Shown here: piece after piece, positions 1-64,000 of the stretch
Layout of the letters: each line of letters starts with the position of its first letter
Numbering within the stretch: the stretch's first letter is position 1
IMG/VR virus record: IMGVR_UViG_3300032295_003128
Span: 8,116-72,115 of that record
Reading direction: 5' to 3' (one strand)
Length of the DNA: 64,000 nucleotides
Source: a virus
Lineage: Duplodnaviria; Caudoviricetes
Made by a program: the position numbers and the translations under genes
The notes under the pieces: generated by a model
What the model saw: only the letters and a program-made list of their open reading frames with translations
Told to the model about the DNA's origin: nothing
Databases searched by the model: none

Positions 1-1284
1 GCGAAACAGCAGCTCGGCATCAAGGGCGAGTGGGTCTCCCACTGCACCCTGCCCCGCCTCAAAGCCATGCTCAAGGGCGAGATGACTATCGCCGACGCGC
101 AAGCCGCTTCCCTCGCTGACCAAGCGAAGAAAGCGGGCCTCTCGCTCGGCGGCGGCATCGACGCCACTGCGCTCAAGCCGCTTGAAGCCAAGCTCACCGA
201 GCTGGCAGGTATCATATCGTCGCTCGACGACGAGGTGACTACGGCCAAGTCCGAAGCGGCCAAGCTCGTCGGCGACTTGCACACGGAGATGTCCGATCGG
301 CTCACCGAGTCGCACGATGCCTTCACCAAGCTGCAAGATGCCGTCACCTCGGCGCTCGCCAGCGGCGGTTCGGCTGCGGCCAAGGTCATCGCTCCGATCC
401 TCGGGGTGCCGACGCCTTCCTCGTCTGACCCCGTGGTCATGGCGCTGGAGATGTTCTGCGCTCCAGGCCGTGCGATCAAGCCGCTGCTCGTCAAGGGCGG
501 CCAAGGCGCGGGCAAGACCTACGCTGCGCGTCAGCACGGCATGACCGCCGGCTTTGACCGCTGCGTGGAGTTCGGTGTCCACTCCCAGACCGAGGCCGTG
601 GACTTCCTCGGTATGATGATGCCGAGCGGCGAGTGGCTCGACGGCCCGTTGACCGAGGCGTTCCGCGCTTCGGCTCTGGGACAGCTCGTCTTGCTTATCA
701 TTGACGAGATCTATCGTGGTCAGAACGGCGCTCGCACCCCGCTCCTGACCGCCACGTCTCCGGCCACGCTGCCCAGCGGCGAGCGGGTCTATCGTCTCCG
801 CACGGGTCGCGCCATCGTCGATCCAGTGACCGGCGTTCACACCTCCGAGATCATCGAGGCTCCTTGCCAGAACCTCGCCATCGTTGCCACGACCAACGTC
901 GGGGCCGAGTTCAACGTCGATCCGGGCTGCCCCGCCGAGCGCGAGCGGTTCATCCCTATCCACGTCGAGGTTGACGAGGCCAAGATCCGCGCTGTCTGCG
1001 GCGCTATCGCCACGGCCAAGGGCTACAGCTCCTCCGTGGTTGACCGCACACTCGCCTTCTACCGCGAGTGCAACGTCCTCAAGACGGACGGGTTCATCGA
1101 ACTCTGCCCGTCCACCCGCATCCTCTCCGAGGCGATCCAATACGCCGACAGCGAGGCCAACGTGAAGTCGATGCTGCGCGAACTCGGATTGCACATCTGG
1201 GTCGGCACCACCATCGAAGGCAAGCCCGAGGAAGAGCAAGTCAAGCGCGTCACCACCGCACTCGACAAGGCCTTCGGGAAATAA
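1..1284 (+). CDS. MoxR/CbbQ-type AAA+ ATPase with N-terminal coiled coil (5'-truncated by window edge)
   Basis: Walker A GGQGAGKT, Walker B LLIIDEI, sensor-1 VATTN, AERERF arginine finger. The frame is open from base 1, so the true start lies upstream. Confidence 0.85.
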   Translation, partial: AKQQLGIKGEWVSHCTLPRLKAMLKGEMTIADAQAASLADQAKKAGLSLGGGIDATALKPLEAKLTELAGIISSLDDEVTTAKSEAAKLVGDLHTEMSDRLTESHDAFTKLQDAVTSALASGGSAAAKVIAPILGVPTPSSSDPVVMALEMFCAPGRAIKPLLVKGGQGAGKTYAARQHGMTAGFDRCVEFGVHSQTEAVDFLGMMMPSGEWLDGPLTEAFRASALGQLVLLIIDEIYRGQNGARTPLLTATSPATLPSGERVYRLRTGRAIVDPVTGVHTSEIIEAPCQNLAIVATTNVGAEFNVDPGCPAERERFIPIHVEVDEAKIRAVCGAIATAKGYSSSVVDRTLAFYRECNVLKTDGFIELCPSTRILSEAIQYADSEANVKSMLRELGLHIWVGTTIEGKPEEEQVKRVTTALDKAFGK

Positions 1285-1347
1285 CCTGACCACCTAACGC
1301 GTAACCGCCCTTTCCAATCTGGGAGGGGGCGGCCGCACCAAAACACC

Positions 1348-1782
1348 ATGTTTAATTCAAGCGGATTCATCGAGGGTATCAAATCCCTCTACAATCAGGG
1401 CGTTCGTAAGATCGTCACTGATTTCAGCGGCGGAGGCGACTCCGGCGATATCAACTACATTGCGTTCTATAGCGCGGGCGGTTCGGAAAAGCTAACCGTC
1501 GAAGAGCCACTCGACTGGCGGGATGAGATGCACAACATCATCACCAGCGAGGTTCATTGCGACTGGTATAACAACGAGGGAGGCGGCGGTTCGATCGTCA
1601 TCAATCTCGAAGTCAACCCGCCGACCATCGAGGTCAACTCGTATTGGAACGAGACTGTCTGCCGCGACGAGCCGACTGTGACTGACACGCTGGATCCGAC
1701 GCTCGTGCTGCCGAAGCCGGCCGTCCCAGAACACGCGGCTGTCCGCGCTGCCAAGAAGCTGCCGAAACGGGGGGCTTCGTAA
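1348..1782 (+). CDS. DUF6878-like protein
   Basis: FSGGGDSG and DWYNNEGGGG motifs; directly upstream of the DUF6915-like gene. Confidence 0.7.
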   Translation: MFNSSGFIEGIKSLYNQGVRKIVTDFSGGGDSGDINYIAFYSAGGSEKLTVEEPLDWRDEMHNIITSEVHCDWYNNEGGGGSIVINLEVNPPTIEVNSYWNETVCRDEPTVTDTLDPTLVLPKPAVPEHAAVRAAKKLPKRGAS

Positions 1783-2190
1783 ATGCACCCTTACCATCAC
1801 GCGCTCTCCAGCGCCAAAAGGTTCGGAGGCCAGCCCGAGGACTACCTCGCGATCCATCACTGGTTCGACGAGTCGAAGGAACAGTTCGCCAACTTCCGCC
1901 ATCGTGCGCTGCGTCATCACGCGCAGGGCATCTACGAGTGTGAGCGCAAGTTCGGCATCACCATGACCAACTCGGACGGGCGCACGTTGCCTGTTCGTTA
2001 CATCGGCGAGCAGCACGTCAACGAGGACATCGGGTTCATCCCGTCCCTCCAAGACTGGCTCTCCGCCATCGTCCCAGAGCCGTGGATGCGGAGTCGCCCC
2101 CATGGCGTGGACAAGAACACCGAGGACGAGGCCGTCAATCGACGGACTGTCCGCAAAACCAACACAACCAAGAAGGAGATCAAACTATGA
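1783..2190 (+). CDS. DUF6915-like His-rich protein
   Basis: HPYHHALSSAKRFGG..PEDY..IHHWFDESK, RHRALRHH, EQHVNED. Confidence 0.75.
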   Translation: MHPYHHALSSAKRFGGQPEDYLAIHHWFDESKEQFANFRHRALRHHAQGIYECERKFGITMTNSDGRTLPVRYIGEQHVNEDIGFIPSLQDWLSAIVPEPWMRSRPHGVDKNTEDEAVNRRTVRKTNTTKKEIKL

Positions 2191-2453
2191 GATTAGTGAA
2201 ATTCACCCAAGTTCACGCCGACACCGGCACCGAGGGACTGATCTATGTCAACCCAGAGCAGGTCGCCCGCGTCATTCCCAAGACTTCCGTTTTGGAGAAC
2301 GTGTCAAAACCCAAAGCTGTCAGCGCAAACACCCGCATCTCAATCGCCAGCACGGCGCAGGGAGTTGCGTTCTGGGTCAAGGAGACGCCCGACGAAGTCG
2401 TCGCTGCGTTGACTGGCTCATCCGTTGCCGTCCGGTTGGCGGCGAAATTCTAA
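2187..2453 (+). CDS. hypothetical protein (MRLVKFTQ...IYVNPEQV)
   Basis: ATGA overlap with previous stop; AAGGAG Shine-Dalgarno upstream. Confidence 0.7.
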   Translation: MRLVKFTQVHADTGTEGLIYVNPEQVARVIPKTSVLENVSKPKAVSANTRISIASTAQGVAFWVKETPDEVVAALTGSSVAVRLAAKF

Positions 2454-2470
2454 CCAGAAAGGAAAACATC

Positions 2471-2704
2471 ATGTTACAGATCATACAACGTCCCCTCCCC
2501 ACCGGAGGGATTGAAACCGAATACCTCGCAGTCCCCTCGCCCGAGGAGATTGCTGCCGAGGTCGAACGCATCGAGTTCGAGCGCAACTCGTGGGCGCGCA
2601 AACGCTACGCAGCGTTCGCCAACTACGATGTGGACACGCTTACGTTCGACGATGAACCCGGCCACATTGTCCCAGACCATGAACCCGTGGAGGAATTCCT
2701 ATGA
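2471..2704 (+). CDS. hypothetical protein
   Basis: GAAAGGA SD then ATG at 2471; packed in operon. Confidence 0.65.
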   Translation: MLQIIQRPLPTGGIETEYLAVPSPEEIAAEVERIEFERNSWARKRYAAFANYDVDTLTFDDEPGHIVPDHEPVEEFL

Positions 2705-2871
2705 AAACTGATCCACACATCCTCGAAGCGGCGGCGCACTTCAATAGCCACCACGACTACAGCCTCGATGCGATCCTGGCTTTTGTGTCCGTGGCCCTGC
2801 GTCACGCGCACCAAGTCCAACTGGCTCGCGTCAAAGAAGAAAACCCGCAACTGGAGCTTCCCATCGAATAA
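2701..2871 (+). CDS. 56-aa hypothetical protein (MKTDPHILEAAAHF...), not in ORF track
   Basis: ATGA overlap with previous gene; fills the gap to the ATG at 2873. Confidence 0.6.
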   Translation: MKTDPHILEAAAHFNSHHDYSLDAILAFVSVALRHAHQVQLARVKEENPQLELPIE

Positions 2872-2872
2872 C

Positions 2873-3184
2873 ATGAGCATCATGGACATCATGGAAGACA
2901 TCAAACAGAACGTCGATTCGCTGCTCGTAGACCGGCAGTCCAAGCGAGTTCTGGCGATGCACGACCTCTCTCGCAGGGAGCCGAGCTACGAGCGCGGCTG
3001 TTTTGGCAAGGCCGATCTCGGACGTAGCTACGTCCGGCAAGCCGACCGAATCAGCCGTAAACGTCATAAACACTACGGCGTCTACCGCTGTCCGCATTGC
3101 GGCGGCACTCACCTGACAACCAAACTGGAGAATCGGGGGCAATACGCACCGCTTCTCTACATCACAAAAACGAAAGGAAACTAA
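2873..3184 (+). CDS. small zinc-finger protein
   Basis: YRCPHCGGTHLT motif. Confidence 0.65.
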   Translation: MSIMDIMEDIKQNVDSLLVDRQSKRVLAMHDLSRREPSYERGCFGKADLGRSYVRQADRISRKRHKHYGVYRCPHCGGTHLTTKLENRGQYAPLLYITKTKGN

Positions 3185-3188
3185 AATC

Positions 3189-3401
3189 ATGATTGAAATC
3201 GATACCGAGTCCACCCTCTACGTCTGCACCGATGGGACAAACGCCGAGGTTCACATCCTTGCTCCCAACGGCAAGGCATACACCCACACCGAGCATCTCC
3301 GCATCGACGACCCTGACCCGTATGGGCCTCACGGCACAGACGCGGCGGTCTTCAAGCTCCTATGCGAGACCGATATGGAACACCACACGTTCGACATTTA
3401 A
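3189..3401 (+). CDS. hypothetical protein
   Basis: GAAAGGA SD upstream; operon packing. Confidence 0.6.
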   Translation: MIEIDTESTLYVCTDGTNAEVHILAPNGKAYTHTEHLRIDDPDPYGPHGTDAAVFKLLCETDMEHHTFDI

Positions 3402-3433
3402 CCACCAACAGTTCTTGTTACCGGAGGAAACGC

Positions 3434-3574
3434 ATGAAAATTAAAATCCCTAAATCCCTGATCCAAGAAATCACTGATGTCGTCGACGGAGGATTAGACC
3501 TGCCCGCGACCCCCGAAGAGTGGGGCGACTTGGTCGAAGAACTCCTGCGGCGTGAATTTGACATTATCTACTAA
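3434..3574 (+). CDS. 46-aa acidic hypothetical protein
   Basis: GGAGG SD then ATG at 3434. Confidence 0.55.
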   Translation: MKIKIPKSLIQEITDVVDGGLDLPATPEEWGDLVEELLRREFDIIY

Positions 3575-3619
3575 CCATGAGCTACGAATTCCACACCGAA
3601 GAAAACGAAAGGAACTACC

Positions 3620-3871
3620 ATGAGTAACTACGAAACACTCAAAGAAGTAATCGGAAGGTATCACGATGACGCGCAAAAAAAGCTCATCGACAACAACAAC
3701 GAGATCGAAATCTTGCGAAAGAAATTGGCTGACCGCCACAACAGATACCAAGTTGACCCCAACGAAATGTTGGCTGCGGCAGACGAACGCTACAAGTTGG
3801 AGATCCGCGCCGAGTATTATCGAGGCATCGCCGACTTCGCCCGCGTGTTAATCCGGAAAGCCCGAGACTAA
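3620..3871 (+). CDS. coiled-coil hypothetical protein
   Basis: GAAAGGA SD; TAATG overlap with next gene. Confidence 0.65.
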   Translation: MSNYETLKEVIGRYHDDAQKKLIDNNNEIEILRKKLADRHNRYQVDPNEMLAAADERYKLEIRAEYYRGIADFARVLIRKARD

Positions 3872-4287
3872 TGCAAACATTCCTTCCCTACTCATCATTC
3901 GTTGAGTCGGCCGGGGCGCTGGACAACCGGCGCCTTGGCAAGCAACGAGTGGAAACCATGCAAATCCTCAACGCCCTATCACGCGCTGACTACGGCTGGC
4001 AGAACCATCCGGCGGTCAAAATGTGGCGGGGCCACGAGCATCAGCTCATCATCTATGGGCTGGCGATTTGCCTCGAATGGCGGAAGCGCGGCTTCAAGGA
4101 CACTTGTTTCGACAAGATCGAGCTGTTCTTGACGCTGTATCCGCACAACACCGCAAAGTTCGATTGGGTCACGGACGACCTGTGTCGCTCGCACCAGTCG
4201 AATCTCAAACGCAAGGATCCCGCTCACTACGGGCCGCTGTGGCCCGATGTTCCTGACAATCTGCCCTATGTCTGGCCGATTGTTTGA
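3871..4287 (+). CDS. pyrimidine-dimer DNA glycosylase / T4 EndoV-like (MSMEG_6728 family)
   Basis: MQTFLP, LDNRRLGKQRVE, NHPAVKMWRG, HQSNLKRKDP, YVWP family motifs. Confidence 0.8.
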   Translation: MQTFLPYSSFVESAGALDNRRLGKQRVETMQILNALSRADYGWQNHPAVKMWRGHEHQLIIYGLAICLEWRKRGFKDTCFDKIELFLTLYPHNTAKFDWVTDDLCRSHQSNLKRKDPAHYGPLWPDVPDNLPYVWPIV

Positions 4288-4335
4288 ACGGGTTACTAAC
4301 CTTGCATGTCTACAACCTCAATGGAGAAACAAACC

Positions 4336-4632
4336 ATGAAATATCGTGAACACAACGGCCCTCTGCTGGCCCCCGAGAACTACATCCACCTCTGGAAAGC
4401 AGCGTCCAAACCCAAAGCGGAACCCAAGGCCTACGTCTGCCGTGACCTGTGGCGCCGCCTCACTACTGCCCTGCTGGCCGGAGCCAAGCTCCTGATGCTC
4501 GCAGCATGTAGCCCGAAGCCTGAACCCCTCGCCCTCGATCCGCTGGATCTGGCTTGGGTTCAGCCCGAATCGGCCCGCGCTGAACGGGCCAAGACCCTTC
4601 CCAGAGTGGAAGGCAATCCGTTTCAACTCTAA
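4336..4632 (+). CDS. hypothetical protein with internal hydrophobic/lipobox-like segment (LAAC)
   Basis: GGAG SD before ATG 4336. Confidence 0.5.
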   Translation: MKYREHNGPLLAPENYIHLWKAASKPKAEPKAYVCRDLWRRLTTALLAGAKLLMLAACSPKPEPLALDPLDLAWVQPESARAERAKTLPRVEGNPFQL

Positions 4633-4647
4633 CCCACTAATACTGAT

Positions 4648-4878
4648 ATGTTTCCTTGTGAACGATTCCCAGTAACACCCACCCCGAAAGCTACTTCCGG
4701 GGCGTTTATCAACAAGGCGGCTTGCCGCAAATACATCATGGACTTTGCCGCCAAGTCCCGACACCACACGTTTACTCGTATAGACCCAGCCATTTACGAC
4801 GAGTTGAACGGCGTCTTGCGCCGCCACATGGCGACGATTGTCACCCGGAATCCCAGCTTTGGGAAGACCCTGCGATAA
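4648..4878 (+). CDS. small basic protein, possible histone-fold protein
   Basis: FINKAACRKYI - TRID - long amphipathic helix - GKTL pattern resembles prokaryotic histone folds. Confidence 0.45.
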   Translation: MFPCERFPVTPTPKATSGAFINKAACRKYIMDFAAKSRHHTFTRIDPAIYDELNGVLRRHMATIVTRNPSFGKTLR

Positions 4879-4987
4879 CCAATTAGGGATTGCGGCGGAG
4901 TGGTTTCTTCTCTGGTTAGTATCATCCCCTGTCCAGTAACCGCATAAAAGCTGGACACTTTTCATAACCGTGCTACCTTCCCACCTC

Positions 4988-5362
4988 ATGCAAGTGACGG
5001 CAACCGAGCGCACCTTCGGCCTGAAGGTCAGGGTCAAAGTCGGGGGCGATGCGCTCTCGGCTTGGCGCTCGGCGACCAAGTTCACCGACACCTTGTCCAC
5101 CGACGGGGACGACGACGACTCCGATGCCGGCTGGGCGCTATCCAACGCCAACCGGGCCTACATCTGGCTCAAGTCATGGCCCGAGTCGCGCAAGAAAGGG
5201 AACAGCAAGACCCTGACCCACGAGTGCGTCCATGTCGCCATGAGCTTCCTGCGGGACCATGTCCGCGAGGACATCCGTAAAGCCGAGGAGACATGCTGCT
5301 ACCTAGTGCAGCACTTGGTCGATGAAATCGAACACAAACTTAACCACCGAAAAAAACAATGA
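4988..5362 (+). CDS. zincin-like metallopeptidase
   Basis: HECVH (HExxH) with downstream EE. Confidence 0.6.
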   Translation: MQVTATERTFGLKVRVKVGGDALSAWRSATKFTDTLSTDGDDDDSDAGWALSNANRAYIWLKSWPESRKKGNSKTLTHECVHVAMSFLRDHVREDIRKAEETCCYLVQHLVDEIEHKLNHRKKQ

Positions 5363-5628
5363 ACAAAGAAACTTTATGGGGGCTTCTAATCCAGAACAAC
5401 CCCCGCCTTACCGACGATCCTCATCTGACACCCGAGAGCGCACGGCGCTTTTTCGACATGGTTTGGAACACGGCCTACGGAGCCGGATGCAAGGACATGA
5501 TCGATCGCCAGCATGAGATTGCGGAGAACAGCGACGAACCCACTCAGCAAGATTTTATCAAGTTCCTTGTGGACGCACTTGAACGACTTACCGATGAAAG
5601 CCCGAATCCGAAAAAAAAGAAACACTGA
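5359..5628 (+). CDS. hypothetical protein
   Basis: ATGA overlap; operon packing. Confidence 0.6.
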   Translation: MNKETLWGLLIQNNPRLTDDPHLTPESARRFFDMVWNTAYGAGCKDMIDRQHEIAENSDEPTQQDFIKFLVDALERLTDESPNPKKKKH

Positions 5629-5821
5629 CCCCGCTCAGAGCGACGGCGAAATAGCGTGGCGGAAGCGTTACATCGAGCTTTATGACCAGCAGTGCAACGC
5701 CTACGACGCGCACCGCTTGTGCCTTGAGGCTATCGACGCAAATGAATCCGAACGCGCTGCCGAGCTGCTTGAAGGGTTGGTCGCCGCTCACGAAGAAGAG
5801 GTTCGGCAATTGGTCAAATGA
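5594..5821 (+). CDS. hypothetical protein
   Basis: ATG 5594 in the 5513..5821 ORF; operon packing. Confidence 0.5.
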   Translation: MKARIRKKRNTDPAQSDGEIAWRKRYIELYDQQCNAYDAHRLCLEAIDANESERAAELLEGLVAAHEEEVRQLVK

Positions 5822-5857
5822 AACGCACTAAACTGCTAATTATAGATAAGTTGTTAC

Positions 5858-6124
5858 ATGGCTACTTATAAAGGCAAACAAGTCTCGCTGTATAAGCCCC
5901 GCAAAATGAAGGGGATTACCCCGGCTGGTAAAAAGAAATCTGTCTTCGTCCCCGGGAAAAAAGAGGGAACGGCAAAAGTCGTTCACTTTGGGGACTCCTC
6001 GATGTCGGACTACACGCAGCACCGAGACAAGAAGCGCCGCGCCAACTTCCATTCGCGGCACAACTGCGCCGACAAAAAGGACAAGACCAAGGCGGGATAT
6101 TGGGCCTGTAAGAATTTATGGTGA
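5858..6124 (+). CDS. basic protein, DUF5754-like
   Basis: KVVHFGD...DYTQHRDKKRRANFHSRH...AGYWAC motif. Confidence 0.6.
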   Translation: MATYKGKQVSLYKPRKMKGITPAGKKKSVFVPGKKEGTAKVVHFGDSSMSDYTQHRDKKRRANFHSRHNCADKKDKTKAGYWACKNLW

Positions 6125-6297
6125 GCTACCCCGATTGGATTTGCTCCGATTGCGGACGCAAGCATGGCAAGCGGCCCGAGGGGAATCCCTACGGCGCGAC
6201 CTATCACGAAGACACCTGCGGCGTTTGCGGCGAGGTGACCGAAGTGACCGAACCAAGAGACTACGGACATTTGAAAGATGGCTGGGATAAAAATTAA
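6121..6297 (+). CDS. 58-aa zinc-ribbon protein (not in ORF track)
   Basis: GTG start overlapping previous TGA; WICSDCG ... TCGVCG (two CxxC), TEPRDYGH. Confidence 0.7.
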   Translation: MSYPDWICSDCGRKHGKRPEGNPYGATYHEDTCGVCGEVTEVTEPRDYGHLKDGWDKN

Positions 6298-6781
6298 AGC
6301 TGACTGGTCGGCCATTCGGCTCGGCTACTTGCAGGGCGAAACCTTTCGGGTTTTGTCCCAGACCTATGGCGTCAAAGAGGCGACCTTGCGGAGTCGGGCG
6401 TCCCGCGAAAAGTGGCACGTCCCGCCCAAGCGCGTCCTCACCACGCCCGAGGACAATGCCCTGTCCCTCCAGCGCGCCCACGAACTGTGGCAACAGCGCA
6501 AAGAGCGGGTCAAGGAGTCGGAATACAAGATCGCCGAGCGCATCTTGGCCCACGCCGAGACGATGCCGGAGGATCAACTCATCAACAAGGCGGACAAGAT
6601 CAAGATCGGGGTCGATATCGGCCGGCGGTCCGTCGGCATGGACGTCGAACAGAAGGACGTCAACGCGGTGAACATCGCCATTCTGGGAGACGTGGATGCC
6701 GAGTCTCTCAAGGCCATGAGCTACGACGCTCCGGCGGGGCCGATGCCGCTCCCAGAGCCAGATCTGAACCAAGAACCATGA
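6278..6781 (+). CDS. putative terminase small subunit (HTH)
   Basis: DWSAIRLGYLQG...LSQTYGV...TLRSRASREKW N-terminal HTH typical of TerS, followed by helical region. Confidence 0.6.
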   Translation: MAGIKIKADWSAIRLGYLQGETFRVLSQTYGVKEATLRSRASREKWHVPPKRVLTTPEDNALSLQRAHELWQQRKERVKESEYKIAERILAHAETMPEDQLINKADKIKIGVDIGRRSVGMDVEQKDVNAVNIAILGDVDAESLKAMSYDAPAGPMPLPEPDLNQEP

Positions 6782-6933
6782 AGCTCGTTCCGCTGCTGAT
6801 TACGACCGTCTGCTATTTGCTCACGGCCTGGGGATTTTATAAGGACGCCCAGATGGGCCTCTGTTGGGCCTTCCTCGGATATTCAATCGCAAATCTGGGA
6901 TTTATCTACATCTGCATCTGGGGCAGCCCTTAA
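6778..6933 (+). CDS. small two-TM membrane protein
   Basis: MKLVPLLITTVCYLLTAWG...LCWAFLGYSIANLGFIYI; ATGA overlap. Confidence 0.65.
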   Translation: MKLVPLLITTVCYLLTAWGFYKDAQMGLCWAFLGYSIANLGFIYICIWGSP

Positions 6934-6938
6934 ACTTT

Positions 6939-7262
6939 ATGTCTGAAAACAACACCGAAACCACTGAAATCGCCAGCATCGAGAAGACGGAATATATTAC
7001 GTCGCATCTGATGACGCTGGTGGGAAACTACCTCGCCAAGAAAGACCGCTCCGAGTTCGCCGAGTCCGACGAATTGTTGGCTTCGCTCTTCTCGCAACAA
7101 GCCATCTTGCTCATGGCCGTCAACGCGGTCCCGCACGATGTCCGTAAGGTTCTGGGAGAGGCCATCGACGCAGAAGTCGTAAAACTTGGCGAAGTTCCTG
7201 AAGCGCCCAAGCCGAAGGAAGCGCCATCGAATCTGATCGTCCCAGACCGATTCGAGTCGTGA
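6939..7262 (+). CDS. hypothetical protein
   Basis: last gene of the + strand block; converges with 7284. Confidence 0.6.
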   Translation: MSENNTETTEIASIEKTEYITSHLMTLVGNYLAKKDRSEFAESDELLASLFSQQAILLMAVNAVPHDVRKVLGEAIDAEVVKLGEVPEAPKPKEAPSNLIVPDRFES

Positions 7263-7283
7263 GCGAGGGCTTTTCTGCGCTGC

Positions 7284-7958
7284 TTATCCTTCTTGGGACG
7301 CTGGCGTTTCTGGCTGCTGTTGCGAGCTACCAGAAGTATTGAGCCAGCACCAAGAGGGAAAGCGGTAACCTTCGCTGGCTTTCTCGGCCACGTCTTGGGG
7401 CAGCCACACCTTTGCCCTGAGGTTGCAGCCGCACACGCCGCAGTTGGCAAGGCTGGCGTCCCGCACTGTCTGGCGCGCTCCGATGATCGAGAAGATCGTC
7501 GAGGCCAGATTGGTGCAGACGAAGCATCCACTCATCCCCACGTTCAGGGGACAGGACGCGCAGGTGATTGCTCGTCGATTGGCGGTCTCTTCGTCTACCA
7601 ATCCTTTCTCTCCCAGAGCGGCGCGGACCGCCCCCAGAAAGCGCATGACGTCGTCGATGTTGAATTCCTTTTTTAACCCGACATCGCTGAGCAATTCACT
7701 TGCCTCAGAGTCGCGAGCTGCGAGTTCCTCTTCGGACAGAAGCGGCTGGCATCGTCCCAGATCTTGCTTGGCGCAGGTGAAGTTCTCGATGTCCTGGCGC
7801 GGGTTGCCGGCGGGCAAATTGTTCGCCGCCCGGTGATCACTCACCTGCCCCACGACGAGGTCGAGGATGTTGTTCTGGAACCGGCACTCGGTCTCCGGCT
7901 GGATGTATTGCCACCCCCCTCTGGGAAGAAGCGATGCGTCGTTCCATGCGTAGTTCAT
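7284..7958 (-). CDS. Cys-rich zinc-binding protein
   Basis: CASCP, CFVC, CGVCGC, CW motifs; ATGA overlap with giant gene. Confidence 0.7.
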   Translation of the reverse strand: MNYAWNDASLLPRGGWQYIQPETECRFQNNILDLVVGQVSDHRAANNLPAGNPRQDIENFTCAKQDLGRCQPLLSEEELAARDSEASELLSDVGLKKEFNIDDVMRFLGAVRAALGEKGLVDEETANRRAITCASCPLNVGMSGCFVCTNLASTIFSIIGARQTVRDASLANCGVCGCNLRAKVWLPQDVAEKASEGYRFPSWCWLNTSGSSQQQPETPASQEG

Positions 7959-10900
7959 TGAATTTCTCTGATTCGATCGGTCAGCCCGCGCTTTTCGGCT
8001 TCTCTCACGGCATCGGGACTCGGGACGTAGGGCGGGATTTCTCCGCTCATCACCGCTTCGGTATTGTCTTCGCCGACGCCGACGGCCCGGAGCCGGTCGC
8101 GGAAAGCGGTTTGGCTCAGTCCCAGACTGCGAGCCGAGAGATACTTACGATGGTATTTCTTCGCGATACGTTCACGGGCTTCATTCGTCAGACGGAGGGC
8201 TTCAGCCACGGCGCCCGGAGCCTGCGTTCCGTTGGACAGGAAGACTCGGTTGAAGAGAGCCGACGCGTCGCGCATCTCACGCATGTAGGCCGACCCAGCG
8301 AATCCAGCACTCTGGGACAGATCGACCTCGTTGATCCGCTGTCCGGCAACTACCGCGAGAATTTCGTTGAATGGATCATACGCCCGGCCTGACTCGGTGA
8401 CTTGGCCGGTGAAAGCTTTATAGATGCGATCCGCGCTTCGAGCAGTTCCAGGGACGAACACATTCCCGACATGGATGCCGACGTTCTTGAGGATGTTTGT
8501 CGTCGAGTCCTGCGGATTGTAGATCCTCTGTCCCCGGCTGTCGGTGTTTCGAGCGACATCCATGAGAGACCCCGCCAAGAGCTGCTCACTGGCGAACGGC
8601 GATAGGGCCTCTTGAAATGCGCCTGCTGCCGCCTTGCCGAGTCCCGTGGTAATATCTTCGGCTCCGGTGACGGCTCTCCAGAACGCCCAGAGCGGCTTTT
8701 TGAGATAGTCATTCGGATCAGCAAAAGACACATCGGCAAAAGATATCTTTCCGTCTTTCCGCCCGAAGAGGAGAAGCTGGTTGTTCTTTTGCCAATCTGG
8801 GAGAAACTCGCGCAAGTCTTCTTCGTCGTCGGACGACAGGCCAGCCATCGCCATAAAAGACCCAGCTACCACGGACGGCACCGACAGCGCAGTGGTGAAG
8901 CCTGCAACGCGGCGCCAGCCGAGTTTCACCAACTCTGGGTTGCCGGACTTGATCTCGTCGAAAGCCAGCTTCAGCGTATTGACGTTCGTGCGGACGACCT
9001 CTGTCGTAAAGGTGATGAACGGCGCGATGACAAGGCCCGGCCCCTTCTTCAACTCCTGCACCCACTCTGGGGCGAGCGAATACGTCCAGTGGATGTCACG
9101 GGCGATTTGGGCGGCTTTCTTTTTCAGATCGTCTTCGGCCATTTTAGGGAACGCTTTTCGGTAATTCTCCAGCTCGGAGAAGTAGATGATCGCCTTGAAG
9201 ATGTTGTCGCCCATGGCGTAAGTGCCTTTCGCGAAGTCCCAGGTTGCGGTGATGGGGCGAGTGAGGTGCTCGAGGAAACCTTCTGGGCCTTTCGTGGACG
9301 CGGCCCGCCCCACCGACTGCATGTCGTTGAGTAGATTTTCGACAAGATTCACCGACACCGACTCACCGAAGATGCCGAGTTGAATCAATTCCTCGATGGC
9401 GTTTCGAGCTGCCGCCCGATCTTTGTAGTTCTTGAACACGTCTTGGATTGCCAAGCTGTGTCCTTTGCCGATCGCTTTGAGGTTGAAGTTTCCCGTCGAG
9501 AGAAGTTTCAGCCACCCCGACAAATAGTTGCGGACTTGCCCCGCTGCCGACCCGACTGTCGCCATCGCCATTGAGAGAGCCGTGCCCTTGGCTGCGATGT
9601 TGTAGACTGGGTTCGGCTTCTGGCGTGGGGGGAACATGCGGTAGAGACCTTCGACCATCTCCGAGTTGCCGTACATTCCGGCCAGCGGCGACAACCGCTC
9701 ATTGCCCTCGGTCGCGATTTTGACATAGCCGACCGGGCGGTCTTCCCCATTGTCGCGCAGCCAACCCTCGGACAATCCCAGTTCGCGGAATTCGGTGAGG
9801 AACTTGTGGTTGTGGACGAGGCTGGTCAGCTTCATCACTGTTTTTCCATACGACGTTTCGGGGTCGTCGTTGACGCCCCAGAGTCGCTGGATCTCCGGCG
9901 CGATGACACCCCTTTTGGTCAAGATCGAGAGATTCTTCTGACCCGGAATCCGACCGGACAGGACTTCGAGCGACGGCGAAGATTTATAGACCGCGAGAAA
10001 ACTCTCGAGCACGTTGTCCACATTCGCTGCTGACAATCCCTTAGCCGCCTGCCGATCAGCTTCGGCGCGTCCCAGGACTTGCCCTTTGGCGGCGGCTTCT
10101 TCGATCAGGCTATCCGCGTTGTCTTTGACGAGCTGACGCCTAATGAACCGACGGGCGTCGGCCATGACTTTGGTGTTCTTGCGAATCTGCTGCACCCACT
10201 TGTCCTTGAGATCGAAGATCGAGTAGCTGCGGTTGAGGTAAATGCCGAGGTTCTCGTCCACCGCCAGCTTCATGTCGCCGCCGACCATGTCGGACACTTT
10301 CTCTTGAAGCACCATGAGGTGCTCGTTCATCTCCCGGACAGTCTTCTTGATCGCTCTGGGTAGGGACTTCAGGGCGGCCTGTTGCTTGACCCGGAAGGCG
10401 GCCCGATTAAGGCGGAGGTATACCATCCGCTTCTCGCTGGCGGCCTTGGGATCGGTCAGCCGGATACGAGCGATGTCGTTGAGCTGGTCTTCGGTGAACG
10501 GGTTTTCCAAGTTACCTAGAGCCGTGGTGATCGTAGCCCGATTTACCCGGACACCGGCGTTGGCCGCCTCGCGGAGCTGGCGTCCCAGAATGCGAAGCAA
10601 GTCGTCCGCTCGGCTGGCATCGGCTTTTTGATTAAACTGCGAATCGAGGAGAAGCTGGTAGCCCCGGCGATCCATGTCACGGGTCACGGCGGTAAAAGAT
10701 TTCTCGCGAACGTAGTTGCCCGGGCCAGTCGGGATGACCTCGTCCCGGAACACACCGCCGAGGGAGAAGAACGTTTGCTCGGCTGCTGGATTGTTGTAAT
10801 CCCAATATACTCCCGCCGCCATCACACCTCCGGTTGCGGGTTTCACCGCGCCCTCGATGACGTCTCCATCTTCGTCACGTTTCGGAGACGCTGCCGCAAC

Positions 10901-13900
10901 GAACTCCTCGCGGGTCATCGTCGCCACCGCTGCGGCAACGTCTAGGCTAGGCGCATCAGTAGCGACCGCTTTAGTGCGCGGCGCGGCTGTTTTTGCGGCG
11001 GCCTTGGCCTTCGGTTCGGCCTTGGCCTTAGTCGTCGCTTTAGCTTCCGGTTTCGGTTCAGGCTTCGGTTCAGGCGTAGGCTCAGGAGTCGTGGCCTTTT
11101 CTTTCTTGGCTTTGGATTTGGATTTTGGCTTCGGAGGCTCTGGCTCTGGGTCGGGATCTGTGTCCGCGTTAGTGTCGGTCTCTTCAGGCTTCGCTGCCGC
11201 TTCGGCTGCTGCCGCTTGTTCGGCGGCCAACGCGGCTGCTGCCGCCGCTTGTTCGGCTTCCGCTTGCTCGGCTGCCGCTTGTTCGGCGGCCAATGCCTGT
11301 TCAGCGTCCACTTGCTCGGCAACTACCAACTCGGCTTCCAGCTTTTGAATGTCTCGCTGAAGCTCGTTCCTAGGGCCGTAATTCTCGATGCTCCGCATCC
11401 CAGGCTGCGAGCCGTAGTTGAATGCGCCGAGAACGTCGTTGAGCGCCTGGAGGTCCCGCCGCTTCGACGCGAGTTCGGAGCTTACCTCCGCGAGAGGACG
11501 GGCTTCGATTGCTGGGGCTGGGGCCGGAGCCGGAGCCGCTTGATCGGCGCGACGTTGCCCCCTCGTAAATTCAGGGAACTTAACCTGATTCGGCTCTGGG
11601 ACGGGGTTCGGAATAACCATGAGCCAACGCGCTTCGGCTGCGGCCTTCGCACGGACATCCCGTTCAGCCGGCCACTCAGCGGCAATACGATTGCGGTCTT
11701 CGGCTGTCCCGGCCAAATCACGGGCTTCGATCTGTTCCTCGATAAACTGTTGCTGGGCCACGAGAGCGGCCATCTCGTCAACCATCCGGCTGCGGATCAA
11801 CTCTGGGGCGGCGTCGCCGTCTACGCTGGCGAAGTTCAGGCGCCATGAATCACTGAAGCCTTCAGCAAGAGGCGAGTTCCGATCGACTTGAACCCCGGTG
11901 ATTAGAGTCACAACGGCGTTCCAGACGTCCTTGATCGCGTCCATGAAGTTCCGCGATGTGCCGTCGGCCTTTCCAAATCCCAGTTCCGCGAGGCGCTTTG
12001 CCACCTCGGGGTTGTGCGTAACATCGACGACGAATTCTTCGAGGCTTACGAGCGCCGCCAACGGCTGGTTCGATTCCGCTGCGGCTGCTTCCGCGAGCTG
12101 GTCGGTGATAATTTGCACATCCGCGCCGGACAGATTCTTCGGAACATCGAGGCCCCGGGACCGGGCTTCGGCGAGGATCGCTTTGCTACGGAGGGTTTCG
12201 AGGCGGGCGATTGCGCTTCGTTCGGCAGGGTTCAGTTCGACTTCGCCACTGAGCTTCGCGCTGACTGCGACGTGCGACAGTTCGTGAAGCAAGGTGTCAA
12301 TGATCCCCTCTGCACGATTGGTGTGGTTTCCAGTAGAGTTTAGGTACACCGAGTATGCGCCGTTTGCGTCCACCGAAGCGCGCCCAGACCAGATTACAGA
12401 ATTTGACTTAGCGATGTCCCGCGTGACTTCGTCGAGGAGCGTTTGCCGCTGTTCGGGATCGGTTTCGTCGATGGGAATTTGCCGCTTTTTGCCGTCCAGC
12501 GTGACGACGTAGTTTCCGTCTTTGACAGCCAATCGCTTCTCGACTTCTTCCAACGTAATAGGCCGAGCGGCGTAGTTGCGGCCGAATCCTGCTATCTGCA
12601 AGCTGACGTTGTCGTTCCAGTTCAGTCGGCTGTTCAGCTTCAGGAAAGCCTGCGCCGCCGCACGCGACTTCGCGTTGACTTTCGGGTCGGCGGCGACGGT
12701 CTTGAGAAACGTGTCGATGTCCTTGAACGCGTTGGCCTTGATCAAGTCCCTCATGTTCTTCCGAGCGAGCTGCACTTGGCGCGGGGTATTGCTTCTGGCC
12801 TTCTGGGTGCGGCCCATGCCGAGAAGCAGATCCGTGCTGCTCTGGGTGATGAGCATGTCCGCGATCGGCTGCATCGTCTGGCCTATCACGTTGCCGCCGG
12901 CCGCCAGCGTATTTTCTGAGGACTTGCCGTCCGTTTCGATGGCCGACGCGATGCGGTCAATCTCGTCGTCCGTATAACCCTTGAGGTCATCGGCCTTGAG
13001 GCCGGAGTATCCCGCGACGTAAGTCCGGGCTGCGTTCCGCGCTATCCGTCGGACGGTGCGGTTGAGAAGACGAGTTCGTGCGCGAGGTCGCTGAGTCGCG
13101 TCAGCGGGTCTTCCTGAAACGCCCCCGGGTCCGTCAGCATCAGGTCCGGCAGGGCTCCGTAGTCCCCCTTCAGCATCCGGTTCAACATTTTGTCCCCCAA
13201 GCGACTGGCTAACTCGGGGTGATTCTCCAGAAGTACCACCGCCATCAGCCGACAAGCCACGTCCGGATACTCCGCTAGGAGTTCTGCGCGCGAGCGAGCG
13301 CGCGGCTCCGCCTTGCTTGGCCCAGTCGAGGAGTTCTCGTCGTTCAAGGAGTTTTTCTGCGGCTGGGGACGGCTGGTAACTGGCGGCGTCAATGTAGTTT
13401 TCTCGTTCTGCATAAAGTTTATTATAGCTGATTTCACTCCGAAGATAACTAAGTATTTCCTCTAGGCGCGGGTTGGTAGAGACAACGTCTTCGACCGATC
13501 CACCTTCTTTGACCGCTTTTTCAGCCGCGTCGATCTTACGCGGTATGCGGCGTCCCTCGCCGTCCTCGTCTTGATACCAGATGCGTCCTTGCTCTGGACC
13601 GTAATCAAACGCGTCGAGTAGAATTTCTCGGTCTTCAGGGCTAAGCGCCTTGACTAGCTCCAGCTCCTCGCCCTCCAGGCGGAAGTTGACGCGTCCCAGA
13701 TCGGGGCCGTCATCCTCGCTTTCCAGATCTGGCGCGTCGTCGCTTTCCAGATCTCGCATCTCGTCTTCTGGATTTTGGTAAGCCCGACCGCGTGTCGGCG
13801 CCTCATTGCTTTTGGTTTGCAGCCGTGCGTCGGCTTCTCCAGCTCCAGTCCCAGCTTTAGCCTGCAACGACTCGGTGCGGATTTTGTTAGCCCGTGCTGT

Positions 13901-16900
13901 CACTACCTGTTTCCGCGCCGCGTCCGCCGCCTTTTTAGCCGTTTCAAACGGGTCGTATTGGGCGTACGCGTCTCGTGCGATGGTTGCCAGCCGGTTGACG
14001 AACCGGTCTTCCGCCCGCTGTTGCTCTTTGGTCTGACCTTCGGGTCTGGGACGATCCGCCAGGGCTTTGACTACTGCGGTAAAATCTTTTGTCCCCAGCG
14101 CGCTGCTCTTGGCGGCTTTGCCGCGTTCTTTACGTTGGTTTTTGTATCCGGACTCTTTCTCAATACGATCCAGAGTGGCGTTAAGTTTTTTAGCTGCTTG
14201 CTCTGCTTTCGCCGGGTCTTTGCCCGACAAGAAACGAAGTTCCGCGCCGATACGTTCTCTCGCTGTGTCGATGTCCGCCAGATCGTCTTCCGTGATCCGA
14301 AGGCCCGCGCTGTTTGCGTCGAGGCGCACCGCTTCGATAGCTTCGCGAGAAAGCCTTTGCGGGGCGGATTTCTGCATCCGGGTTTTCTGGGCTTCGGCCA
14401 GGGCGGCGACGAATTGCCGCGCCAGCCGGATTTGGTCTGCTTCGGGAAGGCTGCTCGGCCTCCGGGGGTTGTCGCGCACCGCATTGAGGAAGGCTTCGGT
14501 CGCCGAGTTGACTGCTTTTTGGCGAGCTGTCGCGGCCACCTCTTCAGCTTCGGTTCCCGTCAACCCTTGCTCGGCCCCGACTGTTTCGTAGACGGTGTCT
14601 TCGTTGGTGAACGTATCGGCCCGGAAAAGTCCCGGCAGGACGGCGTCTAGTCCACCGATCGTGATTTGCTCCCGGAGCAGTTGCAAAGGCCGGGGAAGCG
14701 CTTTGACCGCCGCTTGCATTTCTCTCGTTGATTCGGCTTCGGCACGTCGGCTTTTGAGTCGCGTTTCGTCGGAGTCTATCGAGCGCCCCAGATCCGATTG
14801 GTAGACCTTATTGAACGCGCCGAGTCCTTTTAACTCAGTGTTAAACCTCTTCGGACGATACGCTTTAGACTTGCGCTGCGCTTCCAACCGCTTCTCCTCG
14901 AAGTCGAAAGGAAGGACATCGAGCTGGCTCTGTAGTTCGGCAACCGAGCGTTCAGATTTCCTGACCTTGTCTTGGGTCTCTGGATTGTCGATTAGGTTTA
15001 AGCGCGTCGAGTTCAACGACCGGAGACGCTGCTCTAGAGAACGGATCTCATCCGTGAAAAGCTGCAACCGAGACTTGGCGTCGCCGCGACGACCCCGGAA
15101 CGAAGGCAACGATTTGGAAATTTGGCTGAGTTCTTCGCGGTATTGATCTCTCGTCGATTTCAGCTTTGCGAGCCGTTCTTCTTCGCGCTGAAGTTTAATC
15201 TGATCGTCGTAGCGCGCAGCGTCACTTTCGAGACCTCCCTGTTTTCCAGGCGTTCTAACCAACCGCCTCAAGCGATTGACGCTTGCTTCCCGCTCCTGGA
15301 GCGAGGGGGCCTGCTGGTTCAGAAGCTCGCGAAGTTTATCGCGCCGCGCCAGAAGCTTTGGCTCCCGTTTCACCGCATCGGCTTTGGTTTTCAGGCCGTC
15401 CAGCTCGGCGGACGTTTCTTCAATTTCTTTGTCGAGCTGCTCACGCTTGGCTTTAGCGTTGGCGTTTTGATCGACTAACGCATTGAAATCCGTCCGCGCC
15501 CCTTCTCGGGCAAGCATGGCTTCCCGCAAGGCCGCTTCGAGTTCTTGCTTACGCGCTGCTTCTTGGCGGTCTAGCTCGCCCATCCGATCGCGGTCGGCTT
15601 CTTGGATTCTCCACTGAGATTCCCGCCACGCTTCGTCTTTGCGCTGGTCAATCGGCGAGATCGAAAAGGCAAGCGGGTCTTGGGCCAGAACCGGCATTCC
15701 GTCCGGAGCAAACTGCCCTTCACTAGCCCGGGAGCCTTTGGTTTTGGCTGGCTTAGAGCCTTGGCTGATTTGATAAGGTGCGGACTTGCCGTCCGTCCCA
15801 TACCAATCGACGGCTGTGAACACTGGCTGCCAGACGCCACGGAAAAGTCGGTTTTCGATCCGCGCAGTCGGGTCGTTCTTGAACATCTCGACCAGCTCCG
15901 GCGTCGCACGAACCACGTCGCCGCGATTCATGCCACGGGCGACTTCCGTTTTGACTCGGTTTTTCGCCCTTTCGTAGTTCGCCTTATCGAGGTTGAATTG
16001 GCTGTTGGCGGCTTTGAATTCAGCGTCAGCTTGCGCCGCTTGGGTCTCATACTCCTCCCGGGCTTGCCGTTCGAGTGCGACGACCTCGTCATCTACCCGT
16101 TGACGCGCCAACGAAGGGGCGTCCGCCAGCACCGCGTCGATTTGCTTGGGAGTGCGCGGGGCCGATTGCATCACTCCGCGCTCGTCGGTGAAGAACGTTG
16201 GAACGTAAGCCTTGGCTCGTTCTTCTTCCAAGTAGCGGGCATACACCGCCTCTCGCTGCTCCGGAGACATCGGAGTCGGGCGAGGAATCTGTTTACGCAC
16301 CGGACGGACGGGAGCGGCTTCCGGCGCGTCGATCATCAAAGTCAACCGCGCTTTGACGGGGCGCCCCCGATTCCAGAGAGGTCCGCCGCTTGCCGCTGCG
16401 CCTTGAGCCAAGCCCTCGGCCACCTGCCGCTGGATGCGCTGATCACCAGCCTCACTGACTTGTTTCGGGCGATCTCCCAGAGCTGCCAACCGCTGCTCCA
16501 ACTCCTGCGCCTTTGCCGAGAGCGCGGACCGCTCTTCTACGCTGAGGCGTCCGGCTAAGTTTTGTTTTACGACTTCTACGACTTTTCCGGTTTGGTCTTT
16601 TACTGGACGGACTCGCGCATCGTTCGCAGCGACATCAGATTTAGAGGTCAAAGCCCCTCGGTCAGACAGCAAAAGGCGTTGGCGAACCTCGTTCAGTTCT
16701 TTGCCGATGGCTTCTCGCTCGGCCTGAGTTTCCGGCGTTTCTTGTACAGATTGCTGTCCAAGTCCGTCTTGGGTCTCGACGACGCCCGACGGCGCTGAGG
16801 GAGCGTCGCTCCCGAAGATATACTCGACTTTGTAGGTCAGCCCCCGATCAGCACCGGTTCCATCGGTCACTGTCATCGTTGGCGGCAGCGCGATCGGCGC

Positions 16901-19258
16901 ATTCGGGTCGTCTTCTGGGACAACCGAAGCACCGAAGACTTCGCTGAGTTCAGCCGGCGTATTCGCGGCGTTGAGCTTCTGGTTAAATTCTTCGGTCAAC
17001 GTAGCCGGCGCTTCGTCTACGATGCGGTTGCCGACCCGGGAGAACTGACTGGGCTTCAGCTCGAAACGCTCTTTGGTGTCGGCGTCTTGGAATACGGCGT
17101 TTCCGTTTTTACGGCGGCCAATCAACTGGGCGTTACGGAGCGTTCCGGCCTCTAAGATCGAAACCTCGGTTCCAGCCGCTGCCATCTCACCGGTCTGATC
17201 GGTGAGAACACTGCCCTGCCAATTCTTCGCGGCTTCGGCCCGTTGAGCTTCTTGTTGCTCCCGCGCCTGCCGCAGGTTGCTGACAAACGTGGCTTTTGAA
17301 ACCGGCCCAATTACGTTGCGGAGCCAAGAACGATTGTCCCGAGGGACACTGGCACTAAACGGCGCAAGTCGTTTCCGAAGCGCCTCGACCGCCACCTTTT
17401 TCTGCGCGGCTTCTTCGTCGGCCAGAGTTTGGGTTGTAAGCTCTTCTTCGAGACGTGCGATCTCCGCCTCGGTGTCCCGCGCATCGGCTTCGGTGAAATT
17501 GAAAGGAACGCCGTCTGAACCAAGAATCACGAAGCCCTGATCCCCGCCCATGTAAGCGCCGTCGGCGTCGGTATCTTCTGAGCGTTCGGAGATCGCAGCC
17601 GCGCTTCCGGTTTGCGGAGCGAGCGGCTCGGTTCCTTCGACGGCCACGCCTCCGAGGTCGCCTTCTTCCCGCTGGCTCTTGAAGTATTCGATTTTCTCAG
17701 CGAGTGCGGCTCCTTCTCTGGTCGTAGCATCAAGCGGGGCGACGCGGGCTCCACCAAGACCCACGGCCATCCCTACTCCGCCCTGAAACTCGGCCTCTGG
17801 ATCGATGGCGGCCCAGCCATTCGAGGCTGGGAACGCGGCTTCGAGTCCGGCGTTGTATCGAAATTGGCGGCCGTCTAGCTCAATGGGATCTGACCAGTCT
17901 CCCAGAATCTCTTGCGGCGGCTGCGGCGCAGTGGGCGCCTCTTCAGTTTCGTCGGGATCGACTGCTAGATCGTCAAGCGCGGCTTTGGTGCGGGGAGCAA
18001 TGTTCTCCAAAACCCCACCGCCACCGCCAAGCATACCGCCGATTGTGGCGCCAGCCGCTGCCGCGATCATACGCTCCCTCCCCGCCCCAGGAGCGTTCAG
18101 CCGCTCTTCGATAGTCTGGTTCGGGTCGGCCATGCCGACGGCCGCCTGTTCGAGGCCGGTCTGGAGATACTCGGTCGTGCCCTCCAAGGCCGAACCGATG
18201 GCTGCTCCTTTGGTCGCTCCAGCGGCAACGCGCCCAGGGAACTTCAAATTCAGCGGCTTGCTTTCGACGCCAAACATCTTGTTGACGCCCGGAATCTTTG
18301 AAGCCACGAATCCCTCAAACAAAGTATCCAGCGCGGCGCCGGGGACCGATGTGGCGAGAGCCGCTGTGACTGCTTCGCTGCCACCCTCACCGGTCTCATC
18401 CCGAATCTGGCCGTAGGTCCCGCCGGAAATCTGTCCCAGATTGGCGAGGTACGCGCCCGTCATGGCGCCGTAGCGGGTTCCGCTGGAAACGGCCCCCTGA
18501 ACTCCCCGCGCAGCATCATCGACAGTCCCCGCAAGTCCACGGGCGGTTCCTTCGGCGGCCTTGGCCCCCACCGAACGGGTCAGGAGGCCCTGGGTAATCT
18601 CTTCGGCGACCTTGCGCTCGGCTTCGTCGGCCACTTCTCCGGCGGCCCGACGCTTGGCGATCTGGTTGATGACCATCCGCTTGGCGAGCGATTTACCGAC
18701 CGCGCCGCCGACGCCGCCTCCCAGAATCGAGGTCAAGAGCTGGGGGATCTGTTCGCCGAGGAGGCCGACGGCATAGCGGCCGGCATCACCCAAGTCTTCG
18801 ATATCTTCAAAAGGATCCTGCACCGAAGCGGCCTGCGTGGCCGCCTCTTCCATGGCCCGACGATAATTGTCGTAGCCCCAATCGGCGCCCCGCTCGATAC
18901 CCAGTCCGTCGGCGGCCAACCCCAAAAAGCCGTAAGCCAGCCCTTCGAGCTGGTCCCCGCCCCGGCTCAATCCGACAGAGAACTCTTCTCCCAGAGTGCG
19001 TTCGGGGGTAAGGCGGACGCCCCCTTTCATAATATCCCGAATAAACCCCGAGCTTGCCTCCTCGGCCGTTGCCGACTGAGCGCGCCGCTGGGCCGATCGT
19101 TCGCGGAATCCAGCCGCTACCGATTCGGCCGACTCCGGCTCAGGAATTTCGACCGGCTCCGGCGTTCCGAGGCTTCCAAAGTTAGCCGCCGCCGCTCTGG
19201 GACGAGCTAAGGTCAGCGTAGAATCGTTTTCTTCCTCGAGGTCGTCGTACCAAGCCAT
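7955..19258 (-). CDS. giant (3767 aa) internal virion/ejection protein, polyvalent-protein-like, with zincin motif
   Basis: 11.3-kb uninterrupted ORF at the end of the ejection-protein cluster. Gly/Ala hydrophobic N-terminal segments, coiled coils, HELSH (12272-12286) with later EEF, Ala/Pro linker, LPD38-like C-terminus. Confidence 0.8.
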   Translation of the reverse strand: MAWYDDLEEENDSTLTLARPRAAAANFGSLGTPEPVEIPEPESAESVAAGFRERSAQRRAQSATAEEASSGFIRDIMKGGVRLTPERTLGEEFSVGLSRGGDQLEGLAYGFLGLAADGLGIERGADWGYDNYRRAMEEAATQAASVQDPFEDIEDLGDAGRYAVGLLGEQIPQLLTSILGGGVGGAVGKSLAKRMVINQIAKRRAAGEVADEAERKVAEEITQGLLTRSVGAKAAEGTARGLAGTVDDAARGVQGAVSSGTRYGAMTGAYLANLGQISGGTYGQIRDETGEGGSEAVTAALATSVPGAALDTLFEGFVASKIPGVNKMFGVESKPLNLKFPGRVAAGATKGAAIGSALEGTTEYLQTGLEQAAVGMADPNQTIEERLNAPGAGRERMIAAAAGATIGGMLGGGGGVLENIAPRTKAALDDLAVDPDETEEAPTAPQPPQEILGDWSDPIELDGRQFRYNAGLEAAFPASNGWAAIDPEAEFQGGVGMAVGLGGARVAPLDATTREGAALAEKIEYFKSQREEGDLGGVAVEGTEPLAPQTGSAAAISERSEDTDADGAYMGGDQGFVILGSDGVPFNFTEADARDTEAEIARLEEELTTQTLADEEAAQKKVAVEALRKRLAPFSASVPRDNRSWLRNVIGPVSKATFVSNLRQAREQQEAQRAEAAKNWQGSVLTDQTGEMAAAGTEVSILEAGTLRNAQLIGRRKNGNAVFQDADTKERFELKPSQFSRVGNRIVDEAPATLTEEFNQKLNAANTPAELSEVFGASVVPEDDPNAPIALPPTMTVTDGTGADRGLTYKVEYIFGSDAPSAPSGVVETQDGLGQQSVQETPETQAEREAIGKELNEVRQRLLLSDRGALTSKSDVAANDARVRPVKDQTGKVVEVVKQNLAGRLSVEERSALSAKAQELEQRLAALGDRPKQVSEAGDQRIQRQVAEGLAQGAAASGGPLWNRGRPVKARLTLMIDAPEAAPVRPVRKQIPRPTPMSPEQREAVYARYLEEERAKAYVPTFFTDERGVMQSAPRTPKQIDAVLADAPSLARQRVDDEVVALERQAREEYETQAAQADAEFKAANSQFNLDKANYERAKNRVKTEVARGMNRGDVVRATPELVEMFKNDPTARIENRLFRGVWQPVFTAVDWYGTDGKSAPYQISQGSKPAKTKGSRASEGQFAPDGMPVLAQDPLAFSISPIDQRKDEAWRESQWRIQEADRDRMGELDRQEAARKQELEAALREAMLAREGARTDFNALVDQNANAKAKREQLDKEIEETSAELDGLKTKADAVKREPKLLARRDKLRELLNQQAPSLQEREASVNRLRRLVRTPGKQGGLESDAARYDDQIKLQREEERLAKLKSTRDQYREELSQISKSLPSFRGRRGDAKSRLQLFTDEIRSLEQRLRSLNSTRLNLIDNPETQDKVRKSERSVAELQSQLDVLPFDFEEKRLEAQRKSKAYRPKRFNTELKGLGAFNKVYQSDLGRSIDSDETRLKSRRAEAESTREMQAAVKALPRPLQLLREQITIGGLDAVLPGLFRADTFTNEDTVYETVGAEQGLTGTEAEEVAATARQKAVNSATEAFLNAVRDNPRRPSSLPEADQIRLARQFVAALAEAQKTRMQKSAPQRLSREAIEAVRLDANSAGLRITEDDLADIDTARERIGAELRFLSGKDPAKAEQAAKKLNATLDRIEKESGYKNQRKERGKAAKSSALGTKDFTAVVKALADRPRPEGQTKEQQRAEDRFVNRLATIARDAYAQYDPFETAKKAADAARKQVVTARANKIRTESLQAKAGTGAGEADARLQTKSNEAPTRGRAYQNPEDEMRDLESDDAPDLESEDDGPDLGRVNFRLEGEELELVKALSPEDREILLDAFDYGPEQGRIWYQDEDGEGRRIPRKIDAAEKAVKEGGSVEDVVSTNPRLEEILSYLRSEISYNKLYAERENYIDAASYQPSPAAEKLLERRELLDWAKQGGAARSLARRTPSGVSGRGLSADGGGTSGESPRVSQSLGGQNVEPDAEGGLRSPAGPDADGPGGVSGRPADATQRPRARTRLLNRTVRRIARNAARTYVAGYSGLKADDLKGYTDDEIDRIASAIETDGKSSENTLAAGGNVIGQTMQPIADMLITQSSTDLLLGMGRTQKARSNTPRQVQLARKNMRDLIKANAFKDIDTFLKTVAADPKVNAKSRAAAQAFLKLNSRLNWNDNVSLQIAGFGRNYAARPITLEEVEKRLAVKDGNYVVTLDGKKRQIPIDETDPEQRQTLLDEVTRDIAKSNSVIWSGRASVDANGAYSVYLNSTGNHTNRAEGIIDTLLHELSHVAVSAKLSGEVELNPAERSAIARLETLRSKAILAEARSRGLDVPKNLSGADVQIITDQLAEAAAAESNQPLAALVSLEEFVVDVTHNPEVAKRLAELGFGKADGTSRNFMDAIKDVWNAVVTLITGVQVDRNSPLAEGFSDSWRLNFASVDGDAAPELIRSRMVDEMAALVAQQQFIEEQIEARDLAGTAEDRNRIAAEWPAERDVRAKAAAEARWLMVIPNPVPEPNQVKFPEFTRGQRRADQAAPAPAPAPAIEARPLAEVSSELASKRRDLQALNDVLGAFNYGSQPGMRSIENYGPRNELQRDIQKLEAELVVAEQVDAEQALAAEQAAAEQAEAEQAAAAAALAAEQAAAAEAAAKPEETDTNADTDPDPEPEPPKPKSKSKAKKEKATTPEPTPEPKPEPKPEAKATTKAKAEPKAKAAAKTAAPRTKAVATDAPSLDVAAAVATMTREEFVAAASPKRDEDGDVIEGAVKPATGGVMAAGVYWDYNNPAAEQTFFSLGGVFRDEVIPTGPGNYVREKSFTAVTRDMDRRGYQLLLDSQFNQKADASRADDLLRILGRQLREAANAGVRVNRATITTALGNLENPFTEDQLNDIARIRLTDPKAASEKRMVYLRLNRAAFRVKQQAALKSLPRAIKKTVREMNEHLMVLQEKVSDMVGGDMKLAVDENLGIYLNRSYSIFDLKDKWVQQIRKNTKVMADARRFIRRQLVKDNADSLIEEAAAKGQVLGRAEADRQAAKGLSAANVDNVLESFLAVYKSSPSLEVLSGRIPGQKNLSILTKRGVIAPEIQRLWGVNDDPETSYGKTVMKLTSLVHNHKFLTEFRELGLSEGWLRDNGEDRPVGYVKIATEGNERLSPLAGMYGNSEMVEGLYRMFPPRQKPNPVYNIAAKGTALSMAMATVGSAAGQVRNYLSGWLKLLSTGNFNLKAIGKGHSLAIQDVFKNYKDRAAARNAIEELIQLGIFGESVSVNLVENLLNDMQSVGRAASTKGPEGFLEHLTRPITATWDFAKGTYAMGDNIFKAIIYFSELENYRKAFPKMAEDDLKKKAAQIARDIHWTYSLAPEWVQELKKGPGLVIAPFITFTTEVVRTNVNTLKLAFDEIKSGNPELVKLGWRRVAGFTTALSVPSVVAGSFMAMAGLSSDDEEDLREFLPDWQKNNQLLLFGRKDGKISFADVSFADPNDYLKKPLWAFWRAVTGAEDITTGLGKAAAGAFQEALSPFASEQLLAGSLMDVARNTDSRGQRIYNPQDSTTNILKNVGIHVGNVFVPGTARSADRIYKAFTGQVTESGRAYDPFNEILAVVAGQRINEVDLSQSAGFAGSAYMREMRDASALFNRVFLSNGTQAPGAVAEALRLTNEARERIAKKYHRKYLSARSLGLSQTAFRDRLRAVGVGEDNTEAVMSGEIPPYVPSPDAVREAEKRGLTDRIREIQ

Positions 19259-19307
19259 TGCTAAAAGTAGCGGTTGTCAGGTTATGATGCAACTGCCTGA
19301 AACTCGA

Positions 19308-21251
19308 TTAAAGTTTACCGAGTTGGGCGCGAAGTTGCTTCAGCTCGGAATCGATGCGGCTCCATTGTTTTTTCGCCGACTTATAGTCCGGTCGTCCGTC
19401 GGCTCCCGGTAAAGGAACGATCGCCGCCTGATCTTTTGTAAGCTGGGCTATTTGGAACTCGATGCTTGCGCGTTTACCGGACTTTGCTTGCTGAGCCTTC
19501 GCGCTGCCCGCCCGTGCGCTCAGATTTTCGCTCAAATCTTTGTACCTCCGGTCGGCGGCTTCTCGGGTCGAGGCGTCAACCGCATCCATATTTTCTGCCG
19601 TGAACGGATTCGGTTTGGCGACGTTGGCGGGTTCGGCTGCGGGCGCTGTTGCTGTGGCTGCGGGCGCAATCTGCTTCGCCTTTACTTTTTCGAGAACCTC
19701 GGCCAAAGGTATCGCGGCTCCCCCTTTCACCACAAACATCTGTTTGTATACGTCGGGATACGATCGAGCCGCATCGAGGATTTCCTCTTCAGCGGCTGCA
19801 TCCGAAAGCCCGTCCAATGAAATCGCGTAGCCGCTTTGAGTAAGCCTTGGGACGAGAGCCCTCAGCTCTGCGCGGGCCTTATCTTGTGTTGCCGCGTCAG
19901 GTGAGGACATCGTCTTTTGGTATGCGGCGAGGGCCACTTGTTGATCGGAGATCTGGGGCGCGCCCGATGCTTCGAGGAGCCGTCGGTCTGCTTCATCCAT
20001 CAAAAGCTGAGCCCGGGTTTCTTCGCCACGTCCGCTCAAAACTGCCGCCTGAGCCCGTAGGACCTCTGCATTGTTTTTAGCCAACTCAAGCGCCTTTGAA
20101 GGATCCACCACGTCGGCCTTTACTAGTCCCATGTCTACCGCCACCTGTTGCTCTGCCCGCTTTTGCGCGGCCAGTGTGACGTAGTCGATTGCGCCCGACC
20201 ATCCGCCGCGCCCGCCAGAATCGCGGTGATACTTTTCGACTTCGGTGACAAGCGTGGGATCCATTTTTGACAACGCGTCGAACTCAACCGCCCCCATGCC
20301 GAGGTCCGAAGCTGCGTTGTTAATGAACTGCTGCGCGACCAAACTTTCCGCGCCTTTTAGACGACCCAGTTGGCGACGATCGCTGGCTTCCATCTGCCGG
20401 CTCTTTAGCACCGTAGACGCTTGCCGATAGTCATCGAGTAAGCCGCGCAATGGAGAGGTGGTCGGCTCGGTGGCTGCTTGGGGTTCTGGCTCCGGCGCGT
20501 TGAACTCAGTAAACGGATTGGTCGATTTTCCGCCCCGGGTTTGTAGCGTGTTTGCGGCCGAGGCCACGACGGCGTCTTTCTCTTCAGGTGAATATGTCTT
20601 GCTGGATTCCACGGCGCTCCCGCCGGAGCCGATAGGGGCCAACTCCTCGCCTGGAGGAGGCCCGCCATTGTAGTCAGCCATTCTCGCATCAAAGCTGTCG
20701 AGGGGGTTGGGTTTCCGCGATTGGCCGAAAGTATTCATGAGCGGGTTTCCAGAAGAAGATGAATCCAGCCGTAACGGCGCGCCGGAATCCAAATCAAAAC
20801 TTTGCTGCGGCTCTTCGGCGACCGGAAGTTTATCAAGGCCAATGGAAGCGGGTTTTGGTTCAGACGTTGACGCGCTAGAAGCCCGACGGAAAACGCGGTT
20901 ATAGAGCGCTGGATCCCCTAGAAGGCCTTCGAGCGAACCTCCAGCTTCGAGCGCCCCGAGGCGTTCCTCGTTAATGCTGGTAGCCTCTGCCCTCTGGCGT
21001 TCAGCTAGTGCGGTGCGATATCCAATGTCCGCCTGAAGGTTCGCAATCTCTAGTTGCGCTTTCTTGGCGATGTACGGCATCGCCTCCCGCTTGATGGCGT
21101 TGTCGATCGTCGACTCCTCTTGGCGTCGCTGCTCCTCTTGCTGCATGAGCTTAGTGCGACGGACGTCGTTAAACGCCGCGATGCCCACTCCGATGGGGTT
21201 CCAGTCCCATGGAGGTGCTGTGCTGATTGGTGCGAATGCTGCTCCTGCCAT
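19308..21251 (-). CDS. internal virion (ejection) protein
   Basis: helical and Ala-rich; position between pilot-like and giant genes; start taken at MAGAAF. Confidence 0.65.
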   Translation of the reverse strand: MAGAAFAPISTAPPWDWNPIGVGIAAFNDVRRTKLMQQEEQRRQEESTIDNAIKREAMPYIAKKAQLEIANLQADIGYRTALAERQRAEATSINEERLGALEAGGSLEGLLGDPALYNRVFRRASSASTSEPKPASIGLDKLPVAEEPQQSFDLDSGAPLRLDSSSSGNPLMNTFGQSRKPNPLDSFDARMADYNGGPPPGEELAPIGSGGSAVESSKTYSPEEKDAVVASAANTLQTRGGKSTNPFTEFNAPEPEPQAATEPTTSPLRGLLDDYRQASTVLKSRQMEASDRRQLGRLKGAESLVAQQFINNAASDLGMGAVEFDALSKMDPTLVTEVEKYHRDSGGRGGWSGAIDYVTLAAQKRAEQQVAVDMGLVKADVVDPSKALELAKNNAEVLRAQAAVLSGRGEETRAQLLMDEADRRLLEASGAPQISDQQVALAAYQKTMSSPDAATQDKARAELRALVPRLTQSGYAISLDGLSDAAAEEEILDAARSYPDVYKQMFVVKGGAAIPLAEVLEKVKAKQIAPAATATAPAAEPANVAKPNPFTAENMDAVDASTREAADRRYKDLSENLSARAGSAKAQQAKSGKRASIEFQIAQLTKDQAAIVPLPGADGRPDYKSAKKQWSRIDSELKQLRAQLGKL

Positions 21252-21255
21252 AATG

Positions 21256-22755
21256 TTAAATATAACTGAATGATTTATTTCCAACCCCATACTTACCGGC
21301 TGGAGTGTAATAATACTGACCGACACCCCACCGCGACATCTCAGAAGGGTCTTTGCCCCACGCTTTAGCTGCGCCGGTAGCCGATCCATAAAAACCTGAA
21401 TTACGGTCTAAGCCTCCCGTCACCATCGAGCTTAACGAGCTTCCGACACCTAGGATATCGTTGAAGCTAAAGCGACTTTGGGGTGCCGAGAAGCTCCTGC
21501 TGTAGTCTCCGCCGCCTCCACTCCCGCCAAGCGATCCCCCAAGGCTCGCCCCTAATGAAGCACCTGCGGCAGTGCCTAACCCAGGGGCCACGAAAGTGCC
21601 TACTAAACCCCCTGCGACAGCTCCGCCGAGTGACGCGATAGAAGATAGCCCCGCTGCGTATTGCCGGTTCTTGTCCGCTTCTACTTGAAGTTGATTTTGC
21701 CAAGACGTGTTGTTGATGCTCTGTCTCCAGTCCCCCCACGTTGTAGCAGCCGCGACAGACTGTCTTGACGCGGAGTCGTACGCAGAGGTCTGCATGGCGC
21801 CGCTTTTTAGTATCGCGTCTAGCCCGCCCAAGTATCGTGTCTTGCCCATGTCGCTTTGCGACACAAGAACATCCCGTGCGACGCCTTGCCGGGCCCCTAA
21901 AATTGTATTCAAGCCAGTCTGTTGATTCCGAACGTATGCTTGTTGCGCTCCAAATATATTTTCGTTGTTTCGCTGGTTTATTGTTAGCGCGTCTTTACTG
22001 CTTATCCCCAGGTAGTCACTGGCCTGCGCTGCCGTGGTTTGCAATCCGGATACTTGGGTGTCGTAGATAAGTTTCGCCCAATTCTGGGCGCTTTGGTCTG
22101 CCTGCATCGCAAGATCCAGCGAAGTGAGGCCTAAGTTACGAGCGGCCAACGCCGATCCCGCTTGGCTTCCAGCCCCAAGTCCTCCCTGAAGAGCCCCGTA
22201 CGCGCTTTGCCGTTGCACGGAAGCCATCACGTCGGCGGGCAAACGCCCTTGTAACATCTCAAGGTTGTTCCGGCTAATCTGCTCTTGCTGAGCTAACTGA
22301 TACGGGTTTGCCCGGTCGATCATGCTTTGCCGAGTACGGAACGCAGACTCCGTCAACTTGTCGGCAAAACTAATAAAATTGTCTGCATTCTTTAGGTTGA
22401 AATCGACTGCCTCTTGGCCTGAGCGCGTAACAAGGCCCTCTGAACGAGTTTTGTATTCGTCGATATAGCCTTTCTCTTCTGCGTAGAGTGCCGGCAGCGC
22501 GTCTCGAAAAGACGCGATGGCATCTTGCATCGATGTAGAATATTCGGTGTTGGCGGACTCGATAAGAGAGCGGTAGTCACCAGCTCTTTCTTGCTCTAGC
22601 GTAACAACCTCCTTGGCCGCAGCGATACTTTTATCGACGTACGCTTTGATCGCGGCCATCGATTTCCCGTACGCATCGTCCGCAAGCTGAATTCCTTTTT
22701 GCTCCCGTTCCCGGTTCACCTTCCCCGGATCGCCTTTGCTGCCGCCCATGCTCAT
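21256..22755 (-). CDS. DNA pilot/ejection protein with glycine zipper
   Basis: Q/A-rich helices; GGAVAGGLVGTFVAPGLGTAAGASLGASLGG segment; N-terminal MSMGGSKG. Confidence 0.65.
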   Translation of the reverse strand: MSMGGSKGDPGKVNREREQKGIQLADDAYGKSMAAIKAYVDKSIAAAKEVVTLEQERAGDYRSLIESANTEYSTSMQDAIASFRDALPALYAEEKGYIDEYKTRSEGLVTRSGQEAVDFNLKNADNFISFADKLTESAFRTRQSMIDRANPYQLAQQEQISRNNLEMLQGRLPADVMASVQRQSAYGALQGGLGAGSQAGSALAARNLGLTSLDLAMQADQSAQNWAKLIYDTQVSGLQTTAAQASDYLGISSKDALTINQRNNENIFGAQQAYVRNQQTGLNTILGARQGVARDVLVSQSDMGKTRYLGGLDAILKSGAMQTSAYDSASRQSVAAATTWGDWRQSINNTSWQNQLQVEADKNRQYAAGLSSIASLGGAVAGGLVGTFVAPGLGTAAGASLGASLGGSLGGSGGGGDYSRSFSAPQSRFSFNDILGVGSSLSSMVTGGLDRNSGFYGSATGAAKAWGKDPSEMSRWGVGQYYYTPAGKYGVGNKSFSYI

Positions 22756-23225
22756 GCGGCCTCCTTCCCGATCCACTCAATTGGATCGTCATTCGCGGTG
22801 AAGAATTTCCACATTTCAAGGCTCGACTCCCGGGCGGCTTCGGGGCCTCGAAGGATCATCACGATCATCGGAGCCATCAGGAGATGGACGTCCCGGAGCG
22901 TCAACGCATAGGCGCGACCCCTCGGCCCTTCGCGCTCCAGTTCCACCGAATCCCGCCAAGCGATGATGGCTTGGAAAATTAGCGGCATCAGCTTCGCTTT
23001 GTGCGCGTTGAAAAACTCGTTGGTCGGCAGCTCGACCAAAGCACCCCAGAAGGTCAGGTCGATTTCTTCGCGGGGCGGCAGTTCGTCGCCATCGACGAGG
23101 GCGTCCCAGAGTTCGGAGATGGCACCAAGCGTCGTGATGAAATCAAGGGCGCTTTGATTGCCGTCAAACCAAGCCAAGAGCTTGGCGTCTCGGGCGTCTC
23201 TCCATTCAGGTGAATCGTAGATCAT
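22752..23225 (-). CDS. conserved helical protein with DDxxD-like motif (isoprenoid-synthase-like fold suspected)
   Basis: ISELWDALVDGD, LPTNEFF; sits where T7-like phages have gp13. Confidence 0.5.
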   Translation of the reverse strand: MIYDSPEWRDARDAKLLAWFDGNQSALDFITTLGAISELWDALVDGDELPPREEIDLTFWGALVELPTNEFFNAHKAKLMPLIFQAIIAWRDSVELEREGPRGRAYALTLRDVHLLMAPMIVMILRGPEAARESSLEMWKFFTANDDPIEWIGKEAA

Positions 23226-23244
23226 GGGTTAGCAGGTTATTATA

Positions 23245-26200
23245 TCACCGCATGAAGCGGACTGCACGTCGGATGGGCGGCTGCCCCGTGAAGTTCTGCT
23301 GTGCGAGCTGGGTGGCGAGCATTTGGGTGGCCTTCTCCATATGGGCCGCGATCTGGTCTCCTCCCAGAAGAAACCCCTTGGCGGCCTCGAAGACGGCGGC
23401 AAAGTTCCGCAGATACATCTTCTCGTTGTCTGAAGCATGAGGCATGAAGCGCCGCTTCCCGAGGATACGGACCACGGGGACTGTGTCGGGCAGAGTGATG
23501 AAGTATTTGCGCTTGAGCTTGTTGCCGTCAGCGGGGTCAGGAGCCTCGCCGCGATCGACTGCGCCTTGCATCCAAGTGTAGTCGTCCCCGCGATAGCCAG
23601 GGCCGCCGCGCAGCCATTCGGAGTACCTATCATGGACGGCACGGGGATTGTTATCGAAGGACATGAAAAGGATCGTCTCGATCTCCTGGGGCAGGAAAAA
23701 CTCGCCCGTCGCGGTGACGTTGAGCGCGTAAGTGTCCACGCTGCCGACCCACTTGCCGGTGAGCATGAGCTGCTCTTCGGCGGTGTTGATGAACCGCTTC
23801 ACAGCAGCGTCGGAAAGCCGATACGCTTCGGGGAGTTCCAGCCCTGCCCGGCCCCAGTGGTAACCGAACGTGTCCGGAGCAGAGGCCGACAACTGCTGCC
23901 GCTTGGCGCGGCGGGTTTCTTCGATGTCGGCCACAATGTCGCGTTCGACCAGAGCAAGGGCCGATGCCTTTATGGCTCCGGCGGCGTCGGCATACTTGGA
24001 ATCATCGTCACGACCATTGACGACAACTACCGATCCAGACGGGGAGTTGTTCTTGCGCGTCATGGCAGCCGGGACCAAGTAGCTCTCGATCATCAGCTTT
24101 TTCTGCTCGTACGTCACGGGAGGACGCGGGCCGCTGTAATCTTCGCGCCGTTGGAGGAACGCTTGGTGAGAACGAATTTCTGTGACGGCTTGATCGGCCA
24201 ACGTCTGCATCCTCGAAGTGGGGATCTGCAATCCTCCGGCGATTTCGTTGTGGAGGCGCCCGATTTCTCCGGTCGCATCGCGCCGAGCTTCTTCAACGCT
24301 GCGAACGAGATTCCTTTCCACGAGAGCAAAGGCTTCTTGCTTAAAGGCCGCAGCGGCATCGGCTTGCCCCCGGGACGTGGCAACATAGGATTCGACGAGC
24401 TTCTTGCGGATCTCGTCGTCGAACGTTGTGGGTGCGGTCGCTTTGTAATCTTCGCGACGGGCCAAGAAGTTAAAGTGCGCGGTGGCTTCGGTGTTGGCCG
24501 TTGTCAGGTAGGTGTCAATTCGCGCCGTAGGGATCTTCACGCCGTCAGGCAGCTCATTGTGCAGCCGCCCTGCGAAGGTCAGCACAGCGCGACGAGACGC
24601 TTCTACCGCAGTCATCAGGTCTCGCTCGATAAATTCGAAGGCTTCCTGTTTGAGTTTGGTGGCTACGTCGGGAGCGGCTTGAGCGGTAGCAAGGTAGGAC
24701 TCGACCAGTTTCTTGCGAATCTCAAACGTAGGGAATGAACCGGGAACTGTCGCGTTGTAGTCCTCTCGTTTTGCCAAAAAATTGTAATGCGCGGTGGCTT
24801 CCGTCGTGGCCGTAGACAAGTAAGTCGTAAGTCTTGCCGTCGGGATTTTTACGCCGTCAGGCAACTCGTTGTGTAAACGGGTTTCATCCGGACTTCCGGC
24901 AACGTTACGGCGAGTCTCTTCTACTTGAGTCATCAAGTTGCGTTCGATCAGCTCAAACGCCGTCTGCTTCAACTGACTGGCAATGTCGGGCGCCCCTTGG
25001 GCAACAGCGATACATGCTTCAACAAGCTTTTTGCGGATCTCAAACGGGAAAGTCGGCGCGGTCGCGTTGTAGTCTTCTCGACGGGCCAAGAAATTGAAGT
25101 GATCTGTAGCTTCGGTTACCGCCTGGGACAAATACGCGGCAAGGCGAGTAGTCGGGTATTTGAGCCCCTCGGGAAGTTCGTTGTGCAGTTTGGCGACGTC
25201 TGCGTCAGCCGTATACTCGCGGCGGGCTTTTTCCACCTGCGCCATCAGGTTGCGTTCGATTAGCGAAAACGCCTCGGATTTAAGACTCGCGCTCAAATCA
25301 ACGACTTTGTCGTTTCCTGCCGTTGCGGTGCCTCGCGCCGTGGCGAGGTACGATTCGACGAGCTTCTTGCGAATTTCAAAAGGAAACGGGTTGGGCAGAG
25401 TGCCGGTGGAGTAGTCCTCGCGGCGGGATAGAAAGTTCCAATGGGCCGTCGCGTCCAAGACCGCTTGATTCATGTAGTCTACGATGCGCGCAGTCATCAC
25501 TTTGACGCCATCGGGTAGTTCGTTGTGCAATTGCCCAATCTCGCCAGGTTGGTCGCGCCGATTAGCTTCAACCCTTGCCATTAGATCGCGCTCGATCAAC
25601 GAAGCAGCTTCTTGCTTCAAGGCGGTTGCAACTTCGGCCTGCCCGCCAGCGGTCGCGATATACGCTTCGACTAGTTTCTTTTTGATCTCAAAAGGAAACG
25701 ACGGAAACGGCGGGTCGGTTTCTCTGTAGTCTTCGCGGCGCGCGAAGAAAGCCCACTGAGCGGCAGCGTCGGTCCCCGCTTGAGACAAATAGGTTTCAAG
25801 CCGACCGGTCTTAAACCGAGTTCCGCCGGGCAGCTCATTGTGCAAGCGGCCAGCTTCGCCGGGAGAACCTTTACGTTCCGCCTCGACCAAAGCCATCACG
25901 TTGCGCTGGATCAACTCGAATGCCTGCGTTTTGATCGCGCCACCGTCGGCTCCATTGTCGGTCATCAACAAAGACAGCGTCAGGAGGCGGATGACTTCTC
26001 CCGGTAGCGCGGCTGGAAATGAAGTGGCGTCGCTGGAGAGCGCGATAAACGTCAGCGGGACACGATCAAATTCCTCCGACCGAGCAATGAAGTTGTGGTG
26101 GTCTATCGCCTGTTGGTATGCCTGATTAAGGTAAGACCGAATACGGGTCGCGGTAAGCCGATACTTAGAAACGGTCTCAAGCCCAACTCGCCCGACCATG

Positions 26201-26616
26201 CCGCCGAACGTGTTTTGGCTACCCAGGGCCAAAGTTTGAAACGCAGCCTTACGCTCGCGGTCCACTGTGGCGGTGATTTTGCGCTCGATATACGAGTAAG
26301 CTTTTTGCTCCAGAACAGCCGCCCGCTCTAAGTCGTTGTTCTCTTCGCGCCATAGCGCGAGGATCATGCTCTTGGTCGCGTCCGGCTCGTCGAGAATCAA
26401 GAAGCCGGTAAGTGGATTGCCGGTCGTGCCACCAGCTTGCCAGATAAGCTCGGTACGCTCTGCCTCTTCCTGCCGAGAGACAAAATTAAAATGATCAATC
26501 AGACGACGTTGCGCTTCGTTTATTCGGCTGTCGATGCGGGCAGAATTGCTCGTGGCTACGCCATTATCGACGTAGGCGGCGAATAACCCGCGTGCTTGGA
26601 CAAACGAAGTAGCCAT
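23245..26616 (-). CDS. head-tail adaptor / tail tubular A-like protein with internal ~104-aa tandem repeats
   Basis: six clear LHNE...RREDY...KKL.E...IER units plus degenerate terminal units; tail-module position. Confidence 0.6.
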   Translation of the reverse strand: MATSFVQARGLFAAYVDNGVATSNSARIDSRINEAQRRLIDHFNFVSRQEEAERTELIWQAGGTTGNPLTGFLILDEPDATKSMILALWREENNDLERAAVLEQKAYSYIERKITATVDRERKAAFQTLALGSQNTFGGMVGRVGLETVSKYRLTATRIRSYLNQAYQQAIDHHNFIARSEEFDRVPLTFIALSSDATSFPAALPGEVIRLLTLSLLMTDNGADGGAIKTQAFELIQRNVMALVEAERKGSPGEAGRLHNELPGGTRFKTGRLETYLSQAGTDAAAQWAFFARREDYRETDPPFPSFPFEIKKKLVEAYIATAGGQAEVATALKQEAASLIERDLMARVEANRRDQPGEIGQLHNELPDGVKVMTARIVDYMNQAVLDATAHWNFLSRREDYSTGTLPNPFPFEIRKKLVESYLATARGTATAGNDKVVDLSASLKSEAFSLIERNLMAQVEKARREYTADADVAKLHNELPEGLKYPTTRLAAYLSQAVTEATDHFNFLARREDYNATAPTFPFEIRKKLVEACIAVAQGAPDIASQLKQTAFELIERNLMTQVEETRRNVAGSPDETRLHNELPDGVKIPTARLTTYLSTATTEATAHYNFLAKREDYNATVPGSFPTFEIRKKLVESYLATAQAAPDVATKLKQEAFEFIERDLMTAVEASRRAVLTFAGRLHNELPDGVKIPTARIDTYLTTANTEATAHFNFLARREDYKATAPTTFDDEIRKKLVESYVATSRGQADAAAAFKQEAFALVERNLVRSVEEARRDATGEIGRLHNEIAGGLQIPTSRMQTLADQAVTEIRSHQAFLQRREDYSGPRPPVTYEQKKLMIESYLVPAAMTRKNNSPSGSVVVVNGRDDDSKYADAAGAIKASALALVERDIVADIEETRRAKRQQLSASAPDTFGYHWGRAGLELPEAYRLSDAAVKRFINTAEEQLMLTGKWVGSVDTYALNVTATGEFFLPQEIETILFMSFDNNPRAVHDRYSEWLRGGPGYRGDDYTWMQGAVDRGEAPDPADGNKLKRKYFITLPDTVPVVRILGKRRFMPHASDNEKMYLRNFAAVFEAAKGFLLGGDQIAAHMEKATQMLATQLAQQNFTGQPPIRRAVRFMR
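23950..25850 (-). repeat. protein-level tandem repeat, 6 units of ~103-114 aa
   Basis: LHNE codons near 25840, 25525, 25183, 24871, 24559, 24250 (spacing ~309-342 nt). Confidence 0.9.
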
Positions 26617-27299
26617 TAAGCCGGTATTTCTTCAACTGTCACTAAGACATTCCCACTCGCGCCGAAGAGGTCTGGCGTGGTACTAGAGCCCGCGAGATAC
26701 GCAGTGCCGCCGGTAGTCCCGACGCGCAGCGAATAAGTAACAGCGGTCGTAACGTTGGGGGTGTGCAGCCCTTCGACAATAATACCTCTCGACTCGGCGG
26801 CGCTGCCAAAACTAGTTACCGTAGCGGCGAAGCACGTCGATTCGGTGCCAGCCATCAGGCCCGCCGTAATGGACGCGGGGTACGTTGCCCCGCCGATGGA
26901 ACAGCTCGGCAAAAAAGCACGAACCAGCATTTTGTTGGCAGTTGCGCGCGGGGTGATGCCCGGCGTGTTTAGCACGTTGGCCCCCGCGTTCCCCGGCAAG
27001 GCTGATGACTGACCCGTCGCTATCACTCCAGAAGTGGAAAAGTGCGACAAACTGGCCGTGACAATATTGCTTCCTATCACAGTCTGCCATTTCGCGTTCC
27101 AAAACCCGTTGAGGGTTCCCTTGGAAGTATCTAGCCACAGCGCCGATCCGTCAGTCGGGACATTGGTGTTTACCCCACTGATAAACACAATCTTTTTGCC
27201 TGCTGGCGCGGTCAAATAGGACGCAAACGTCTCCAACAAAGTTTGGAGATTGCTCGGATACTTTGAGTTTACGGGCAGAGTTCCGGGTATAAGCGGCAT
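26616..27299 (-). CDS. short tail fibre / tail tip protein
   Basis: beta-rich; LWLDTS..LNGF.NAKW motif; C-terminal HTP...VTYSLR...VTVEEI domain common in fibres. Confidence 0.6.
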   Translation of the reverse strand: MPLIPGTLPVNSKYPSNLQTLLETFASYLTAPAGKKIVFISGVNTNVPTDGSALWLDTSKGTLNGFWNAKWQTVIGSNIVTASLSHFSTSGVIATGQSSALPGNAGANVLNTPGITPRATANKMLVRAFLPSCSIGGATYPASITAGLMAGTESTCFAATVTSFGSAAESRGIIVEGLHTPNVTTAVTYSLRVGTTGGTAYLAGSSTTPDLFGASGNVLVTVEEIPA

Positions 27300-27301
27300 A
27301 A

Positions 27302-29194
27302 TTAACGTTTATTGAAGTGTGGGCTTAATAGTATATCCCATCCGAAAGGAGCGCAACTAGCCCTCGGGGTAATGATCATGGCTTTGGTCGCGGTGCAAGG
27401 AACACAAAACACCCGGCCGTCCGGCAATACAACTCCTCCCGCATAAGCTCCTTTACCGAAGCCGTCTTGGGTGGTTGGAGGCGTCGGAAACCCCGGTAGC
27501 TGAATCGAAGCAGTGGAGCCAGAAGCGTCAGAGTCAAAAACGCGCGGAAATTGTGCCCGCCCCGGGATGAGAACGACAAACCCATCCGGCAGCCGGACCA
27601 TGCCGGAATAGTCCTCGACAGTGCTGAGTGGGATGCTGACCGCCGTGCGTAACAACTGTTGCGCGTCAGAGCTGAACACCTCTATCTTTAACGTTGTCGG
27701 GCTGGATTGATCGACGAGCGGAATCAATATCTCGCCTCGAGCGTTAAGCAATGGAGCTGCGCGAAAATGCGACTGCGGCTCGGACGGAGTTGGAAACAAG
27801 TTTAGCTGTTGCGACCCGTTGTAACCGCCGAGGGCAAGCGCACCTGTTCCGCTTTGATAAACGTGGGCCCCGAAAAACACGTCGCCTTGGGAAGTTAACG
27901 AGGCCCCGCGAGTAAGATACGTCCCTTTGTTAAGACCCGTAAGCACTTCTAGAGTGCCGTCCATGCGAACTATCGCAGGATTGACGCTGGCGTTCGGTGC
28001 CAGAAACGCGGACCGGTGTCCACTGAACTTGCGCGTGTTTGGCAGCATAACCCCTCCTACAAACGCTCTGTTCGGAAGCGTTGCGACTTCGTTGGTCCAC
28101 ACGGATCTATTTTCGTAAGGATAGTACAGCAGCGCTCGCTTAGAGTTGTATGGAACGCACACCACAGCAACTTGAGGTATGCGGGTATAATTGTAAGACG
28201 CGCTGTCAAGCGTATCGCCAGCCGACACGGGATAGTCCGCCATGAGAACGCCGCCAGCAAAAAGGGCGCCTGTGTTGGGGTAAGTTCCGCCTTCTGGAGT
28301 CGGTGCCGATACAAGCACATCCTTCCTCGGGTCGTAAATCATTGCTTCCGTATAATTGAAAGGAACTAGAAACACGCGCCCATCGGGAAGTAATACCCCG
28401 CCGCTAAAGGCCCCGCCGAATCCAGCGGTCAAAGTCGAGCCGCCTGGAAAAGTCGGAGCCGCCGCCCGGGAACGACCGACAACTGGAAAACTTCTATTTC
28501 GGGATGCCGTTAGTTCTAAGTTTGAGCGTAGCTGAGTAAAAAAAGTACCTTCTTGCTGCCCAAACCAGCGCGTGGTCCCATCGGGCGCGGAATTCAAAAA
28601 GTGTACGCAGGCATCAAGGTCGCCGGCCGGATGGCCGCCTGTTACTCCCCGCCCGAAGTGAGTGGACAAAACAGCTTCGGTCGCAATGTTCGTCGATCCC
28701 ACAGCTCCTGCTTTGAGACTGCGACTGCCCACCGCATTATCCGCGAGGTGCTTCTCTTGAACGGGTCGAACCTGATTAGAATCTGTTGGCGCGGCGCTTA
28801 CCGGATGATCAAGCTGCTCGTCGCCGATAGCCCGCGCCTTAATGTGGTTTCGCCCAACCGCGCGCTGCGAATCGTCGGTGGGGCTGCTTTGCAGTTTTGT
28901 TTCAGTGACGGACCCGTCTTGTAGCTTGCTGGCCGTAACCGATAGGCCGGGCAAAAGGTTCGCTAACCCTACTTCCGCAGCTACCTGGCCCCTCCGCACG
29001 ATCGCGACGTCTGTGGTCAACGTCGATGTAAGAGGAGCTTCGATTCCGCCATTGTAAATCCAGTTACGCAATGAGGCCATCGAAGCGTTGAAGGTTTCAC
29101 TCGCCCTTGAGACCAACATCAAGTCCGTAGCTGCGACCGGCTCTAGCACTGGATCAAGCTGCGCTATCGTTTTGTTTGTGGTGTAGTTCGGCAT
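27302..29194 (-). CDS. tail fibre / receptor-binding protein with C-terminal beta-propeller-like repeats
   Basis: GSVTETKL, AVGSRSL and AVGSTNI shaft repeats; repeated GGVLLPDGRVFLVP-like blades. Confidence 0.7.
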   Translation of the reverse strand: MPNYTTNKTIAQLDPVLEPVAATDLMLVSRASETFNASMASLRNWIYNGGIEAPLTSTLTTDVAIVRRGQVAAEVGLANLLPGLSVTASKLQDGSVTETKLQSSPTDDSQRAVGRNHIKARAIGDEQLDHPVSAAPTDSNQVRPVQEKHLADNAVGSRSLKAGAVGSTNIATEAVLSTHFGRGVTGGHPAGDLDACVHFLNSAPDGTTRWFGQQEGTFFTQLRSNLELTASRNRSFPVVGRSRAAAPTFPGGSTLTAGFGGAFSGGVLLPDGRVFLVPFNYTEAMIYDPRKDVLVSAPTPEGGTYPNTGALFAGGVLMADYPVSAGDTLDSASYNYTRIPQVAVVCVPYNSKRALLYYPYENRSVWTNEVATLPNRAFVGGVMLPNTRKFSGHRSAFLAPNASVNPAIVRMDGTLEVLTGLNKGTYLTRGASLTSQGDVFFGAHVYQSGTGALALGGYNGSQQLNLFPTPSEPQSHFRAAPLLNARGEILIPLVDQSSPTTLKIEVFSSDAQQLLRTAVSIPLSTVEDYSGMVRLPDGFVVLIPGRAQFPRVFDSDASGSTASIQLPGFPTPPTTQDGFGKGAYAGGVVLPDGRVFCVPCTATKAMIITPRASCAPFGWDILLSPHFNKR

Positions 29195-29466
29195 TAAAGC
29201 GATAGTTTGAAATTCAATGTGTCATTATTTGCCGCAAACGTGCTGAGCAATAAATAACGGTTGCTGTTAATGAGTAAATATACAGCTTCTGTCGGGCGAT
29301 TGTAGCTCAGATGCCCGTCGAATGCTTGCGTCCCCAGCAGTTGCTGTGTCGGCAAGATTGCGGTCGCGTACACTGGTGCTGAAAGCCCCCCGCTGAGCGG
29401 TCTACAACCTACCCCGGTAGTGGCCCCTATTTCCAGTGGCGCCGCCGTTATAGCGCGGCAGCTCAT
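29194..29466 (-). CDS. hypothetical tail-region protein
   Basis: stop/start overlaps on both sides. Confidence 0.55.
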   Translation of the reverse strand: MSCRAITAAPLEIGATTGVGCRPLSGGLSAPVYATAILPTQQLLGTQAFDGHLSYNRPTEAVYLLINSNRYLLLSTFAANNDTLNFKLSL

Positions 29467-31598
29467 AAAATTGAGCCTCCTCCAACGGATTCGGTCTGCT
29501 TAGTAGCGTGTAATAGCAGCCTGCCTAACCTCGCGCGGCCGCGCCATGAAATGCGTAGCGCAAATTCGTGCCCTAAGTTTGCGGGTAATTCAGTCGCTGC
29601 GTTGTCAGCTTCCGGCGGGGTAGGCAGCCGAAATTGAGAAATATACCCCCGGGCGTAATCAGGTACGTTATTGGAAACGCCGTCTGGAACAAACTGCGTT
29701 ACAAAGCACTGTGTAATAGTGTGCCAATGCACCCACTGCGGGCTATCATCGGCGTGCCAATAAATTTTGCACTCGAACGTTTCGTCGGGCCCGCCGCCCA
29801 AATCGTCGAACCAAACGTCGCACCTCAGTAGCTTTTTAACATTATACTCTTCCTTGAAATCAAAGCTTTTCGTGTTCACGAGCGCATTGACGGGCCGAAC
29901 AACGCCTGCGCCATCAATGTCATGCTCTTGGTCTAAGGACACTTCCCACAGTTCATGGAAGTTGTTGTGAAAGCATATGGCAAACATGCGACGAACACCG
30001 CCGACTTCGGCGGCAAACACTTGCAAGGGAGAGATTCCAGTCCACACGCCATCAAACGAAGCTGCTGATTTTTCTCGGTTCCCTGCCGTGTTTCGAAAAT
30101 CCAATACCGCGATTCCGTCGTAGACAATGTTAACCGGCGCGTCCGCGAGCAACTCGGCATTTGCATCTTGAACTGCTTTTGTGCTGCCCGACGCAGTAGG
30201 AACGACCGCGCGAGGCCAACAAGTCATCAACAGACGGTCATCAAAGTAGGCAAAACTTACGCGCTCCAGAAGATACGACGTGTCGTATTTTAAGATCGAG
30301 TCGATTTCTGAGGACATGGGCGTTTGGCCGTAGCCCTCAAAATCAGCGCGCGCGCTCCGGTACGAGCGAATTCCGTTTCCGTCCAAGCTCCGAAAAAACA
30401 GATCCCCGTTTACTGCTTGCACACTCTCGGCCGCCGACCCTACGTTCAAAAATAACACGCGCTGAAAACCTTTGGTTTGCTTCCATTGCATTCGTTCGAG
30501 CGAAACGGTAAAGCTCGCGGCGCCTCGCTCGCAAAACGCGATAAGATCGCCTTGTCCAGTCGCGTCATCTTGGACTGGAACAAACGCCATGGTCTGTACT
30601 TTTCCCATTTCGCCTGGCAACGAAAACGACCCACCTTCGGCTAAAAACGTATGCTCGCTAAAATTCAGCAAATCTTGATCGCTACCTGAATTGAATCTCG
30701 CGACGAAACCGCCAGCCCCAGCGGTTGCAACCGCAGCGGGTATCACAAACGAGTACTCGTCGTTTCTTTGAACGACAACGTATGTTCCGTTGATGTTCGG
30801 GGTGCTGCTGTGTCCGGTGATTGTGACTGAATCGCCCGCCGAAAAACCGTGAGGTGCTTCTGTTGTAACAACGCACGGAAAGTCTACGCTTGTGCTTTTA
30901 ATTGCTACGCTGGACACGCTGCCTCCGTAAATGAGATCCCCCGCCATTATTTCACTGCCGTCGTTGACGGCCACAAAAAGTCGCCCTTGTCCGTACGCCA
31001 TTTGCTTTCCGGACGGAACGCTAGGGGAACCGTAATAGCTCGCCGGTTGACAGCCATAGCCGTCATAGATGATCGGCTCGTTTGCGCCGTCTTGGATGAC
31101 GACAAATTTCTCGGCTTGTACTAAATAAACCGGAACGGTGTTCAGTATCGGAACTGACTGGTTGACCCAAAAACACGAACCCGCTGTTAGATCAATCGCT
31201 AGGACGCGCCCATCGATGACGAGGATAAGCTGCGCCGGTCGCCCCTCGCGGGGGTCATTATAAATTAAACCCCCTTGATAATACCGCCCTGCCCGGACGT
31301 ACGCTTCAAACCGGCTTGCGGAAGTAGAAGTATCTCCCGTTAATCTTGGTCCCGAAACCCCGTCTTGGACCCACTCGTCAAATCCCGGCTGCCCACTAGC
31401 GACTGACGTTGGCGATCGCCAATAAGAAGCTCGGATTTGAGAAAAACCCGGACGCGTTCTAGGGCCGCCGGCGCCCCGAAAAGTGCAATTTTCGGCGTAG
31501 GACGCCGCGCCGTCGGCAATTTGCGACGGATCCCGGCTTCCGTCCATTCCGACGAGACCCCGGAAGCCATCAACCAGTCTTTCCTGGTCGATAATCAT
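29463..31598 (-). CDS. tail nozzle / tail tubular B (P22 gp10/T7 gp12-like)
   Basis: 711 aa, beta-rich; AENCTFRG..PRTRPG N-terminus, YGQGRLFVA, VNGDLFFRS; inserted VTTEAPHGF..GDSVTITG domain. Confidence 0.75.
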   Translation of the reverse strand: MIIDQERLVDGFRGLVGMDGSRDPSQIADGAASYAENCTFRGAGGPRTRPGFSQIRASYWRSPTSVASGQPGFDEWVQDGVSGPRLTGDTSTSASRFEAYVRAGRYYQGGLIYNDPREGRPAQLILVIDGRVLAIDLTAGSCFWVNQSVPILNTVPVYLVQAEKFVVIQDGANEPIIYDGYGCQPASYYGSPSVPSGKQMAYGQGRLFVAVNDGSEIMAGDLIYGGSVSSVAIKSTSVDFPCVVTTEAPHGFSAGDSVTITGHSSTPNINGTYVVVQRNDEYSFVIPAAVATAGAGGFVARFNSGSDQDLLNFSEHTFLAEGGSFSLPGEMGKVQTMAFVPVQDDATGQGDLIAFCERGAASFTVSLERMQWKQTKGFQRVLFLNVGSAAESVQAVNGDLFFRSLDGNGIRSYRSARADFEGYGQTPMSSEIDSILKYDTSYLLERVSFAYFDDRLLMTCWPRAVVPTASGSTKAVQDANAELLADAPVNIVYDGIAVLDFRNTAGNREKSAASFDGVWTGISPLQVFAAEVGGVRRMFAICFHNNFHELWEVSLDQEHDIDGAGVVRPVNALVNTKSFDFKEEYNVKKLLRCDVWFDDLGGGPDETFECKIYWHADDSPQWVHWHTITQCFVTQFVPDGVSNNVPDYARGYISQFRLPTPPEADNAATELPANLGHEFALRISWRGRARLGRLLLHATKQTESVGGGSIL

Positions 31599-31604
31599 CC
31601 GGCG

Positions 31605-31832
31605 TTACTCCTTGGCGAGGGCGGTCATCATCGCCTCGTCGAAACCGGCGTCTTCGGTCGGTTCGGCTTCCGCTTCGGCAGGAGCTTCGCCGACGGGAAG
31701 GCCGTCGATGGCGGTGAGAGTAAGAGTGCCGGCGCCGAGCTGAAGAGTCGCCAAAGCTTCGAATGTCGAACCTTCGGTAACCCCATCAGGCGGAACCATG
31801 CCGTTAGGAACGGGAAATGTGATGGATTTCAT
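31605..31832 (-). CDS. small acidic protein
   Basis: between capsid and nozzle genes. Confidence 0.6.
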   Translation of the reverse strand: MKSITFPVPNGMVPPDGVTEGSTFEALATLQLGAGTLTLTAIDGLPVGEAPAEAEAEPTEDAGFDEAMMTALAKE

Positions 31833-31859
31833 GTGGTTTGCGAGGTTGCCCCCATTCTA

Positions 31860-31880
31860 CCCCGGAGGTTCACTCCGGGG
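31860..31880 (-). other. GC-rich stem-loop downstream of capsid gene
   Basis: CCCCGGAG-N5-CTCCGGGG; no U-tract, so a stabiliser or weak terminator. Confidence 0.5.
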
Positions 31881-31896
31881 CAGTGTTGGGAACAAC

Positions 31897-33201
31897 TTAG
31901 GCCGTAATCGCGGTGTTCGCGCAGTTGACCACGTCAACAGCACGCGGGCAGCGGCGATGACGAATCACGAAGCCGAGTTCAGGGCGCAGGAGCTTGGGAC
32001 CATAGGCATAGAGTGCCCGGAAGTACCCAATATTGCCGTCCGGATTGATCAAGCGGTCCTGGATGTTCCTCCAAGTGAATTCACCCGACCAGGAGTAGGC
32101 CGGATTGTATTTCAGTTGGCCGACGCCCGTGGGCTTCGGGATGAGGATCTTGAGCACGTCCGCGTGGTAAACCACGGTGTCCGTGAACGGCGCGTCTTTG
32201 TACGCCTGAGAAACCTCGTACCCTTTTCCGATCTGCAATCCAGACACGGAATCAGCAAAAGGCTGAATGCGAGTCCATTTACGATCGGTATCGTTGAACG
32301 TGTAGCGCGGCGGAAACTCAACCGTGAAGAACTTGAACCCGCGATACGTACCGGAGAGCCCCGGAGCCGCCATCATCGGGCTGCTGTTGCCAGCGCCCTC
32401 GAAAGCGTAACGGAAGTCGTCACGGACGTTGCTGTCCTCCATCTTCAGATCGTAGAAGCTGAAGCGGTCGCCGACCAAGGCGTAGACCGGCGTCATTTCG
32501 TCAACCCGGGTGTACGGATTGATCGAGCCGCCGAGATAGCCCATTTGTTCGTAAACGAACTCAAGGACATCCCAAGTCAGTTTACCGACTTTGGCCGCAA
32601 CAGTGCCAGTGGGCATCGCGGTTCCGGACGCTGTGCCGTAAGTGGCGGAAGTCGCCAAGGCATCAGACGGACCGGCAAAGAACTGGGAGCGCGTGGCGTT
32701 CACAATTCCGCTATTGGCCGTCTTGTAGACTACCAAATAGTTGCTGACTGCGTTGAGGTACTCGTCCTGGTACGCGTTGGTCCAGACCCAGCGGGTGTTT
32801 TCGGTCAGGATGCGGATGATGTTCCGAACCTGATCTTCCACCTGCCAAGCAAACTGAAGGTCGTCCAAACAGATGTCGGGCGAGTTCAGCGCGGCCTTTT
32901 TGAGGCTCGTCTGGCGCAGGGTGATGCCGAAGCGGTCGAGGGTTTGTCCGGCGTTGTTGAGACACGGACCGCCCGCCACGGCGGTTTCGGTGCTGCTCGT
33001 CCAAGCCTGGAAGGCCACGGGCGTAGAAGGAAGCACCCGCTCATAGATCGGGTAGGCGTACTGAGTGCCCTGCCCGTCGAGCCAAGGCTCTTTAGGCAAG
33101 TGCTTGAGGTAAAAGTCCGAGTTGGTGATGTTCTTCGCAACGTTGTTGCGAATCAAACCAGCATGCTCGTGAAACAATTTCTGAATGTTAGGTGCAGACA
33201 T
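31897..33201 (-). CDS. major capsid protein
   Basis: 434 aa; strong promoter and AAGGAG SD upstream; C-terminal NPDGNIGYFRA...PELGFVIRHRRC; position after scaffold region. Confidence 0.8.
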   Translation of the reverse strand: MSAPNIQKLFHEHAGLIRNNVAKNITNSDFYLKHLPKEPWLDGQGTQYAYPIYERVLPSTPVAFQAWTSSTETAVAGGPCLNNAGQTLDRFGITLRQTSLKKAALNSPDICLDDLQFAWQVEDQVRNIIRILTENTRWVWTNAYQDEYLNAVSNYLVVYKTANSGIVNATRSQFFAGPSDALATSATYGTASGTAMPTGTVAAKVGKLTWDVLEFVYEQMGYLGGSINPYTRVDEMTPVYALVGDRFSFYDLKMEDSNVRDDFRYAFEGAGNSSPMMAAPGLSGTYRGFKFFTVEFPPRYTFNDTDRKWTRIQPFADSVSGLQIGKGYEVSQAYKDAPFTDTVVYHADVLKILIPKPTGVGQLKYNPAYSWSGEFTWRNIQDRLINPDGNIGYFRALYAYGPKLLRPELGFVIRHRRCPRAVDVVNCANTAITA

Positions 33202-33377
33202 AAGCCTGTTTTTCTCCTTTCAAGAGAGGTTTTGTGGTTATGAACCTAGTGATGTCCAAAACCGCCATTGCGGAGCCAGACGCTAGATCCAAGGTTTTCT
33301 TTACCCTCTGCGGAAAGGGCCTATACACGCAGTTGTTTTTTCGAGCCGAGTATTACCGCTACTCGTAAGCGTGAGAT

Positions 33378-33406
33378 AAATTATACGCAGCCGGAAAGCG
33401 TGTCAA
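33378..33406 (-). promoter_or_regulatory. sigma70-type promoter for capsid gene
   Basis: TTGACA (33406-33401), 15 nt, TATAAT (33385-33380); a 17-nt spacer gives TAATTT. Confidence 0.7.
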
Positions 33407-33459
33407 ATGGCGCTCAATCACGGTGTCGCAAAAAGCATGAAGATAGCGTTTTACAATAT

Positions 33460-33921
33460 TCATTGCGGTCGTAGAAGTAATGCCGCTTCCTGTGATGCTG
33501 CCTCATAAGTAACGGGTGGGGCAGGCCAATCGTTGCGTGGTGTCGGATTAACAGACGCAGCGAGTAAAATGCCTTCAAGCCATCCTTTCATAGCTGACAT
33601 CGCGGGGCCTAGTGCTTGACCACTAGTGATGAGGGCCATTTCTAACCTCTGCAAGCCGACAACCTGAAGGGTTGTGAGAAAACGTGAAACCCACTGCTCT
33701 GCTGTATAAGTTGTTGGAGCCGGGTTGCTTTCGACGACTATTGCTTTAGCGGAGAACTCATTGCGAACGTACTCTACTAGCTGACCCCCGGACGGTAAAA
33801 GTTCATCAGTGTAATCAGAAACTATACCGTTATGAATTAAGAGGCGAACTGGGGCGATATCTTTGTTGTCTCCAACGAAATCTCCTAGCAGGCGCAGTGT
33901 GTCAGTATCGGTAATAATCAT
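33460..33921 (-). CDS. fibre-associated hypothetical protein (possible chaperone)
   Basis: ATGA overlap with upstream fibre gene; start MIITDTD. Confidence 0.55.
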   Translation of the reverse strand: MIITDTDTLRLLGDFVGDNKDIAPVRLLIHNGIVSDYTDELLPSGGQLVEYVRNEFSAKAIVVESNPAPTTYTAEQWVSRFLTTLQVVGLQRLEMALITSGQALGPAMSAMKGWLEGILLAASVNPTPRNDWPAPPVTYEAASQEAALLLRPQ

Positions 33922-35432
33922 GTCAGTTTGAAGATGAAGTTGTTGACGAAACCGCCGTTGCCGCCGCTGTAAGCGGCGAACCAAATTTCTATGCGCTCTC
34001 GTGCAGTTTGCCCTCCCCAAGCGGCTGCGGTCGCGGTTGAGGAGACCGTGAGTACTGAGTTAGAGCTTGAGCTTGGGATCTGGAAGCTATTTAGGGTTCC
34101 ACCGAACGGAGTGACTGCATTAGTCGCAATATTTCTTCTACGAAGATGGACCCGAATGCCGTCAAATGTAATCCCGCCAGTCTCCACGAACAAGGTCAGG
34201 GTAAAGGTCGAGGGAAGGCTCAACCAAAGAGGGTCCATCTCGAAAAACTCATCCGGCAAAATAAAGTACCCGCGAGCGTTGAGTTGTGCGTTTGTCAGAG
34301 AACCAAGATTAGACGTGTCCCCGGTAAAGCCTGAGTTAGTAAAAGAAGCAAATCTACGTATGTAAATCGTGTTAGTTTTCGGCACTGAAAACACCGCGTC
34401 TAGTTTTTGCTTGTCTGTTGACGCCATAAAGCCCCCAGAAGACACGGTGGCGCTAGGATGAGTATGCGCGGTGGGCGCAGCATCAAGGGCCGTGCGTATA
34501 GCTGCGGGGGCGGTAAAAGCCAATGGGCCATAAACAGTAGTGTTACCACTTCCGTCATCCGCAATTCCTGTGCCGTTGATATTGATCTCGTTGAAAGCCG
34601 CATACGGGGCCCACAGATCGGACTGCTGCTCCGGTAGGCTGGGAGACGCGGAGGGGACGACGGATACTTTCTGAAAATCCACCACTGCGCCAAGCGACGC
34701 TTTTTGATTGAGAGCGGCCTGCAAGTCCCTCACTTCGCTGATCGCCACACTGCCAAGCTCCCACATCCCCGTATTATTCGAGAGCGTGACCGTGACAGTG
34801 TTGCTGCTAGGAAAGTTTGCTGCTGGGTAAGCGACAAGCTCTTGGTCTGTGAAAGCAGTTAAATTGATGAAGTTGCGTCTAACCAAGCGGTATGGGCGTC
34901 GCGTTCCTCCGCTAGCAGAGACGGCTAGCACACGACGGAGGGTAGTCTTGCCATAAGTAGTATTATTGAGGTTATTCCCTACAATAATTGTTAGCTGTGC
35001 TGTCGCGTTACTCCCGTTGAGCATTAGCTGGAAAAACCGCGTAGTGGCGTTGTTTAAGGGAGTAATATCATCCAAAAAGAGTTCATTCGTAGACTGCGGA
35101 ATCGTGACGCTCTCTTGGACAGTAAGGGTCGGTCGAACGTCGAGCTGGGTCTGCAAGCCCGTTACTTCGCTTATCTGGTGCGTGTGGGCTGGGAGTGTCC
35201 CCGAAGAACCCGTTCCTTTCTCAACGAAGTTCGCGTTTTCGACGCCGTCTTTGAACCAATACTCCACTATAGAGCTGCCGCTCTTGATGCCGACGGTCAA
35301 CCCCTGATAACGGAAGCCGGACGTGAGGTCAGCAAGGGCGAGCGCGACGGTATCGTAAGGCCCGTATTTGGCGTCCAGAGCGGTTGGCGATCCAATCAGA
35401 ACGCCTGTTGCGAGTGTGATTCCAGATGGCAT
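33918..35432 (-). CDS. fibre-like structural protein
   Basis: LDAKYGPY...RYQGLTV N-terminus; HTHQISEVTGLQTQLD, HTHPSAT and GFMASTDKQKLD fibre motifs. Confidence 0.7.
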   Translation of the reverse strand: MPSGITLATGVLIGSPTALDAKYGPYDTVALALADLTSGFRYQGLTVGIKSGSSIVEYWFKDGVENANFVEKGTGSSGTLPAHTHQISEVTGLQTQLDVRPTLTVQESVTIPQSTNELFLDDITPLNNATTRFFQLMLNGSNATAQLTIIVGNNLNNTTYGKTTLRRVLAVSASGGTRRPYRLVRRNFINLTAFTDQELVAYPAANFPSSNTVTVTLSNNTGMWELGSVAISEVRDLQAALNQKASLGAVVDFQKVSVVPSASPSLPEQQSDLWAPYAAFNEININGTGIADDGSGNTTVYGPLAFTAPAAIRTALDAAPTAHTHPSATVSSGGFMASTDKQKLDAVFSVPKTNTIYIRRFASFTNSGFTGDTSNLGSLTNAQLNARGYFILPDEFFEMDPLWLSLPSTFTLTLFVETGGITFDGIRVHLRRRNIATNAVTPFGGTLNSFQIPSSSSNSVLTVSSTATAAAWGGQTARERIEIWFAAYSGGNGGFVNNFIFKLT

Positions 35433-36979
35433 TAGAGCGTGTTCCTCAGTTCTAAAGTTGTGGCCGAGTCAGTCAGCGGATTTTTGCTTACGTGAACCTT
35501 AAAATTGCGCGTCCAACGCGGCGATGTTGACGCTTGAGCAACGCTGTTTTGAGTCTCTTCAGTCTTAAATGGCCCGGTAATCGGACCGCTGTTAAGGGCC
35601 GACACGAAAAAAGCAGTCTTGCTAGTTAGGTCAGAGTCGTGCGCTACGCCTACAAACTGGTTGCTCACGTTGTAGGGGACAGACAGGGTGCCGTCAGCAC
35701 TCGCTACCACCTTCGCAATAGTTGCGGAAGCATGAATGTTTGTAGCTGCTCCAGAGGTGCCGTTACCAAGAGCCGTGATCGCAGCACCAAACTGGGCCGC
35801 AGTAAACGTCACAGGAGACTTGATGTAATACCAAGGGTAGACGCCCGTGAACGCCGCAGTGCTGGCTGACACCGATCCGGCAGCACGGCTGACAGCTAGC
35901 GCAGTGCTAGCATTATTCTTGTTATCAAAATATGCACCAGTGCCTGCGTCATGAGCAATTGACACGCTCCATTGGTTTGATCCAAGAACTACTGCTATAG
36001 ATCCGAGCGAAGGGTTGGAAGTCGAAGCAATGCCGGTGCCCGTGTACGTAAAAGTAGACGCTGCGCCTACAAGTTCGGGTCCCTGAGTACCATTGCCGTT
36101 GGTGATGCGGCCTCGATCGAAGGTGGCAGTTAGCGTTCTATCAGCCGAGCTGCCGACTTCTTGCACTCCGGTTGTTCCAGAAACCGACAAGGAGGCGGAC
36201 TTGAGGGTAGATATAGAGGGTGGGACGGTCGGGAAAAGAATGGTGTCGAGAGCCGCTACAATAGTGCGGGTTTTCCAAGTGCTAGCTGGTTCGGCCACGG
36301 CTCCACCGACAGGGGTGCTCACAACAGAATTTCCAACCGCGCTAGCGTATAAAGAATTCGCGGCATCTGTTCCAGCGGGTCCTGCGGCTCCAGTAGCTCC
36401 AGTGTCACCTTTAACGCCCTGCGGCCCTTGCGGCCCAGTAGCTCCGGGGAGCCCTTGCGCTCCAGTGTCACCTTTAACGCCTTGCGGCCCTTGAGGCCCT
36501 GTAGCTCCTGCGGCTCCAGTAGCTCCTGCGGCTCCAGTAGCTCCTGCGGCTCCAGTAGCTCCTGCGGCTCCAGTAGCTCCTGCGTCACCTTTAACGCCCT
36601 GCGGCCCAGTAGCCCCTGGAAGCCCTTGAGGCCCTTGCGCTCCAGTGTCACCTTTAACGCCTTGCGGTCCTTGCGGCCCGGCAGGGCCTTGCGGTCCTTG
36701 AGGCCCAGCAGGGCCTTGCGGTCCTTGCGGCCCTCCGGCAGGGCCTTGCGGCCCAGCGGGACCTGTGGCGCCGATTTCTCCTCTAAGACCTTGCGGCCCT
36801 TGAGGCCCAGTTGCCCCTTGAGGCCCAGTAGCTCCAGCGTCACCTTTAATACCCTGCGCCCCTTGAGGCCCAGTTGCCCCTTGAGGCCCTTGAGGCCCAG
36901 TTGCCCCTTGAGGCCCTACCCCTTCGATGACTTCGACAACTTCTTTCGGAGCCTCGATGATCTCGATTACCTCGGCCAT
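35432..36979 (-). CDS. collagen-like fibre protein
   Basis: ~60 Gly-X-Y triplets followed by beta-rich C-terminal domain; start MAEVIE. Confidence 0.85.
36371..36916 (-). repeat. collagen Gly-X-Y repeat region, including a perfect 18-nt tandem repeat (36501-36584)
   Basis: GTAGCTCCTGCGGCTCCA x4 plus a partial copy; many GPQG codon repeats. Confidence 0.95.
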
Positions 36980-37314
36980 TAGCGCGTAACCTCCGGAGTG
37001 CAAACCGCCACGCCTTCGATTAAGCGCGTGACTTCGCTGTTTAAGACAAGCTCTAGGTCATAGACGTATCGGCCCGCAGGAAGGGCCTGCGTTTGTGCCT
37101 CGGTAAGCGACACCTTAATTGTCCCAAGCGCCCCTCCCAGAGCGATTCCCGACGTGTGCGTTAATGAAATAGCTGCGGTCGGAGCGTCGTAGCTGGTCCG
37201 GAGCTGCATACGCGCAGCCGCCCCCGTCAAGCTTACCGGGACGCCGCCGCGCTTGTAGACAAGATCCAACGACCAAGTCGTGCCTTGCGGAATTGTGATG
37301 TCGTGGGAGACCAT
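36979..37314 (-). CDS. beta-sandwich fibre-attachment protein
   Basis: I.QGTTW...[12 protein letters not shown]...YVYDLEL...RLIEG...PEVTR pattern commonly found before collagen fibres. Confidence 0.65.
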
Positions 37315-37328
37315 CCGCTAATATACAC

Positions 37329-38543
37329 CTACGCGCCCATGCCCGCCTTCACCGCGTCGAGAAAGTCCTCGTAGTCGGCTCCGCCTTCAGGAGAAACCGC
37401 AGGAGACGTTCCGCCGCCCGCGCCGGGGGTCGTTGCTGTGTATTTCTCTAAGGCAGACGACACCTCTTGATATTTCTCAAAAAGATTCGTGAGCTGCGTG
37501 TAGAGAAACGGCGCCGCTGCCGCCCGAAGCGCAAAGTCGGCGCGTTGCGGGATTTCAAGGCGATCAATATCGACGGATCGCGCAGTCTGCACGACGTTGT
37601 CGATCGCTCCGTTCCACGCGTCATCCCCTTCCCGCTTGCGGAAAAGAGGAACGTTGTCCTCGACCGATTTCCACACTGCGTCGATTGACGCGTTGTAGGT
37701 ACGGCCCATTTCCTCTTGGGCCTTGGCGGCTTGCGCCTGACGATGCTCTTCGAGCTTCTGGTTGGCGAGCTTGGCGTTGCCGGCGATCCGAGTGCGGATC
37801 CCTTGAACTTTTCGAAATTCCTCGGCCAGCTCGTACAAACGGAAGCGGTCGAGGTCGTTCATCCCCGACGCAATGTCCACCAGCAACTCGGTCTGGCGCT
37901 CAGAGTCCGATTCGGCAAAAGCTGTGCGAAGATCCGCTTCGCGGACTTCGTACTTCTTCGCTGTTGCGGAGATTATGCCGTCGATTCGCCGCAACGGCTC
38001 GACTACGGCCTCTTTGTATTCCTGGGTGGCTTCGACGCGAGCAATTTCCAGTTCACGTTCCTGCGCGTCAATGCGATCCCGCATTGCCTTCAGTTCGGTC
38101 GGATCGGCCTCCCGGGGCTTGGATTCCAACGCAGCAAGCTTGGCTTCAAGCTCTTGGCGACGCGTCCGCTCTTCTTTCAGGGCGCGGCGTTGCTCCGCCC
38201 ACTTGGTTTTAGCTCCAGGCGTAGGCGCAATGTCGTCGCCCGGAGGTTCTCCTAGATCGTCGTCTTTCGGAGTCGAAGCGGCCGGCTCGTCTTTCTTACC
38301 TTTGAGCGCGGCGACCAACGAATCAGCCGAAGGCCCCTTAATCTCTGGAGCCTTAGCAGCCTCGGCCGTCGGAGCCGGGGGCGTTGATGCCGGTGCGGCA
38401 GGAGTATCCGCTGCGGTTTCGGTCGCGGGGCTTTCGAAGGCTTCGCGCATAGCGCGAGCTGCATCGAAACTGAGTGAACCGCCAGCCTCTTCAGGCGACG
38501 GAGTGTTGTCGGCCGGAGCCGGAGCAGTGGTTTGGTTGTCCAT
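37329..38543 (-). CDS. capsid scaffolding protein
   Basis: acidic Pro/Ala-rich N-terminus, long coiled coils, position between portal and capsid. Confidence 0.65.
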   Translation of the reverse strand: MDNQTTAPAPADNTPSPEEAGGSLSFDAARAMREAFESPATETAADTPAAPASTPPAPTAEAAKAPEIKGPSADSLVAALKGKKDEPAASTPKDDDLGEPPGDDIAPTPGAKTKWAEQRRALKEERTRRQELEAKLAALESKPREADPTELKAMRDRIDAQERELEIARVEATQEYKEAVVEPLRRIDGIISATAKKYEVREADLRTAFAESDSERQTELLVDIASGMNDLDRFRLYELAEEFRKVQGIRTRIAGNAKLANQKLEEHRQAQAAKAQEEMGRTYNASIDAVWKSVEDNVPLFRKREGDDAWNGAIDNVVQTARSVDIDRLEIPQRADFALRAAAAPFLYTQLTNLFEKYQEVSSALEKYTATTPGAGGGTSPAVSPEGGADYEDFLDAVKAGMGA

Positions 38544-38547
38544 AAAA

Positions 38548-38829
38548 TTATTCTTCAACGAGTGACGGCATCAGATCTCGGGCCGACGGGGCTAGTCGGG
38601 CGGGCATCGCGAGTCGCTCAAGCGAGCGAAGCGCATGGAAATAGCCTTCGCGCCGAGCGTTCTGCATGGCGTTCCATTCCATAAAATTCAATCCAGGAGG
38701 AGTGGGCATCTCAAGCGGCTCGCCCAATTCCTTGAGGACGTCGATAGCCCGTTGAACGTGCGGTTCTTGTAAAGTCTGCGCCAGCGCAGGGCGGAACAGA
38801 TCGTTTTTGCGGTATTCTTCGGCAGTCAT
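38548..38829 (-). CDS. hypothetical protein (portal/scaffold-associated)
   Basis: ATGA overlap with endolysin; start MTAEEY. Confidence 0.6.
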   Translation of the reverse strand: MTAEEYRKNDLFRPALAQTLQEPHVQRAIDVLKELGEPLEMPTPPGLNFMEWNAMQNARREGYFHALRSLERLAMPARLAPSARDLMPSLVEE

Positions 38830-39407
38830 TGAGTGGCTTGAAAGTGCATGGCATCCCGGGACCAGAACGCTCCGGCGGAAAGCCAACCCTCGCGGGCAAA
38901 GATTTCCATTACGTCGAAAGGCATCCGCGACTTGGTCGGCCAATGGGTAAGGTTTCCGTTTCGATTGGCATCGAGGTCTACAGCAGCGGCACGGGCATGA
39001 AGGCTCGGCAAGCTGCCGCCGCGCATCGAGCGGTTAGCGAAAGCTCCGAAAAATCGATTTACTCCCGCTTCCGTCCGGGCTTCGTCGGTCTTGTAGCGCT
39101 CCCCTAGAGCCTTGAGGATTCGCTCAAAGCTCGGCGCGAGCTTTTCGTGAACGGCAATCGTCTTCACAGTCGAGGGGCCGTTGTACAAAAACATCTTGTA
39201 CGGCACCGGAACCGGCTCCAGCGGAACGTGTCCGGGACGCCCGTAAAAGTTGGTCAGCGCCGCTTGCGTAGTCTTAGGCCAAGGCTTTGACGCCGGCATC
39301 AGCCCGCGAAGATGTCGCTGGGCGGCTGCGACGGACTGGGGTCCCCAAAAGCCGTCAGGCTCAGTCCCGACGGTTTCCTGGATAATCTTGATCTGCGTTT
39401 GGTTCAC
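38826..39407 (-). CDS. endolysin, M15-family peptidase with N-terminal peptidoglycan-binding motif
   Basis: DGFWGPQS; SLHARAAAVD (SxHxxxxAxD); DAMHFQ. Confidence 0.85.
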   Translation of the reverse strand: MNQTQIKIIQETVGTEPDGFWGPQSVAAAQRHLRGLMPASKPWPKTTQAALTNFYGRPGHVPLEPVPVPYKMFLYNGPSTVKTIAVHEKLAPSFERILKALGERYKTDEARTEAGVNRFFGAFANRSMRGGSLPSLHARAAAVDLDANRNGNLTHWPTKSRMPFDVMEIFAREGWLSAGAFWSRDAMHFQATQ

Positions 39408-39550
39408 CGGGTCGGCTTGACTACGCTTTTTCCGGTCGGCTCTACCGACACAGTCACTCGCTGGTTAAGGAAGTCGTAACCAAACCCAATCTTCGGGGTC
39501 ACACATCCCGCGAGCAGGACCCCGCAAACGAGGATAAAAGCCCGTTTCAC
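39404..39550 (-). CDS. 48-aa lipoprotein, putative spanin (not in ORF track)
   Basis: MKRAFILVCGVLLAGC lipobox; GTGA overlaps with both neighbours. Confidence 0.65.
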   Translation of the reverse strand: MKRAFILVCGVLLAGCVTPKIGFGYDFLNQRVTVSVEPTGKSVVKPTR

Positions 39551-39723
39551 TTGCGCGAAAACTTGGCGATCACGTTGACGATCGCGCGCAGGGTTTTCTC
39601 CGGCTGCTCGCCTGGGATAAACTCAAAGACGGCAATCAGACCGACCATAACGGTGGTCAGGGCGCCAATGATTTCGAGCCAGTTCAGTCCGGAGACAAGA
39701 GTAAGGATTTCAGTGAGATTCAT
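39547..39723 (-). CDS. 58-aa putative holin (not in ORF track)
   Basis: MNLTEILTLVSGLNWLEIIGALTTVMVGLIAVFEFIPGEQPEKTLRAIVNVIAKFSRK: TM helix plus basic tail in the lysis cassette. Confidence 0.6.
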   Translation of the reverse strand: MNLTEILTLVSGLNWLEIIGALTTVMVGLIAVFEFIPGEQPEKTLRAIVNVIAKFSRK

Positions 39724-39744
39724 ACATTTGCGGTGTGCAGGTTA

Positions 39745-39987
39745 TTACCTATTCATCAGGTGTCGGAAGCTGTCAAATACCCAAGCGGACATTGCCGCTA
39801 TGGCGGCGGCGACGCCGTAAATGGAGGACTTTGCCGTCTCTAGGTGCTTCAACCTTTCGTCGTGCTTATCGAAGACTTTGCCGAACCTCTCTTGGTTGTC
39901 CAAAATGAGGTCCACCTTAGTCTCCAGCCGCACAAGCCGCTGAGCGTCCAAGAAGTGGTCTGATTCTTTGCCGGCCATTTCATTCAT
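39745..39987 (-). CDS. XhlA-like coiled-coil membrane protein (holin-associated)
   Basis: RLVRLETKVD...RLKHLE coiled coil with C-terminal TM. Confidence 0.6.
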   Translation of the reverse strand: MNEMAGKESDHFLDAQRLVRLETKVDLILDNQERFGKVFDKHDERLKHLETAKSSIYGVAAAIAAMSAWVFDSFRHLMNR

Positions 39988-40014
39988 AATAAACGCGGTT
40001 CACAACCGGTGCAA

Positions 40015-43000
40015 CTAGACGAATGTCGGGTCGATGACTTGCCAGCCACGGCTGATTGCTTGCGTTTTACTGCTGTTGTACGTCGTGGTGTCTCCGGCGG
40101 TCGCGATAGTGCCGCTGAAATCCACAACATTGGAGTCTCCGGGTAGGCTCGAGGGGAAAGACCAAGTGCCCAACGTCCTCAGAATTCCAGCCAGAACCGT
40201 GACGCTGACGGCGCCCACGCTCTTTACCTGTACCCCGCTTCGACAAACAACTCCGACAGGAAACTGCGTCGCGAAGAAATCATAAAACACGCTGCTACCG
40301 AGAGAAGCTACATTTTCGACCGTAATCTCCTCCATCACAGAAACTCCAGAGCTATCTTTCCGTATCGGAGCTATAGCCAGCGTCAAAGCGCCGGCATTGC
40401 GTACCCGCAACGATGACATGTGTCCGCTGTAGCCGCGCCACGAGCCGTCAGAAAATGGCACCGCGTTAAAGAGTGTTCCGGTCACCGCGCTGTTGGACGA
40501 GAACTTCGAGAGTAATGGCGCCCCTCTAAAATCTGCCGTAGTTAGAAGGGGGCAGTTGTCCAAATAGACCTCACTCAAATGCGTCCACTGGTCACCCTCG
40601 TAGATAGCCATCTGCCCGCCGGTCAGCCCGTCTCCAGCAAATGGCTGTCCATTTATAGAGAGTACATTGCCGTCAAAAGTAAGCGGGGCGTCCCCGCCAG
40701 TCGGCTGCCATTTAGTGATGTCCGACACCCGATCAATGATCGACCATGAAGAAGATGCCGACAAGGAAGTATCTCGTACTGCTTTATGAATGAGATACGG
40801 TCGGCCGTTTACTGGAAACCGGCCCCCAGCGACGGGCCCCCCGAAAAACGTTAAATTCCGAAATACCACCACCGAGTTTTGCTTCAAACCGGACGTCAAA
40901 TTAGCTTGTGTAAACTGATCAATATTAATGGCTTGAAAACCAACACCTCCTTTCTGTACCTCGATCCATTGATTACTTGTTATGAATGAGCGTGCAACGG
41001 CGGCAGAAGTAACCGATTGCAACGCCGCATTGTCGCGTAAATCTAACAGCCGAATCGACCGGCGCCCAGCGGTTGGAAAACTCGCTAACTGCGTGTTTCT
41101 TGCATACAATTTCTGAACTCCGGTGATGTGCCGAAATGCCATCGGCACGTTGGGGCCGTACGCATTATAAAACTGCCACCACTCACCGGTAATAGGGTCG
41201 CCGTCAGTATCAGCTTCCGGGTCGTAGTCATAGGTGCGGTTTCCGATGTACGTTTTAATTGTGTTTGCGGGGAGCACAAGCGACGTCAGCGGATTATCCG
41301 ACACGTCAAGCTCTAGCAAAGGCGCGCCATACTGCACGTCGATTGTCTGTAAGTTGTTTCCGGATAAATCCAGTCTGAACAGCCGGTAGCCAGTAAATTG
41401 ATCCGCCGGTAGAGGCAGCACAAAGGCCGGACCCAAATTATTGTCCGCGAGTTTAAGTATCTCAGTTTTACTTTCAATGCCGGTGCCTCCCAAATCAAAG
41501 GAGGTCAATAAGTTATTGCTTACATCGATTTCCCTAGGACGATAGCCGCCGAACACCCCTCCAGGAAACGCCAAAGACGTAAGTCCTTGGGTAGCGGAAT
41601 CAGGGTATTGATTTGAAAGATTGAGTACGTCGCTCGGAAATAAGTGAGTGAACGTGGCAGTGTTTATTTTATTGTTTGCGGCTTTGTACGACTCTGCTAC
41701 CCCATAATTACTGAAGGTCGCTGTGGTTAGCTGATTAAACGAAAGGTCTACGCGTCGCAGATATCTCGTGGTCGGCGGTATCGAGCCAAATGTCGTCCCA
41801 TACAGACTAGGTCGCCGTTGGGATATCATCGACAAGTCGATGCCGCATCTATCTACCTTAAAGGTCGCGTCCGTCAGGAAGTTTGATTGAACGTCTAGGT
41901 CTATAAGATCCGCGCAATCCTCAATATTAAGATACGTTAGCCGATTAAACGATAAGTCTAATATGTAAATTGGGGTGTTCGGCGCTGAAAACTCGCTTAA
42001 GCCTAAATTGCTCAGCATTAAATGGCGTTTGACTTCGGTCACCATCCCGACGCGCGCGAGCAAAGGATTGTTCGGGGTGTTCCGGTAAAGCCAGCGCTCA
42101 GTTACGGGTCGCCCAAAAAAGTCGGTTCGAAGCTCTGACGCCAGCGCAGGGACGCCTACGGGATCATTGTTTTCGGCCAACGCAATCTCGAGATATTGCC
42201 TAGTACCAACATAATACGTCCCCTCGACGCCAGCCAGAGTAAACTTCATTCCGATAACTGGATCATCCGGCGGCGGCCACGTGTTTGGCATTCGCGTAAA
42301 ATCAATGACTGTCGGCCTTACAGTCAAATATTGTCGGGTAGTACCCCAGTTCTGCGAAATATTTACTGTGTACGTGCCGTTGCCGCCCGTGCCGGTTCCT
42401 AGCGCGGTGATACGGGTGTCTTTCACTAGCTTGTTACCATAGTAAGTCCCTACAGGTAGCTCCACCCCGTCTGTTATGTTCATCCCGACTTGAAGAGGCA
42501 CTGAGCCCGGTTCGTTTACAACATCGTCTACTGTCAGGGTTGTGCCGTTTATGTTTGCGCGAAACCGAGGAGGACGCGCAGTAACTACCGGGTTACCGAA
42601 ATCGAAGTCAGGGTGCGGCAGCCAAGAGATCGGGTATTCTCCAAAGGTTCCGACTGACCTCAAAGTACAATAAGGGTACGTGAAATTACACAGTGGATGC
42701 TGGCATCTAAGAACCGACGGCGCGCCTTCGCAGAACTCAGGCTGATTCTGCACCGCGAGTAACGCGTAAAGTGCGTCTTTTTTTGTACCCAAAACAGCTT
42801 TGAAACCTGAGTCTGCTTCCGTCCACCCTTCGACAATAGACTCGTAGATGTCGCCCGGGAAAGCATCGGTTCGTTGCGGTAGGTTAAAGTATATTCGTCT
42901 GCCCGTTGGGAAAAACACGCGGTTTGTCGCTTCATCGTACGTGTATTCCGAAAACTGTTCGTCCAACGTCGCCCCCGACTGGCCGAACGCGCCTTCCCAA

Positions 43001-43104
43001 TTTGGGATTTCTTTAATTGCGCCGAACGCAGGGTCCAAAACAAAATACGTATCGTCGCGAAAAACGCTTTGCCTTCCTTTGACGCTGCCTCGTATCGCAA
43101 ACAT
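40015..43104 (-). CDS. leucine-rich-repeat fibre/adhesin-like protein
   Basis: ~10 LxLxxNxL repeats (LDLSFNRL, IDVSNNLL, LDLSGNNL, LDVSDNPL...) plus INGTTLTV...GTGGNGTYTVNISQ fibre motif; start MFAIRG. Confidence 0.75.
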   Translation of the reverse strand: MFAIRGSVKGRQSVFRDDTYFVLDPAFGAIKEIPNWEGAFGQSGATLDEQFSEYTYDEATNRVFFPTGRRIYFNLPQRTDAFPGDIYESIVEGWTEADSGFKAVLGTKKDALYALLAVQNQPEFCEGAPSVLRCQHPLCNFTYPYCTLRSVGTFGEYPISWLPHPDFDFGNPVVTARPPRFRANINGTTLTVDDVVNEPGSVPLQVGMNITDGVELPVGTYYGNKLVKDTRITALGTGTGGNGTYTVNISQNWGTTRQYLTVRPTVIDFTRMPNTWPPPDDPVIGMKFTLAGVEGTYYVGTRQYLEIALAENNDPVGVPALASELRTDFFGRPVTERWLYRNTPNNPLLARVGMVTEVKRHLMLSNLGLSEFSAPNTPIYILDLSFNRLTYLNIEDCADLIDLDVQSNFLTDATFKVDRCGIDLSMISQRRPSLYGTTFGSIPPTTRYLRRVDLSFNQLTTATFSNYGVAESYKAANNKINTATFTHLFPSDVLNLSNQYPDSATQGLTSLAFPGGVFGGYRPREIDVSNNLLTSFDLGGTGIESKTEILKLADNNLGPAFVLPLPADQFTGYRLFRLDLSGNNLQTIDVQYGAPLLELDVSDNPLTSLVLPANTIKTYIGNRTYDYDPEADTDGDPITGEWWQFYNAYGPNVPMAFRHITGVQKLYARNTQLASFPTAGRRSIRLLDLRDNAALQSVTSAAVARSFITSNQWIEVQKGGVGFQAINIDQFTQANLTSGLKQNSVVVFRNLTFFGGPVAGGRFPVNGRPYLIHKAVRDTSLSASSSWSIIDRVSDITKWQPTGGDAPLTFDGNVLSINGQPFAGDGLTGGQMAIYEGDQWTHLSEVYLDNCPLLTTADFRGAPLLSKFSSNSAVTGTLFNAVPFSDGSWRGYSGHMSSLRVRNAGALTLAIAPIRKDSSGVSVMEEITVENVASLGSSVFYDFFATQFPVGVVCRSGVQVKSVGAVSVTVLAGILRTLGTWSFPSSLPGDSNVVDFSGTIATAGDTTTYNSSKTQAISRGWQVIDPTFV

Positions 43105-43457
43105 TACGCCGCGATCCACTCGTCGTCACCAATCTTAATCAACGCCTGCGACGCTGAATTCCGAGTGTACGTTATGACTGTCGAGCTGCCCGCTTCAAGC
43201 GCAACCTCGCCGGGATCAGGAGACAGTATCAAAATTTGAGTTCCTATCGGAAACTTTACTGAGGCGCTCGGAACATAGACCGGCCCCCCCGCCGTAACCA
43301 CTAGCCCGCCAGCATCTTCTAGTTGAAGCGTATAAGGGGCGTTACTGAATAGCCGCCTCACTCCGCACGACAACGGTGCGGCCCCTGCTTCTTGGGCCGA
43401 GGTGATGGGAAACAGCTCCCCGCTAAACGGGTTAAACTTGTACCCCGGGAGACTCAT
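43104..43457 (-). CDS. small fibre-associated protein
   Basis: YKFNPFSG N-terminus; YTLQLEDAG...FPIGTQI...LIKIGDDEW domain. Confidence 0.6.
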   Translation of the reverse strand: MSLPGYKFNPFSGELFPITSAQEAGAAPLSCGVRRLFSNAPYTLQLEDAGGLVVTAGGPVYVPSASVKFPIGTQILILSPDPGEVALEAGSSTVITYTRNSASQALIKIGDDEWIAA

Positions 43458-43672
43458 TGAATGCTTCGGTTAAGCGATTTAGGGATCGCGCGCAGATTGC
43501 TACGGCGATTCGACATGCCGTTCATGTGATGAACGTCTTTGCCGTCGCCCTTACGAACGTGGCCGAGCTTCTCCATCTTACGGCGAGCCTTGTTCCGCTG
43601 GCTGCGACGTTTGATTTGCTCCGGCTTCGCGTGGTAGTCGGCGTATTCTTTGGCGTAGTTTCGAGCGCTCAT
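43454..43672 (-). CDS. small HNH endonuclease-like protein
   Basis: RNYAKEY...KDVHH...NRRSNLR...SLNR. Confidence 0.75.
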   Translation of the reverse strand: MSARNYAKEYADYHAKPEQIKRRSQRNKARRKMEKLGHVRKGDGKDVHHMNGMSNRRSNLRAIPKSLNRSIQ

Positions 43673-46011
43673 TGAGTTTCGGTAGGCACGATTTCGGGAA
43701 CCGCCATGCGGCTCGCCATTTTAACCTTGGCCGCTGTCTCGGCGTCTTTCAGCGCCATCTTCTGGGACATCTCGGCCTGTTTCAAAGCCATGGTCGCCTG
43801 ATGCCGCTCGACATCCATTTGCAACTTGGCTTGGCGTTCCATCAATTCTTGACGGGCTTTCGGCGAAAGCTGTTCGGACTCGGCGAGCTTCTGCTCCATC
43901 GCGGCGATGCGAGCTTGCTCCGACTCGATCATTCGCTGCTGTTCGGCTTGCTGCGCCATCGCTTGCTTCTCGGCGGCGGCTTTAAGCTCGTCGGCCATGC
44001 GGTCGCGGGACGCGCCGAGCTGCTGGAGACGCTGGCGCATCATCGCGACTTGATCTTTGCGGACAAGATCGCTGCCGAGCCGCTGAACGTGCTCGGCCAG
44101 GTGCGGCAAGAACAAGTCCATCGCTTGCAGCGCGGCCATCGGGTCGGCCCCGTTGGAGATGCCCTCCTGCATTTGCTCTAGGGCCTGAAGATGTCGGCCA
44201 GCGTGAATGAAGTGGTTTTCTCCGTCGCTCACCGGCATCGGGCTGCCGCTCGACATCATGCCGTTCTCGATGACCGCAAGCTTGTCGTCCATAGGCGGAC
44301 GCAAAGACGTTCCTGGAGCGGGCAAATACCGATCCACAACCTCCTGGCCGAAGCGGGCAGCGATCCTATCACGCAAGAGGTTGATCCGCCCGGCCTCGTC
44401 GAGGCTTCCGAAAATTGCCATTGTCTCCTCGATTGCGATTTGACGCATTCCGGGGGAGCCAAACCCAATCGCTCGGACAGGTTCAACGCTGCGCCAGCGG
44501 TAGATGGCTTCCTCGGGAACTCCGCGCTTGATGCAACGACGGCGGAAATCGACGGCCTCCCTGCCGCCGGGTTCGATGGCGGTGTATTTGCGACGGCTGA
44601 GTCGGCGGTAGACTTCCGTGAGCAACCGCTTCCACGGGTGGTAAAACAGATTGATCGACGCCGAGCTTAGGACCGCTTCTTGCTGAAGCTGCGCTCTAAC
44701 CTCGTAGGCAGTCCGCGCTTGGCCGTCCGCGTTCATGGCGCGGGACTGATACCCGACAGTGCGGTTGGTCATGTTCTGCGTCAGGTCTTGCAGGACCGGC
44801 AGCATGTTGCGGCTGTAGTCTGGAATGGCCTTCTCTACAACTTTCAGCCCGGGAGGAAACAACGCATAAGGGCCGTAGTACGATAGGGTAAGATCTTCGA
44901 GTGCGCGGCTGCCCTGATCTCCGGGCTGCACAATTAAAGCCGAGCTTAACAGCGCACCATCGACCATGCCGCAGCGAAGGCGGTTCAGAAGCTGGATGTG
45001 CGGGTAGATCTTAAATCCAAGCCCGCGAATGCCATGATACGTTCCGTTACCGACGCCGTACGTAAAGGTGACAAAGCAGTTAACGGGAGAAGAAAAGCGA
45101 TTGGCGCGGGTAAAGAGAAACTCTTCGTCCGGCTCGTCTTCGTCAATCGAACCCACGGGGTCGCGCAAGAACATCAAATGCGAGACTTTCCCCGAGAATT
45201 CCCGAACCCACATGTGGACTACGTCCACTTTCTTGGCGCGGCTGTTCGTATAGAGGAGGTCATTGTTCTTCAGCTCGACCTCCAGCTTTTCCCACTCGCC
45301 GACTTCGTAGTTCGTCCGTTCGTTGCAGGCCCTTAAAAGCGCGTGCCGGACCATCTTGACGTTCCAGCCTAACGAGGCGGCAACCTTGGGGTCGCGGATG
45401 TAATGATAAAGTTGATGGGCCTGATACTCGCGCTCCACTGTCGCGCATTCGATCTCGAACTCGTTGGCCTTTGTCCCACGGGGCATACGAAACTCGGAAA
45501 GCCCCGCCACTCTCCAACGCCAATCGACTTCGTCTTCAAAATACGTCACGCCAACCCCATGCGAAACGAACTGGTCGGCCAGCATTTGATGGGAAAATTC
45601 AAACTCCGGCCATTCTTTAAGCGTCCGGTGAAACTCTTCCGAGATGACGCGCTCCCACTCGACCCGCTGCTCGGCCGTTCCGTAATCCAAAGACACTCGG
45701 GCCAGCGAATCAACCGACGCCGTCAGATCGTAGTATCCGGCCAAGGCTTGCTCTTTGAGCGCCGCTGCCTCGCCAAAATCCAAGTTTGTTCTCTCGCCTT
45801 GACCCATCTCCGTCAGGTCGTCCTGGTTGAATGGGGGCGAACCATTGAACATCGAGTCGATCAACGCCCGGTTCTGGGAGCTTCCGGCGTCGGAATCCTT
45901 CAAGGCCTTATAAATGGAGCGGGCTGCGTCAACAGTCGTGACGCGCATTTTCGGCGGCTTGCCTGATTCGTTCAGCCCCGCCAGTTCAAGTGGTTGCAAT
46001 CCGGATTCCAT
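43669..46011 (-). CDS. portal protein
   Basis: 780 aa near TerL; RTAYEV motif; C-terminal Q/A-rich coiled coil typical of podoviral portals. Confidence 0.8.
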   Translation of the reverse strand: MESGLQPLELAGLNESGKPPKMRVTTVDAARSIYKALKDSDAGSSQNRALIDSMFNGSPPFNQDDLTEMGQGERTNLDFGEAAALKEQALAGYYDLTASVDSLARVSLDYGTAEQRVEWERVISEEFHRTLKEWPEFEFSHQMLADQFVSHGVGVTYFEDEVDWRWRVAGLSEFRMPRGTKANEFEIECATVEREYQAHQLYHYIRDPKVAASLGWNVKMVRHALLRACNERTNYEVGEWEKLEVELKNNDLLYTNSRAKKVDVVHMWVREFSGKVSHLMFLRDPVGSIDEDEPDEEFLFTRANRFSSPVNCFVTFTYGVGNGTYHGIRGLGFKIYPHIQLLNRLRCGMVDGALLSSALIVQPGDQGSRALEDLTLSYYGPYALFPPGLKVVEKAIPDYSRNMLPVLQDLTQNMTNRTVGYQSRAMNADGQARTAYEVRAQLQQEAVLSSASINLFYHPWKRLLTEVYRRLSRRKYTAIEPGGREAVDFRRRCIKRGVPEEAIYRWRSVEPVRAIGFGSPGMRQIAIEETMAIFGSLDEAGRINLLRDRIAARFGQEVVDRYLPAPGTSLRPPMDDKLAVIENGMMSSGSPMPVSDGENHFIHAGRHLQALEQMQEGISNGADPMAALQAMDLFLPHLAEHVQRLGSDLVRKDQVAMMRQRLQQLGASRDRMADELKAAAEKQAMAQQAEQQRMIESEQARIAAMEQKLAESEQLSPKARQELMERQAKLQMDVERHQATMALKQAEMSQKMALKDAETAAKVKMASRMAVPEIVPTETQ

Positions 46012-46025
46012 GGGTGGTCAGGTTA

Positions 46026-46274
46026 TTATAGCTTAGGGCGAAGAAATGTCACCCGGCGGACTCCGCTGGAGCGAAAAACCCGGAACGATTGACGTTCGAC
46101 CGAAGGGTTGCGGAGCATTCGCTGATACAGCCCCGAGCTTGCGAAGTCGCGATGGCTTTTCCATCCCTCTCGGCGGAGCGCCTCTTCATTGACGCCTTCA
46201 GATTCAGCCTCTATCGCCGCCCACGCCGAGTCGTAAAGATCAGACGCGGAGGGCTTTGCTTTCTTCTGGATCAT
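46026..46274 (-). CDS. hypothetical protein
   Basis: fills gap between phosphoesterase and portal. Confidence 0.5.
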   Translation of the reverse strand: MIQKKAKPSASDLYDSAWAAIEAESEGVNEEALRREGWKSHRDFASSGLYQRMLRNPSVERQSFRVFRSSGVRRVTFLRPKL

Positions 46275-47061
46275 AGGTCAAAAGTTTTACCGCAGGGAGG
46301 CTGTTCGCCGGAAGATTACGCCAATCGAGAATGCCGACCGACGGGCGGCACAAGCTATCGCCGACGACTTTGTGTCCGTAGCGGGTCAGCATTTGCCACG
46401 CGCCGGTCACGAGGAAGAGCGCGTGAGCGTCCGAGTAGTAACCGCCGCAATGGCGATGTCCTCTCAAGAACACCCGGGGCAGCCGATGGCCGGAGCGCGC
46501 GTAGTTCAAACGAGCGTTTCCCATCGTAATGCTCATGGCCCCCGCTTCGAGATACGCCCGTGCGCTGGTCGGCATGTGGTGCGCTACGTCGATCAGCGTT
46601 CCGTTGAGTTCAAGCAGCGCTTTGTCGCCGCAGAACTGGCCGCCGCACTCTTGCGCGATATACTCTTCCCAGTCGCCGGTATGACATTCAGTTCCGGCAA
46701 TGAAGTAGCGCTTTGCGGCTACTTTCGCCAGCGGAAGCAACGCTTGGATTGCCGCGCTGCTGTGGTCTTTCATCTTGGCGGCGACGACTTCCTGAGTCCC
46801 GTGGTGCCGACCTTCGATGCAATCTCCGTTGACGATCAGCGCCCAGGGCGCCCCTTTGAAGTGTTCAAAGATCCGTGTCTGCATGTCGGTCCAACACGAC
46901 CACAACCACTGCTGATGAAGGTTATCGCCTAAGTTGACGGTGTTGCCGTAACTGACTTTGGCGCCGTCAGGCCAGAGCCCGACAGAAGAACCGCAATGTA
47001 AATCAGATACGACAACTACTCCTGCTACTTCGGCTGACGCCGGTTTCGGTCGTTTACGCAT
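46240..47061 (-). CDS. calcineurin-like metallophosphoesterase
   Basis: VSDLHCG, NGDCIEG, GTECH, HH, RGHRH motifs. Confidence 0.85.
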   Translation of the reverse strand: MRKRPKPASAEVAGVVVVSDLHCGSSVGLWPDGAKVSYGNTVNLGDNLHQQWLWSCWTDMQTRIFEHFKGAPWALIVNGDCIEGRHHGTQEVVAAKMKDHSSAAIQALLPLAKVAAKRYFIAGTECHTGDWEEYIAQECGGQFCGDKALLELNGTLIDVAHHMPTSARAYLEAGAMSITMGNARLNYARSGHRLPRVFLRGHRHCGGYYSDAHALFLVTGAWQMLTRYGHKVVGDSLCRPSVGILDWRNLPANSLPAVKLLTYDPEESKALRV

Positions 47062-47085
47062 GAGGTTAGTCGGTTATGATAAACG

Positions 47086-48861
47086 CTAAAATCGGGAAAG
47101 CAAACTAGGGTTCCGTGACGGGGTAAACTTTGTCATCGTCCGTTTCCACCGGGTTTCACGCCCGCCAGTCCCAGAGTTACCATCCTGGGGCGCCCGAATA
47201 CCAAACCGCTCACGGACAACTTCGAGCAAAACAAATGACGCATCCGCTATGTCAGGAGACCGCCCCGTCCTAGATTTCATGTCAACTTTGCTCTCAACGA
47301 TTACTTTCATCGCCCCGCTCTTGCGCGTGTCGTAGTGGCGGCTCGTCATCTCTCGGGCCAAGTCCGGCCCGATACCGCGAATCTGCCCGTTCTGGAGGTA
47401 CTCCTTAGCCCCGAACCACAGCTCGGTCACCCGGTTGGAGTATTTCTCGTTGGCTTTGGTCGAGTCGTACGAGGACAGCGCTCGCTCCGAAGGCGCCCCG
47501 CCGAAGTGAACCCGCATGAACTCATTGTTCCCCGCCACCGACGCGAGCGCGTCGCAGAACGGGACACCGCCGCCCGTCACGTCCACGCCGACGTTGTACC
47601 AAGGGATGTTGTGTTGGATGACAATGTCTCGGATCTTTCGGGCAATCTGCATGGTGCGCGGCTCGGGGCTGGATACCTCGTCCTCCAGATAGTGGAACTC
47701 GTCGAATGACACTTGATCGAATCCTTCCTTCCCGACCCCGTAAGACCCAAGGTAGATGACGCACCGGTCGCCGCCGGAAACAAACGACGGGTCAATGCCG
47801 ACTACACGCTGCGGAGTTTTCAACCAAACTGGCGGTTGGTCGCCTTTGAACCGAATGATCTCGGTCTCGGAATAGATGGCCTTCGACGCTGCCTGGGGCG
47901 CCCAAAAGCCCCGATAATCCCTCCAAAACAACGGCGAGTCCTCCCCCAACCGCGCGCGGGCCTCGTCGATCTTTTCAAATTTCTGGATCGGCCACTTGTT
48001 TTCCCCGATCAAGTAATTCGGATTTTTAAGCGCGTCAAAGTGCAGACACACGCCGCCGATCTTAGTCTCCCAGCGGCCGGTATCCACGTTGATGGCCCCC
48101 CACCCGTCTTTCGGCTCCACGAACTTGCCGAACGGATCGTAATAGCTCGTCGGGTTTGAGGCGGCGCAGATGTGCAAGACAGGGTTGTTCGCCATGTTCG
48201 ACAAGGCGGTGTCGATCAAGGCATGACTCAACTCAGACAACTCGTCGGCCGCCAAGTAGACCCGGAGTGCTTTCATGCCTCTCATTTTGCCGGTCACTTC
48301 ATTGCTTTTGCGGGCTTCGGCGGGAATCAGGTAAACGCCGGATTGTTCCTGCCTTTGGCCGTTTTTCATCACGTAGATCGCCGGAGTCGGCGTATCCGCA
48401 AGCTTGGCTGGGGCGACATCCTTGATCGCGGGCCAATACCGCTGCACGGCCCCCCAAACTCTTTTCTTGGCGTCGCGGATCGAAGTCGAGGTCAGCAGGC
48501 CCAACGTGTGGTACGGCGCCGAGAGCCAATTCAACAAGACCCAGACGGCCATGAAATCCGACTTGCCAGACGATCCGCAACCGGCGAAACCGACGTAACG
48601 ATTATGGCAGCACTCGTGCAACATCGATTCGGCCCAAGGGTGCCAAATGAAGTTCTCGGTCTTGTGGTTCCAAAAGATTTTGGCCGCACGTTTGAAGTGC
48701 TCTTCGCGGCCCAACCAATCGGGCGAGCGACCGCCCTCGCGGTACATAAAAAGCTCGATGGCCCAATCGGCATACTCCGGCGGGAAAATGAATCCGTAGC
48801 GGCGGATCGCCGTCGAAGGAACGAGTTTTGCGTCGCTAATGAGACAGGGTTTGAAAATCAT
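47086..48861 (-). CDS. terL: terminase large subunit
   Basis: Walker A GCGSSGKS, Walker B AADE, ASN coupling motif, RNase H-like GIDP and SPDIADA. Confidence 0.9.
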   Translation of the reverse strand: MIFKPCLISDAKLVPSTAIRRYGFIFPPEYADWAIELFMYREGGRSPDWLGREEHFKRAAKIFWNHKTENFIWHPWAESMLHECCHNRYVGFAGCGSSGKSDFMAVWVLLNWLSAPYHTLGLLTSTSIRDAKKRVWGAVQRYWPAIKDVAPAKLADTPTPAIYVMKNGQRQEQSGVYLIPAEARKSNEVTGKMRGMKALRVYLAADELSELSHALIDTALSNMANNPVLHICAASNPTSYYDPFGKFVEPKDGWGAINVDTGRWETKIGGVCLHFDALKNPNYLIGENKWPIQKFEKIDEARARLGEDSPLFWRDYRGFWAPQAASKAIYSETEIIRFKGDQPPVWLKTPQRVVGIDPSFVSGGDRCVIYLGSYGVGKEGFDQVSFDEFHYLEDEVSSPEPRTMQIARKIRDIVIQHNIPWYNVGVDVTGGGVPFCDALASVAGNNEFMRVHFGGAPSERALSSYDSTKANEKYSNRVTELWFGAKEYLQNGQIRGIGPDLAREMTSRHYDTRKSGAMKVIVESKVDMKSRTGRSPDIADASFVLLEVVRERFGIRAPQDGNSGTGGRETRWKRTMTKFTPSRNPSLLSRF

Positions 48862-48963
48862 AAGTCTTTTGTGCCAAAATCCTTGTCACAGCCCGGCACA
48901 GGCCGATTTGATAACGGCGCAAGGCGCTGGTACTCTGAAGGTTTACGCATTTGTGCAATCAAC

Positions 48964-48988
48964 TTCGAATCCCGTGCGCGCTGCCCCA
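48964..48988 (+). other. putative attP core = 3' end of a tRNA gene
   Basis: TTCGAAT-CCCGT-GCGCGCT-G-CC matches T-loop, T-stem 3', acceptor 3' and discriminator; 130 bp upstream of integrase; flanked by TTTGTGC(C)AA repeats. Confidence 0.7.
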
Positions 48989-49115
48989 TTTTCAAATTCG
49001 TAAGTCACTCGACTTACTCTGTTAATCGGAAAGTTATGCAACATTTGTTGTGAACCTTTGTGCAAGGTTATGAATAATTTTGAACGACTTGGCACAAACT
49101 TACGTCAAAAAACAC

Positions 49116-50372
49116 ATGACCGAATCAACCCTTATTGAGACCGAACCCGGCGTTCACGAACTCCAACTGAACGGATCGCGGGTCAAAATTCGCGAAACCA
49201 AAAACGGCAACTACAAGTTTTTCCGGCTCGACTGGAAAGTCGGTAGCCGCGCATTCCGCCGCGCCTTTTCCTCCTCCGAAAAAGCCATCGACGAGGCCGA
49301 GCGCATTGTACGGGATCTTGCCCGGGCCGAAGGGGAAAAAACAACCGTGCGTAGCGAGGATATCGTCTACTACCGCGAATGCGCCCGAAAGCTTGGCGGC
49401 GTTCCCCTGCACGAAGCCGTCGAGTTCTACTGCAAGTTCCATCGGGTCGGGGCTCCCCGCAAAACCATCGCCGATCTCGCCCAAGAACTCGAAGTCGCCA
49501 CCCGCGCCCGCGAGGCATCCCGGCGGCATCTCGAAACAATCATTCATCTCAACAAGGTATGGACAAAATGGACGGGCGCAATGACGCCCTCCGAAATTAC
49601 CCCCGCGCTCATCGAGCGAAAGTTCTCCGAAAGCGACTACTCGGCCCACACGAAAAAGAATTTGCTACGGGGTTACCGGGCCCTGGAGCTGTTCGCGATC
49701 CGCCAAAAATATCTGCCGCGTGAATTCGAGAGCGTAGCCGAGCGGGTGACCATACCCAAAACGCGCAACGCCACGCCAGCCGTGTTCACTCCGGAAGATC
49801 TGATGCGGCTCTTCGTTGCCGCGCAGCCGAAACATTTGTCCTACATCGCCATGATGGCGTTTGCTGGCGCCCGCCGGGCGGAGTTCGAGCGCATGACCCG
49901 CGACCACATTTCGCTCGATGACAAAGTCGCCATCATCAATGCGGAAATTGCCAAGAAGGGTTCCCGGCGCGTTTTGGAATTACCGGAAAACCTTTGCGAG
50001 TGGCTGCGCGTGGCCGAACTTCCCGAGAAGGGTCTCCTCACGTCACGCAAAAGCATCGAGCGGCTTTCGTCCAATAAAGCAGCGCTGAAAGAAGTGGGCC
50101 TGGACGCCTCAAAGTGGGAGCAGAACGTGCTCCGCCACTCCTTTTGCTCCTACCACTTGGCCTTACACCGCAACGCGGCCACCACTTCAGAGCAGGCCGG
50201 CAACTCACCTCAAATGCTCCGCGAGCACTACAAATCACTCGTGACCCCCGCCGCCGCCAAAGAATGGTTTGACATAACCCCCGCCAAGGTGATGCAATTC
50301 GCAACTGAGCGTCACCTTGCAGGGTTAATAAAATGGACTTGCCACAAGAAAGGAGCTGTGACAATTTCGTAA
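49116..50372 (+). CDS. int: tyrosine recombinase / integrase
   Basis: AGARRAE (R), AKKG (K), NVLRHSF (R), GNS, EHY (Y); start taken at ATG 49116. Confidence 0.9.
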   Translation: MTESTLIETEPGVHELQLNGSRVKIRETKNGNYKFFRLDWKVGSRAFRRAFSSSEKAIDEAERIVRDLARAEGEKTTVRSEDIVYYRECARKLGGVPLHEAVEFYCKFHRVGAPRKTIADLAQELEVATRAREASRRHLETIIHLNKVWTKWTGAMTPSEITPALIERKFSESDYSAHTKKNLLRGYRALELFAIRQKYLPREFESVAERVTIPKTRNATPAVFTPEDLMRLFVAAQPKHLSYIAMMAFAGARRAEFERMTRDHISLDDKVAIINAEIAKKGSRRVLELPENLCEWLRVAELPEKGLLTSRKSIERLSSNKAALKEVGLDASKWEQNVLRHSFCSYHLALHRNAATTSEQAGNSPQMLREHYKSLVTPAAAKEWFDITPAKVMQFATERHLAGLIKWTCHKKGAVTIS

Positions 50373-50410
50373 CAACCTTGAACCCCCAATCAAGAAAGGA
50401 AAAACACAAC

Positions 50411-50701
50411 ATGCCCAATCAACTGAAACCAGGAACGCGCCGTCTCTCCTATGTCGAGACGCGCCAAGCAGCCAAAGCTTTGGATATCTTAGCTGCGGCC
50501 AAAAGCACCAACGTATCGGCCCTCATTCGTGAGGCCACCGAGGAGTACCTAAAAAAGGTAGATAAAGACAACTCCGTCCGGAAACTCGCCCTGCAAATCG
50601 TGAAAGAACTTCCCGACGACGCGGAAGAACGAGCGGAAGCGGATCTAGACCCGAAAACCATGGAGGCACTCACCGCCGTGATGAAACACATTCGGCGTTG
50701 A
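50411..50701 (+). CDS. ribbon-helix-helix regulator, candidate repressor
   Basis: RRLSYVE...LDILAAAKSTNVSALIREAT; GAAAGGA SD; directly after integrase. Confidence 0.65.
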   Translation: MPNQLKPGTRRLSYVETRQAAKALDILAAAKSTNVSALIREATEEYLKKVDKDNSVRKLALQIVKELPDDAEERAEADLDPKTMEALTAVMKHIRR

Positions 50702-50790
50702 CCGGCACTATCAGAACGTTAATATCCGTCTGCTTCCTACGTCCTAACCTCACCACCTAAACCAAATTAAACCTAAATATACCAGAAGTC

Positions 50791-51009
50791 ATGGTCATTC
50801 ACCTCACCTACGCCCAAGAAGAGGCACTCAAACGCCTATCGAACCAAGTCAACCTCCCTCCGGGGAAAATCGCCGAGTTATTTGTGCAGGACGGGATTTC
50901 GTCGTATGCTTATACCAACGATGGACACACCTCTCTGCGCGAATCCCTTGCCGAGTCTTCAGAAGCTTCGCAACCCGAAGCTGATCCGGAGCTTTGCCAG
51001 CGACGCTGA
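50791..51009 (+). CDS. small RHH-like DNA-binding protein
   Basis: MVIHLT...EALKRLS...PGKIAELFVQDG strand-helix-helix pattern. Confidence 0.5.
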   Translation: MVIHLTYAQEEALKRLSNQVNLPPGKIAELFVQDGISSYAYTNDGHTSLRESLAESSEASQPEADPELCQRR

Positions 51010-51112
51010 ATTAGAAGACGCACTCATCAAGGCTGCGGAGGCTACCGGCTACTCCATGAGCGAAATTATCCGGCAAGCTCTCCGCAGCTCTTTGATTAAG
51101 CAAGGTTCTTAA
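50921..51112 (+). CDS. CopG/RHH DNA-binding protein
   Basis: IRSFASDAELEDALIKAAEATGYSMSEIIRQAL. Confidence 0.65.
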   Translation: MDTPLCANPLPSLQKLRNPKLIRSFASDAELEDALIKAAEATGYSMSEIIRQALRSSLIKQGS

Positions 51113-51123
51113 CCGCGCAACCC

Positions 51124-51210
51124 GTGACAATCATCAGCCTTACCTGGTGTTTGCTGCTCATGCTCGTAGTCGTTGCCTGTATCGACAGCGACGAACCGCC
51201 CTACTTATGA
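51124..51210 (+). CDS. 28-aa hydrophobic peptide (not in ORF track)
   Basis: GTG start, MTIISLTWCLLLMLVVVACIDSDEPPYL, ATGA overlap with next gene. Confidence 0.4.
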   Translation: MTIISLTWCLLLMLVVVACIDSDEPPYL

Positions 51211-51494
51211 CAATGACAATCGAATGCTCGGCTTTCACCGCGACACCGATCGCCGAAGGCCGCATTAAGTTGGAAATCCAATCGGCCGCCGCGCCGCGCA
51301 AAGACGTCTACACCGCAGGGGAAGCCGTTGCTCGCCTAAGCGAGATCTTCGGCAAACCCCTTCACCGCAATTCGCTGGCCTACTGGCGAAAACAAGGACT
51401 CCCGTGCGTCAAGCTCGGGGAGAAAAAGATCATGTACTCCGAGGACGACCTTGTGCGCTGGGCCCAAGGCCGCATTACTTCAGCGATCCCGTGA
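51207..51494 (+). CDS. excisionase-like winged HTH protein
   Basis: YTAGEAV...RNSLAYWRKQGLP.VKLG..IMYSEDDLVRW. Confidence 0.7.
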   Translation: MTMTIECSAFTATPIAEGRIKLEIQSAAAPRKDVYTAGEAVARLSEIFGKPLHRNSLAYWRKQGLPCVKLGEKKIMYSEDDLVRWAQGRITSAIP

Positions 51495-51853
51495 ATAGCC
51501 GCCAAAAAGGTAAGCGGGTCGAACGACTCTGGAGGGATCAACTCCGGGAGGCCGGTTTTCTCAAAGCCTACCGAGGACAACAATACTGCGGCGCAGCGGG
51601 TGACGCTGACGTGGTTTGTCCCGAGTTACCGGGCTTTCACTTCGAGGTCAAAGGCGTTCAGAACCTGAACGTCCTCGTTGCGATGAAACAAGCGATCAGC
51701 GACTGCGGAAAAAAGATTCCGGTCCTGGCGCATAAGAAAAACAACGAACCTTGGCTCGTGACCATGCTCGCTGATGACTGGCTGCCCTTAGTTAAAGAGA
51801 CTGACCGAGTTAGTCTGTCGGAAACTCCCGAATCGGCTCACGATAATCCGTGA
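51491..51853 (+). CDS. Holliday junction resolvase (PD-(D/E)XK, Hjc-like)
   Basis: NSRQKGKRVER, RGQQY, DADVV, HFEVK; GTG start overlapping previous TGA. Confidence 0.8.
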   Translation: MNSRQKGKRVERLWRDQLREAGFLKAYRGQQYCGAAGDADVVCPELPGFHFEVKGVQNLNVLVAMKQAISDCGKKIPVLAHKKNNEPWLVTMLADDWLPLVKETDRVSLSETPESAHDNP

Positions 51854-51983
51854 AATATGTGGTGTCGTTTTCTCGTCGAATCGCCCCGAACCCCTCGTAG
51901 CCGTTGGGGCCGTAAATTTGAACGTACTCAGGGTCAGACGCCAGCGCGGGCGCGAGAAAAAGCATAAAGATCACGAATTTCAT
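51810..51983 (-). CDS. small secreted protein (signal peptide)
   Basis: MKFVIFMLFLAPALA-SD signal; fills the only gap, on the opposite strand. Confidence 0.5.
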   Translation of the reverse strand: MKFVIFMLFLAPALASDPEYVQIYGPNGYEGFGAIRRENDTTYFTDYREPIREFPTD

Positions 51984-52020
51984 ACAAGTAATAGACTTAA
52001 GCGATACCCCCGCGTTCAAA

Positions 52021-52692
52021 ATGACTCCCGAGCAAGTACGAGCCCTCTACGACCAAAGATACGCCGAAACATACGATGCGACATTCCGGGAGGGATCAAC
52101 GGCGTCACCCCTGACCAAACACGAAAGATCGATCCTCAAGCTACTGCTCGACAAAGGAGGGCCGTGGCTAGACGTCGGATGCGGCACCGGCTATTTTCTA
52201 AAGCAGTTCCCCCACATCGAGCGGACAGGGTTAGACTTGTCGCCCGCCATGTTGCGGATCGCCCAAAAAGCCAACCCTTCGGCAACGCTAGTCGGAGGGA
52301 ACTTTCTGGAGCCGCACCCACAATGGAACGGAAAATTCCGGGTGGTAACATGTATGTGGTATGCCTACACCCTAGTAGACTCCATCCGTGACGTCGAAGT
52401 CGCGATAAACAACATGGCCGACTGGACCTCTACGGACGGATTTCTGTTCGTTCCAGTTTGCGATCCACACTCTTTTGTGGGCGAGTTTCCAGACAGCCAA
52501 CCGTGGTGGGACGCCAAATCGTCAGTCCGAGTAACCGGCGTCACATGGAATTTTGAACAGCCCGGCAAGAACCACGTTCACTTAGTTAGCCCGACTACCG
52601 AGGTCATGCGGGAGATGCTCTCCAGACGTTTCCATAGTGTGACCAAGATCTCATATGAGACCGTCGCGTTTCTCGCTAAACACAAACGATGA
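52021..52692 (+). CDS. class I SAM-dependent methyltransferase (non-DNA type)
   Basis: WLDVGCGTG, GLDLSPAML. Confidence 0.85.
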   Translation: MTPEQVRALYDQRYAETYDATFREGSTASPLTKHERSILKLLLDKGGPWLDVGCGTGYFLKQFPHIERTGLDLSPAMLRIAQKANPSATLVGGNFLEPHPQWNGKFRVVTCMWYAYTLVDSIRDVEVAINNMADWTSTDGFLFVPVCDPHSFVGEFPDSQPWWDAKSSVRVTGVTWNFEQPGKNHVHLVSPTTEVMREMLSRRFHSVTKISYETVAFLAKHKR

Positions 52693-55109
52693 AGCTCTTC
52701 CCCTACCAAAAAGAAGCCGTAGAGCGGCACCTCAAGATCCTCGACTCAGTCGGCGCTTCCTTAGACGGAACCGGCTGCGGAGGCGGGAAAACTGTTATCG
52801 CCAGCGCGGTGGCGGCCAAGTATGCGTTGAAAACCTGCGTGGTCTGCCCGAAGAGCGTCATCGCCAAGTGGGAAGACACGCTCGCGGCGTTCGGGGTCAA
52901 GCCCCTCTTTGTTCTCAACCCCGAAAAGTTGCGGAACGGGAACACCCCCTGGGTAAAAAAGATCCCGAGCGGGGGTAAAAAGACAAAGTTCGAGTGGAAT
53001 ATACCCGAGCGGTGTCTTTTGATTTTCGACGAGGCGCACGTCTGCGGCTCGGCGACGTCCCAGAACGGAAAACTCCTTGAGTCCGCCGCTGACCATTGCG
53101 TTCTCATGCTCTCGGCGACCGCTGCCGAGTCCCCTCTCCGCATGAAAGCCATCGGAGTCCAGCTCCGTCTCTTTACGCCCGGCTACTACTGGAAATGGGT
53201 CCGCGAACAAGGAGCGGTCGAGTCTCGATGGGGCGGACTAGAGTGGGATCCTAAGCGCGCTGAAAACAAAGAGAAAATGGAACGCCTCCATCATTCGATA
53301 TACGCGAATAGAGGATACCGCGTCCCGGAGGCAGTCCTGCGCGAGCAGCTCCCAGAGCTGATGATTACCGACGAACAACTATGGCTTTCCACAACCGACA
53401 AAAATGAAGTCAAAAAACTCTACGACGAAATGGCCGACCCCGAAGATCCAGGAGCGGTCAAAAACCTCCGGCAGCGTCAAGCCATCGAGAAAATCAAAGT
53501 CCCCTACCTCGTGGAGAGGGCGAAAGAAATCGTGGACGCCGGAGGATCAGCCGTCGTCTTCCTCAATTTCCACGAATCCATCGACGCCGCCCGCGTCCAT
53601 TTCGACCAAGGCTGCGTCATCGACGGACGCGAAAGCGCGGAACAGCGGCTCGAAACGCGCCGCCGGTTTCAAGCAAACGAACTGCGGACGATCATCGTCC
53701 AAATCGCGGCCGGTGGACAAAGCATCGATCTACACGACACAAGTGGTTCGTTCCCTCGCGTGGCTTTGCTGTGCCCCCAATTCAGCGGAGTTGTGGAAGA
53801 GCAGGCTATTGGACGGATCGCCCGAGTGGGGGCCCGGTCGAGGGCTCTCGTTATCCGACTGTTTGCCCCCGGAAGCGTAGAAGCGGCCGCCGCCAAACTC
53901 AGCGCCGAAAAACGCGAAAACTTAGAAATTTTGAATGAGGGCAAGAAAAGTTTGAACGAATCCGCCAGTCCCGAAGTCTCTTCTTCCATGTCCGGGTTAT
54001 CAACCTCACAACCTGCGGCCGATGCGCCCGAAATTCTTCCCGCTCACAGCGAGCATTCACCTTCATCCCTAAAACTCAAAGCTATATGCCCAGGATTCCG
54101 AAACGACCAAACCAGAGACAAATCAGCAGCCGACCGAGGGACCCTCGGCCACAAAGCGGTGGAGCTGGAAAACCTCGACGTGGTCCCACCGGACGATTCA
54201 CGTCTGCGCGAAGCTGCGGAAATGTGCCTGAAGTATCTCTCCCTGCTGCGGAAAAAGGTCGGCCCAAGCGCAAAGGAAATTCGCGAAGAAAGGTACTCGA
54301 TGCTGGATCAGTTTGGTCATATCGACCATCTGTTCCTGAACGGGCCGCAAGCCCACTTGATCGACTACAAGTTTGCGTTCAGCGCCTACGAAGCGGACTC
54401 ACCTCAATTTTGGGCCTATTGTCTCGGCGTTTGGGATAAACATCCCGAGGTCGAGGAAATCACCGCCCACGTAGTTTTACCATTTCAAGGGGTTATCGAC
54501 GTCGAGTCTTGGTCGCGGAAGTCCGACTATGAGCGGCTCTCGGCGCAAACCGCCGCGATCATCGAATCCGCTCGCCGCGATAACCCCGAGACTTACCAGA
54601 CCGGCAGCCATTGCGCGTGGTGCGGGCAACGGGCCAAATGCCCGAAGCTCAACAACCTCGCGCTGGCCGTTGCCGCCCAATACCAACCCGAAGCGCTGGA
54701 ACTTCCGGCCAAGTTCGACCCCGCACTGATCGACGATCCCGAGGTCATTGCCGTCGCCAAAAAACTCGGCCCGATCTTGAAGGCGTGGGCCGAGAAAGTC
54801 GATCAACGTGCGCTCGAAATGCGCTTGGTCGAGGGCATCGAGATTCCCGGCTTCGAGTTGGCCGAGCGGTCGGCTCCTTTCAAAATCACGGACGCGCAGG
54901 CCGCATGGGAAGTGGTCAAAGATCACATGACGCCCGAAGCCTTCGCTGGGTGCGCGGAAGTAAAAATCGGAGCGCTGGAGAAGGCGTTCGTCCGCACCGC
55001 CAAGCGCGGCACCATCAAATCCGCCAAGGAGACTTTGCGCTGCGCCCTTCTGGACGCCAACGCAGCTCAGTCCGAAGGCACCAGCCAATACCTGAGGAAG
55101 AGCAAATGA
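52689..55109 (+). CDS. SF2 helicase fused to Cas4/DUF2800-like PD-(D/E)XK nuclease
   Basis: LFPYQ, GCGGGKT, DEAH, SAT, QAIGRIAR; then HSPSS..CPG, GHID, IDYK, CAWC...C. Confidence 0.85.
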   Translation: MKLFPYQKEAVERHLKILDSVGASLDGTGCGGGKTVIASAVAAKYALKTCVVCPKSVIAKWEDTLAAFGVKPLFVLNPEKLRNGNTPWVKKIPSGGKKTKFEWNIPERCLLIFDEAHVCGSATSQNGKLLESAADHCVLMLSATAAESPLRMKAIGVQLRLFTPGYYWKWVREQGAVESRWGGLEWDPKRAENKEKMERLHHSIYANRGYRVPEAVLREQLPELMITDEQLWLSTTDKNEVKKLYDEMADPEDPGAVKNLRQRQAIEKIKVPYLVERAKEIVDAGGSAVVFLNFHESIDAARVHFDQGCVIDGRESAEQRLETRRRFQANELRTIIVQIAAGGQSIDLHDTSGSFPRVALLCPQFSGVVEEQAIGRIARVGARSRALVIRLFAPGSVEAAAAKLSAEKRENLEILNEGKKSLNESASPEVSSSMSGLSTSQPAADAPEILPAHSEHSPSSLKLKAICPGFRNDQTRDKSAADRGTLGHKAVELENLDVVPPDDSRLREAAEMCLKYLSLLRKKVGPSAKEIREERYSMLDQFGHIDHLFLNGPQAHLIDYKFAFSAYEADSPQFWAYCLGVWDKHPEVEEITAHVVLPFQGVIDVESWSRKSDYERLSAQTAAIIESARRDNPETYQTGSHCAWCGQRAKCPKLNNLALAVAAQYQPEALELPAKFDPALIDDPEVIAVAKKLGPILKAWAEKVDQRALEMRLVEGIEIPGFELAERSAPFKITDAQAAWEVVKDHMTPEAFAGCAEVKIGALEKAFVRTAKRGTIKSAKETLRCALLDANAAQSEGTSQYLRKSK

Positions 55110-55223
55110 CGATGGGCGGGGATGGGACGCTGAAATTCCGAAGGATTGGAAAACTTTGAAGGGTTCTTAACCCAACAACCGAGGCAGCGGCACTGCCAAA
55201 CAACAAACAAAACTAAACATCGT

Positions 55224-55985
55224 ATGAGCAAAATATCGTTTGAAGACCTCGACAAAGCACCCGCTGAGTCGAACACCGAAACCGCAATCGCCGTGAAGCC
55301 GGACTTGGCCGTAGCCGTCCCGAGCATCGGCGAGCCAGCTAAAGGACTCTTGGGAGAGTGGACCGCGCAAGACACGCGCTTGCCCCGCTTGAACTTGGTC
55401 AACAAGAGCGGCGACCTCGCCAACACGTTTGTCCCAGGGACTTACGTCATAAACAAAGAGCACCAGCTCAATCAACTCTCGGCCGACTCCCGCGAGCGGA
55501 GCAACCCGATCAACGTCATCGTCGCGACGATGGCGAAACAGTACCAGGAAAACATTCCGTTCGATCAGCGCGAGTCCACTCCGGCTCGCCTCTTCAACAA
55601 AGCCTCCGAAGTCATGGCGGCCGCCGGATCAATCAGCCGCATGAGCGGCGAAGGGAAATTCTCCGAAATCGCGCACATCGAGCTTTTCCTCGAAGAGCCG
55701 GAGGGGTTGACCGAAGACGCCCAGGCGCTCTTCTACTACACGTTCGGGGGCAAAAAATACACCCGCGTCATGTGGACTGTCAGCGGCACCGCTTTCGGCG
55801 CAGTCGCCGTCACGATCGCCAGTGCGCTGCGGGGACACTTGTCTTCGACCGGACTGACCGGAGGTCAATGGCTCCTCGGGTCGAACCTGATCAAAGGCCA
55901 AAAGAATAGCTGGTGGCAGCCGAGCATCCGCACCAACGGACTCGTGGCCCCAGAGGTCACCAAAGAAATCGAGGGCAACCTCTAA
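55224..55985 (+). CDS. putative single-stranded DNA-binding protein
   Basis: DTRLPRLNLV motif; position between nuclease and PolA; strong terminator after; start MSKISF. Confidence 0.55.
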   Translation: MSKISFEDLDKAPAESNTETAIAVKPDLAVAVPSIGEPAKGLLGEWTAQDTRLPRLNLVNKSGDLANTFVPGTYVINKEHQLNQLSADSRERSNPINVIVATMAKQYQENIPFDQRESTPARLFNKASEVMAAAGSISRMSGEGKFSEIAHIELFLEEPEGLTEDAQALFYYTFGGKKYTRVMWTVSGTAFGAVAVTIASALRGHLSSTGLTGGQWLLGSNLIKGQKNSWWQPSIRTNGLVAPEVTKEIEGNL

Positions 55986-55992
55986 TCAATCC

Positions 55993-56054
55993 GCTTCCGG
56001 CTGGAGGGACTGTTTGTGGGGGCATGGGCACCCCTCTGGCCGGAAGCTCTTTTT
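55993..56054 (+). terminator. intrinsic terminator-like hairpin after SSB gene
   Basis: 16-bp stem (55993-56008/56032-56047, 2 GU pairs), 23-nt loop, then TCTTTTT. Confidence 0.7.
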
Positions 56055-56639
56055 ATGACCCACCTTTATATTGCGGGGCCGATGCGCGGCTACCCGCGCT
56101 ACAATTTTGACGCGTTTCTCGCGGCCGACATCGACCTACGAGATCGCGGATTTGAACCAATCAATCCAGCCAAACTGGACTTAGACGCGGGCTTTGATCC
56201 CGACAAAGATCCCGTCACCGCCGAGTTCATGGACAACGCCATGCGGCGCGACATTGCCGGAGTGCTGAAGGCCGAGGGCCTTGTCCTTCTTCCGGGATGG
56301 GAGCGTTCGATCGGCGCCAGAGCTGAAAAAGCCCTGGCCGAGTGGCGCGGCATCCCAATTCTTCTCTACCCTTCGCTCGCGGAACTCGACAAAGAGTCAA
56401 TCCTCCTCGAAGCCGAGCGGCTTACGGACGGGGACCGGCAAAGCCAATACGGGCCGCCAGAGCAGGATTTCGCAAGAACAGCCGCCATGTGGAACGCCCT
56501 CTTCGGGTGGGCCGCCACGGCGCGTGACGTAGCGATGGCGATGATCTGCCTCAAACTTTCGCGCCAAACTCACATGGCGAAGCGCGACAATTGGACGGAC
56601 ATCGCCGGATACGCCAAGTGCGGATGGAGGTGCCCATGA
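56055..56639 (+). CDS. DUF4406 (nucleoside deoxyribosyltransferase-like) + DUF6378-like fusion
   Basis: YIAGPMRG..YNFDAF, INPA, LPGWERSIGARAE; then DRQSQYG..DFARTAAMW...KLSR...DNWTDIAGY. Confidence 0.75.
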   Translation: MTHLYIAGPMRGYPRYNFDAFLAADIDLRDRGFEPINPAKLDLDAGFDPDKDPVTAEFMDNAMRRDIAGVLKAEGLVLLPGWERSIGARAEKALAEWRGIPILLYPSLAELDKESILLEAERLTDGDRQSQYGPPEQDFARTAAMWNALFGWAATARDVAMAMICLKLSRQTHMAKRDNWTDIAGYAKCGWRCP

Positions 56640-56812
56640 GCGAAGAATTCACCGCATGGAAAGCCCTCGCCGGCCCTTACCGCGAAGACGAGCAATGGAT
56701 GTTGGATAACGTCCTCGCCGATCTCCGGCGCGGCGGCATCAAGTTCCTGGTGCGATACACCGCGAGCGGATTAGAGGTCTGGCGCGACAAAATCGGATGG
56801 CTCGGCGAATGA
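56636..56812 (+). CDS. hypothetical protein
   Basis: ATGA overlaps on both sides. Confidence 0.6.
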   Translation: MSEEFTAWKALAGPYREDEQWMLDNVLADLRRGGIKFLVRYTASGLEVWRDKIGWLGE

Positions 56813-57078
56813 GAACTTACACCATCGTCATCGAAGAAAACGTTCCGCTGGCCCGCAAGACCAAGGCCGGAAACATCTACGTGCATCCGCTGTCATGGAT
56901 CGTCCCAAAACTGCGGGTGAACGATTCGTTCCTTTACCCCGCGTCTACCGGTGAGCGGCCCAACAACCTTCGCTCCATAGCCAATGGCTATGCCAAGCGC
57001 CTCGGTATCAAAATCGCCACGCGCAAAGTAATCGACCGAGAAGGGGTCGATCGCATCCGCTTTTACCGCACAGCATGA
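56809..57078 (+). CDS. small basic DNA-binding-like protein
   Basis: IEENVPL...LRVNDSF...IATRK...IRFYRT. Confidence 0.55.
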   Translation: MRTYTIVIEENVPLARKTKAGNIYVHPLSWIVPKLRVNDSFLYPASTGERPNNLRSIANGYAKRLGIKIATRKVIDREGVDRIRFYRTA

Positions 57079-57269
57079 GTGACTACCCACTAGGCCGCAT
57101 CGAATTCAGCGATCCGGACATTGTTCGGCCGGAACAGACTCTCTCCGTCACACTCGGCGTTTTGTGCGGCATCCAAGTCGAACAGGAAGACTTGATCGAC
57201 GAACTCTGCGACTTCGCGGGCTACCTCCTCACCCTTATCTGCGAACTCGATGGTAGCGATCGACTTTGA
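57075..57269 (+). CDS. acidic hypothetical protein
   Basis: ATGA overlap; precedes PolA. Confidence 0.5.
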   Translation: MSDYPLGRIEFSDPDIVRPEQTLSVTLGVLCGIQVEQEDLIDELCDFAGYLLTLICELDGSDRL

Positions 57270-59052
57270 GTCTTACTACGACTCCGAGGTCAGTGTAACG
57301 ACCCTCGGCGCGTACAACTACGCCCGGAATACGGACATTTACATGGTCGCCATGTACTCCGATTCCGGATGGGCGTACGTCGGTCTGCCGAAAGACGCGC
57401 CTTGGCACGCAGTCACCGGCCAAGAGTGGGTCATGCACAACGCGGCCTTCGACCTGACCCTACTTGGTGCGCTGATCGAGCAAGGCGTGGTCATCGACAC
57501 GCAACCTTCAAACGTCTACGACACCGCCGACATGGCCGCGTACCTCGGCTACCCGAGATCCCTGAAAGAAGCGGCGAAGCATCTCCTCGGACTGGAATTG
57601 AGCAAAGGCACCCGGGACAACATGAAGGGCCGCCACTACCATCTGCCGCCAGGAGTCATCGTCCCAAAGCGGAAGCGCATGGACAACGATTTCAAAAAGG
57701 AGATCGCCCGATACGCCCTGAAAGACGCCAAGGCCACTCTCCTGCTCTGGAGATGCCACGGACACAAATGGCCGGCGCACGAACGCGAGATCTCCAAGAT
57801 GACCCGCGAGATGACCACGAAGGGCGTTCCGCTGAGTCTGCCTCGGCTGGAAGCCGCCCGCGTTACCCTCGAAGAGGAAGCCGCCAGAGCCGCTGCGCTG
57901 ATCCCGTGGGCAGGCAAGAGCGACGTCGCGCTCCTATCACTCCAAGCGATCCGCGATCAATGCGACCTCGAAGGCATCCGCAAACCGACCACGTTCGCCG
58001 AAAAGACTACCGAAGGGGCGGAGTGGGAAGCCGAGTTCGCCGACCAATTCCCTTGGGTACGCGCCGTCAGAGATTACCGCAAAGCCAATAAACACATGAA
58101 AACTGTGGAGGCGATGCGGAAACGCCTTAAACCAGACTCGGTCTGGATGCCATACGACATGCGATACTTCGGCGCCCTCACCGGCCGCGACAGCGGCTCC
58201 GGAGGATGGAACGCCCAGAACCTACCCAAAGGTCACGTCGCCGGAGTCGATATCCGCAATCTCATCGAGGCGCCCTCTGGGCATACCTTAATCATCGCCG
58301 ACTTGGCCCAAATCGAAGCGCGGTGCATCTGCTACCTCGCCGGGGACAAGAAGAGTTTGGAACTCATGGCCGGTGGCGCCGACGTTTACGAAGCACACGC
58401 CCGAGCCACGATGGGCTACACCGACCCTCGCTCGCTCAAAGAAGTGGATAACAAGATGAGGCAGCTCGCCAAAGCGCGTGTCCTCGGCCTCGGCTACGGA
58501 TGCGGCGCGGAAAAGTTCCGCTACGTCGCCAAGATCATGGCAGGACTCGACATATCTTTAGACGAAGCGCAAGAAATTGTGCAGTCCTACCGCAGCACCA
58601 ACCCGCTCATCATCGGACTGTGGAGGAAGCTGGACCGCGCAATGCGGGCAGCCGTCAACGAGAAGAACCAAACTTTCGAGCTGACGCTGCCTTCGGGCAG
58701 GACGCTCAGCTACCGCGAAGTCACGTCTTCGGGCGAAGGGCGCGGCGACTACCGCTGCAAGATACCCCGGGGCGGAACGATGGCGCCGACCAAACTGTAT
58801 GGTGGGCTCCTCGCAGAAAACGCAACCCAGGCGTTTGCGCGGGACGTTTTCATGGATCGCTGCGCTGCCCTACGCGACGCGGGAGCCGACATCATCATGC
58901 GGGTTCACGACGAAGTTGTCATAATGTGCGAAGAAAGATTGAGCGAATCCTTCAAAGCCGATGTCGAAGCAATACTCTCCACCCCGCCGGATTGGTGTTC
59001 GACCCTTCCGCTTGGAGCCGAAGCCACAATCTCAAAGTTCTACATGAAATGA
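57250..59052 (+). CDS. polA: family A DNA polymerase with 3'-5' exonuclease
   Basis: AIDFESY (ExoI), HNAAFD (ExoII), YALKD (ExoIII), DLAQIEAR (A), RQLAKARVLGLGYG (B), VHDE (C). Confidence 0.95.
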   Translation: MVAIDFESYYDSEVSVTTLGAYNYARNTDIYMVAMYSDSGWAYVGLPKDAPWHAVTGQEWVMHNAAFDLTLLGALIEQGVVIDTQPSNVYDTADMAAYLGYPRSLKEAAKHLLGLELSKGTRDNMKGRHYHLPPGVIVPKRKRMDNDFKKEIARYALKDAKATLLLWRCHGHKWPAHEREISKMTREMTTKGVPLSLPRLEAARVTLEEEAARAAALIPWAGKSDVALLSLQAIRDQCDLEGIRKPTTFAEKTTEGAEWEAEFADQFPWVRAVRDYRKANKHMKTVEAMRKRLKPDSVWMPYDMRYFGALTGRDSGSGGWNAQNLPKGHVAGVDIRNLIEAPSGHTLIIADLAQIEARCICYLAGDKKSLELMAGGADVYEAHARATMGYTDPRSLKEVDNKMRQLAKARVLGLGYGCGAEKFRYVAKIMAGLDISLDEAQEIVQSYRSTNPLIIGLWRKLDRAMRAAVNEKNQTFELTLPSGRTLSYREVTSSGEGRGDYRCKIPRGGTMAPTKLYGGLLAENATQAFARDVFMDRCAALRDAGADIIMRVHDEVVIMCEERLSESFKADVEAILSTPPDWCSTLPLGAEATISKFYMK

Positions 59053-59264
59053 CCAATAAGTTCCTAGAAACCTTTCAACAAGTCGGCGGATGGAAAACTC
59101 CGGAGCGGTTCGGCCGCGAACACGATGGCTTCGTCACCATCGAGGAAAACGCCCGCTCTCACAACCATGACGCGTTCTTTTGGGACGCCGACATGGGCCA
59201 TGAGCGTTTGCAAACAATGTGGATGGACGGCCATTACTTTGTGCGTAGGTTGTTAACCAGATAA
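59049..59264 (+). CDS. hypothetical protein
   Basis: ATGA overlap with polA; start MTNKFL. Confidence 0.6.
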   Translation: MTNKFLETFQQVGGWKTPERFGREHDGFVTIEENARSHNHDAFFWDADMGHERLQTMWMDGHYFVRRLLTR

Positions 59265-59268
59265 CCTT

Positions 59269-60783
59269 ATGCGATACCTCTCGGTTTGCAGCGGCATCGA
59301 AGCCGCAAGCGTGGCGTGGGAACCCCTTGGCTGGTCCCCCGCAGCGTTCTCTGAAATTGAGCCATTTCCGGCCGCTGTCCTCGCCCACCATTGGCCGGAA
59401 GTCCCTAACTTGGGCGACATGAACAACTATGAAGACTGGAACAACTTGGACGCAATCGACCTTTTGGCCGGAGGAACGCCATGCCAGTCCTTTAGTGTCG
59501 CCGGGCTGCGAAAAGGACTCAAAGACCCCCGTGGAGGACTCATGCTTACCTACCTTGAAATCGCTCGGCGTTTCCGGCCTCGATGGGTTGTGTGGGAAAA
59601 TGTCCCCGGCGTCCTGTCTAGCGACGGAGGACGGGATTTTGGTTCCTTCCTCGGGGCGTTGGGGGAGCTGGGGTATGGCTGGGCCTACCGCGTCTTGGAC
59701 GCTCAATGGGTCCGAACACAACGACACCCCCGCGCCGTCCCGCAGCGCAGGAGACGTGTCTTCGTTGTCGGATGTATTGGAGACCGGACCCGTGCCGCCA
59801 AGGTTCTTTTTGAGTCCCAAAGCGTGTGCAGGGATTCTGCGGAGAGCCGAAAAAAGAAAGAAGACGTTGCCGGAACATTTAAGGCTCGCGCTCGAAGCGG
59901 GGGCTGGTGCCAAGACGTCGATCTCGCCAGCTCTGGATACATGCAAGTCGCCGGAGCCCTCGATACCGAGTGCGGCGGGAACAAACTGACCCACCAGACC
60001 TTGCTCAACGGCCATGCGCTGGCCGTGGGCGCTCTCTCCGCAGACGATGGAGAACAAGGACTGACGACGATCCAAGCCGCTGCCTCGGGGATGCTGATCG
60101 CCTTCCAACAAAATACCCGCGACGAAGTCCGCCTCATAGGCGGCGACGGCAAGATCGCGGGGGCTTTGGCTGCCGAGGCAGGGATGAAGCAACAGAACTA
60201 TCTGGCTCCGGCCCGAATGGTCGCCTTTGGCGAATACGTCGAAGACGGCACCGCGTCAGCCATGAAAGCGCGGGATTACAAGGACGCCACGGATCTGGTT
60301 GCCGTGGATGCCTACAACCAGACCGTGAGCGATACCTCGCAAGCCCTCTCGTCTTCCGCGAGCGACATCCACCACACCGGAGGAGCTATTGTTCCGGCGG
60401 TCTCCAAATCAATCCGAACGCCTAGCGGCGGGATTGACCGCGAAGACATGCACACCATTGTTCCGGCGGTCGCGGTACAGGACGTGAGCGACCGCGACAA
60501 GAAACAGAACGGACGTGGATGGAGCGAGGACGGAACTAGCTACACGCTCGACGCGGCGGCGACGCAAGGTGTCGCTCGGGGCCTAGCAGTCAGACGGCTT
60601 ACTCCGACTGAATGTGAAAGGCTCCAAGGATTTCCCGATAACCACACCTTGATCCCGTGGAAGAAGAAACCGGCGGATCAATGCCCCGACGGCCCACGCT
60701 ACAAAGCCTTGGGCAACTCGATGGCCGTGAACTGCATGGAATGGATCGGCCAACGCATCGACTTCTACGACAAGCAATCATAA
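59269..60783 (+). CDS. dcm: C5 cytosine DNA methyltransferase with long variable region
   Basis: SVCSGIEA, GGTPCQSFS, WENVPG, QRRRRVF, RRLTPTECERLQGFP, YKALGNS. Confidence 0.95.
   Translation: MRYLSVCSGIEAASVAWEPLGWSPAAFSEIEPFPAAVLAHHWPEVPNLGDMNNYEDWNNLDAIDLLAGGTPCQSFSVAGLRKGLKDPRGGLMLTYLEIARRFRPRWVVWENVPGVLSSDGGRDFGSFLGALGELGYGWAYRVLDAQWVRTQRHPRAVPQRRRRVFVVGCIGDRTRAAKVLFESQSVCRDSAESRKKKEDVAGTFKARARSGGWCQDVDLASSGYMQVAGALDTECGGNKLTHQTLLNGHALAVGALSADDGEQGLTTIQAAASGMLIAFQQNTRDEVRLIGGDGKIAGALAAEAGMKQQNYLAPARMVAFGEYVEDGTASAMKARDYKDATDLVAVDAYNQTVSDTSQALSSSASDIHHTGGAIVPAVSKSIRTPSGGIDREDMHTIVPAVAVQDVSDRDKKQNGRGWSEDGTSYTLDAAATQGVARGLAVRRLTPTECERLQGFPDNHTLIPWKKKPADQCPDGPRYKALGNSMAVNCMEWIGQRIDFYDKQS
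59429..59989 (+). CDS. nested +1-frame ORF resembling the beta polypeptide of split C5 MTases (M.EcoHK31I-type)
   Basis: GLCGKMSP...SSGRWGSWGM...SLSDVLE..VPPRFFLSPKACAGILRRAEKRKKTLPEHL; true start uncertain. Confidence 0.6.
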   Translation: MKTGTTWTQSTFWPEERHASPLVSPGCEKDSKTPVEDSCLPTLKSLGVSGLDGLCGKMSPASCLATEDGILVPSSGRWGSWGMAGPTASWTLNGSEHNDTPAPSRSAGDVSSLSDVLETGPVPPRFFLSPKACAGILRRAEKRKKTLPEHLRLALEAGAGAKTSISPALDTCKSPEPSIPSAAGTN

Positions 60784-60808
60784 CCCAACAACCCACAAGG
60801 AGAATGAA

Positions 60809-60997
60809 ATGTACAACAGCGAGAAACGAGTCCGTGAAAAAGACGGCTACGACAGCCTCGGGGAAGCCCTCGCGGCCCGCTCTTCACTAGCCAGAAAACG
60901 AGGCAAGCGGTTCAAGACCCTGCGCCCCTACCAAGTCAACGGCCGATGGTTCCTGACCAAAATGGGCAAGGGCCAAGCAAAGAAATACTACGAATGA
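60809..60997 (+). CDS. small basic hypothetical protein
   Basis: AAGGAG SD; ATGA overlap with primase. Confidence 0.6.
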   Translation: MYNSEKRVREKDGYDSLGEALAARSSLARKRGKRFKTLRPYQVNGRWFLTKMGKGQAKKYYE

Positions 60998-63309
60998 ACC
61001 TCGACATCACCCCTGAAGAATTCGGCATCAACCCCTGCCCCGAGTCCGGAGAAGGATGCCACGGCTGGATCTACGGCGCAGCCCACCGGCTCGTTGCCGC
61101 TGGGTTTGAAGACGATGAGATCGAGGCGTGGATCGAGGCTTACCTCAAGCGTACGTCCCAGCCCCGCGAAATTGCCAACACCCTGTCCAAGGTTCGGGCC
61201 GAAGCCGACGGCAAGATCCCGCCGCGCAAGAGCGTCGGAGCCAAACGCCCCAAGGACGAGGCGGCCATCGCCAAGCTCTTGGAGGGCGGCCCGATCTCGG
61301 TCGAGGACTTCATCGCGTCGAGTCCTAGTCCGGTATCAATTGATACCTCCGCCGTCCTCAAGGCGTTATTCCCGGGAGAGAAGACCATTCTCTTCACCGA
61401 TCAGATGTCCCAGGGCCAGCGAGTCTGGGACGAAGTCGTCCTTCCAGAGGACGTAGATCGTCTGGGACGGACTAATACGCAAGGCGCCTGGTTCCTTCTT
61501 AACCCAGTCAGCGGAGACTACGCCGAACGCGAGGGGGCCAAACCCTCCCGCCGGTCCGAAGCGACCATTTCCGCTTACAAGCACGTCCTCGTAGAGTCCG
61601 ACAACGTCAACCTCGGAGATTGGCTCGCCATCCTGCGCCAGCTCGACCTCCCCATCGTCTGCGTAACTCTCTCCGGCAATGCCTCGGCCCACGCTATCGT
61701 CCGGGTCTCAGCAGATAACCGAGATGAGTGGGTCGCCGCTGCCAAGAAGATTGCTGATCTCGTCGTCCCCCTCGGAGCCGACCCCAACGCCATCACCGCA
61801 GTCCGGCTCACGCGCCTTCCGGGCGTTGTACGGAAGGACAACGGCAACGAACAACGGCTTATTTGGTTCAACCCAGAGGCCGTGCCGACTGAAAAATGCA
61901 CAGTTAACAAGCCCGAAGGGGACGAAACTGGCCCGAAAGAGGACACCGAGGCCCCAAAAGAGGACAAAACGTCCGAAACTCCGGCCAAAGTAGTCGAAAA
62001 AGACGACTTCTCGGACATCTACTACGACGGCAAAGCCTACTTCATGCGCTCCGCCGATGGGATCTGGCGGTATGAGCTGGCAGGAATGCTTCACTCTGCA
62101 CTCAAGGTGCGCGGCTACGCCGACAGCGCACCCAAGGGGCGAGCGACCCCGATGGATCAAGCCAAAGGCATCATCCGCGAACAGCGCCGAGTCGATGGCG
62201 CAGGCCCTCGCCTTTACAGCCCCCACGAAACATGGGCAGAAGGCGGCAAAAGATTCCTCAACACCGCCTGCACCAAGATCATGCCGGCCGCGCCGACAGC
62301 CGGAGCATGGGGTGAGTTCTTCCCGCGCTACGCCGGAGTCCTCGACAACACCTTCACCTGCCCCTCGTACAAGGACACCTTCTTGGCTTGGTTCAAACGC
62401 TTCTACGAGTCCGCCGAGGCGGGCGAATTGCAGCTAGGGCAGGCCCTCGCCCTGGTAGGCCCCGTCCAGTGCTTCAAATCCTTCATCATCGAGCAGATCC
62501 TCCGCCCCGCCATGGGCGGCTACGCCGACCTATCCTCGATCGTCAGCGGCGAAAGCAACGGCTTTAATAGCGAACTCTACCACTCCCCCTTGGCCGTCAT
62601 CGACGACTCCAAGGCGGCCGAGTCCGAGGCCCAGCTCAACCGGTATGCCAGCGCCATTAAGAAGTTGGCGGCCCATGGTCGTCACAAATACCACGAAAAG
62701 TTTGTGACACCGATCCTCGTCGAATGGAAAGGCCGCGTGATCATCGCGGCCAACGACGACGCAGTGTCGATCAAGTCGGTTCCGGCCCTCGACATTAGTA
62801 ACGAGGACAAGCTCATCGTCCTAGCCATGCAGACATGGGAAGAAAACCCCGGCCCCGACGCCTTGCGCGACGTTGTCGAGGAACTCCCCCACCTCCTCGC
62901 ATGGCTCAAGGAGTGGGACTATCCCAGGGGCCTCGTGGACCCCGGCTCGCGGTACGGGATCCGGAGCGTCGTGGCGCCCGAGATCCGAGACAAGATGGAG
63001 GCATCCGCGAGGACAGCAGAGCTGACCGACACCCTGCGCTTGTGGCGGAAACGAATGCCAGTCGAAGAGCGTGACATTGTTTGGCTCGGGACCTCCGTGG
63101 AGCTTCACCAGTCCTTCAATGTGGTCTTCGACAACTCGTCCCTGACTAACCAGTGGCCGGTTCGGGTGCTGGGGGCTCGGATGCAACAGCTTTCCAACAA
63201 GCCCGACTCCGGCGTCAGCATCGCGCAGCGGCGGTACGGCAAGGAGAAGGTGACCCTGTGGAGGATCGAGCCACCAGGGCCGGAGACGCCGGACGAGAAT
63301 CCGTTCTAA
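60994..63309 (+). CDS. primase (AEP/RepB-primase-like) fused to P-loop helicase (DUF5906/NrS-1-like)
   Basis: VLVESD, SGNASAH, DP...RLTRLPG; C-terminal GPVQCFKS, FNSEL, AVIDD, IIAAN; start MNLDIT. Confidence 0.8.
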   Translation: MNLDITPEEFGINPCPESGEGCHGWIYGAAHRLVAAGFEDDEIEAWIEAYLKRTSQPREIANTLSKVRAEADGKIPPRKSVGAKRPKDEAAIAKLLEGGPISVEDFIASSPSPVSIDTSAVLKALFPGEKTILFTDQMSQGQRVWDEVVLPEDVDRLGRTNTQGAWFLLNPVSGDYAEREGAKPSRRSEATISAYKHVLVESDNVNLGDWLAILRQLDLPIVCVTLSGNASAHAIVRVSADNRDEWVAAAKKIADLVVPLGADPNAITAVRLTRLPGVVRKDNGNEQRLIWFNPEAVPTEKCTVNKPEGDETGPKEDTEAPKEDKTSETPAKVVEKDDFSDIYYDGKAYFMRSADGIWRYELAGMLHSALKVRGYADSAPKGRATPMDQAKGIIREQRRVDGAGPRLYSPHETWAEGGKRFLNTACTKIMPAAPTAGAWGEFFPRYAGVLDNTFTCPSYKDTFLAWFKRFYESAEAGELQLGQALALVGPVQCFKSFIIEQILRPAMGGYADLSSIVSGESNGFNSELYHSPLAVIDDSKAAESEAQLNRYASAIKKLAAHGRHKYHEKFVTPILVEWKGRVIIAANDDAVSIKSVPALDISNEDKLIVLAMQTWEENPGPDALRDVVEELPHLLAWLKEWDYPRGLVDPGSRYGIRSVVAPEIRDKMEASARTAELTDTLRLWRKRMPVEERDIVWLGTSVELHQSFNVVFDNSSLTNQWPVRVLGARMQQLSNKPDSGVSIAQRRYGKEKVTLWRIEPPGPETPDENPF

Positions 63310-63326
63310 ATCTGGGAGACCATCAA

Positions 63327-63635
63327 ATGAAGATGTTCGAAGTCACAAGAACTTGCCCCTGTACGCAAATCAACGCGCCGAGCCTCTTAGCACACAATGA
63401 ATTTGTCGCATGGATTAACGACGAGGAAAACCCTGTCGCTACTTGGCACCACAAAGGACAGAAACTCGGCGAATATTCAGACGTGTTTATCTACAAAGGC
63501 AAAGGGAGAGCCGGGTCCGACGGCGGAAATAATCATCCTGACGACATGCCGAGAGATGTCTGGGATTCCATCATTCAAGTCGTGGGCAAGCGTTACACGG
63601 GGATGATCTGGATCACTTTCTTGAGAGGCGACTGA
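63327..63635 (+). CDS. hypothetical protein
   Basis: GGAG SD then ATG 63327. Confidence 0.55.
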   Translation: MKMFEVTRTCPCTQINAPSLLAHNEFVAWINDEENPVATWHHKGQKLGEYSDVFIYKGKGRAGSDGGNNHPDDMPRDVWDSIIQVVGKRYTGMIWITFLRGD

Positions 63636-64000
63636 GGCGCGTAGCCTGAAGCATGAGGCATGAAGCCTCCTTCACGGCCGGATGACTGCGACTGAGCAAT
63701 CATTACTGGGGGATTCCTATGCGTTCCCCCAGCGAAAAAAGACTCCATCCCCCACGTTAAGTGGCTTCGCGCCAGCGATTTAGGTCGATCTGGGGGACGA
63801 GGGGGAGGGATTCGGGGAATGCGGGTGGCGGAACGACGGAGGGGGGGGCTACAGCCGTATATATAATATTTTTTGTTATAGAAAAACACTGTAGGAATCC
63901 CCCTTTCCCCCAGATTTGTCGTATGTCTCTGTCGGACAGCGATTTAAGCCCTGTTTTCGACTGGGGGAAAGCCTGGGGGAAAGGGGGAAAGCCCCCCTAA

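What the first reader, a model, noticed from the sequence alone, without database searches (positions are those of the whole stretch)
1282..60793. Genome-wide, transcription-oriented 13-bp motif TAACC-N5-ACC in gene gaps: candidate stoperator-like regulatory network
Seen: 13 exact copies in short intergenic gaps, each reading TAACC-N5-ACC on the sense strand of the downstream gene, 1-53 nt before its start. + strand: TAACCTGACCACC 1282, TAACCGTGCTACC 4965, TAACCTCACCACC 50745, TAACCGCGCAACC 51110, TAACCCAACAACC 55168 and 60781, TAACCAGATAACC 59254. - strand: TAACCTGACAACC 19284-19272 (giant protein), TAACCTGCTAACC 23239-23227, TAACCACAAAACC 33240-33228 (capsid), TAACCTGCACACC 39744-39732 (holin), TAACCTGACCACC 46025-46013 (portal), TAACCGACTAACC 47076-47064. 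The 1282 and portal copies share 15 identical nt. Eight fixed bases predict roughly 2 chance hits over both strands of the whole window and far below 1 in intergenic DNA. Known: mycobacteriophage L5 repressor silences its genome through asymmetric 13-bp stoperators placed in gene gaps and oriented with transcription, and RHH proteins such as MetJ bind 8-bp-period arrays; here ACC recurs at an 8-nt period. Inference: these are binding sites for a phage regulator (probably one of the RHH proteins behind the integrase) covering early, replication, structural and lysis genes. Alternatives are a phage promoter element (several copies are preceded by TATAAT/TATCAT/CATCAT ending on the motif's first T) or an RNA-level translation signal. 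Coding regions were not exhaustively scanned.
Basis: partly seen in the sequence, partly recalled or inferred. Interest (0 to 1): 0.85.

Follow-up and report, generated by a model that had tools for sequence, protein, structure and literature searches.

The report
Promoter-like repeated motif in freshwater phage
A short DNA word that sits in the gaps before many genes of an uncultured lake phage, always pointing the way the genes are read, is real and shared by the phage's relatives; it most likely marks where transcription starts rather than a repressor roadblock, but only experiments can settle that.

Summary
TAACC-N5-ACC occurs 13 times in the window (0.78 expected) and 19 times in the whole 72-kb phage genome. 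Every copy lies in or at the edge of a gene gap and points with the local genes. The real unit is about 16 nt, T-[C/A]-A-TAACC-nn-A-c-a-ACC. Five related complete phage genomes carry 26-42 sites each of the same core, R-TAATAAC-(C)-nn-R-Y-A-A.

Over six genomes, 131 of 190 scored sites lie in the 8.9% of DNA that is intergenic, and 119 of those 131 are co-oriented. The layout is an AT-rich box, a loose 4-5 nt spacer, then a conserved pyrimidine-A. Start codons begin no closer than 12 nt from the box, often with no ribosome-binding site. Each genome also has its own palindrome family beside some sites.

I read the motif as a promoter core (about 0.5) that often gives leaderless or short-leader mRNAs. 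The reading factor is unknown: there is no -35 box, no canonical -10 and no phage RNA polymerase. The stoperator-like repressor reading (0.2) and an RNA-level start-associated or processing signal (0.2) are not excluded. No RNA data exist. This is a new member of a known kind, of moderate interest.

The parts
1279..1294 (+). Motif copy (AAATAACC..ACC). Its TAA is the stop codon of the upstream AAA+ ATPase-like gene. A GC-rich hairpin follows, then an ATG at 1348.
4962..4977 (+). Motif copy (TCATAACC..ACC), 10 nt before the ATG at 4988 (start supported by an orthologue in G004).
19272..19287 (-). Motif copy (TCATAACC..AACC), 13 nt before the ATG (19258) of the 3767-aa giant protein.
23227..23242 (-). 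Motif copy (TAATAACC..AACC), 1 nt before the ATG at 23225; no SD.
33228..33243 (-). Motif copy (TCATAACC..AACC), 26 nt before the ATG (33201) of the N4-gp56-like capsid gene, with a GGAG-type SD between. It sits at the downstream end of a 716-nt gap. A site at the same relative place occurs in 5 of 6 genomes.
39732..39747 (-). Motif copy (TAATAACC..CACC). Its first TAA is the stop of the upstream 80-aa gene. It lies 8 nt before the ATG at 39723 (58-aa lysis-cassette ORF).
46013..46028 (-). Motif copy (TAATAACC..CACC). Its first TAA is the stop of the upstream 82-aa gene. It lies 1 nt before the ATG (46011) of the 780-aa 'portal' gene; no SD.
47064..47079 (-). Motif copy (TCATAACC..AACC) just after the large terminase gene, 2 nt before the ATG at 47061. 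A weak -35-like TTTGCT lies upstream. Relatives have a TTGAC-type -35 at the equivalent site.
50742..50757 (+). Motif copy (TCCTAACC..CACC), 33 nt before the ATG at 50791, behind the integrase.
51107..51122 (+). Motif copy (TCTTAACC..AACC). Its TAA is the stop of the RHH_1 gene (50882-51112). It lies 24 nt before the GTG at 51147.
55165..55180 (+). Motif copy (TCTTAACC..AACC) in the 114-nt gap after the helicase-exonuclease gene, 43 nt before the ATG at 55224.
59251..59266 (+). Motif copy (TGTTAACC..AACC) at the downstream end of a 216-nt gap, 2 nt before the ATG (59269) of the 504-aa methyltransferase-like gene. There is no SD, and no credible upstream gene within about 200 nt.
60778..60793 (+). 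Motif copy (TCATAACC..AACC). Its TAA is the stop of the 504-aa gene. It lies 15 nt before the ATG at 60809, with a GGAG SD between.
49067..49073 (-). TCATAAC core without the downstream ACC, in the divergent gap between the integrase and the terminase-first leftward gene block. Co-oriented copies sit at the same junction in G001, G003, G004 and G005 but not in G002. Here it might instead be one of several CATAAC-like integrase arm-type repeats.

Best explanation
The motif is the core of a promoter family specific to this phage lineage. It has an AT-rich -10-like box (TAATAA/C in relatives; T-C/A-A-TAAC here). Four to six loosely conserved bases follow, then a conserved pyrimidine-A where transcription would begin.

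Genes whose ATG lies 12-20 nt from that first T would get leaderless or very short-leader mRNAs. The other genes would get 15-45-nt leaders, only some with an SD. In the early region, genome-specific palindromes abut some copies and would act as operators, or as 5' hairpins.

Shown: the sites, their orientation, their placement, their conservation and the box/spacer/Y-A geometry.

Inferred: that RNA polymerase starts there. Which factor reads the box is unknown. There is no -35 and no canonical A(-11)/T(-7) hexamer, so either the unknown host's sigma factor has an unusual -10 preference or an unrecognised phage factor (in the manner of T4 gp55) is needed.
For: 1. Non-random, oriented and intergenic. 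There are 19 of 19 exact copies in gaps and co-oriented in the genome. Over six genomes there are 190 weight-matrix (PWM) sites against 27 in reversed-sequence nulls. Of these, 131 of 190 lie in the 8.9% of DNA that is intergenic, and 119 of those 131 are co-oriented.

2. Promoter-like geometry in 132 strong sites: T1 126, A2 109 (C 22), A3 123, T4 129, A5 132, A6 130, C7 123; positions 9-10 weak; purine at 11 in 120; pyrimidine at 12 in 123; A at 13 in 111.

3. Start-codon distances. Of 103 sites with a start within 150 nt, 3 have it closer than 12 nt, 7 at exactly 12, and 29 at 20 nt or less. An SD-like 4-mer is present in 3 of 29 sites at d<=20 and 1 of 16 at d 21-28, against 23 of 58 at d>=29. 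Some short-distance cases have no upstream gene to couple to: window 59251 lies about 200 nt from the previous gene, and G002 8410 lies 351 nt from it with the ATG at d=12.

4. In gaps of at least 80 nt, 29 of 58 sites lie in the last quarter next to the downstream start. Examples are the capsid site at the end of a 716-nt gap and the site at 59251.

5. Positional conservation. A site lies 35-42 nt before the capsid ATG in 5 of 6 genomes. The site after the terminase gene carries a TTGAC-type -35 at 16-18 nt in G001, G002 and G003.

6. The core is family-wide while the palindromes are genome-specific. Palindrome centres recur at about -8, -23 and +25 from the box in G000, G001 and G003. That is the usual promoter-operator layout. 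In three early gaps of G000 the order is GC-rich hairpin, palindrome, motif, gene.

7. A co-oriented core copy sits at the head of the leftward gene block, in the integrase-terminase junction, in 5 of 6 genomes.
Against: No transcript data: no RNA run holds this DNA, so no start site is shown.

The box is not a canonical sigma-70 -10 in any register: it lacks T at -7 or a conserved A at -11. A -35-like hexamer with 5 of 6 matches is present in only 5 of 132 sites, against 1.0% of random positions. A sigma-70 consensus scan of the early 8.2 kb called none of the motif sites.

No phage RNA polymerase or sigma factor was recognised in 40 PHROG and 36 Pfam protein scans.

The same motif precedes early, replication, structural and lysis genes, which leaves temporal control unexplained.

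Two copies (genome 6068; window 1279) sit on the upstream stop codon and are followed at once by a strong hairpin, an odd place for a promoter. In gaps of at least 80 nt, 11 of 58 sites sit on or just after (<=22 nt) the upstream stop codon. A few sites have the ATG 7-9 nt from the box (G004 53982, three in G003).

The palindrome association holds for only 13 of 36 palindrome copies (those within 50 nt of a site) and is absent in G004 and G005.

Gene calls in the relatives are my own crude ones. The PWM statistics are partly circular, because sites were selected with the matrix they define.
Confidence: 0.5

Rival explanations
1. Stoperator-like network. The asymmetric site is bound by a phage DNA-binding protein, for example one of the small proteins behind the integrase. 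That protein silences the genome in lysogeny by blocking initiation and, depending on orientation, elongation.
For: The descriptive features match Cluster A stoperators (PMC9283540, PMC6550527, passages read): more than 20 asymmetric sites per genome, in short gaps and at promoters, oriented with transcription.

The phage is temperate: it has an integrase, an RHH_1 protein at 50882-51112 and an attP-like tRNA fragment (by eye).

The sites cover all lytic gene classes evenly, as a global silencer would, and none precedes the integrase.

Genome-specific 'dialects' at positions 8-12 suggest a phage-encoded reader. AACC recurs at an 8-nt period in G000, G001 and G005.
Against: The core TAATAAC is kept in six genomes with 29-74% identical core proteins. 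Repressor sites of heteroimmune Cluster A subclusters differ (PMC6550527), and a different, fully genome-specific palindrome family fits the operator role better.

Conservation is split into a box and a Y-A separated by a loose spacer.

A roadblock has no reason to avoid the first 12 nt before an ATG, nor to sit at the start-proximal end of long gaps.

No L5-repressor homologue was found (a weak single-sequence test). No protein is linked to the site.
Confidence: 0.2
2. RNA-level start-associated signal. Within polycistronic mRNA the motif is a processing site, or a binding site for a protein or the ribosome. It would define or activate the downstream cistron, like the start-associated sequences (SAS) of Cluster K mycobacteriophages with their subcluster-specific inverted repeats (ESAS).
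For: The sense-strand orientation and gap location fit equally well.

Many downstream genes lack an SD: only 4 of 45 sites at d<=28 have one.

In about half of the G000 copies the motif's TAA is the stop codon of the upstream gene. Strong hairpins flank the motif on either side and could protect processed ends.

The pairing of a lineage-wide asymmetric motif with genome-specific inverted repeats mirrors SAS/ESAS (PMC3203893, section on SAS read through passages).
Against: Unlike SAS, which lie 3-7 nt before the start and contain the SD core, the distance to the start codon here ranges from 12 to more than 140 nt from the box. An independent SD follows in 23 of 58 long-distance cases.

The motif has no complementarity to the anti-SD.

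No Rfam family matches.

A core copy at the integrase-terminase junction has no upstream co-directional gene.
Confidence: 0.2
3. No function of its own. The copies are remnants of a duplicated or mobile intergenic cassette, or a by-product of compact gene ends (a TAA TAA double stop plus an A/C-rich spacer).
For: Several early gaps are clearly paralogous cassettes (palindrome + motif + ...TAAC-ATG). TAACC and TAATA are the commonest stop-codon contexts in all six genomes.
Against: Sharp conservation of eight bases with no halo of one-mismatch copies. The core is retained at non-homologous gaps and before different genes across six divergent genomes. Many copies do not overlap a stop codon.
Confidence: 0.05

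Closest known systems
T4-type late promoters (TATAAATA read by gp55) and other '-10-only' phage promoter families
   Same: A single AT-rich box of about 8 bp sits around -10, with no -35. It is repeated many times before genes, always oriented with transcription, with the start a few bases downstream. (The T4 consensus and the gp55 role are recalled, not from a call.)
   Different: The sequence is different (R-TAATAAC). No gp55-like or sigma-like gene was recognised. The box precedes all gene classes, not only late genes, and the phage is temperate.
Stoperators/operators of Cluster A mycobacteriophages (L5, Bxb1, TipsytheTRex)
   Same: More than 20 asymmetric sites of 13-16 bp per genome, in short gene gaps and at promoters, oriented with transcription, in a temperate phage (PMC9283540, PMC6550527, passages read).
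   Different: No homologue of the monomeric HTH+Stoperator repressor. The core is conserved across divergent relatives while separate palindromes vary. The motif is AT-rich with promoter-like geometry. Binding and roadblock activity are untested.
Start-associated sequences (SAS) and extended SAS of Cluster K mycobacteriophages
   Same: A 13-bp asymmetric motif conserved across subclusters lies just upstream of many starts. Upstream stop codons are often inside it. It is partnered with inverted repeats whose sequence differs between subclusters. Its function is unknown (PMC3203893, passages read).
   Different: SAS lie 3-7 nt from the start codon, contain AGGAG and are confined to non-structural genes. 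Here the distance is variable (12 to more than 140 nt from the box), there is no SD core and all gene classes are covered.
Caulobacter RpoD -10 consensus GCtANAWC (as an example of -10 boxes ending in C)
   Same: The 3' five bases A-N-A-W-C match ATAAC of the motif. A few sites have a TTGAC(G) -35 at a suitable distance (PMC8144410, passage read).
   Different: The 5' GCt does not match. Most sites have no -35. The host is unknown. This is a weak lead only.
Promoters of single-subunit phage RNA polymerases (T7-like; N4 virion polymerase hairpin promoters)
   Same: A contiguous conserved word of about 17 nt repeated through the genome. The gene order resembles N4: a giant virion protein gene, an N4-gp56-like capsid gene and a terminase gene on one strand.
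   Different: No such polymerase was found. There is no PF00940 match. The giant protein has no PDB match as a single sequence or as a profile. It aligns to N4 vRNAP only over about 130 aa around an HExxH motif, outside the polymerase domain (probability 31%). Its relatives carry polyvalent-protein domains. An ATG at 12 nt from the box also does not fit a -17..+1 promoter.

Membership tests
Cluster A stoperator system | More than 20 asymmetric sites of about 13 bp per genome | tested here: met
   19 exact copies and 25 PWM sites in G000; 26-42 in relatives
Cluster A stoperator system | Sites in short intergenic spaces and promoters, oriented with transcription | tested here: met
   131 of 190 sites are intergenic and 119 of those 131 are co-oriented; 19 of 19 in G000
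Cluster A stoperator system | Cognate monomeric repressor with HTH plus Stoperator domain | tested here: not met
   Six-frame search of the genome with L5 gp71 found no match at E<=10. This is a single-sequence search, so a distant analogue is not excluded.
Cluster A stoperator system | Site consensus diverges together with immunity among related phages | tested here: inconclusive
   The TAATAAC core is shared by six genomes, with only 'dialects' at positions 2 and 8-12. The fully genome-specific elements are the palindromes.
Cluster A stoperator system | Repressor binding and orientation-dependent block of elongation | not testable with these tools
   Needs EMSA or DAP-seq and reporter assays.
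Sigma-70-type bacterial promoter | -10 hexamer with A at -11 and T at -7 | tested here: not met
   No register of R-TAATAAC gives both. In G000 the second base is C in 13 of 19 copies.
Sigma-70-type bacterial promoter | -35 hexamer 16-18 nt upstream | tested here: not met
   A match of 5 of 6 or better in 5 of 132 sites against 1.0% of random positions; 4 of 6 or better in 15.2% against 10.0%. No upstream information in G000.
Sigma-70-type bacterial promoter | Purine start 5-8 nt after the box, preceded by a pyrimidine | tested here: met
   Y12 in 123 of 132 sites and A13 in 111 of 132. This is sequence conservation only; no start site was mapped.
Phage '-10-only' promoters read by a phage sigma-like factor (T4 late type) | AT-rich box of about 8 bp near -10 without a -35, repeated before genes | tested here: met
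Phage '-10-only' promoters read by a phage sigma-like factor (T4 late type) | Phage-encoded sigma-like or gp55-like factor | tested here: not met
   None was recognised among 40 proteins scanned with PHROGs and 36 with Pfam. Many small ORFs have no family, so absence is not shown.
Single-subunit RNA polymerase promoters (T7/N4) | Phage encodes a T7-like or N4-like RNA polymerase | tested here: not met
   The only hint is phrog_2206 at E=3e-4 over aa 2075-2426, which maps to an HExxH segment outside the N4 polymerase domain.
Cluster K start-associated sequences (SAS/ESAS) | Motif 3-7 nt upstream of the start codon and containing the SD core | tested here: not met
   The distance from the box to the start is 12 to more than 140 nt, and the motif has no G-rich SD core.
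Cluster K start-associated sequences (SAS/ESAS) | Motif conserved across the lineage and partnered with lineage-specific inverted repeats | tested here: met
   Only 13 of 36 palindrome copies lie within 50 nt of a site.

The most novel reading that the evidence does not exclude
The motif is not a promoter but the target of a conserved phage-encoded protein. It would form a genome-wide, orientation-dependent control network in a lineage of uncultured temperate lake phages, working together with immunity-specific palindromes. That would be a counterpart, outside the mycobacteriophages, of stoperators or of the still unexplained SAS/ESAS pairs.
Probability: 0.2. Interest if true: 0.75.

Novelty: new member of a known kind. 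Interest (0 to 1): 0.45.

Why it matters
If the promoter reading is right, the motif gives a ready transcription map (about 25-40 units per genome) for a widespread, uncultured family of temperate freshwater phages. At least 65 related contigs were found. It points to frequent leaderless or SD-less expression, and to a -10 box that no canonical sigma-70 rule explains. That is a clue either to the unknown host's polymerase or to an unrecognised phage transcription factor.

If instead a phage protein binds it, this would be the first stoperator-like or SAS-like network outside actinobacteriophages that my literature searches turned up.

In either case, the combination of a lineage-wide asymmetric motif with genome-specific palindromes is a clean system for studying how immunity specificity evolves separately from the core expression signal.

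Tried and rejected
1. RNA evidence: no RNA holder is listed for window 43600-53500. Read laying was not used, because only DNA contigs were on offer.

2. Host or prophage context: two scans of genome contigs, one with the 780-aa protein and one with an 8-sequence profile, found no relative. There is no tRNA gene in the window. The host stays unknown, so I could not test whether the motif is a generic host signal.

3. My early idea that the phage is N4-like, with a virion RNA polymerase reading the motif or the palindromes, is rejected. The 558-aa and 405/449-aa early proteins are a VWA/CobT-like and MoxR/NorQ-like pair, not polymerase subunits.

4. Known phage relatives: tblastn of the capsid protein against 50,697 phage records found no match.

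5. Rfam at gathering thresholds found no family in the window.

6. The sigma-70 and terminator consensus scan of the early 8.2 kb called none of the motif sites. Terminator-like sites were at chance, 10 against 8.1 expected.

7. Literature: a search for 'TAATAAC' + promoter + phage listed 9 of the 10 papers holding all three terms. The one phage genome paper has the word only in cloning primers. I found no description of this motif.

8. Earlier notes of this scan: none for this genome or for the 780-aa protein.

9. I considered and dropped, by inspection against recalled consensus sequences only: IHF, DnaA, CtrA, LexA, sigma-28, sigma-54 and ECF-type sites, RNase E sites, and a terminator role. 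The terminator role is contradicted because in long gaps the motif is start-proximal in 29 of 58 cases.

10. I did not try to identify the reading protein by co-variation of motif 'dialects' with protein alleles; six genomes are too few. Supplementary files of the cited papers were not available.

Full report
OBSERVATION

Shuffles gave a mean of 0.78 and a largest count of 3, and 0 of 100 reached 13. The window is bases 8116-72115 of a complete 72,115-bp virus record with 123-bp terminal repeats. The whole record has 19 exact copies, 13 on + and 6 on -, while the backwards-read control pattern has none.

The genome has one rightward gene block (57.2 kb through the ends to 15.4 kb) and one leftward block (15.4-57.1 kb). 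All 19 copies point with their block. In my curated gene map only 6.4% of the genome is intergenic. Of the 19 copies, 18 lie in or straddle a gap. The 19th overlaps only a doubtful GTG start, and an orthologue supports an ATG 10 nt downstream. Copies with one mismatch show no clear excess, 39 against 28.0 +/- 4.8 expected, so the exact copies form a sharp class.

THE REAL UNIT

Aligning the 19 copies extends the motif three bases upstream and shows preferences inside N5. T at -3 is found in 18 of 19 copies, C at -2 in 13 of 19 and A at -1 in 14 of 19. Within N5, A is found in 13 of 19, c in 11 of 19 and a in 10 of 19. This gives T-C/A-A-TAACC-nn-A-c-a-ACC. There is no information further upstream.

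RELATIVES

Of five complete relatives, three have 11-13 exact copies and two have none. In all five, however, the most over-represented 8-mers are TAATAACC (26 copies against 1.05 expected, and 24 against 1.33), GTAATAAC (19 against 1.13) or ATAATAAC (12 against 0.74). Weight matrices refined per genome give 25, 36, 26, 42, 28 and 33 sites, against 4, 3, 4, 3, 5 and 8 in reversed-sequence nulls. The consensus sequences are variations on R-TAATAAC-(C)-nn-R-Y-A-A-c-c.

Pooled over the six genomes, 131 of 190 sites lie in the 8.9% of DNA that I call intergenic, and 119 of those 131 are co-oriented with the downstream gene. Of the 59 sites in coding DNA, 42 are co-oriented. Gene calls in the relatives are my own heuristic ones, and some 'coding' sites only reflect over-long ORF starts.

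ANATOMY THAT BEARS ON MECHANISM

In 132 strong sites the invariant part is T1, A3, T4, A5, A6, C7 (123-132 of 132). Positions 9-10 are loose. Then comes a purine at 11 (120 of 132), a pyrimidine at 12 (123) and A at 13 (111). That is the shape of a -10 box, a discriminator and a Y-R start.

Start codons respect it. Among 103 sites with a start within 150 nt, only 3 have it closer than 12 nt, 7 have it at exactly 12, and 29 at 20 nt or less. SD-like 4-mers are nearly absent at short distance (3 of 29 at d<=20; 1 of 16 at d 21-28) and present in 23 of 58 cases at d>=29. The background is 153 of 482 called genes.

Translational coupling cannot explain every short case. The copy at window 59251 lies about 200 nt from the previous credible gene and 2 nt from the ATG of a 504-aa gene. 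G002 8410 lies 351 nt from the previous gene, with its ATG at d=12.

In gaps of at least 80 nt, 29 of 58 sites lie in the last quarter next to the downstream start, 11 lie on or just after (<=22 nt) the upstream stop codon, and 18 lie in between. A site lies 35-42 nt before the capsid ATG in 5 of 6 genomes (the capsid identity rests). The site after the large terminase gene has a TTGAC-type -35 at 16-18 nt in three relatives. Overall, though, only 5 of 132 sites have such a -35.

PALINDROMES

Each genome has its own palindrome family confined to its small-gene (early) region:
- 8 copies of a 16-20-bp palindrome in G000, at genome 1484-8026, just outside the window;
- 3, 5, 13, 3 and 4 copies of unrelated palindromes in G001-G005.

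In G000, G001 and G003 their centres recur at about -8, -23 or +25 from the first T of the box. In all, 13 of 36 copies lie within 50 nt of a site, and none does in G004 or G005.

In three early gaps of G000 the order is strong GC-rich hairpin, palindrome, motif, gene. In two gaps the motif sits on the upstream stop codon and is followed by the palindrome and/or a hairpin. Fold z-scores range from -3.3 to -7.4.

A lineage-wide asymmetric element next to genome-specific dyads is what one expects of a shared promoter core with immunity-specific operators. It is also the layout of the unexplained SAS/ESAS pairs of Cluster K mycobacteriophages (PMC3203893, passages read).

WHO COULD READ IT

I first suspected an N4-like virion RNA polymerase, because of the gene order, the N4-gp56-like capsid and a weak phrog_2206 hit (E=3e-4). 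That idea fails on four counts:
- There is no PF00940 match in six frames.
- There is no PDB match for the giant protein, alone or as a six-sequence profile.
- Its relatives carry polyvalent-protein domains.
- The profile aligns to N4 vRNAP only over about 130 aa around an HExxH motif at N4 residues 2221-2353 (probability 31%). That lies outside the polymerase domain, residues 998-2103 (recalled).

The large early proteins are a VWA/CobT-like and MoxR/NorQ-like pair. None of the 40 PHROG and 36 Pfam protein scans named a sigma factor or a polymerase subunit.

So the host polymerase is the default reader, yet the box fits no register of TATAAT. Its 3' half, ATAAC, matches the ANAWC of the Caulobacter RpoD -10 (PMC8144410, passage read), which is a weak lead. 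The host is unknown. A tRNA-like fragment in the integrase-terminase junction looks like attP (by eye).

WEIGHING THE READINGS

Orientation, gap location and copy number fit promoters, stoperators and RNA-level signals alike. Five things tilt me to promoters (0.5):
- the box/spacer/Y-A geometry;
- the 12-nt floor on start-codon distance, with SD-less genes;
- the start-proximal placement in long gaps;
- the conservation of the core across relatives while the palindromes diverge;
- the few sites with a proper -35.

Against that stand the lack of any transcript data, the non-canonical box, the unknown reader, the single motif class for all gene classes, and the copies followed immediately by hairpins.

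The stoperator reading (0.2) keeps its descriptive fit and the genome-specific 'dialects'. It lacks a repressor homologue and does not explain the geometry. The RNA-level reading (0.2) explains the SD-less genes and the stop-codon overlap, but not the variable distance or the junction copy.

COMPARISON AND VERDICT

This works most like a '-10-only' phage promoter family. It is not a demonstrated member of the stoperator, SAS or single-subunit-polymerase promoter systems, because a defining feature of each was tested and not met.

I found no description of the motif. A full-text search for the 7-mer with 'promoter' and 'phage' found only primers. Notes from this scan on other DNA describe the same general kind, phage-specific boxes with leaderless genes; they are unchecked and were not used as evidence.

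My verdict: a real, conserved, oriented intergenic signal, a new member of a known kind, with its mechanism unresolved between three testable readings. Interest 0.45.

Noticed in passing
L001 (= genome 1-8200, just upstream of the window) 1484-1499, 1903-1918, 2348-2363, 2945-2960, 3587-3602, 4304-4319, 6087-6102, 8011-8026: Eight copies of a 16-20-bp palindrome (arms ATCAGAA / TTCTGAT), one before almost every small early gene. They are candidate operators of the phage repressor, or 5' hairpins. Every relative has a different palindrome family in its own early region.
   Followed up: partly
window 7955-19258 (-): The 3767-aa giant protein has an invariant HExxH (about aa 2325-2329) and a highly conserved C-terminal 900 aa (phrog_22602). 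Relatives carry polyvalent-protein domains (ART, kinase and others). It shares only about 130 aa with N4 vRNAP, outside the polymerase domain. It looks like an injected polyvalent protein occupying the genomic place that vRNAP has in N4.
   Followed up: partly
window 48968-48992 (+), inside the 'ORF' 48858-48995 (-): A segment conserved in the integrase-terminase junction of G000, G002 and G003, with weaker look-alikes in G001, G004 and G005 (by eye). It reads like the T-arm and acceptor 3' end of a tRNA, so it is probably attP. The 45-aa ORF called there is then probably not a gene. Integration would separate the junction motif copy from the terminase operon. This was judged by eye against a recalled tRNA T-loop consensus; ARAGORN calls no tRNA.
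   Followed up: no
window 5858-6124 (+): An 88-aa lysine-rich DUF5754 protein is 76-90% identical in 4 of 5 relatives. That is more conserved than the capsid (54-61%) or the 780-aa protein (66-74%). Its function is unknown. It is a candidate for interaction with a conserved host machine.
   Followed up: no
L001 3505-3632, 4204-4353, 6074-6205, 7900-8049; window 1305-1332: GC-rich hairpins with 11-12-bp stems built on a repeated CTGGGAGG word and its complement, with no U-tract (z -3.3 to -7.4). They recur in the early gaps beside the motif and the palindromes. They could be U-tract-less terminators or RNA stabilisers.
   Followed up: partly
window 48996-49079: The 84-nt divergent gap holds three tandem CATAAC/CACAAC-like words 10-20 nt apart. 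They might be integrase arm-type sites rather than promoter boxes.
   Followed up: no
L001 6206-7882 and window 67-1284: An adjacent VWA/CobT-like gene (558 aa) and MoxR/NorQ-like AAA+ gene (405-449 aa) lie in the early/middle region. The pair is shared with G002 and G005 only.
   Followed up: partly
window 33202-33917: A 716-nt stretch upstream of the capsid gene has no convincing ORF on the gene strand. Its content is unexplained.
   Followed up: no
G005 (L083-L086), whole genome; G003 (L077) 57230-58559: G005 carries 28 copies of the palindrome CCCTAGGG (about 3 expected), mostly in coding DNA. G003 has 22 tandem-like copies of an 11-mer inside one 872-aa gene.
   Followed up: no
all six genomes: Only 153 of 482 crudely called genes have an SD-like 4-mer upstream, and leaders are A/C-rich. 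This suggests a host with weak Shine-Dalgarno use. The start calls are rough, so the share is a lower bound.
   Followed up: no
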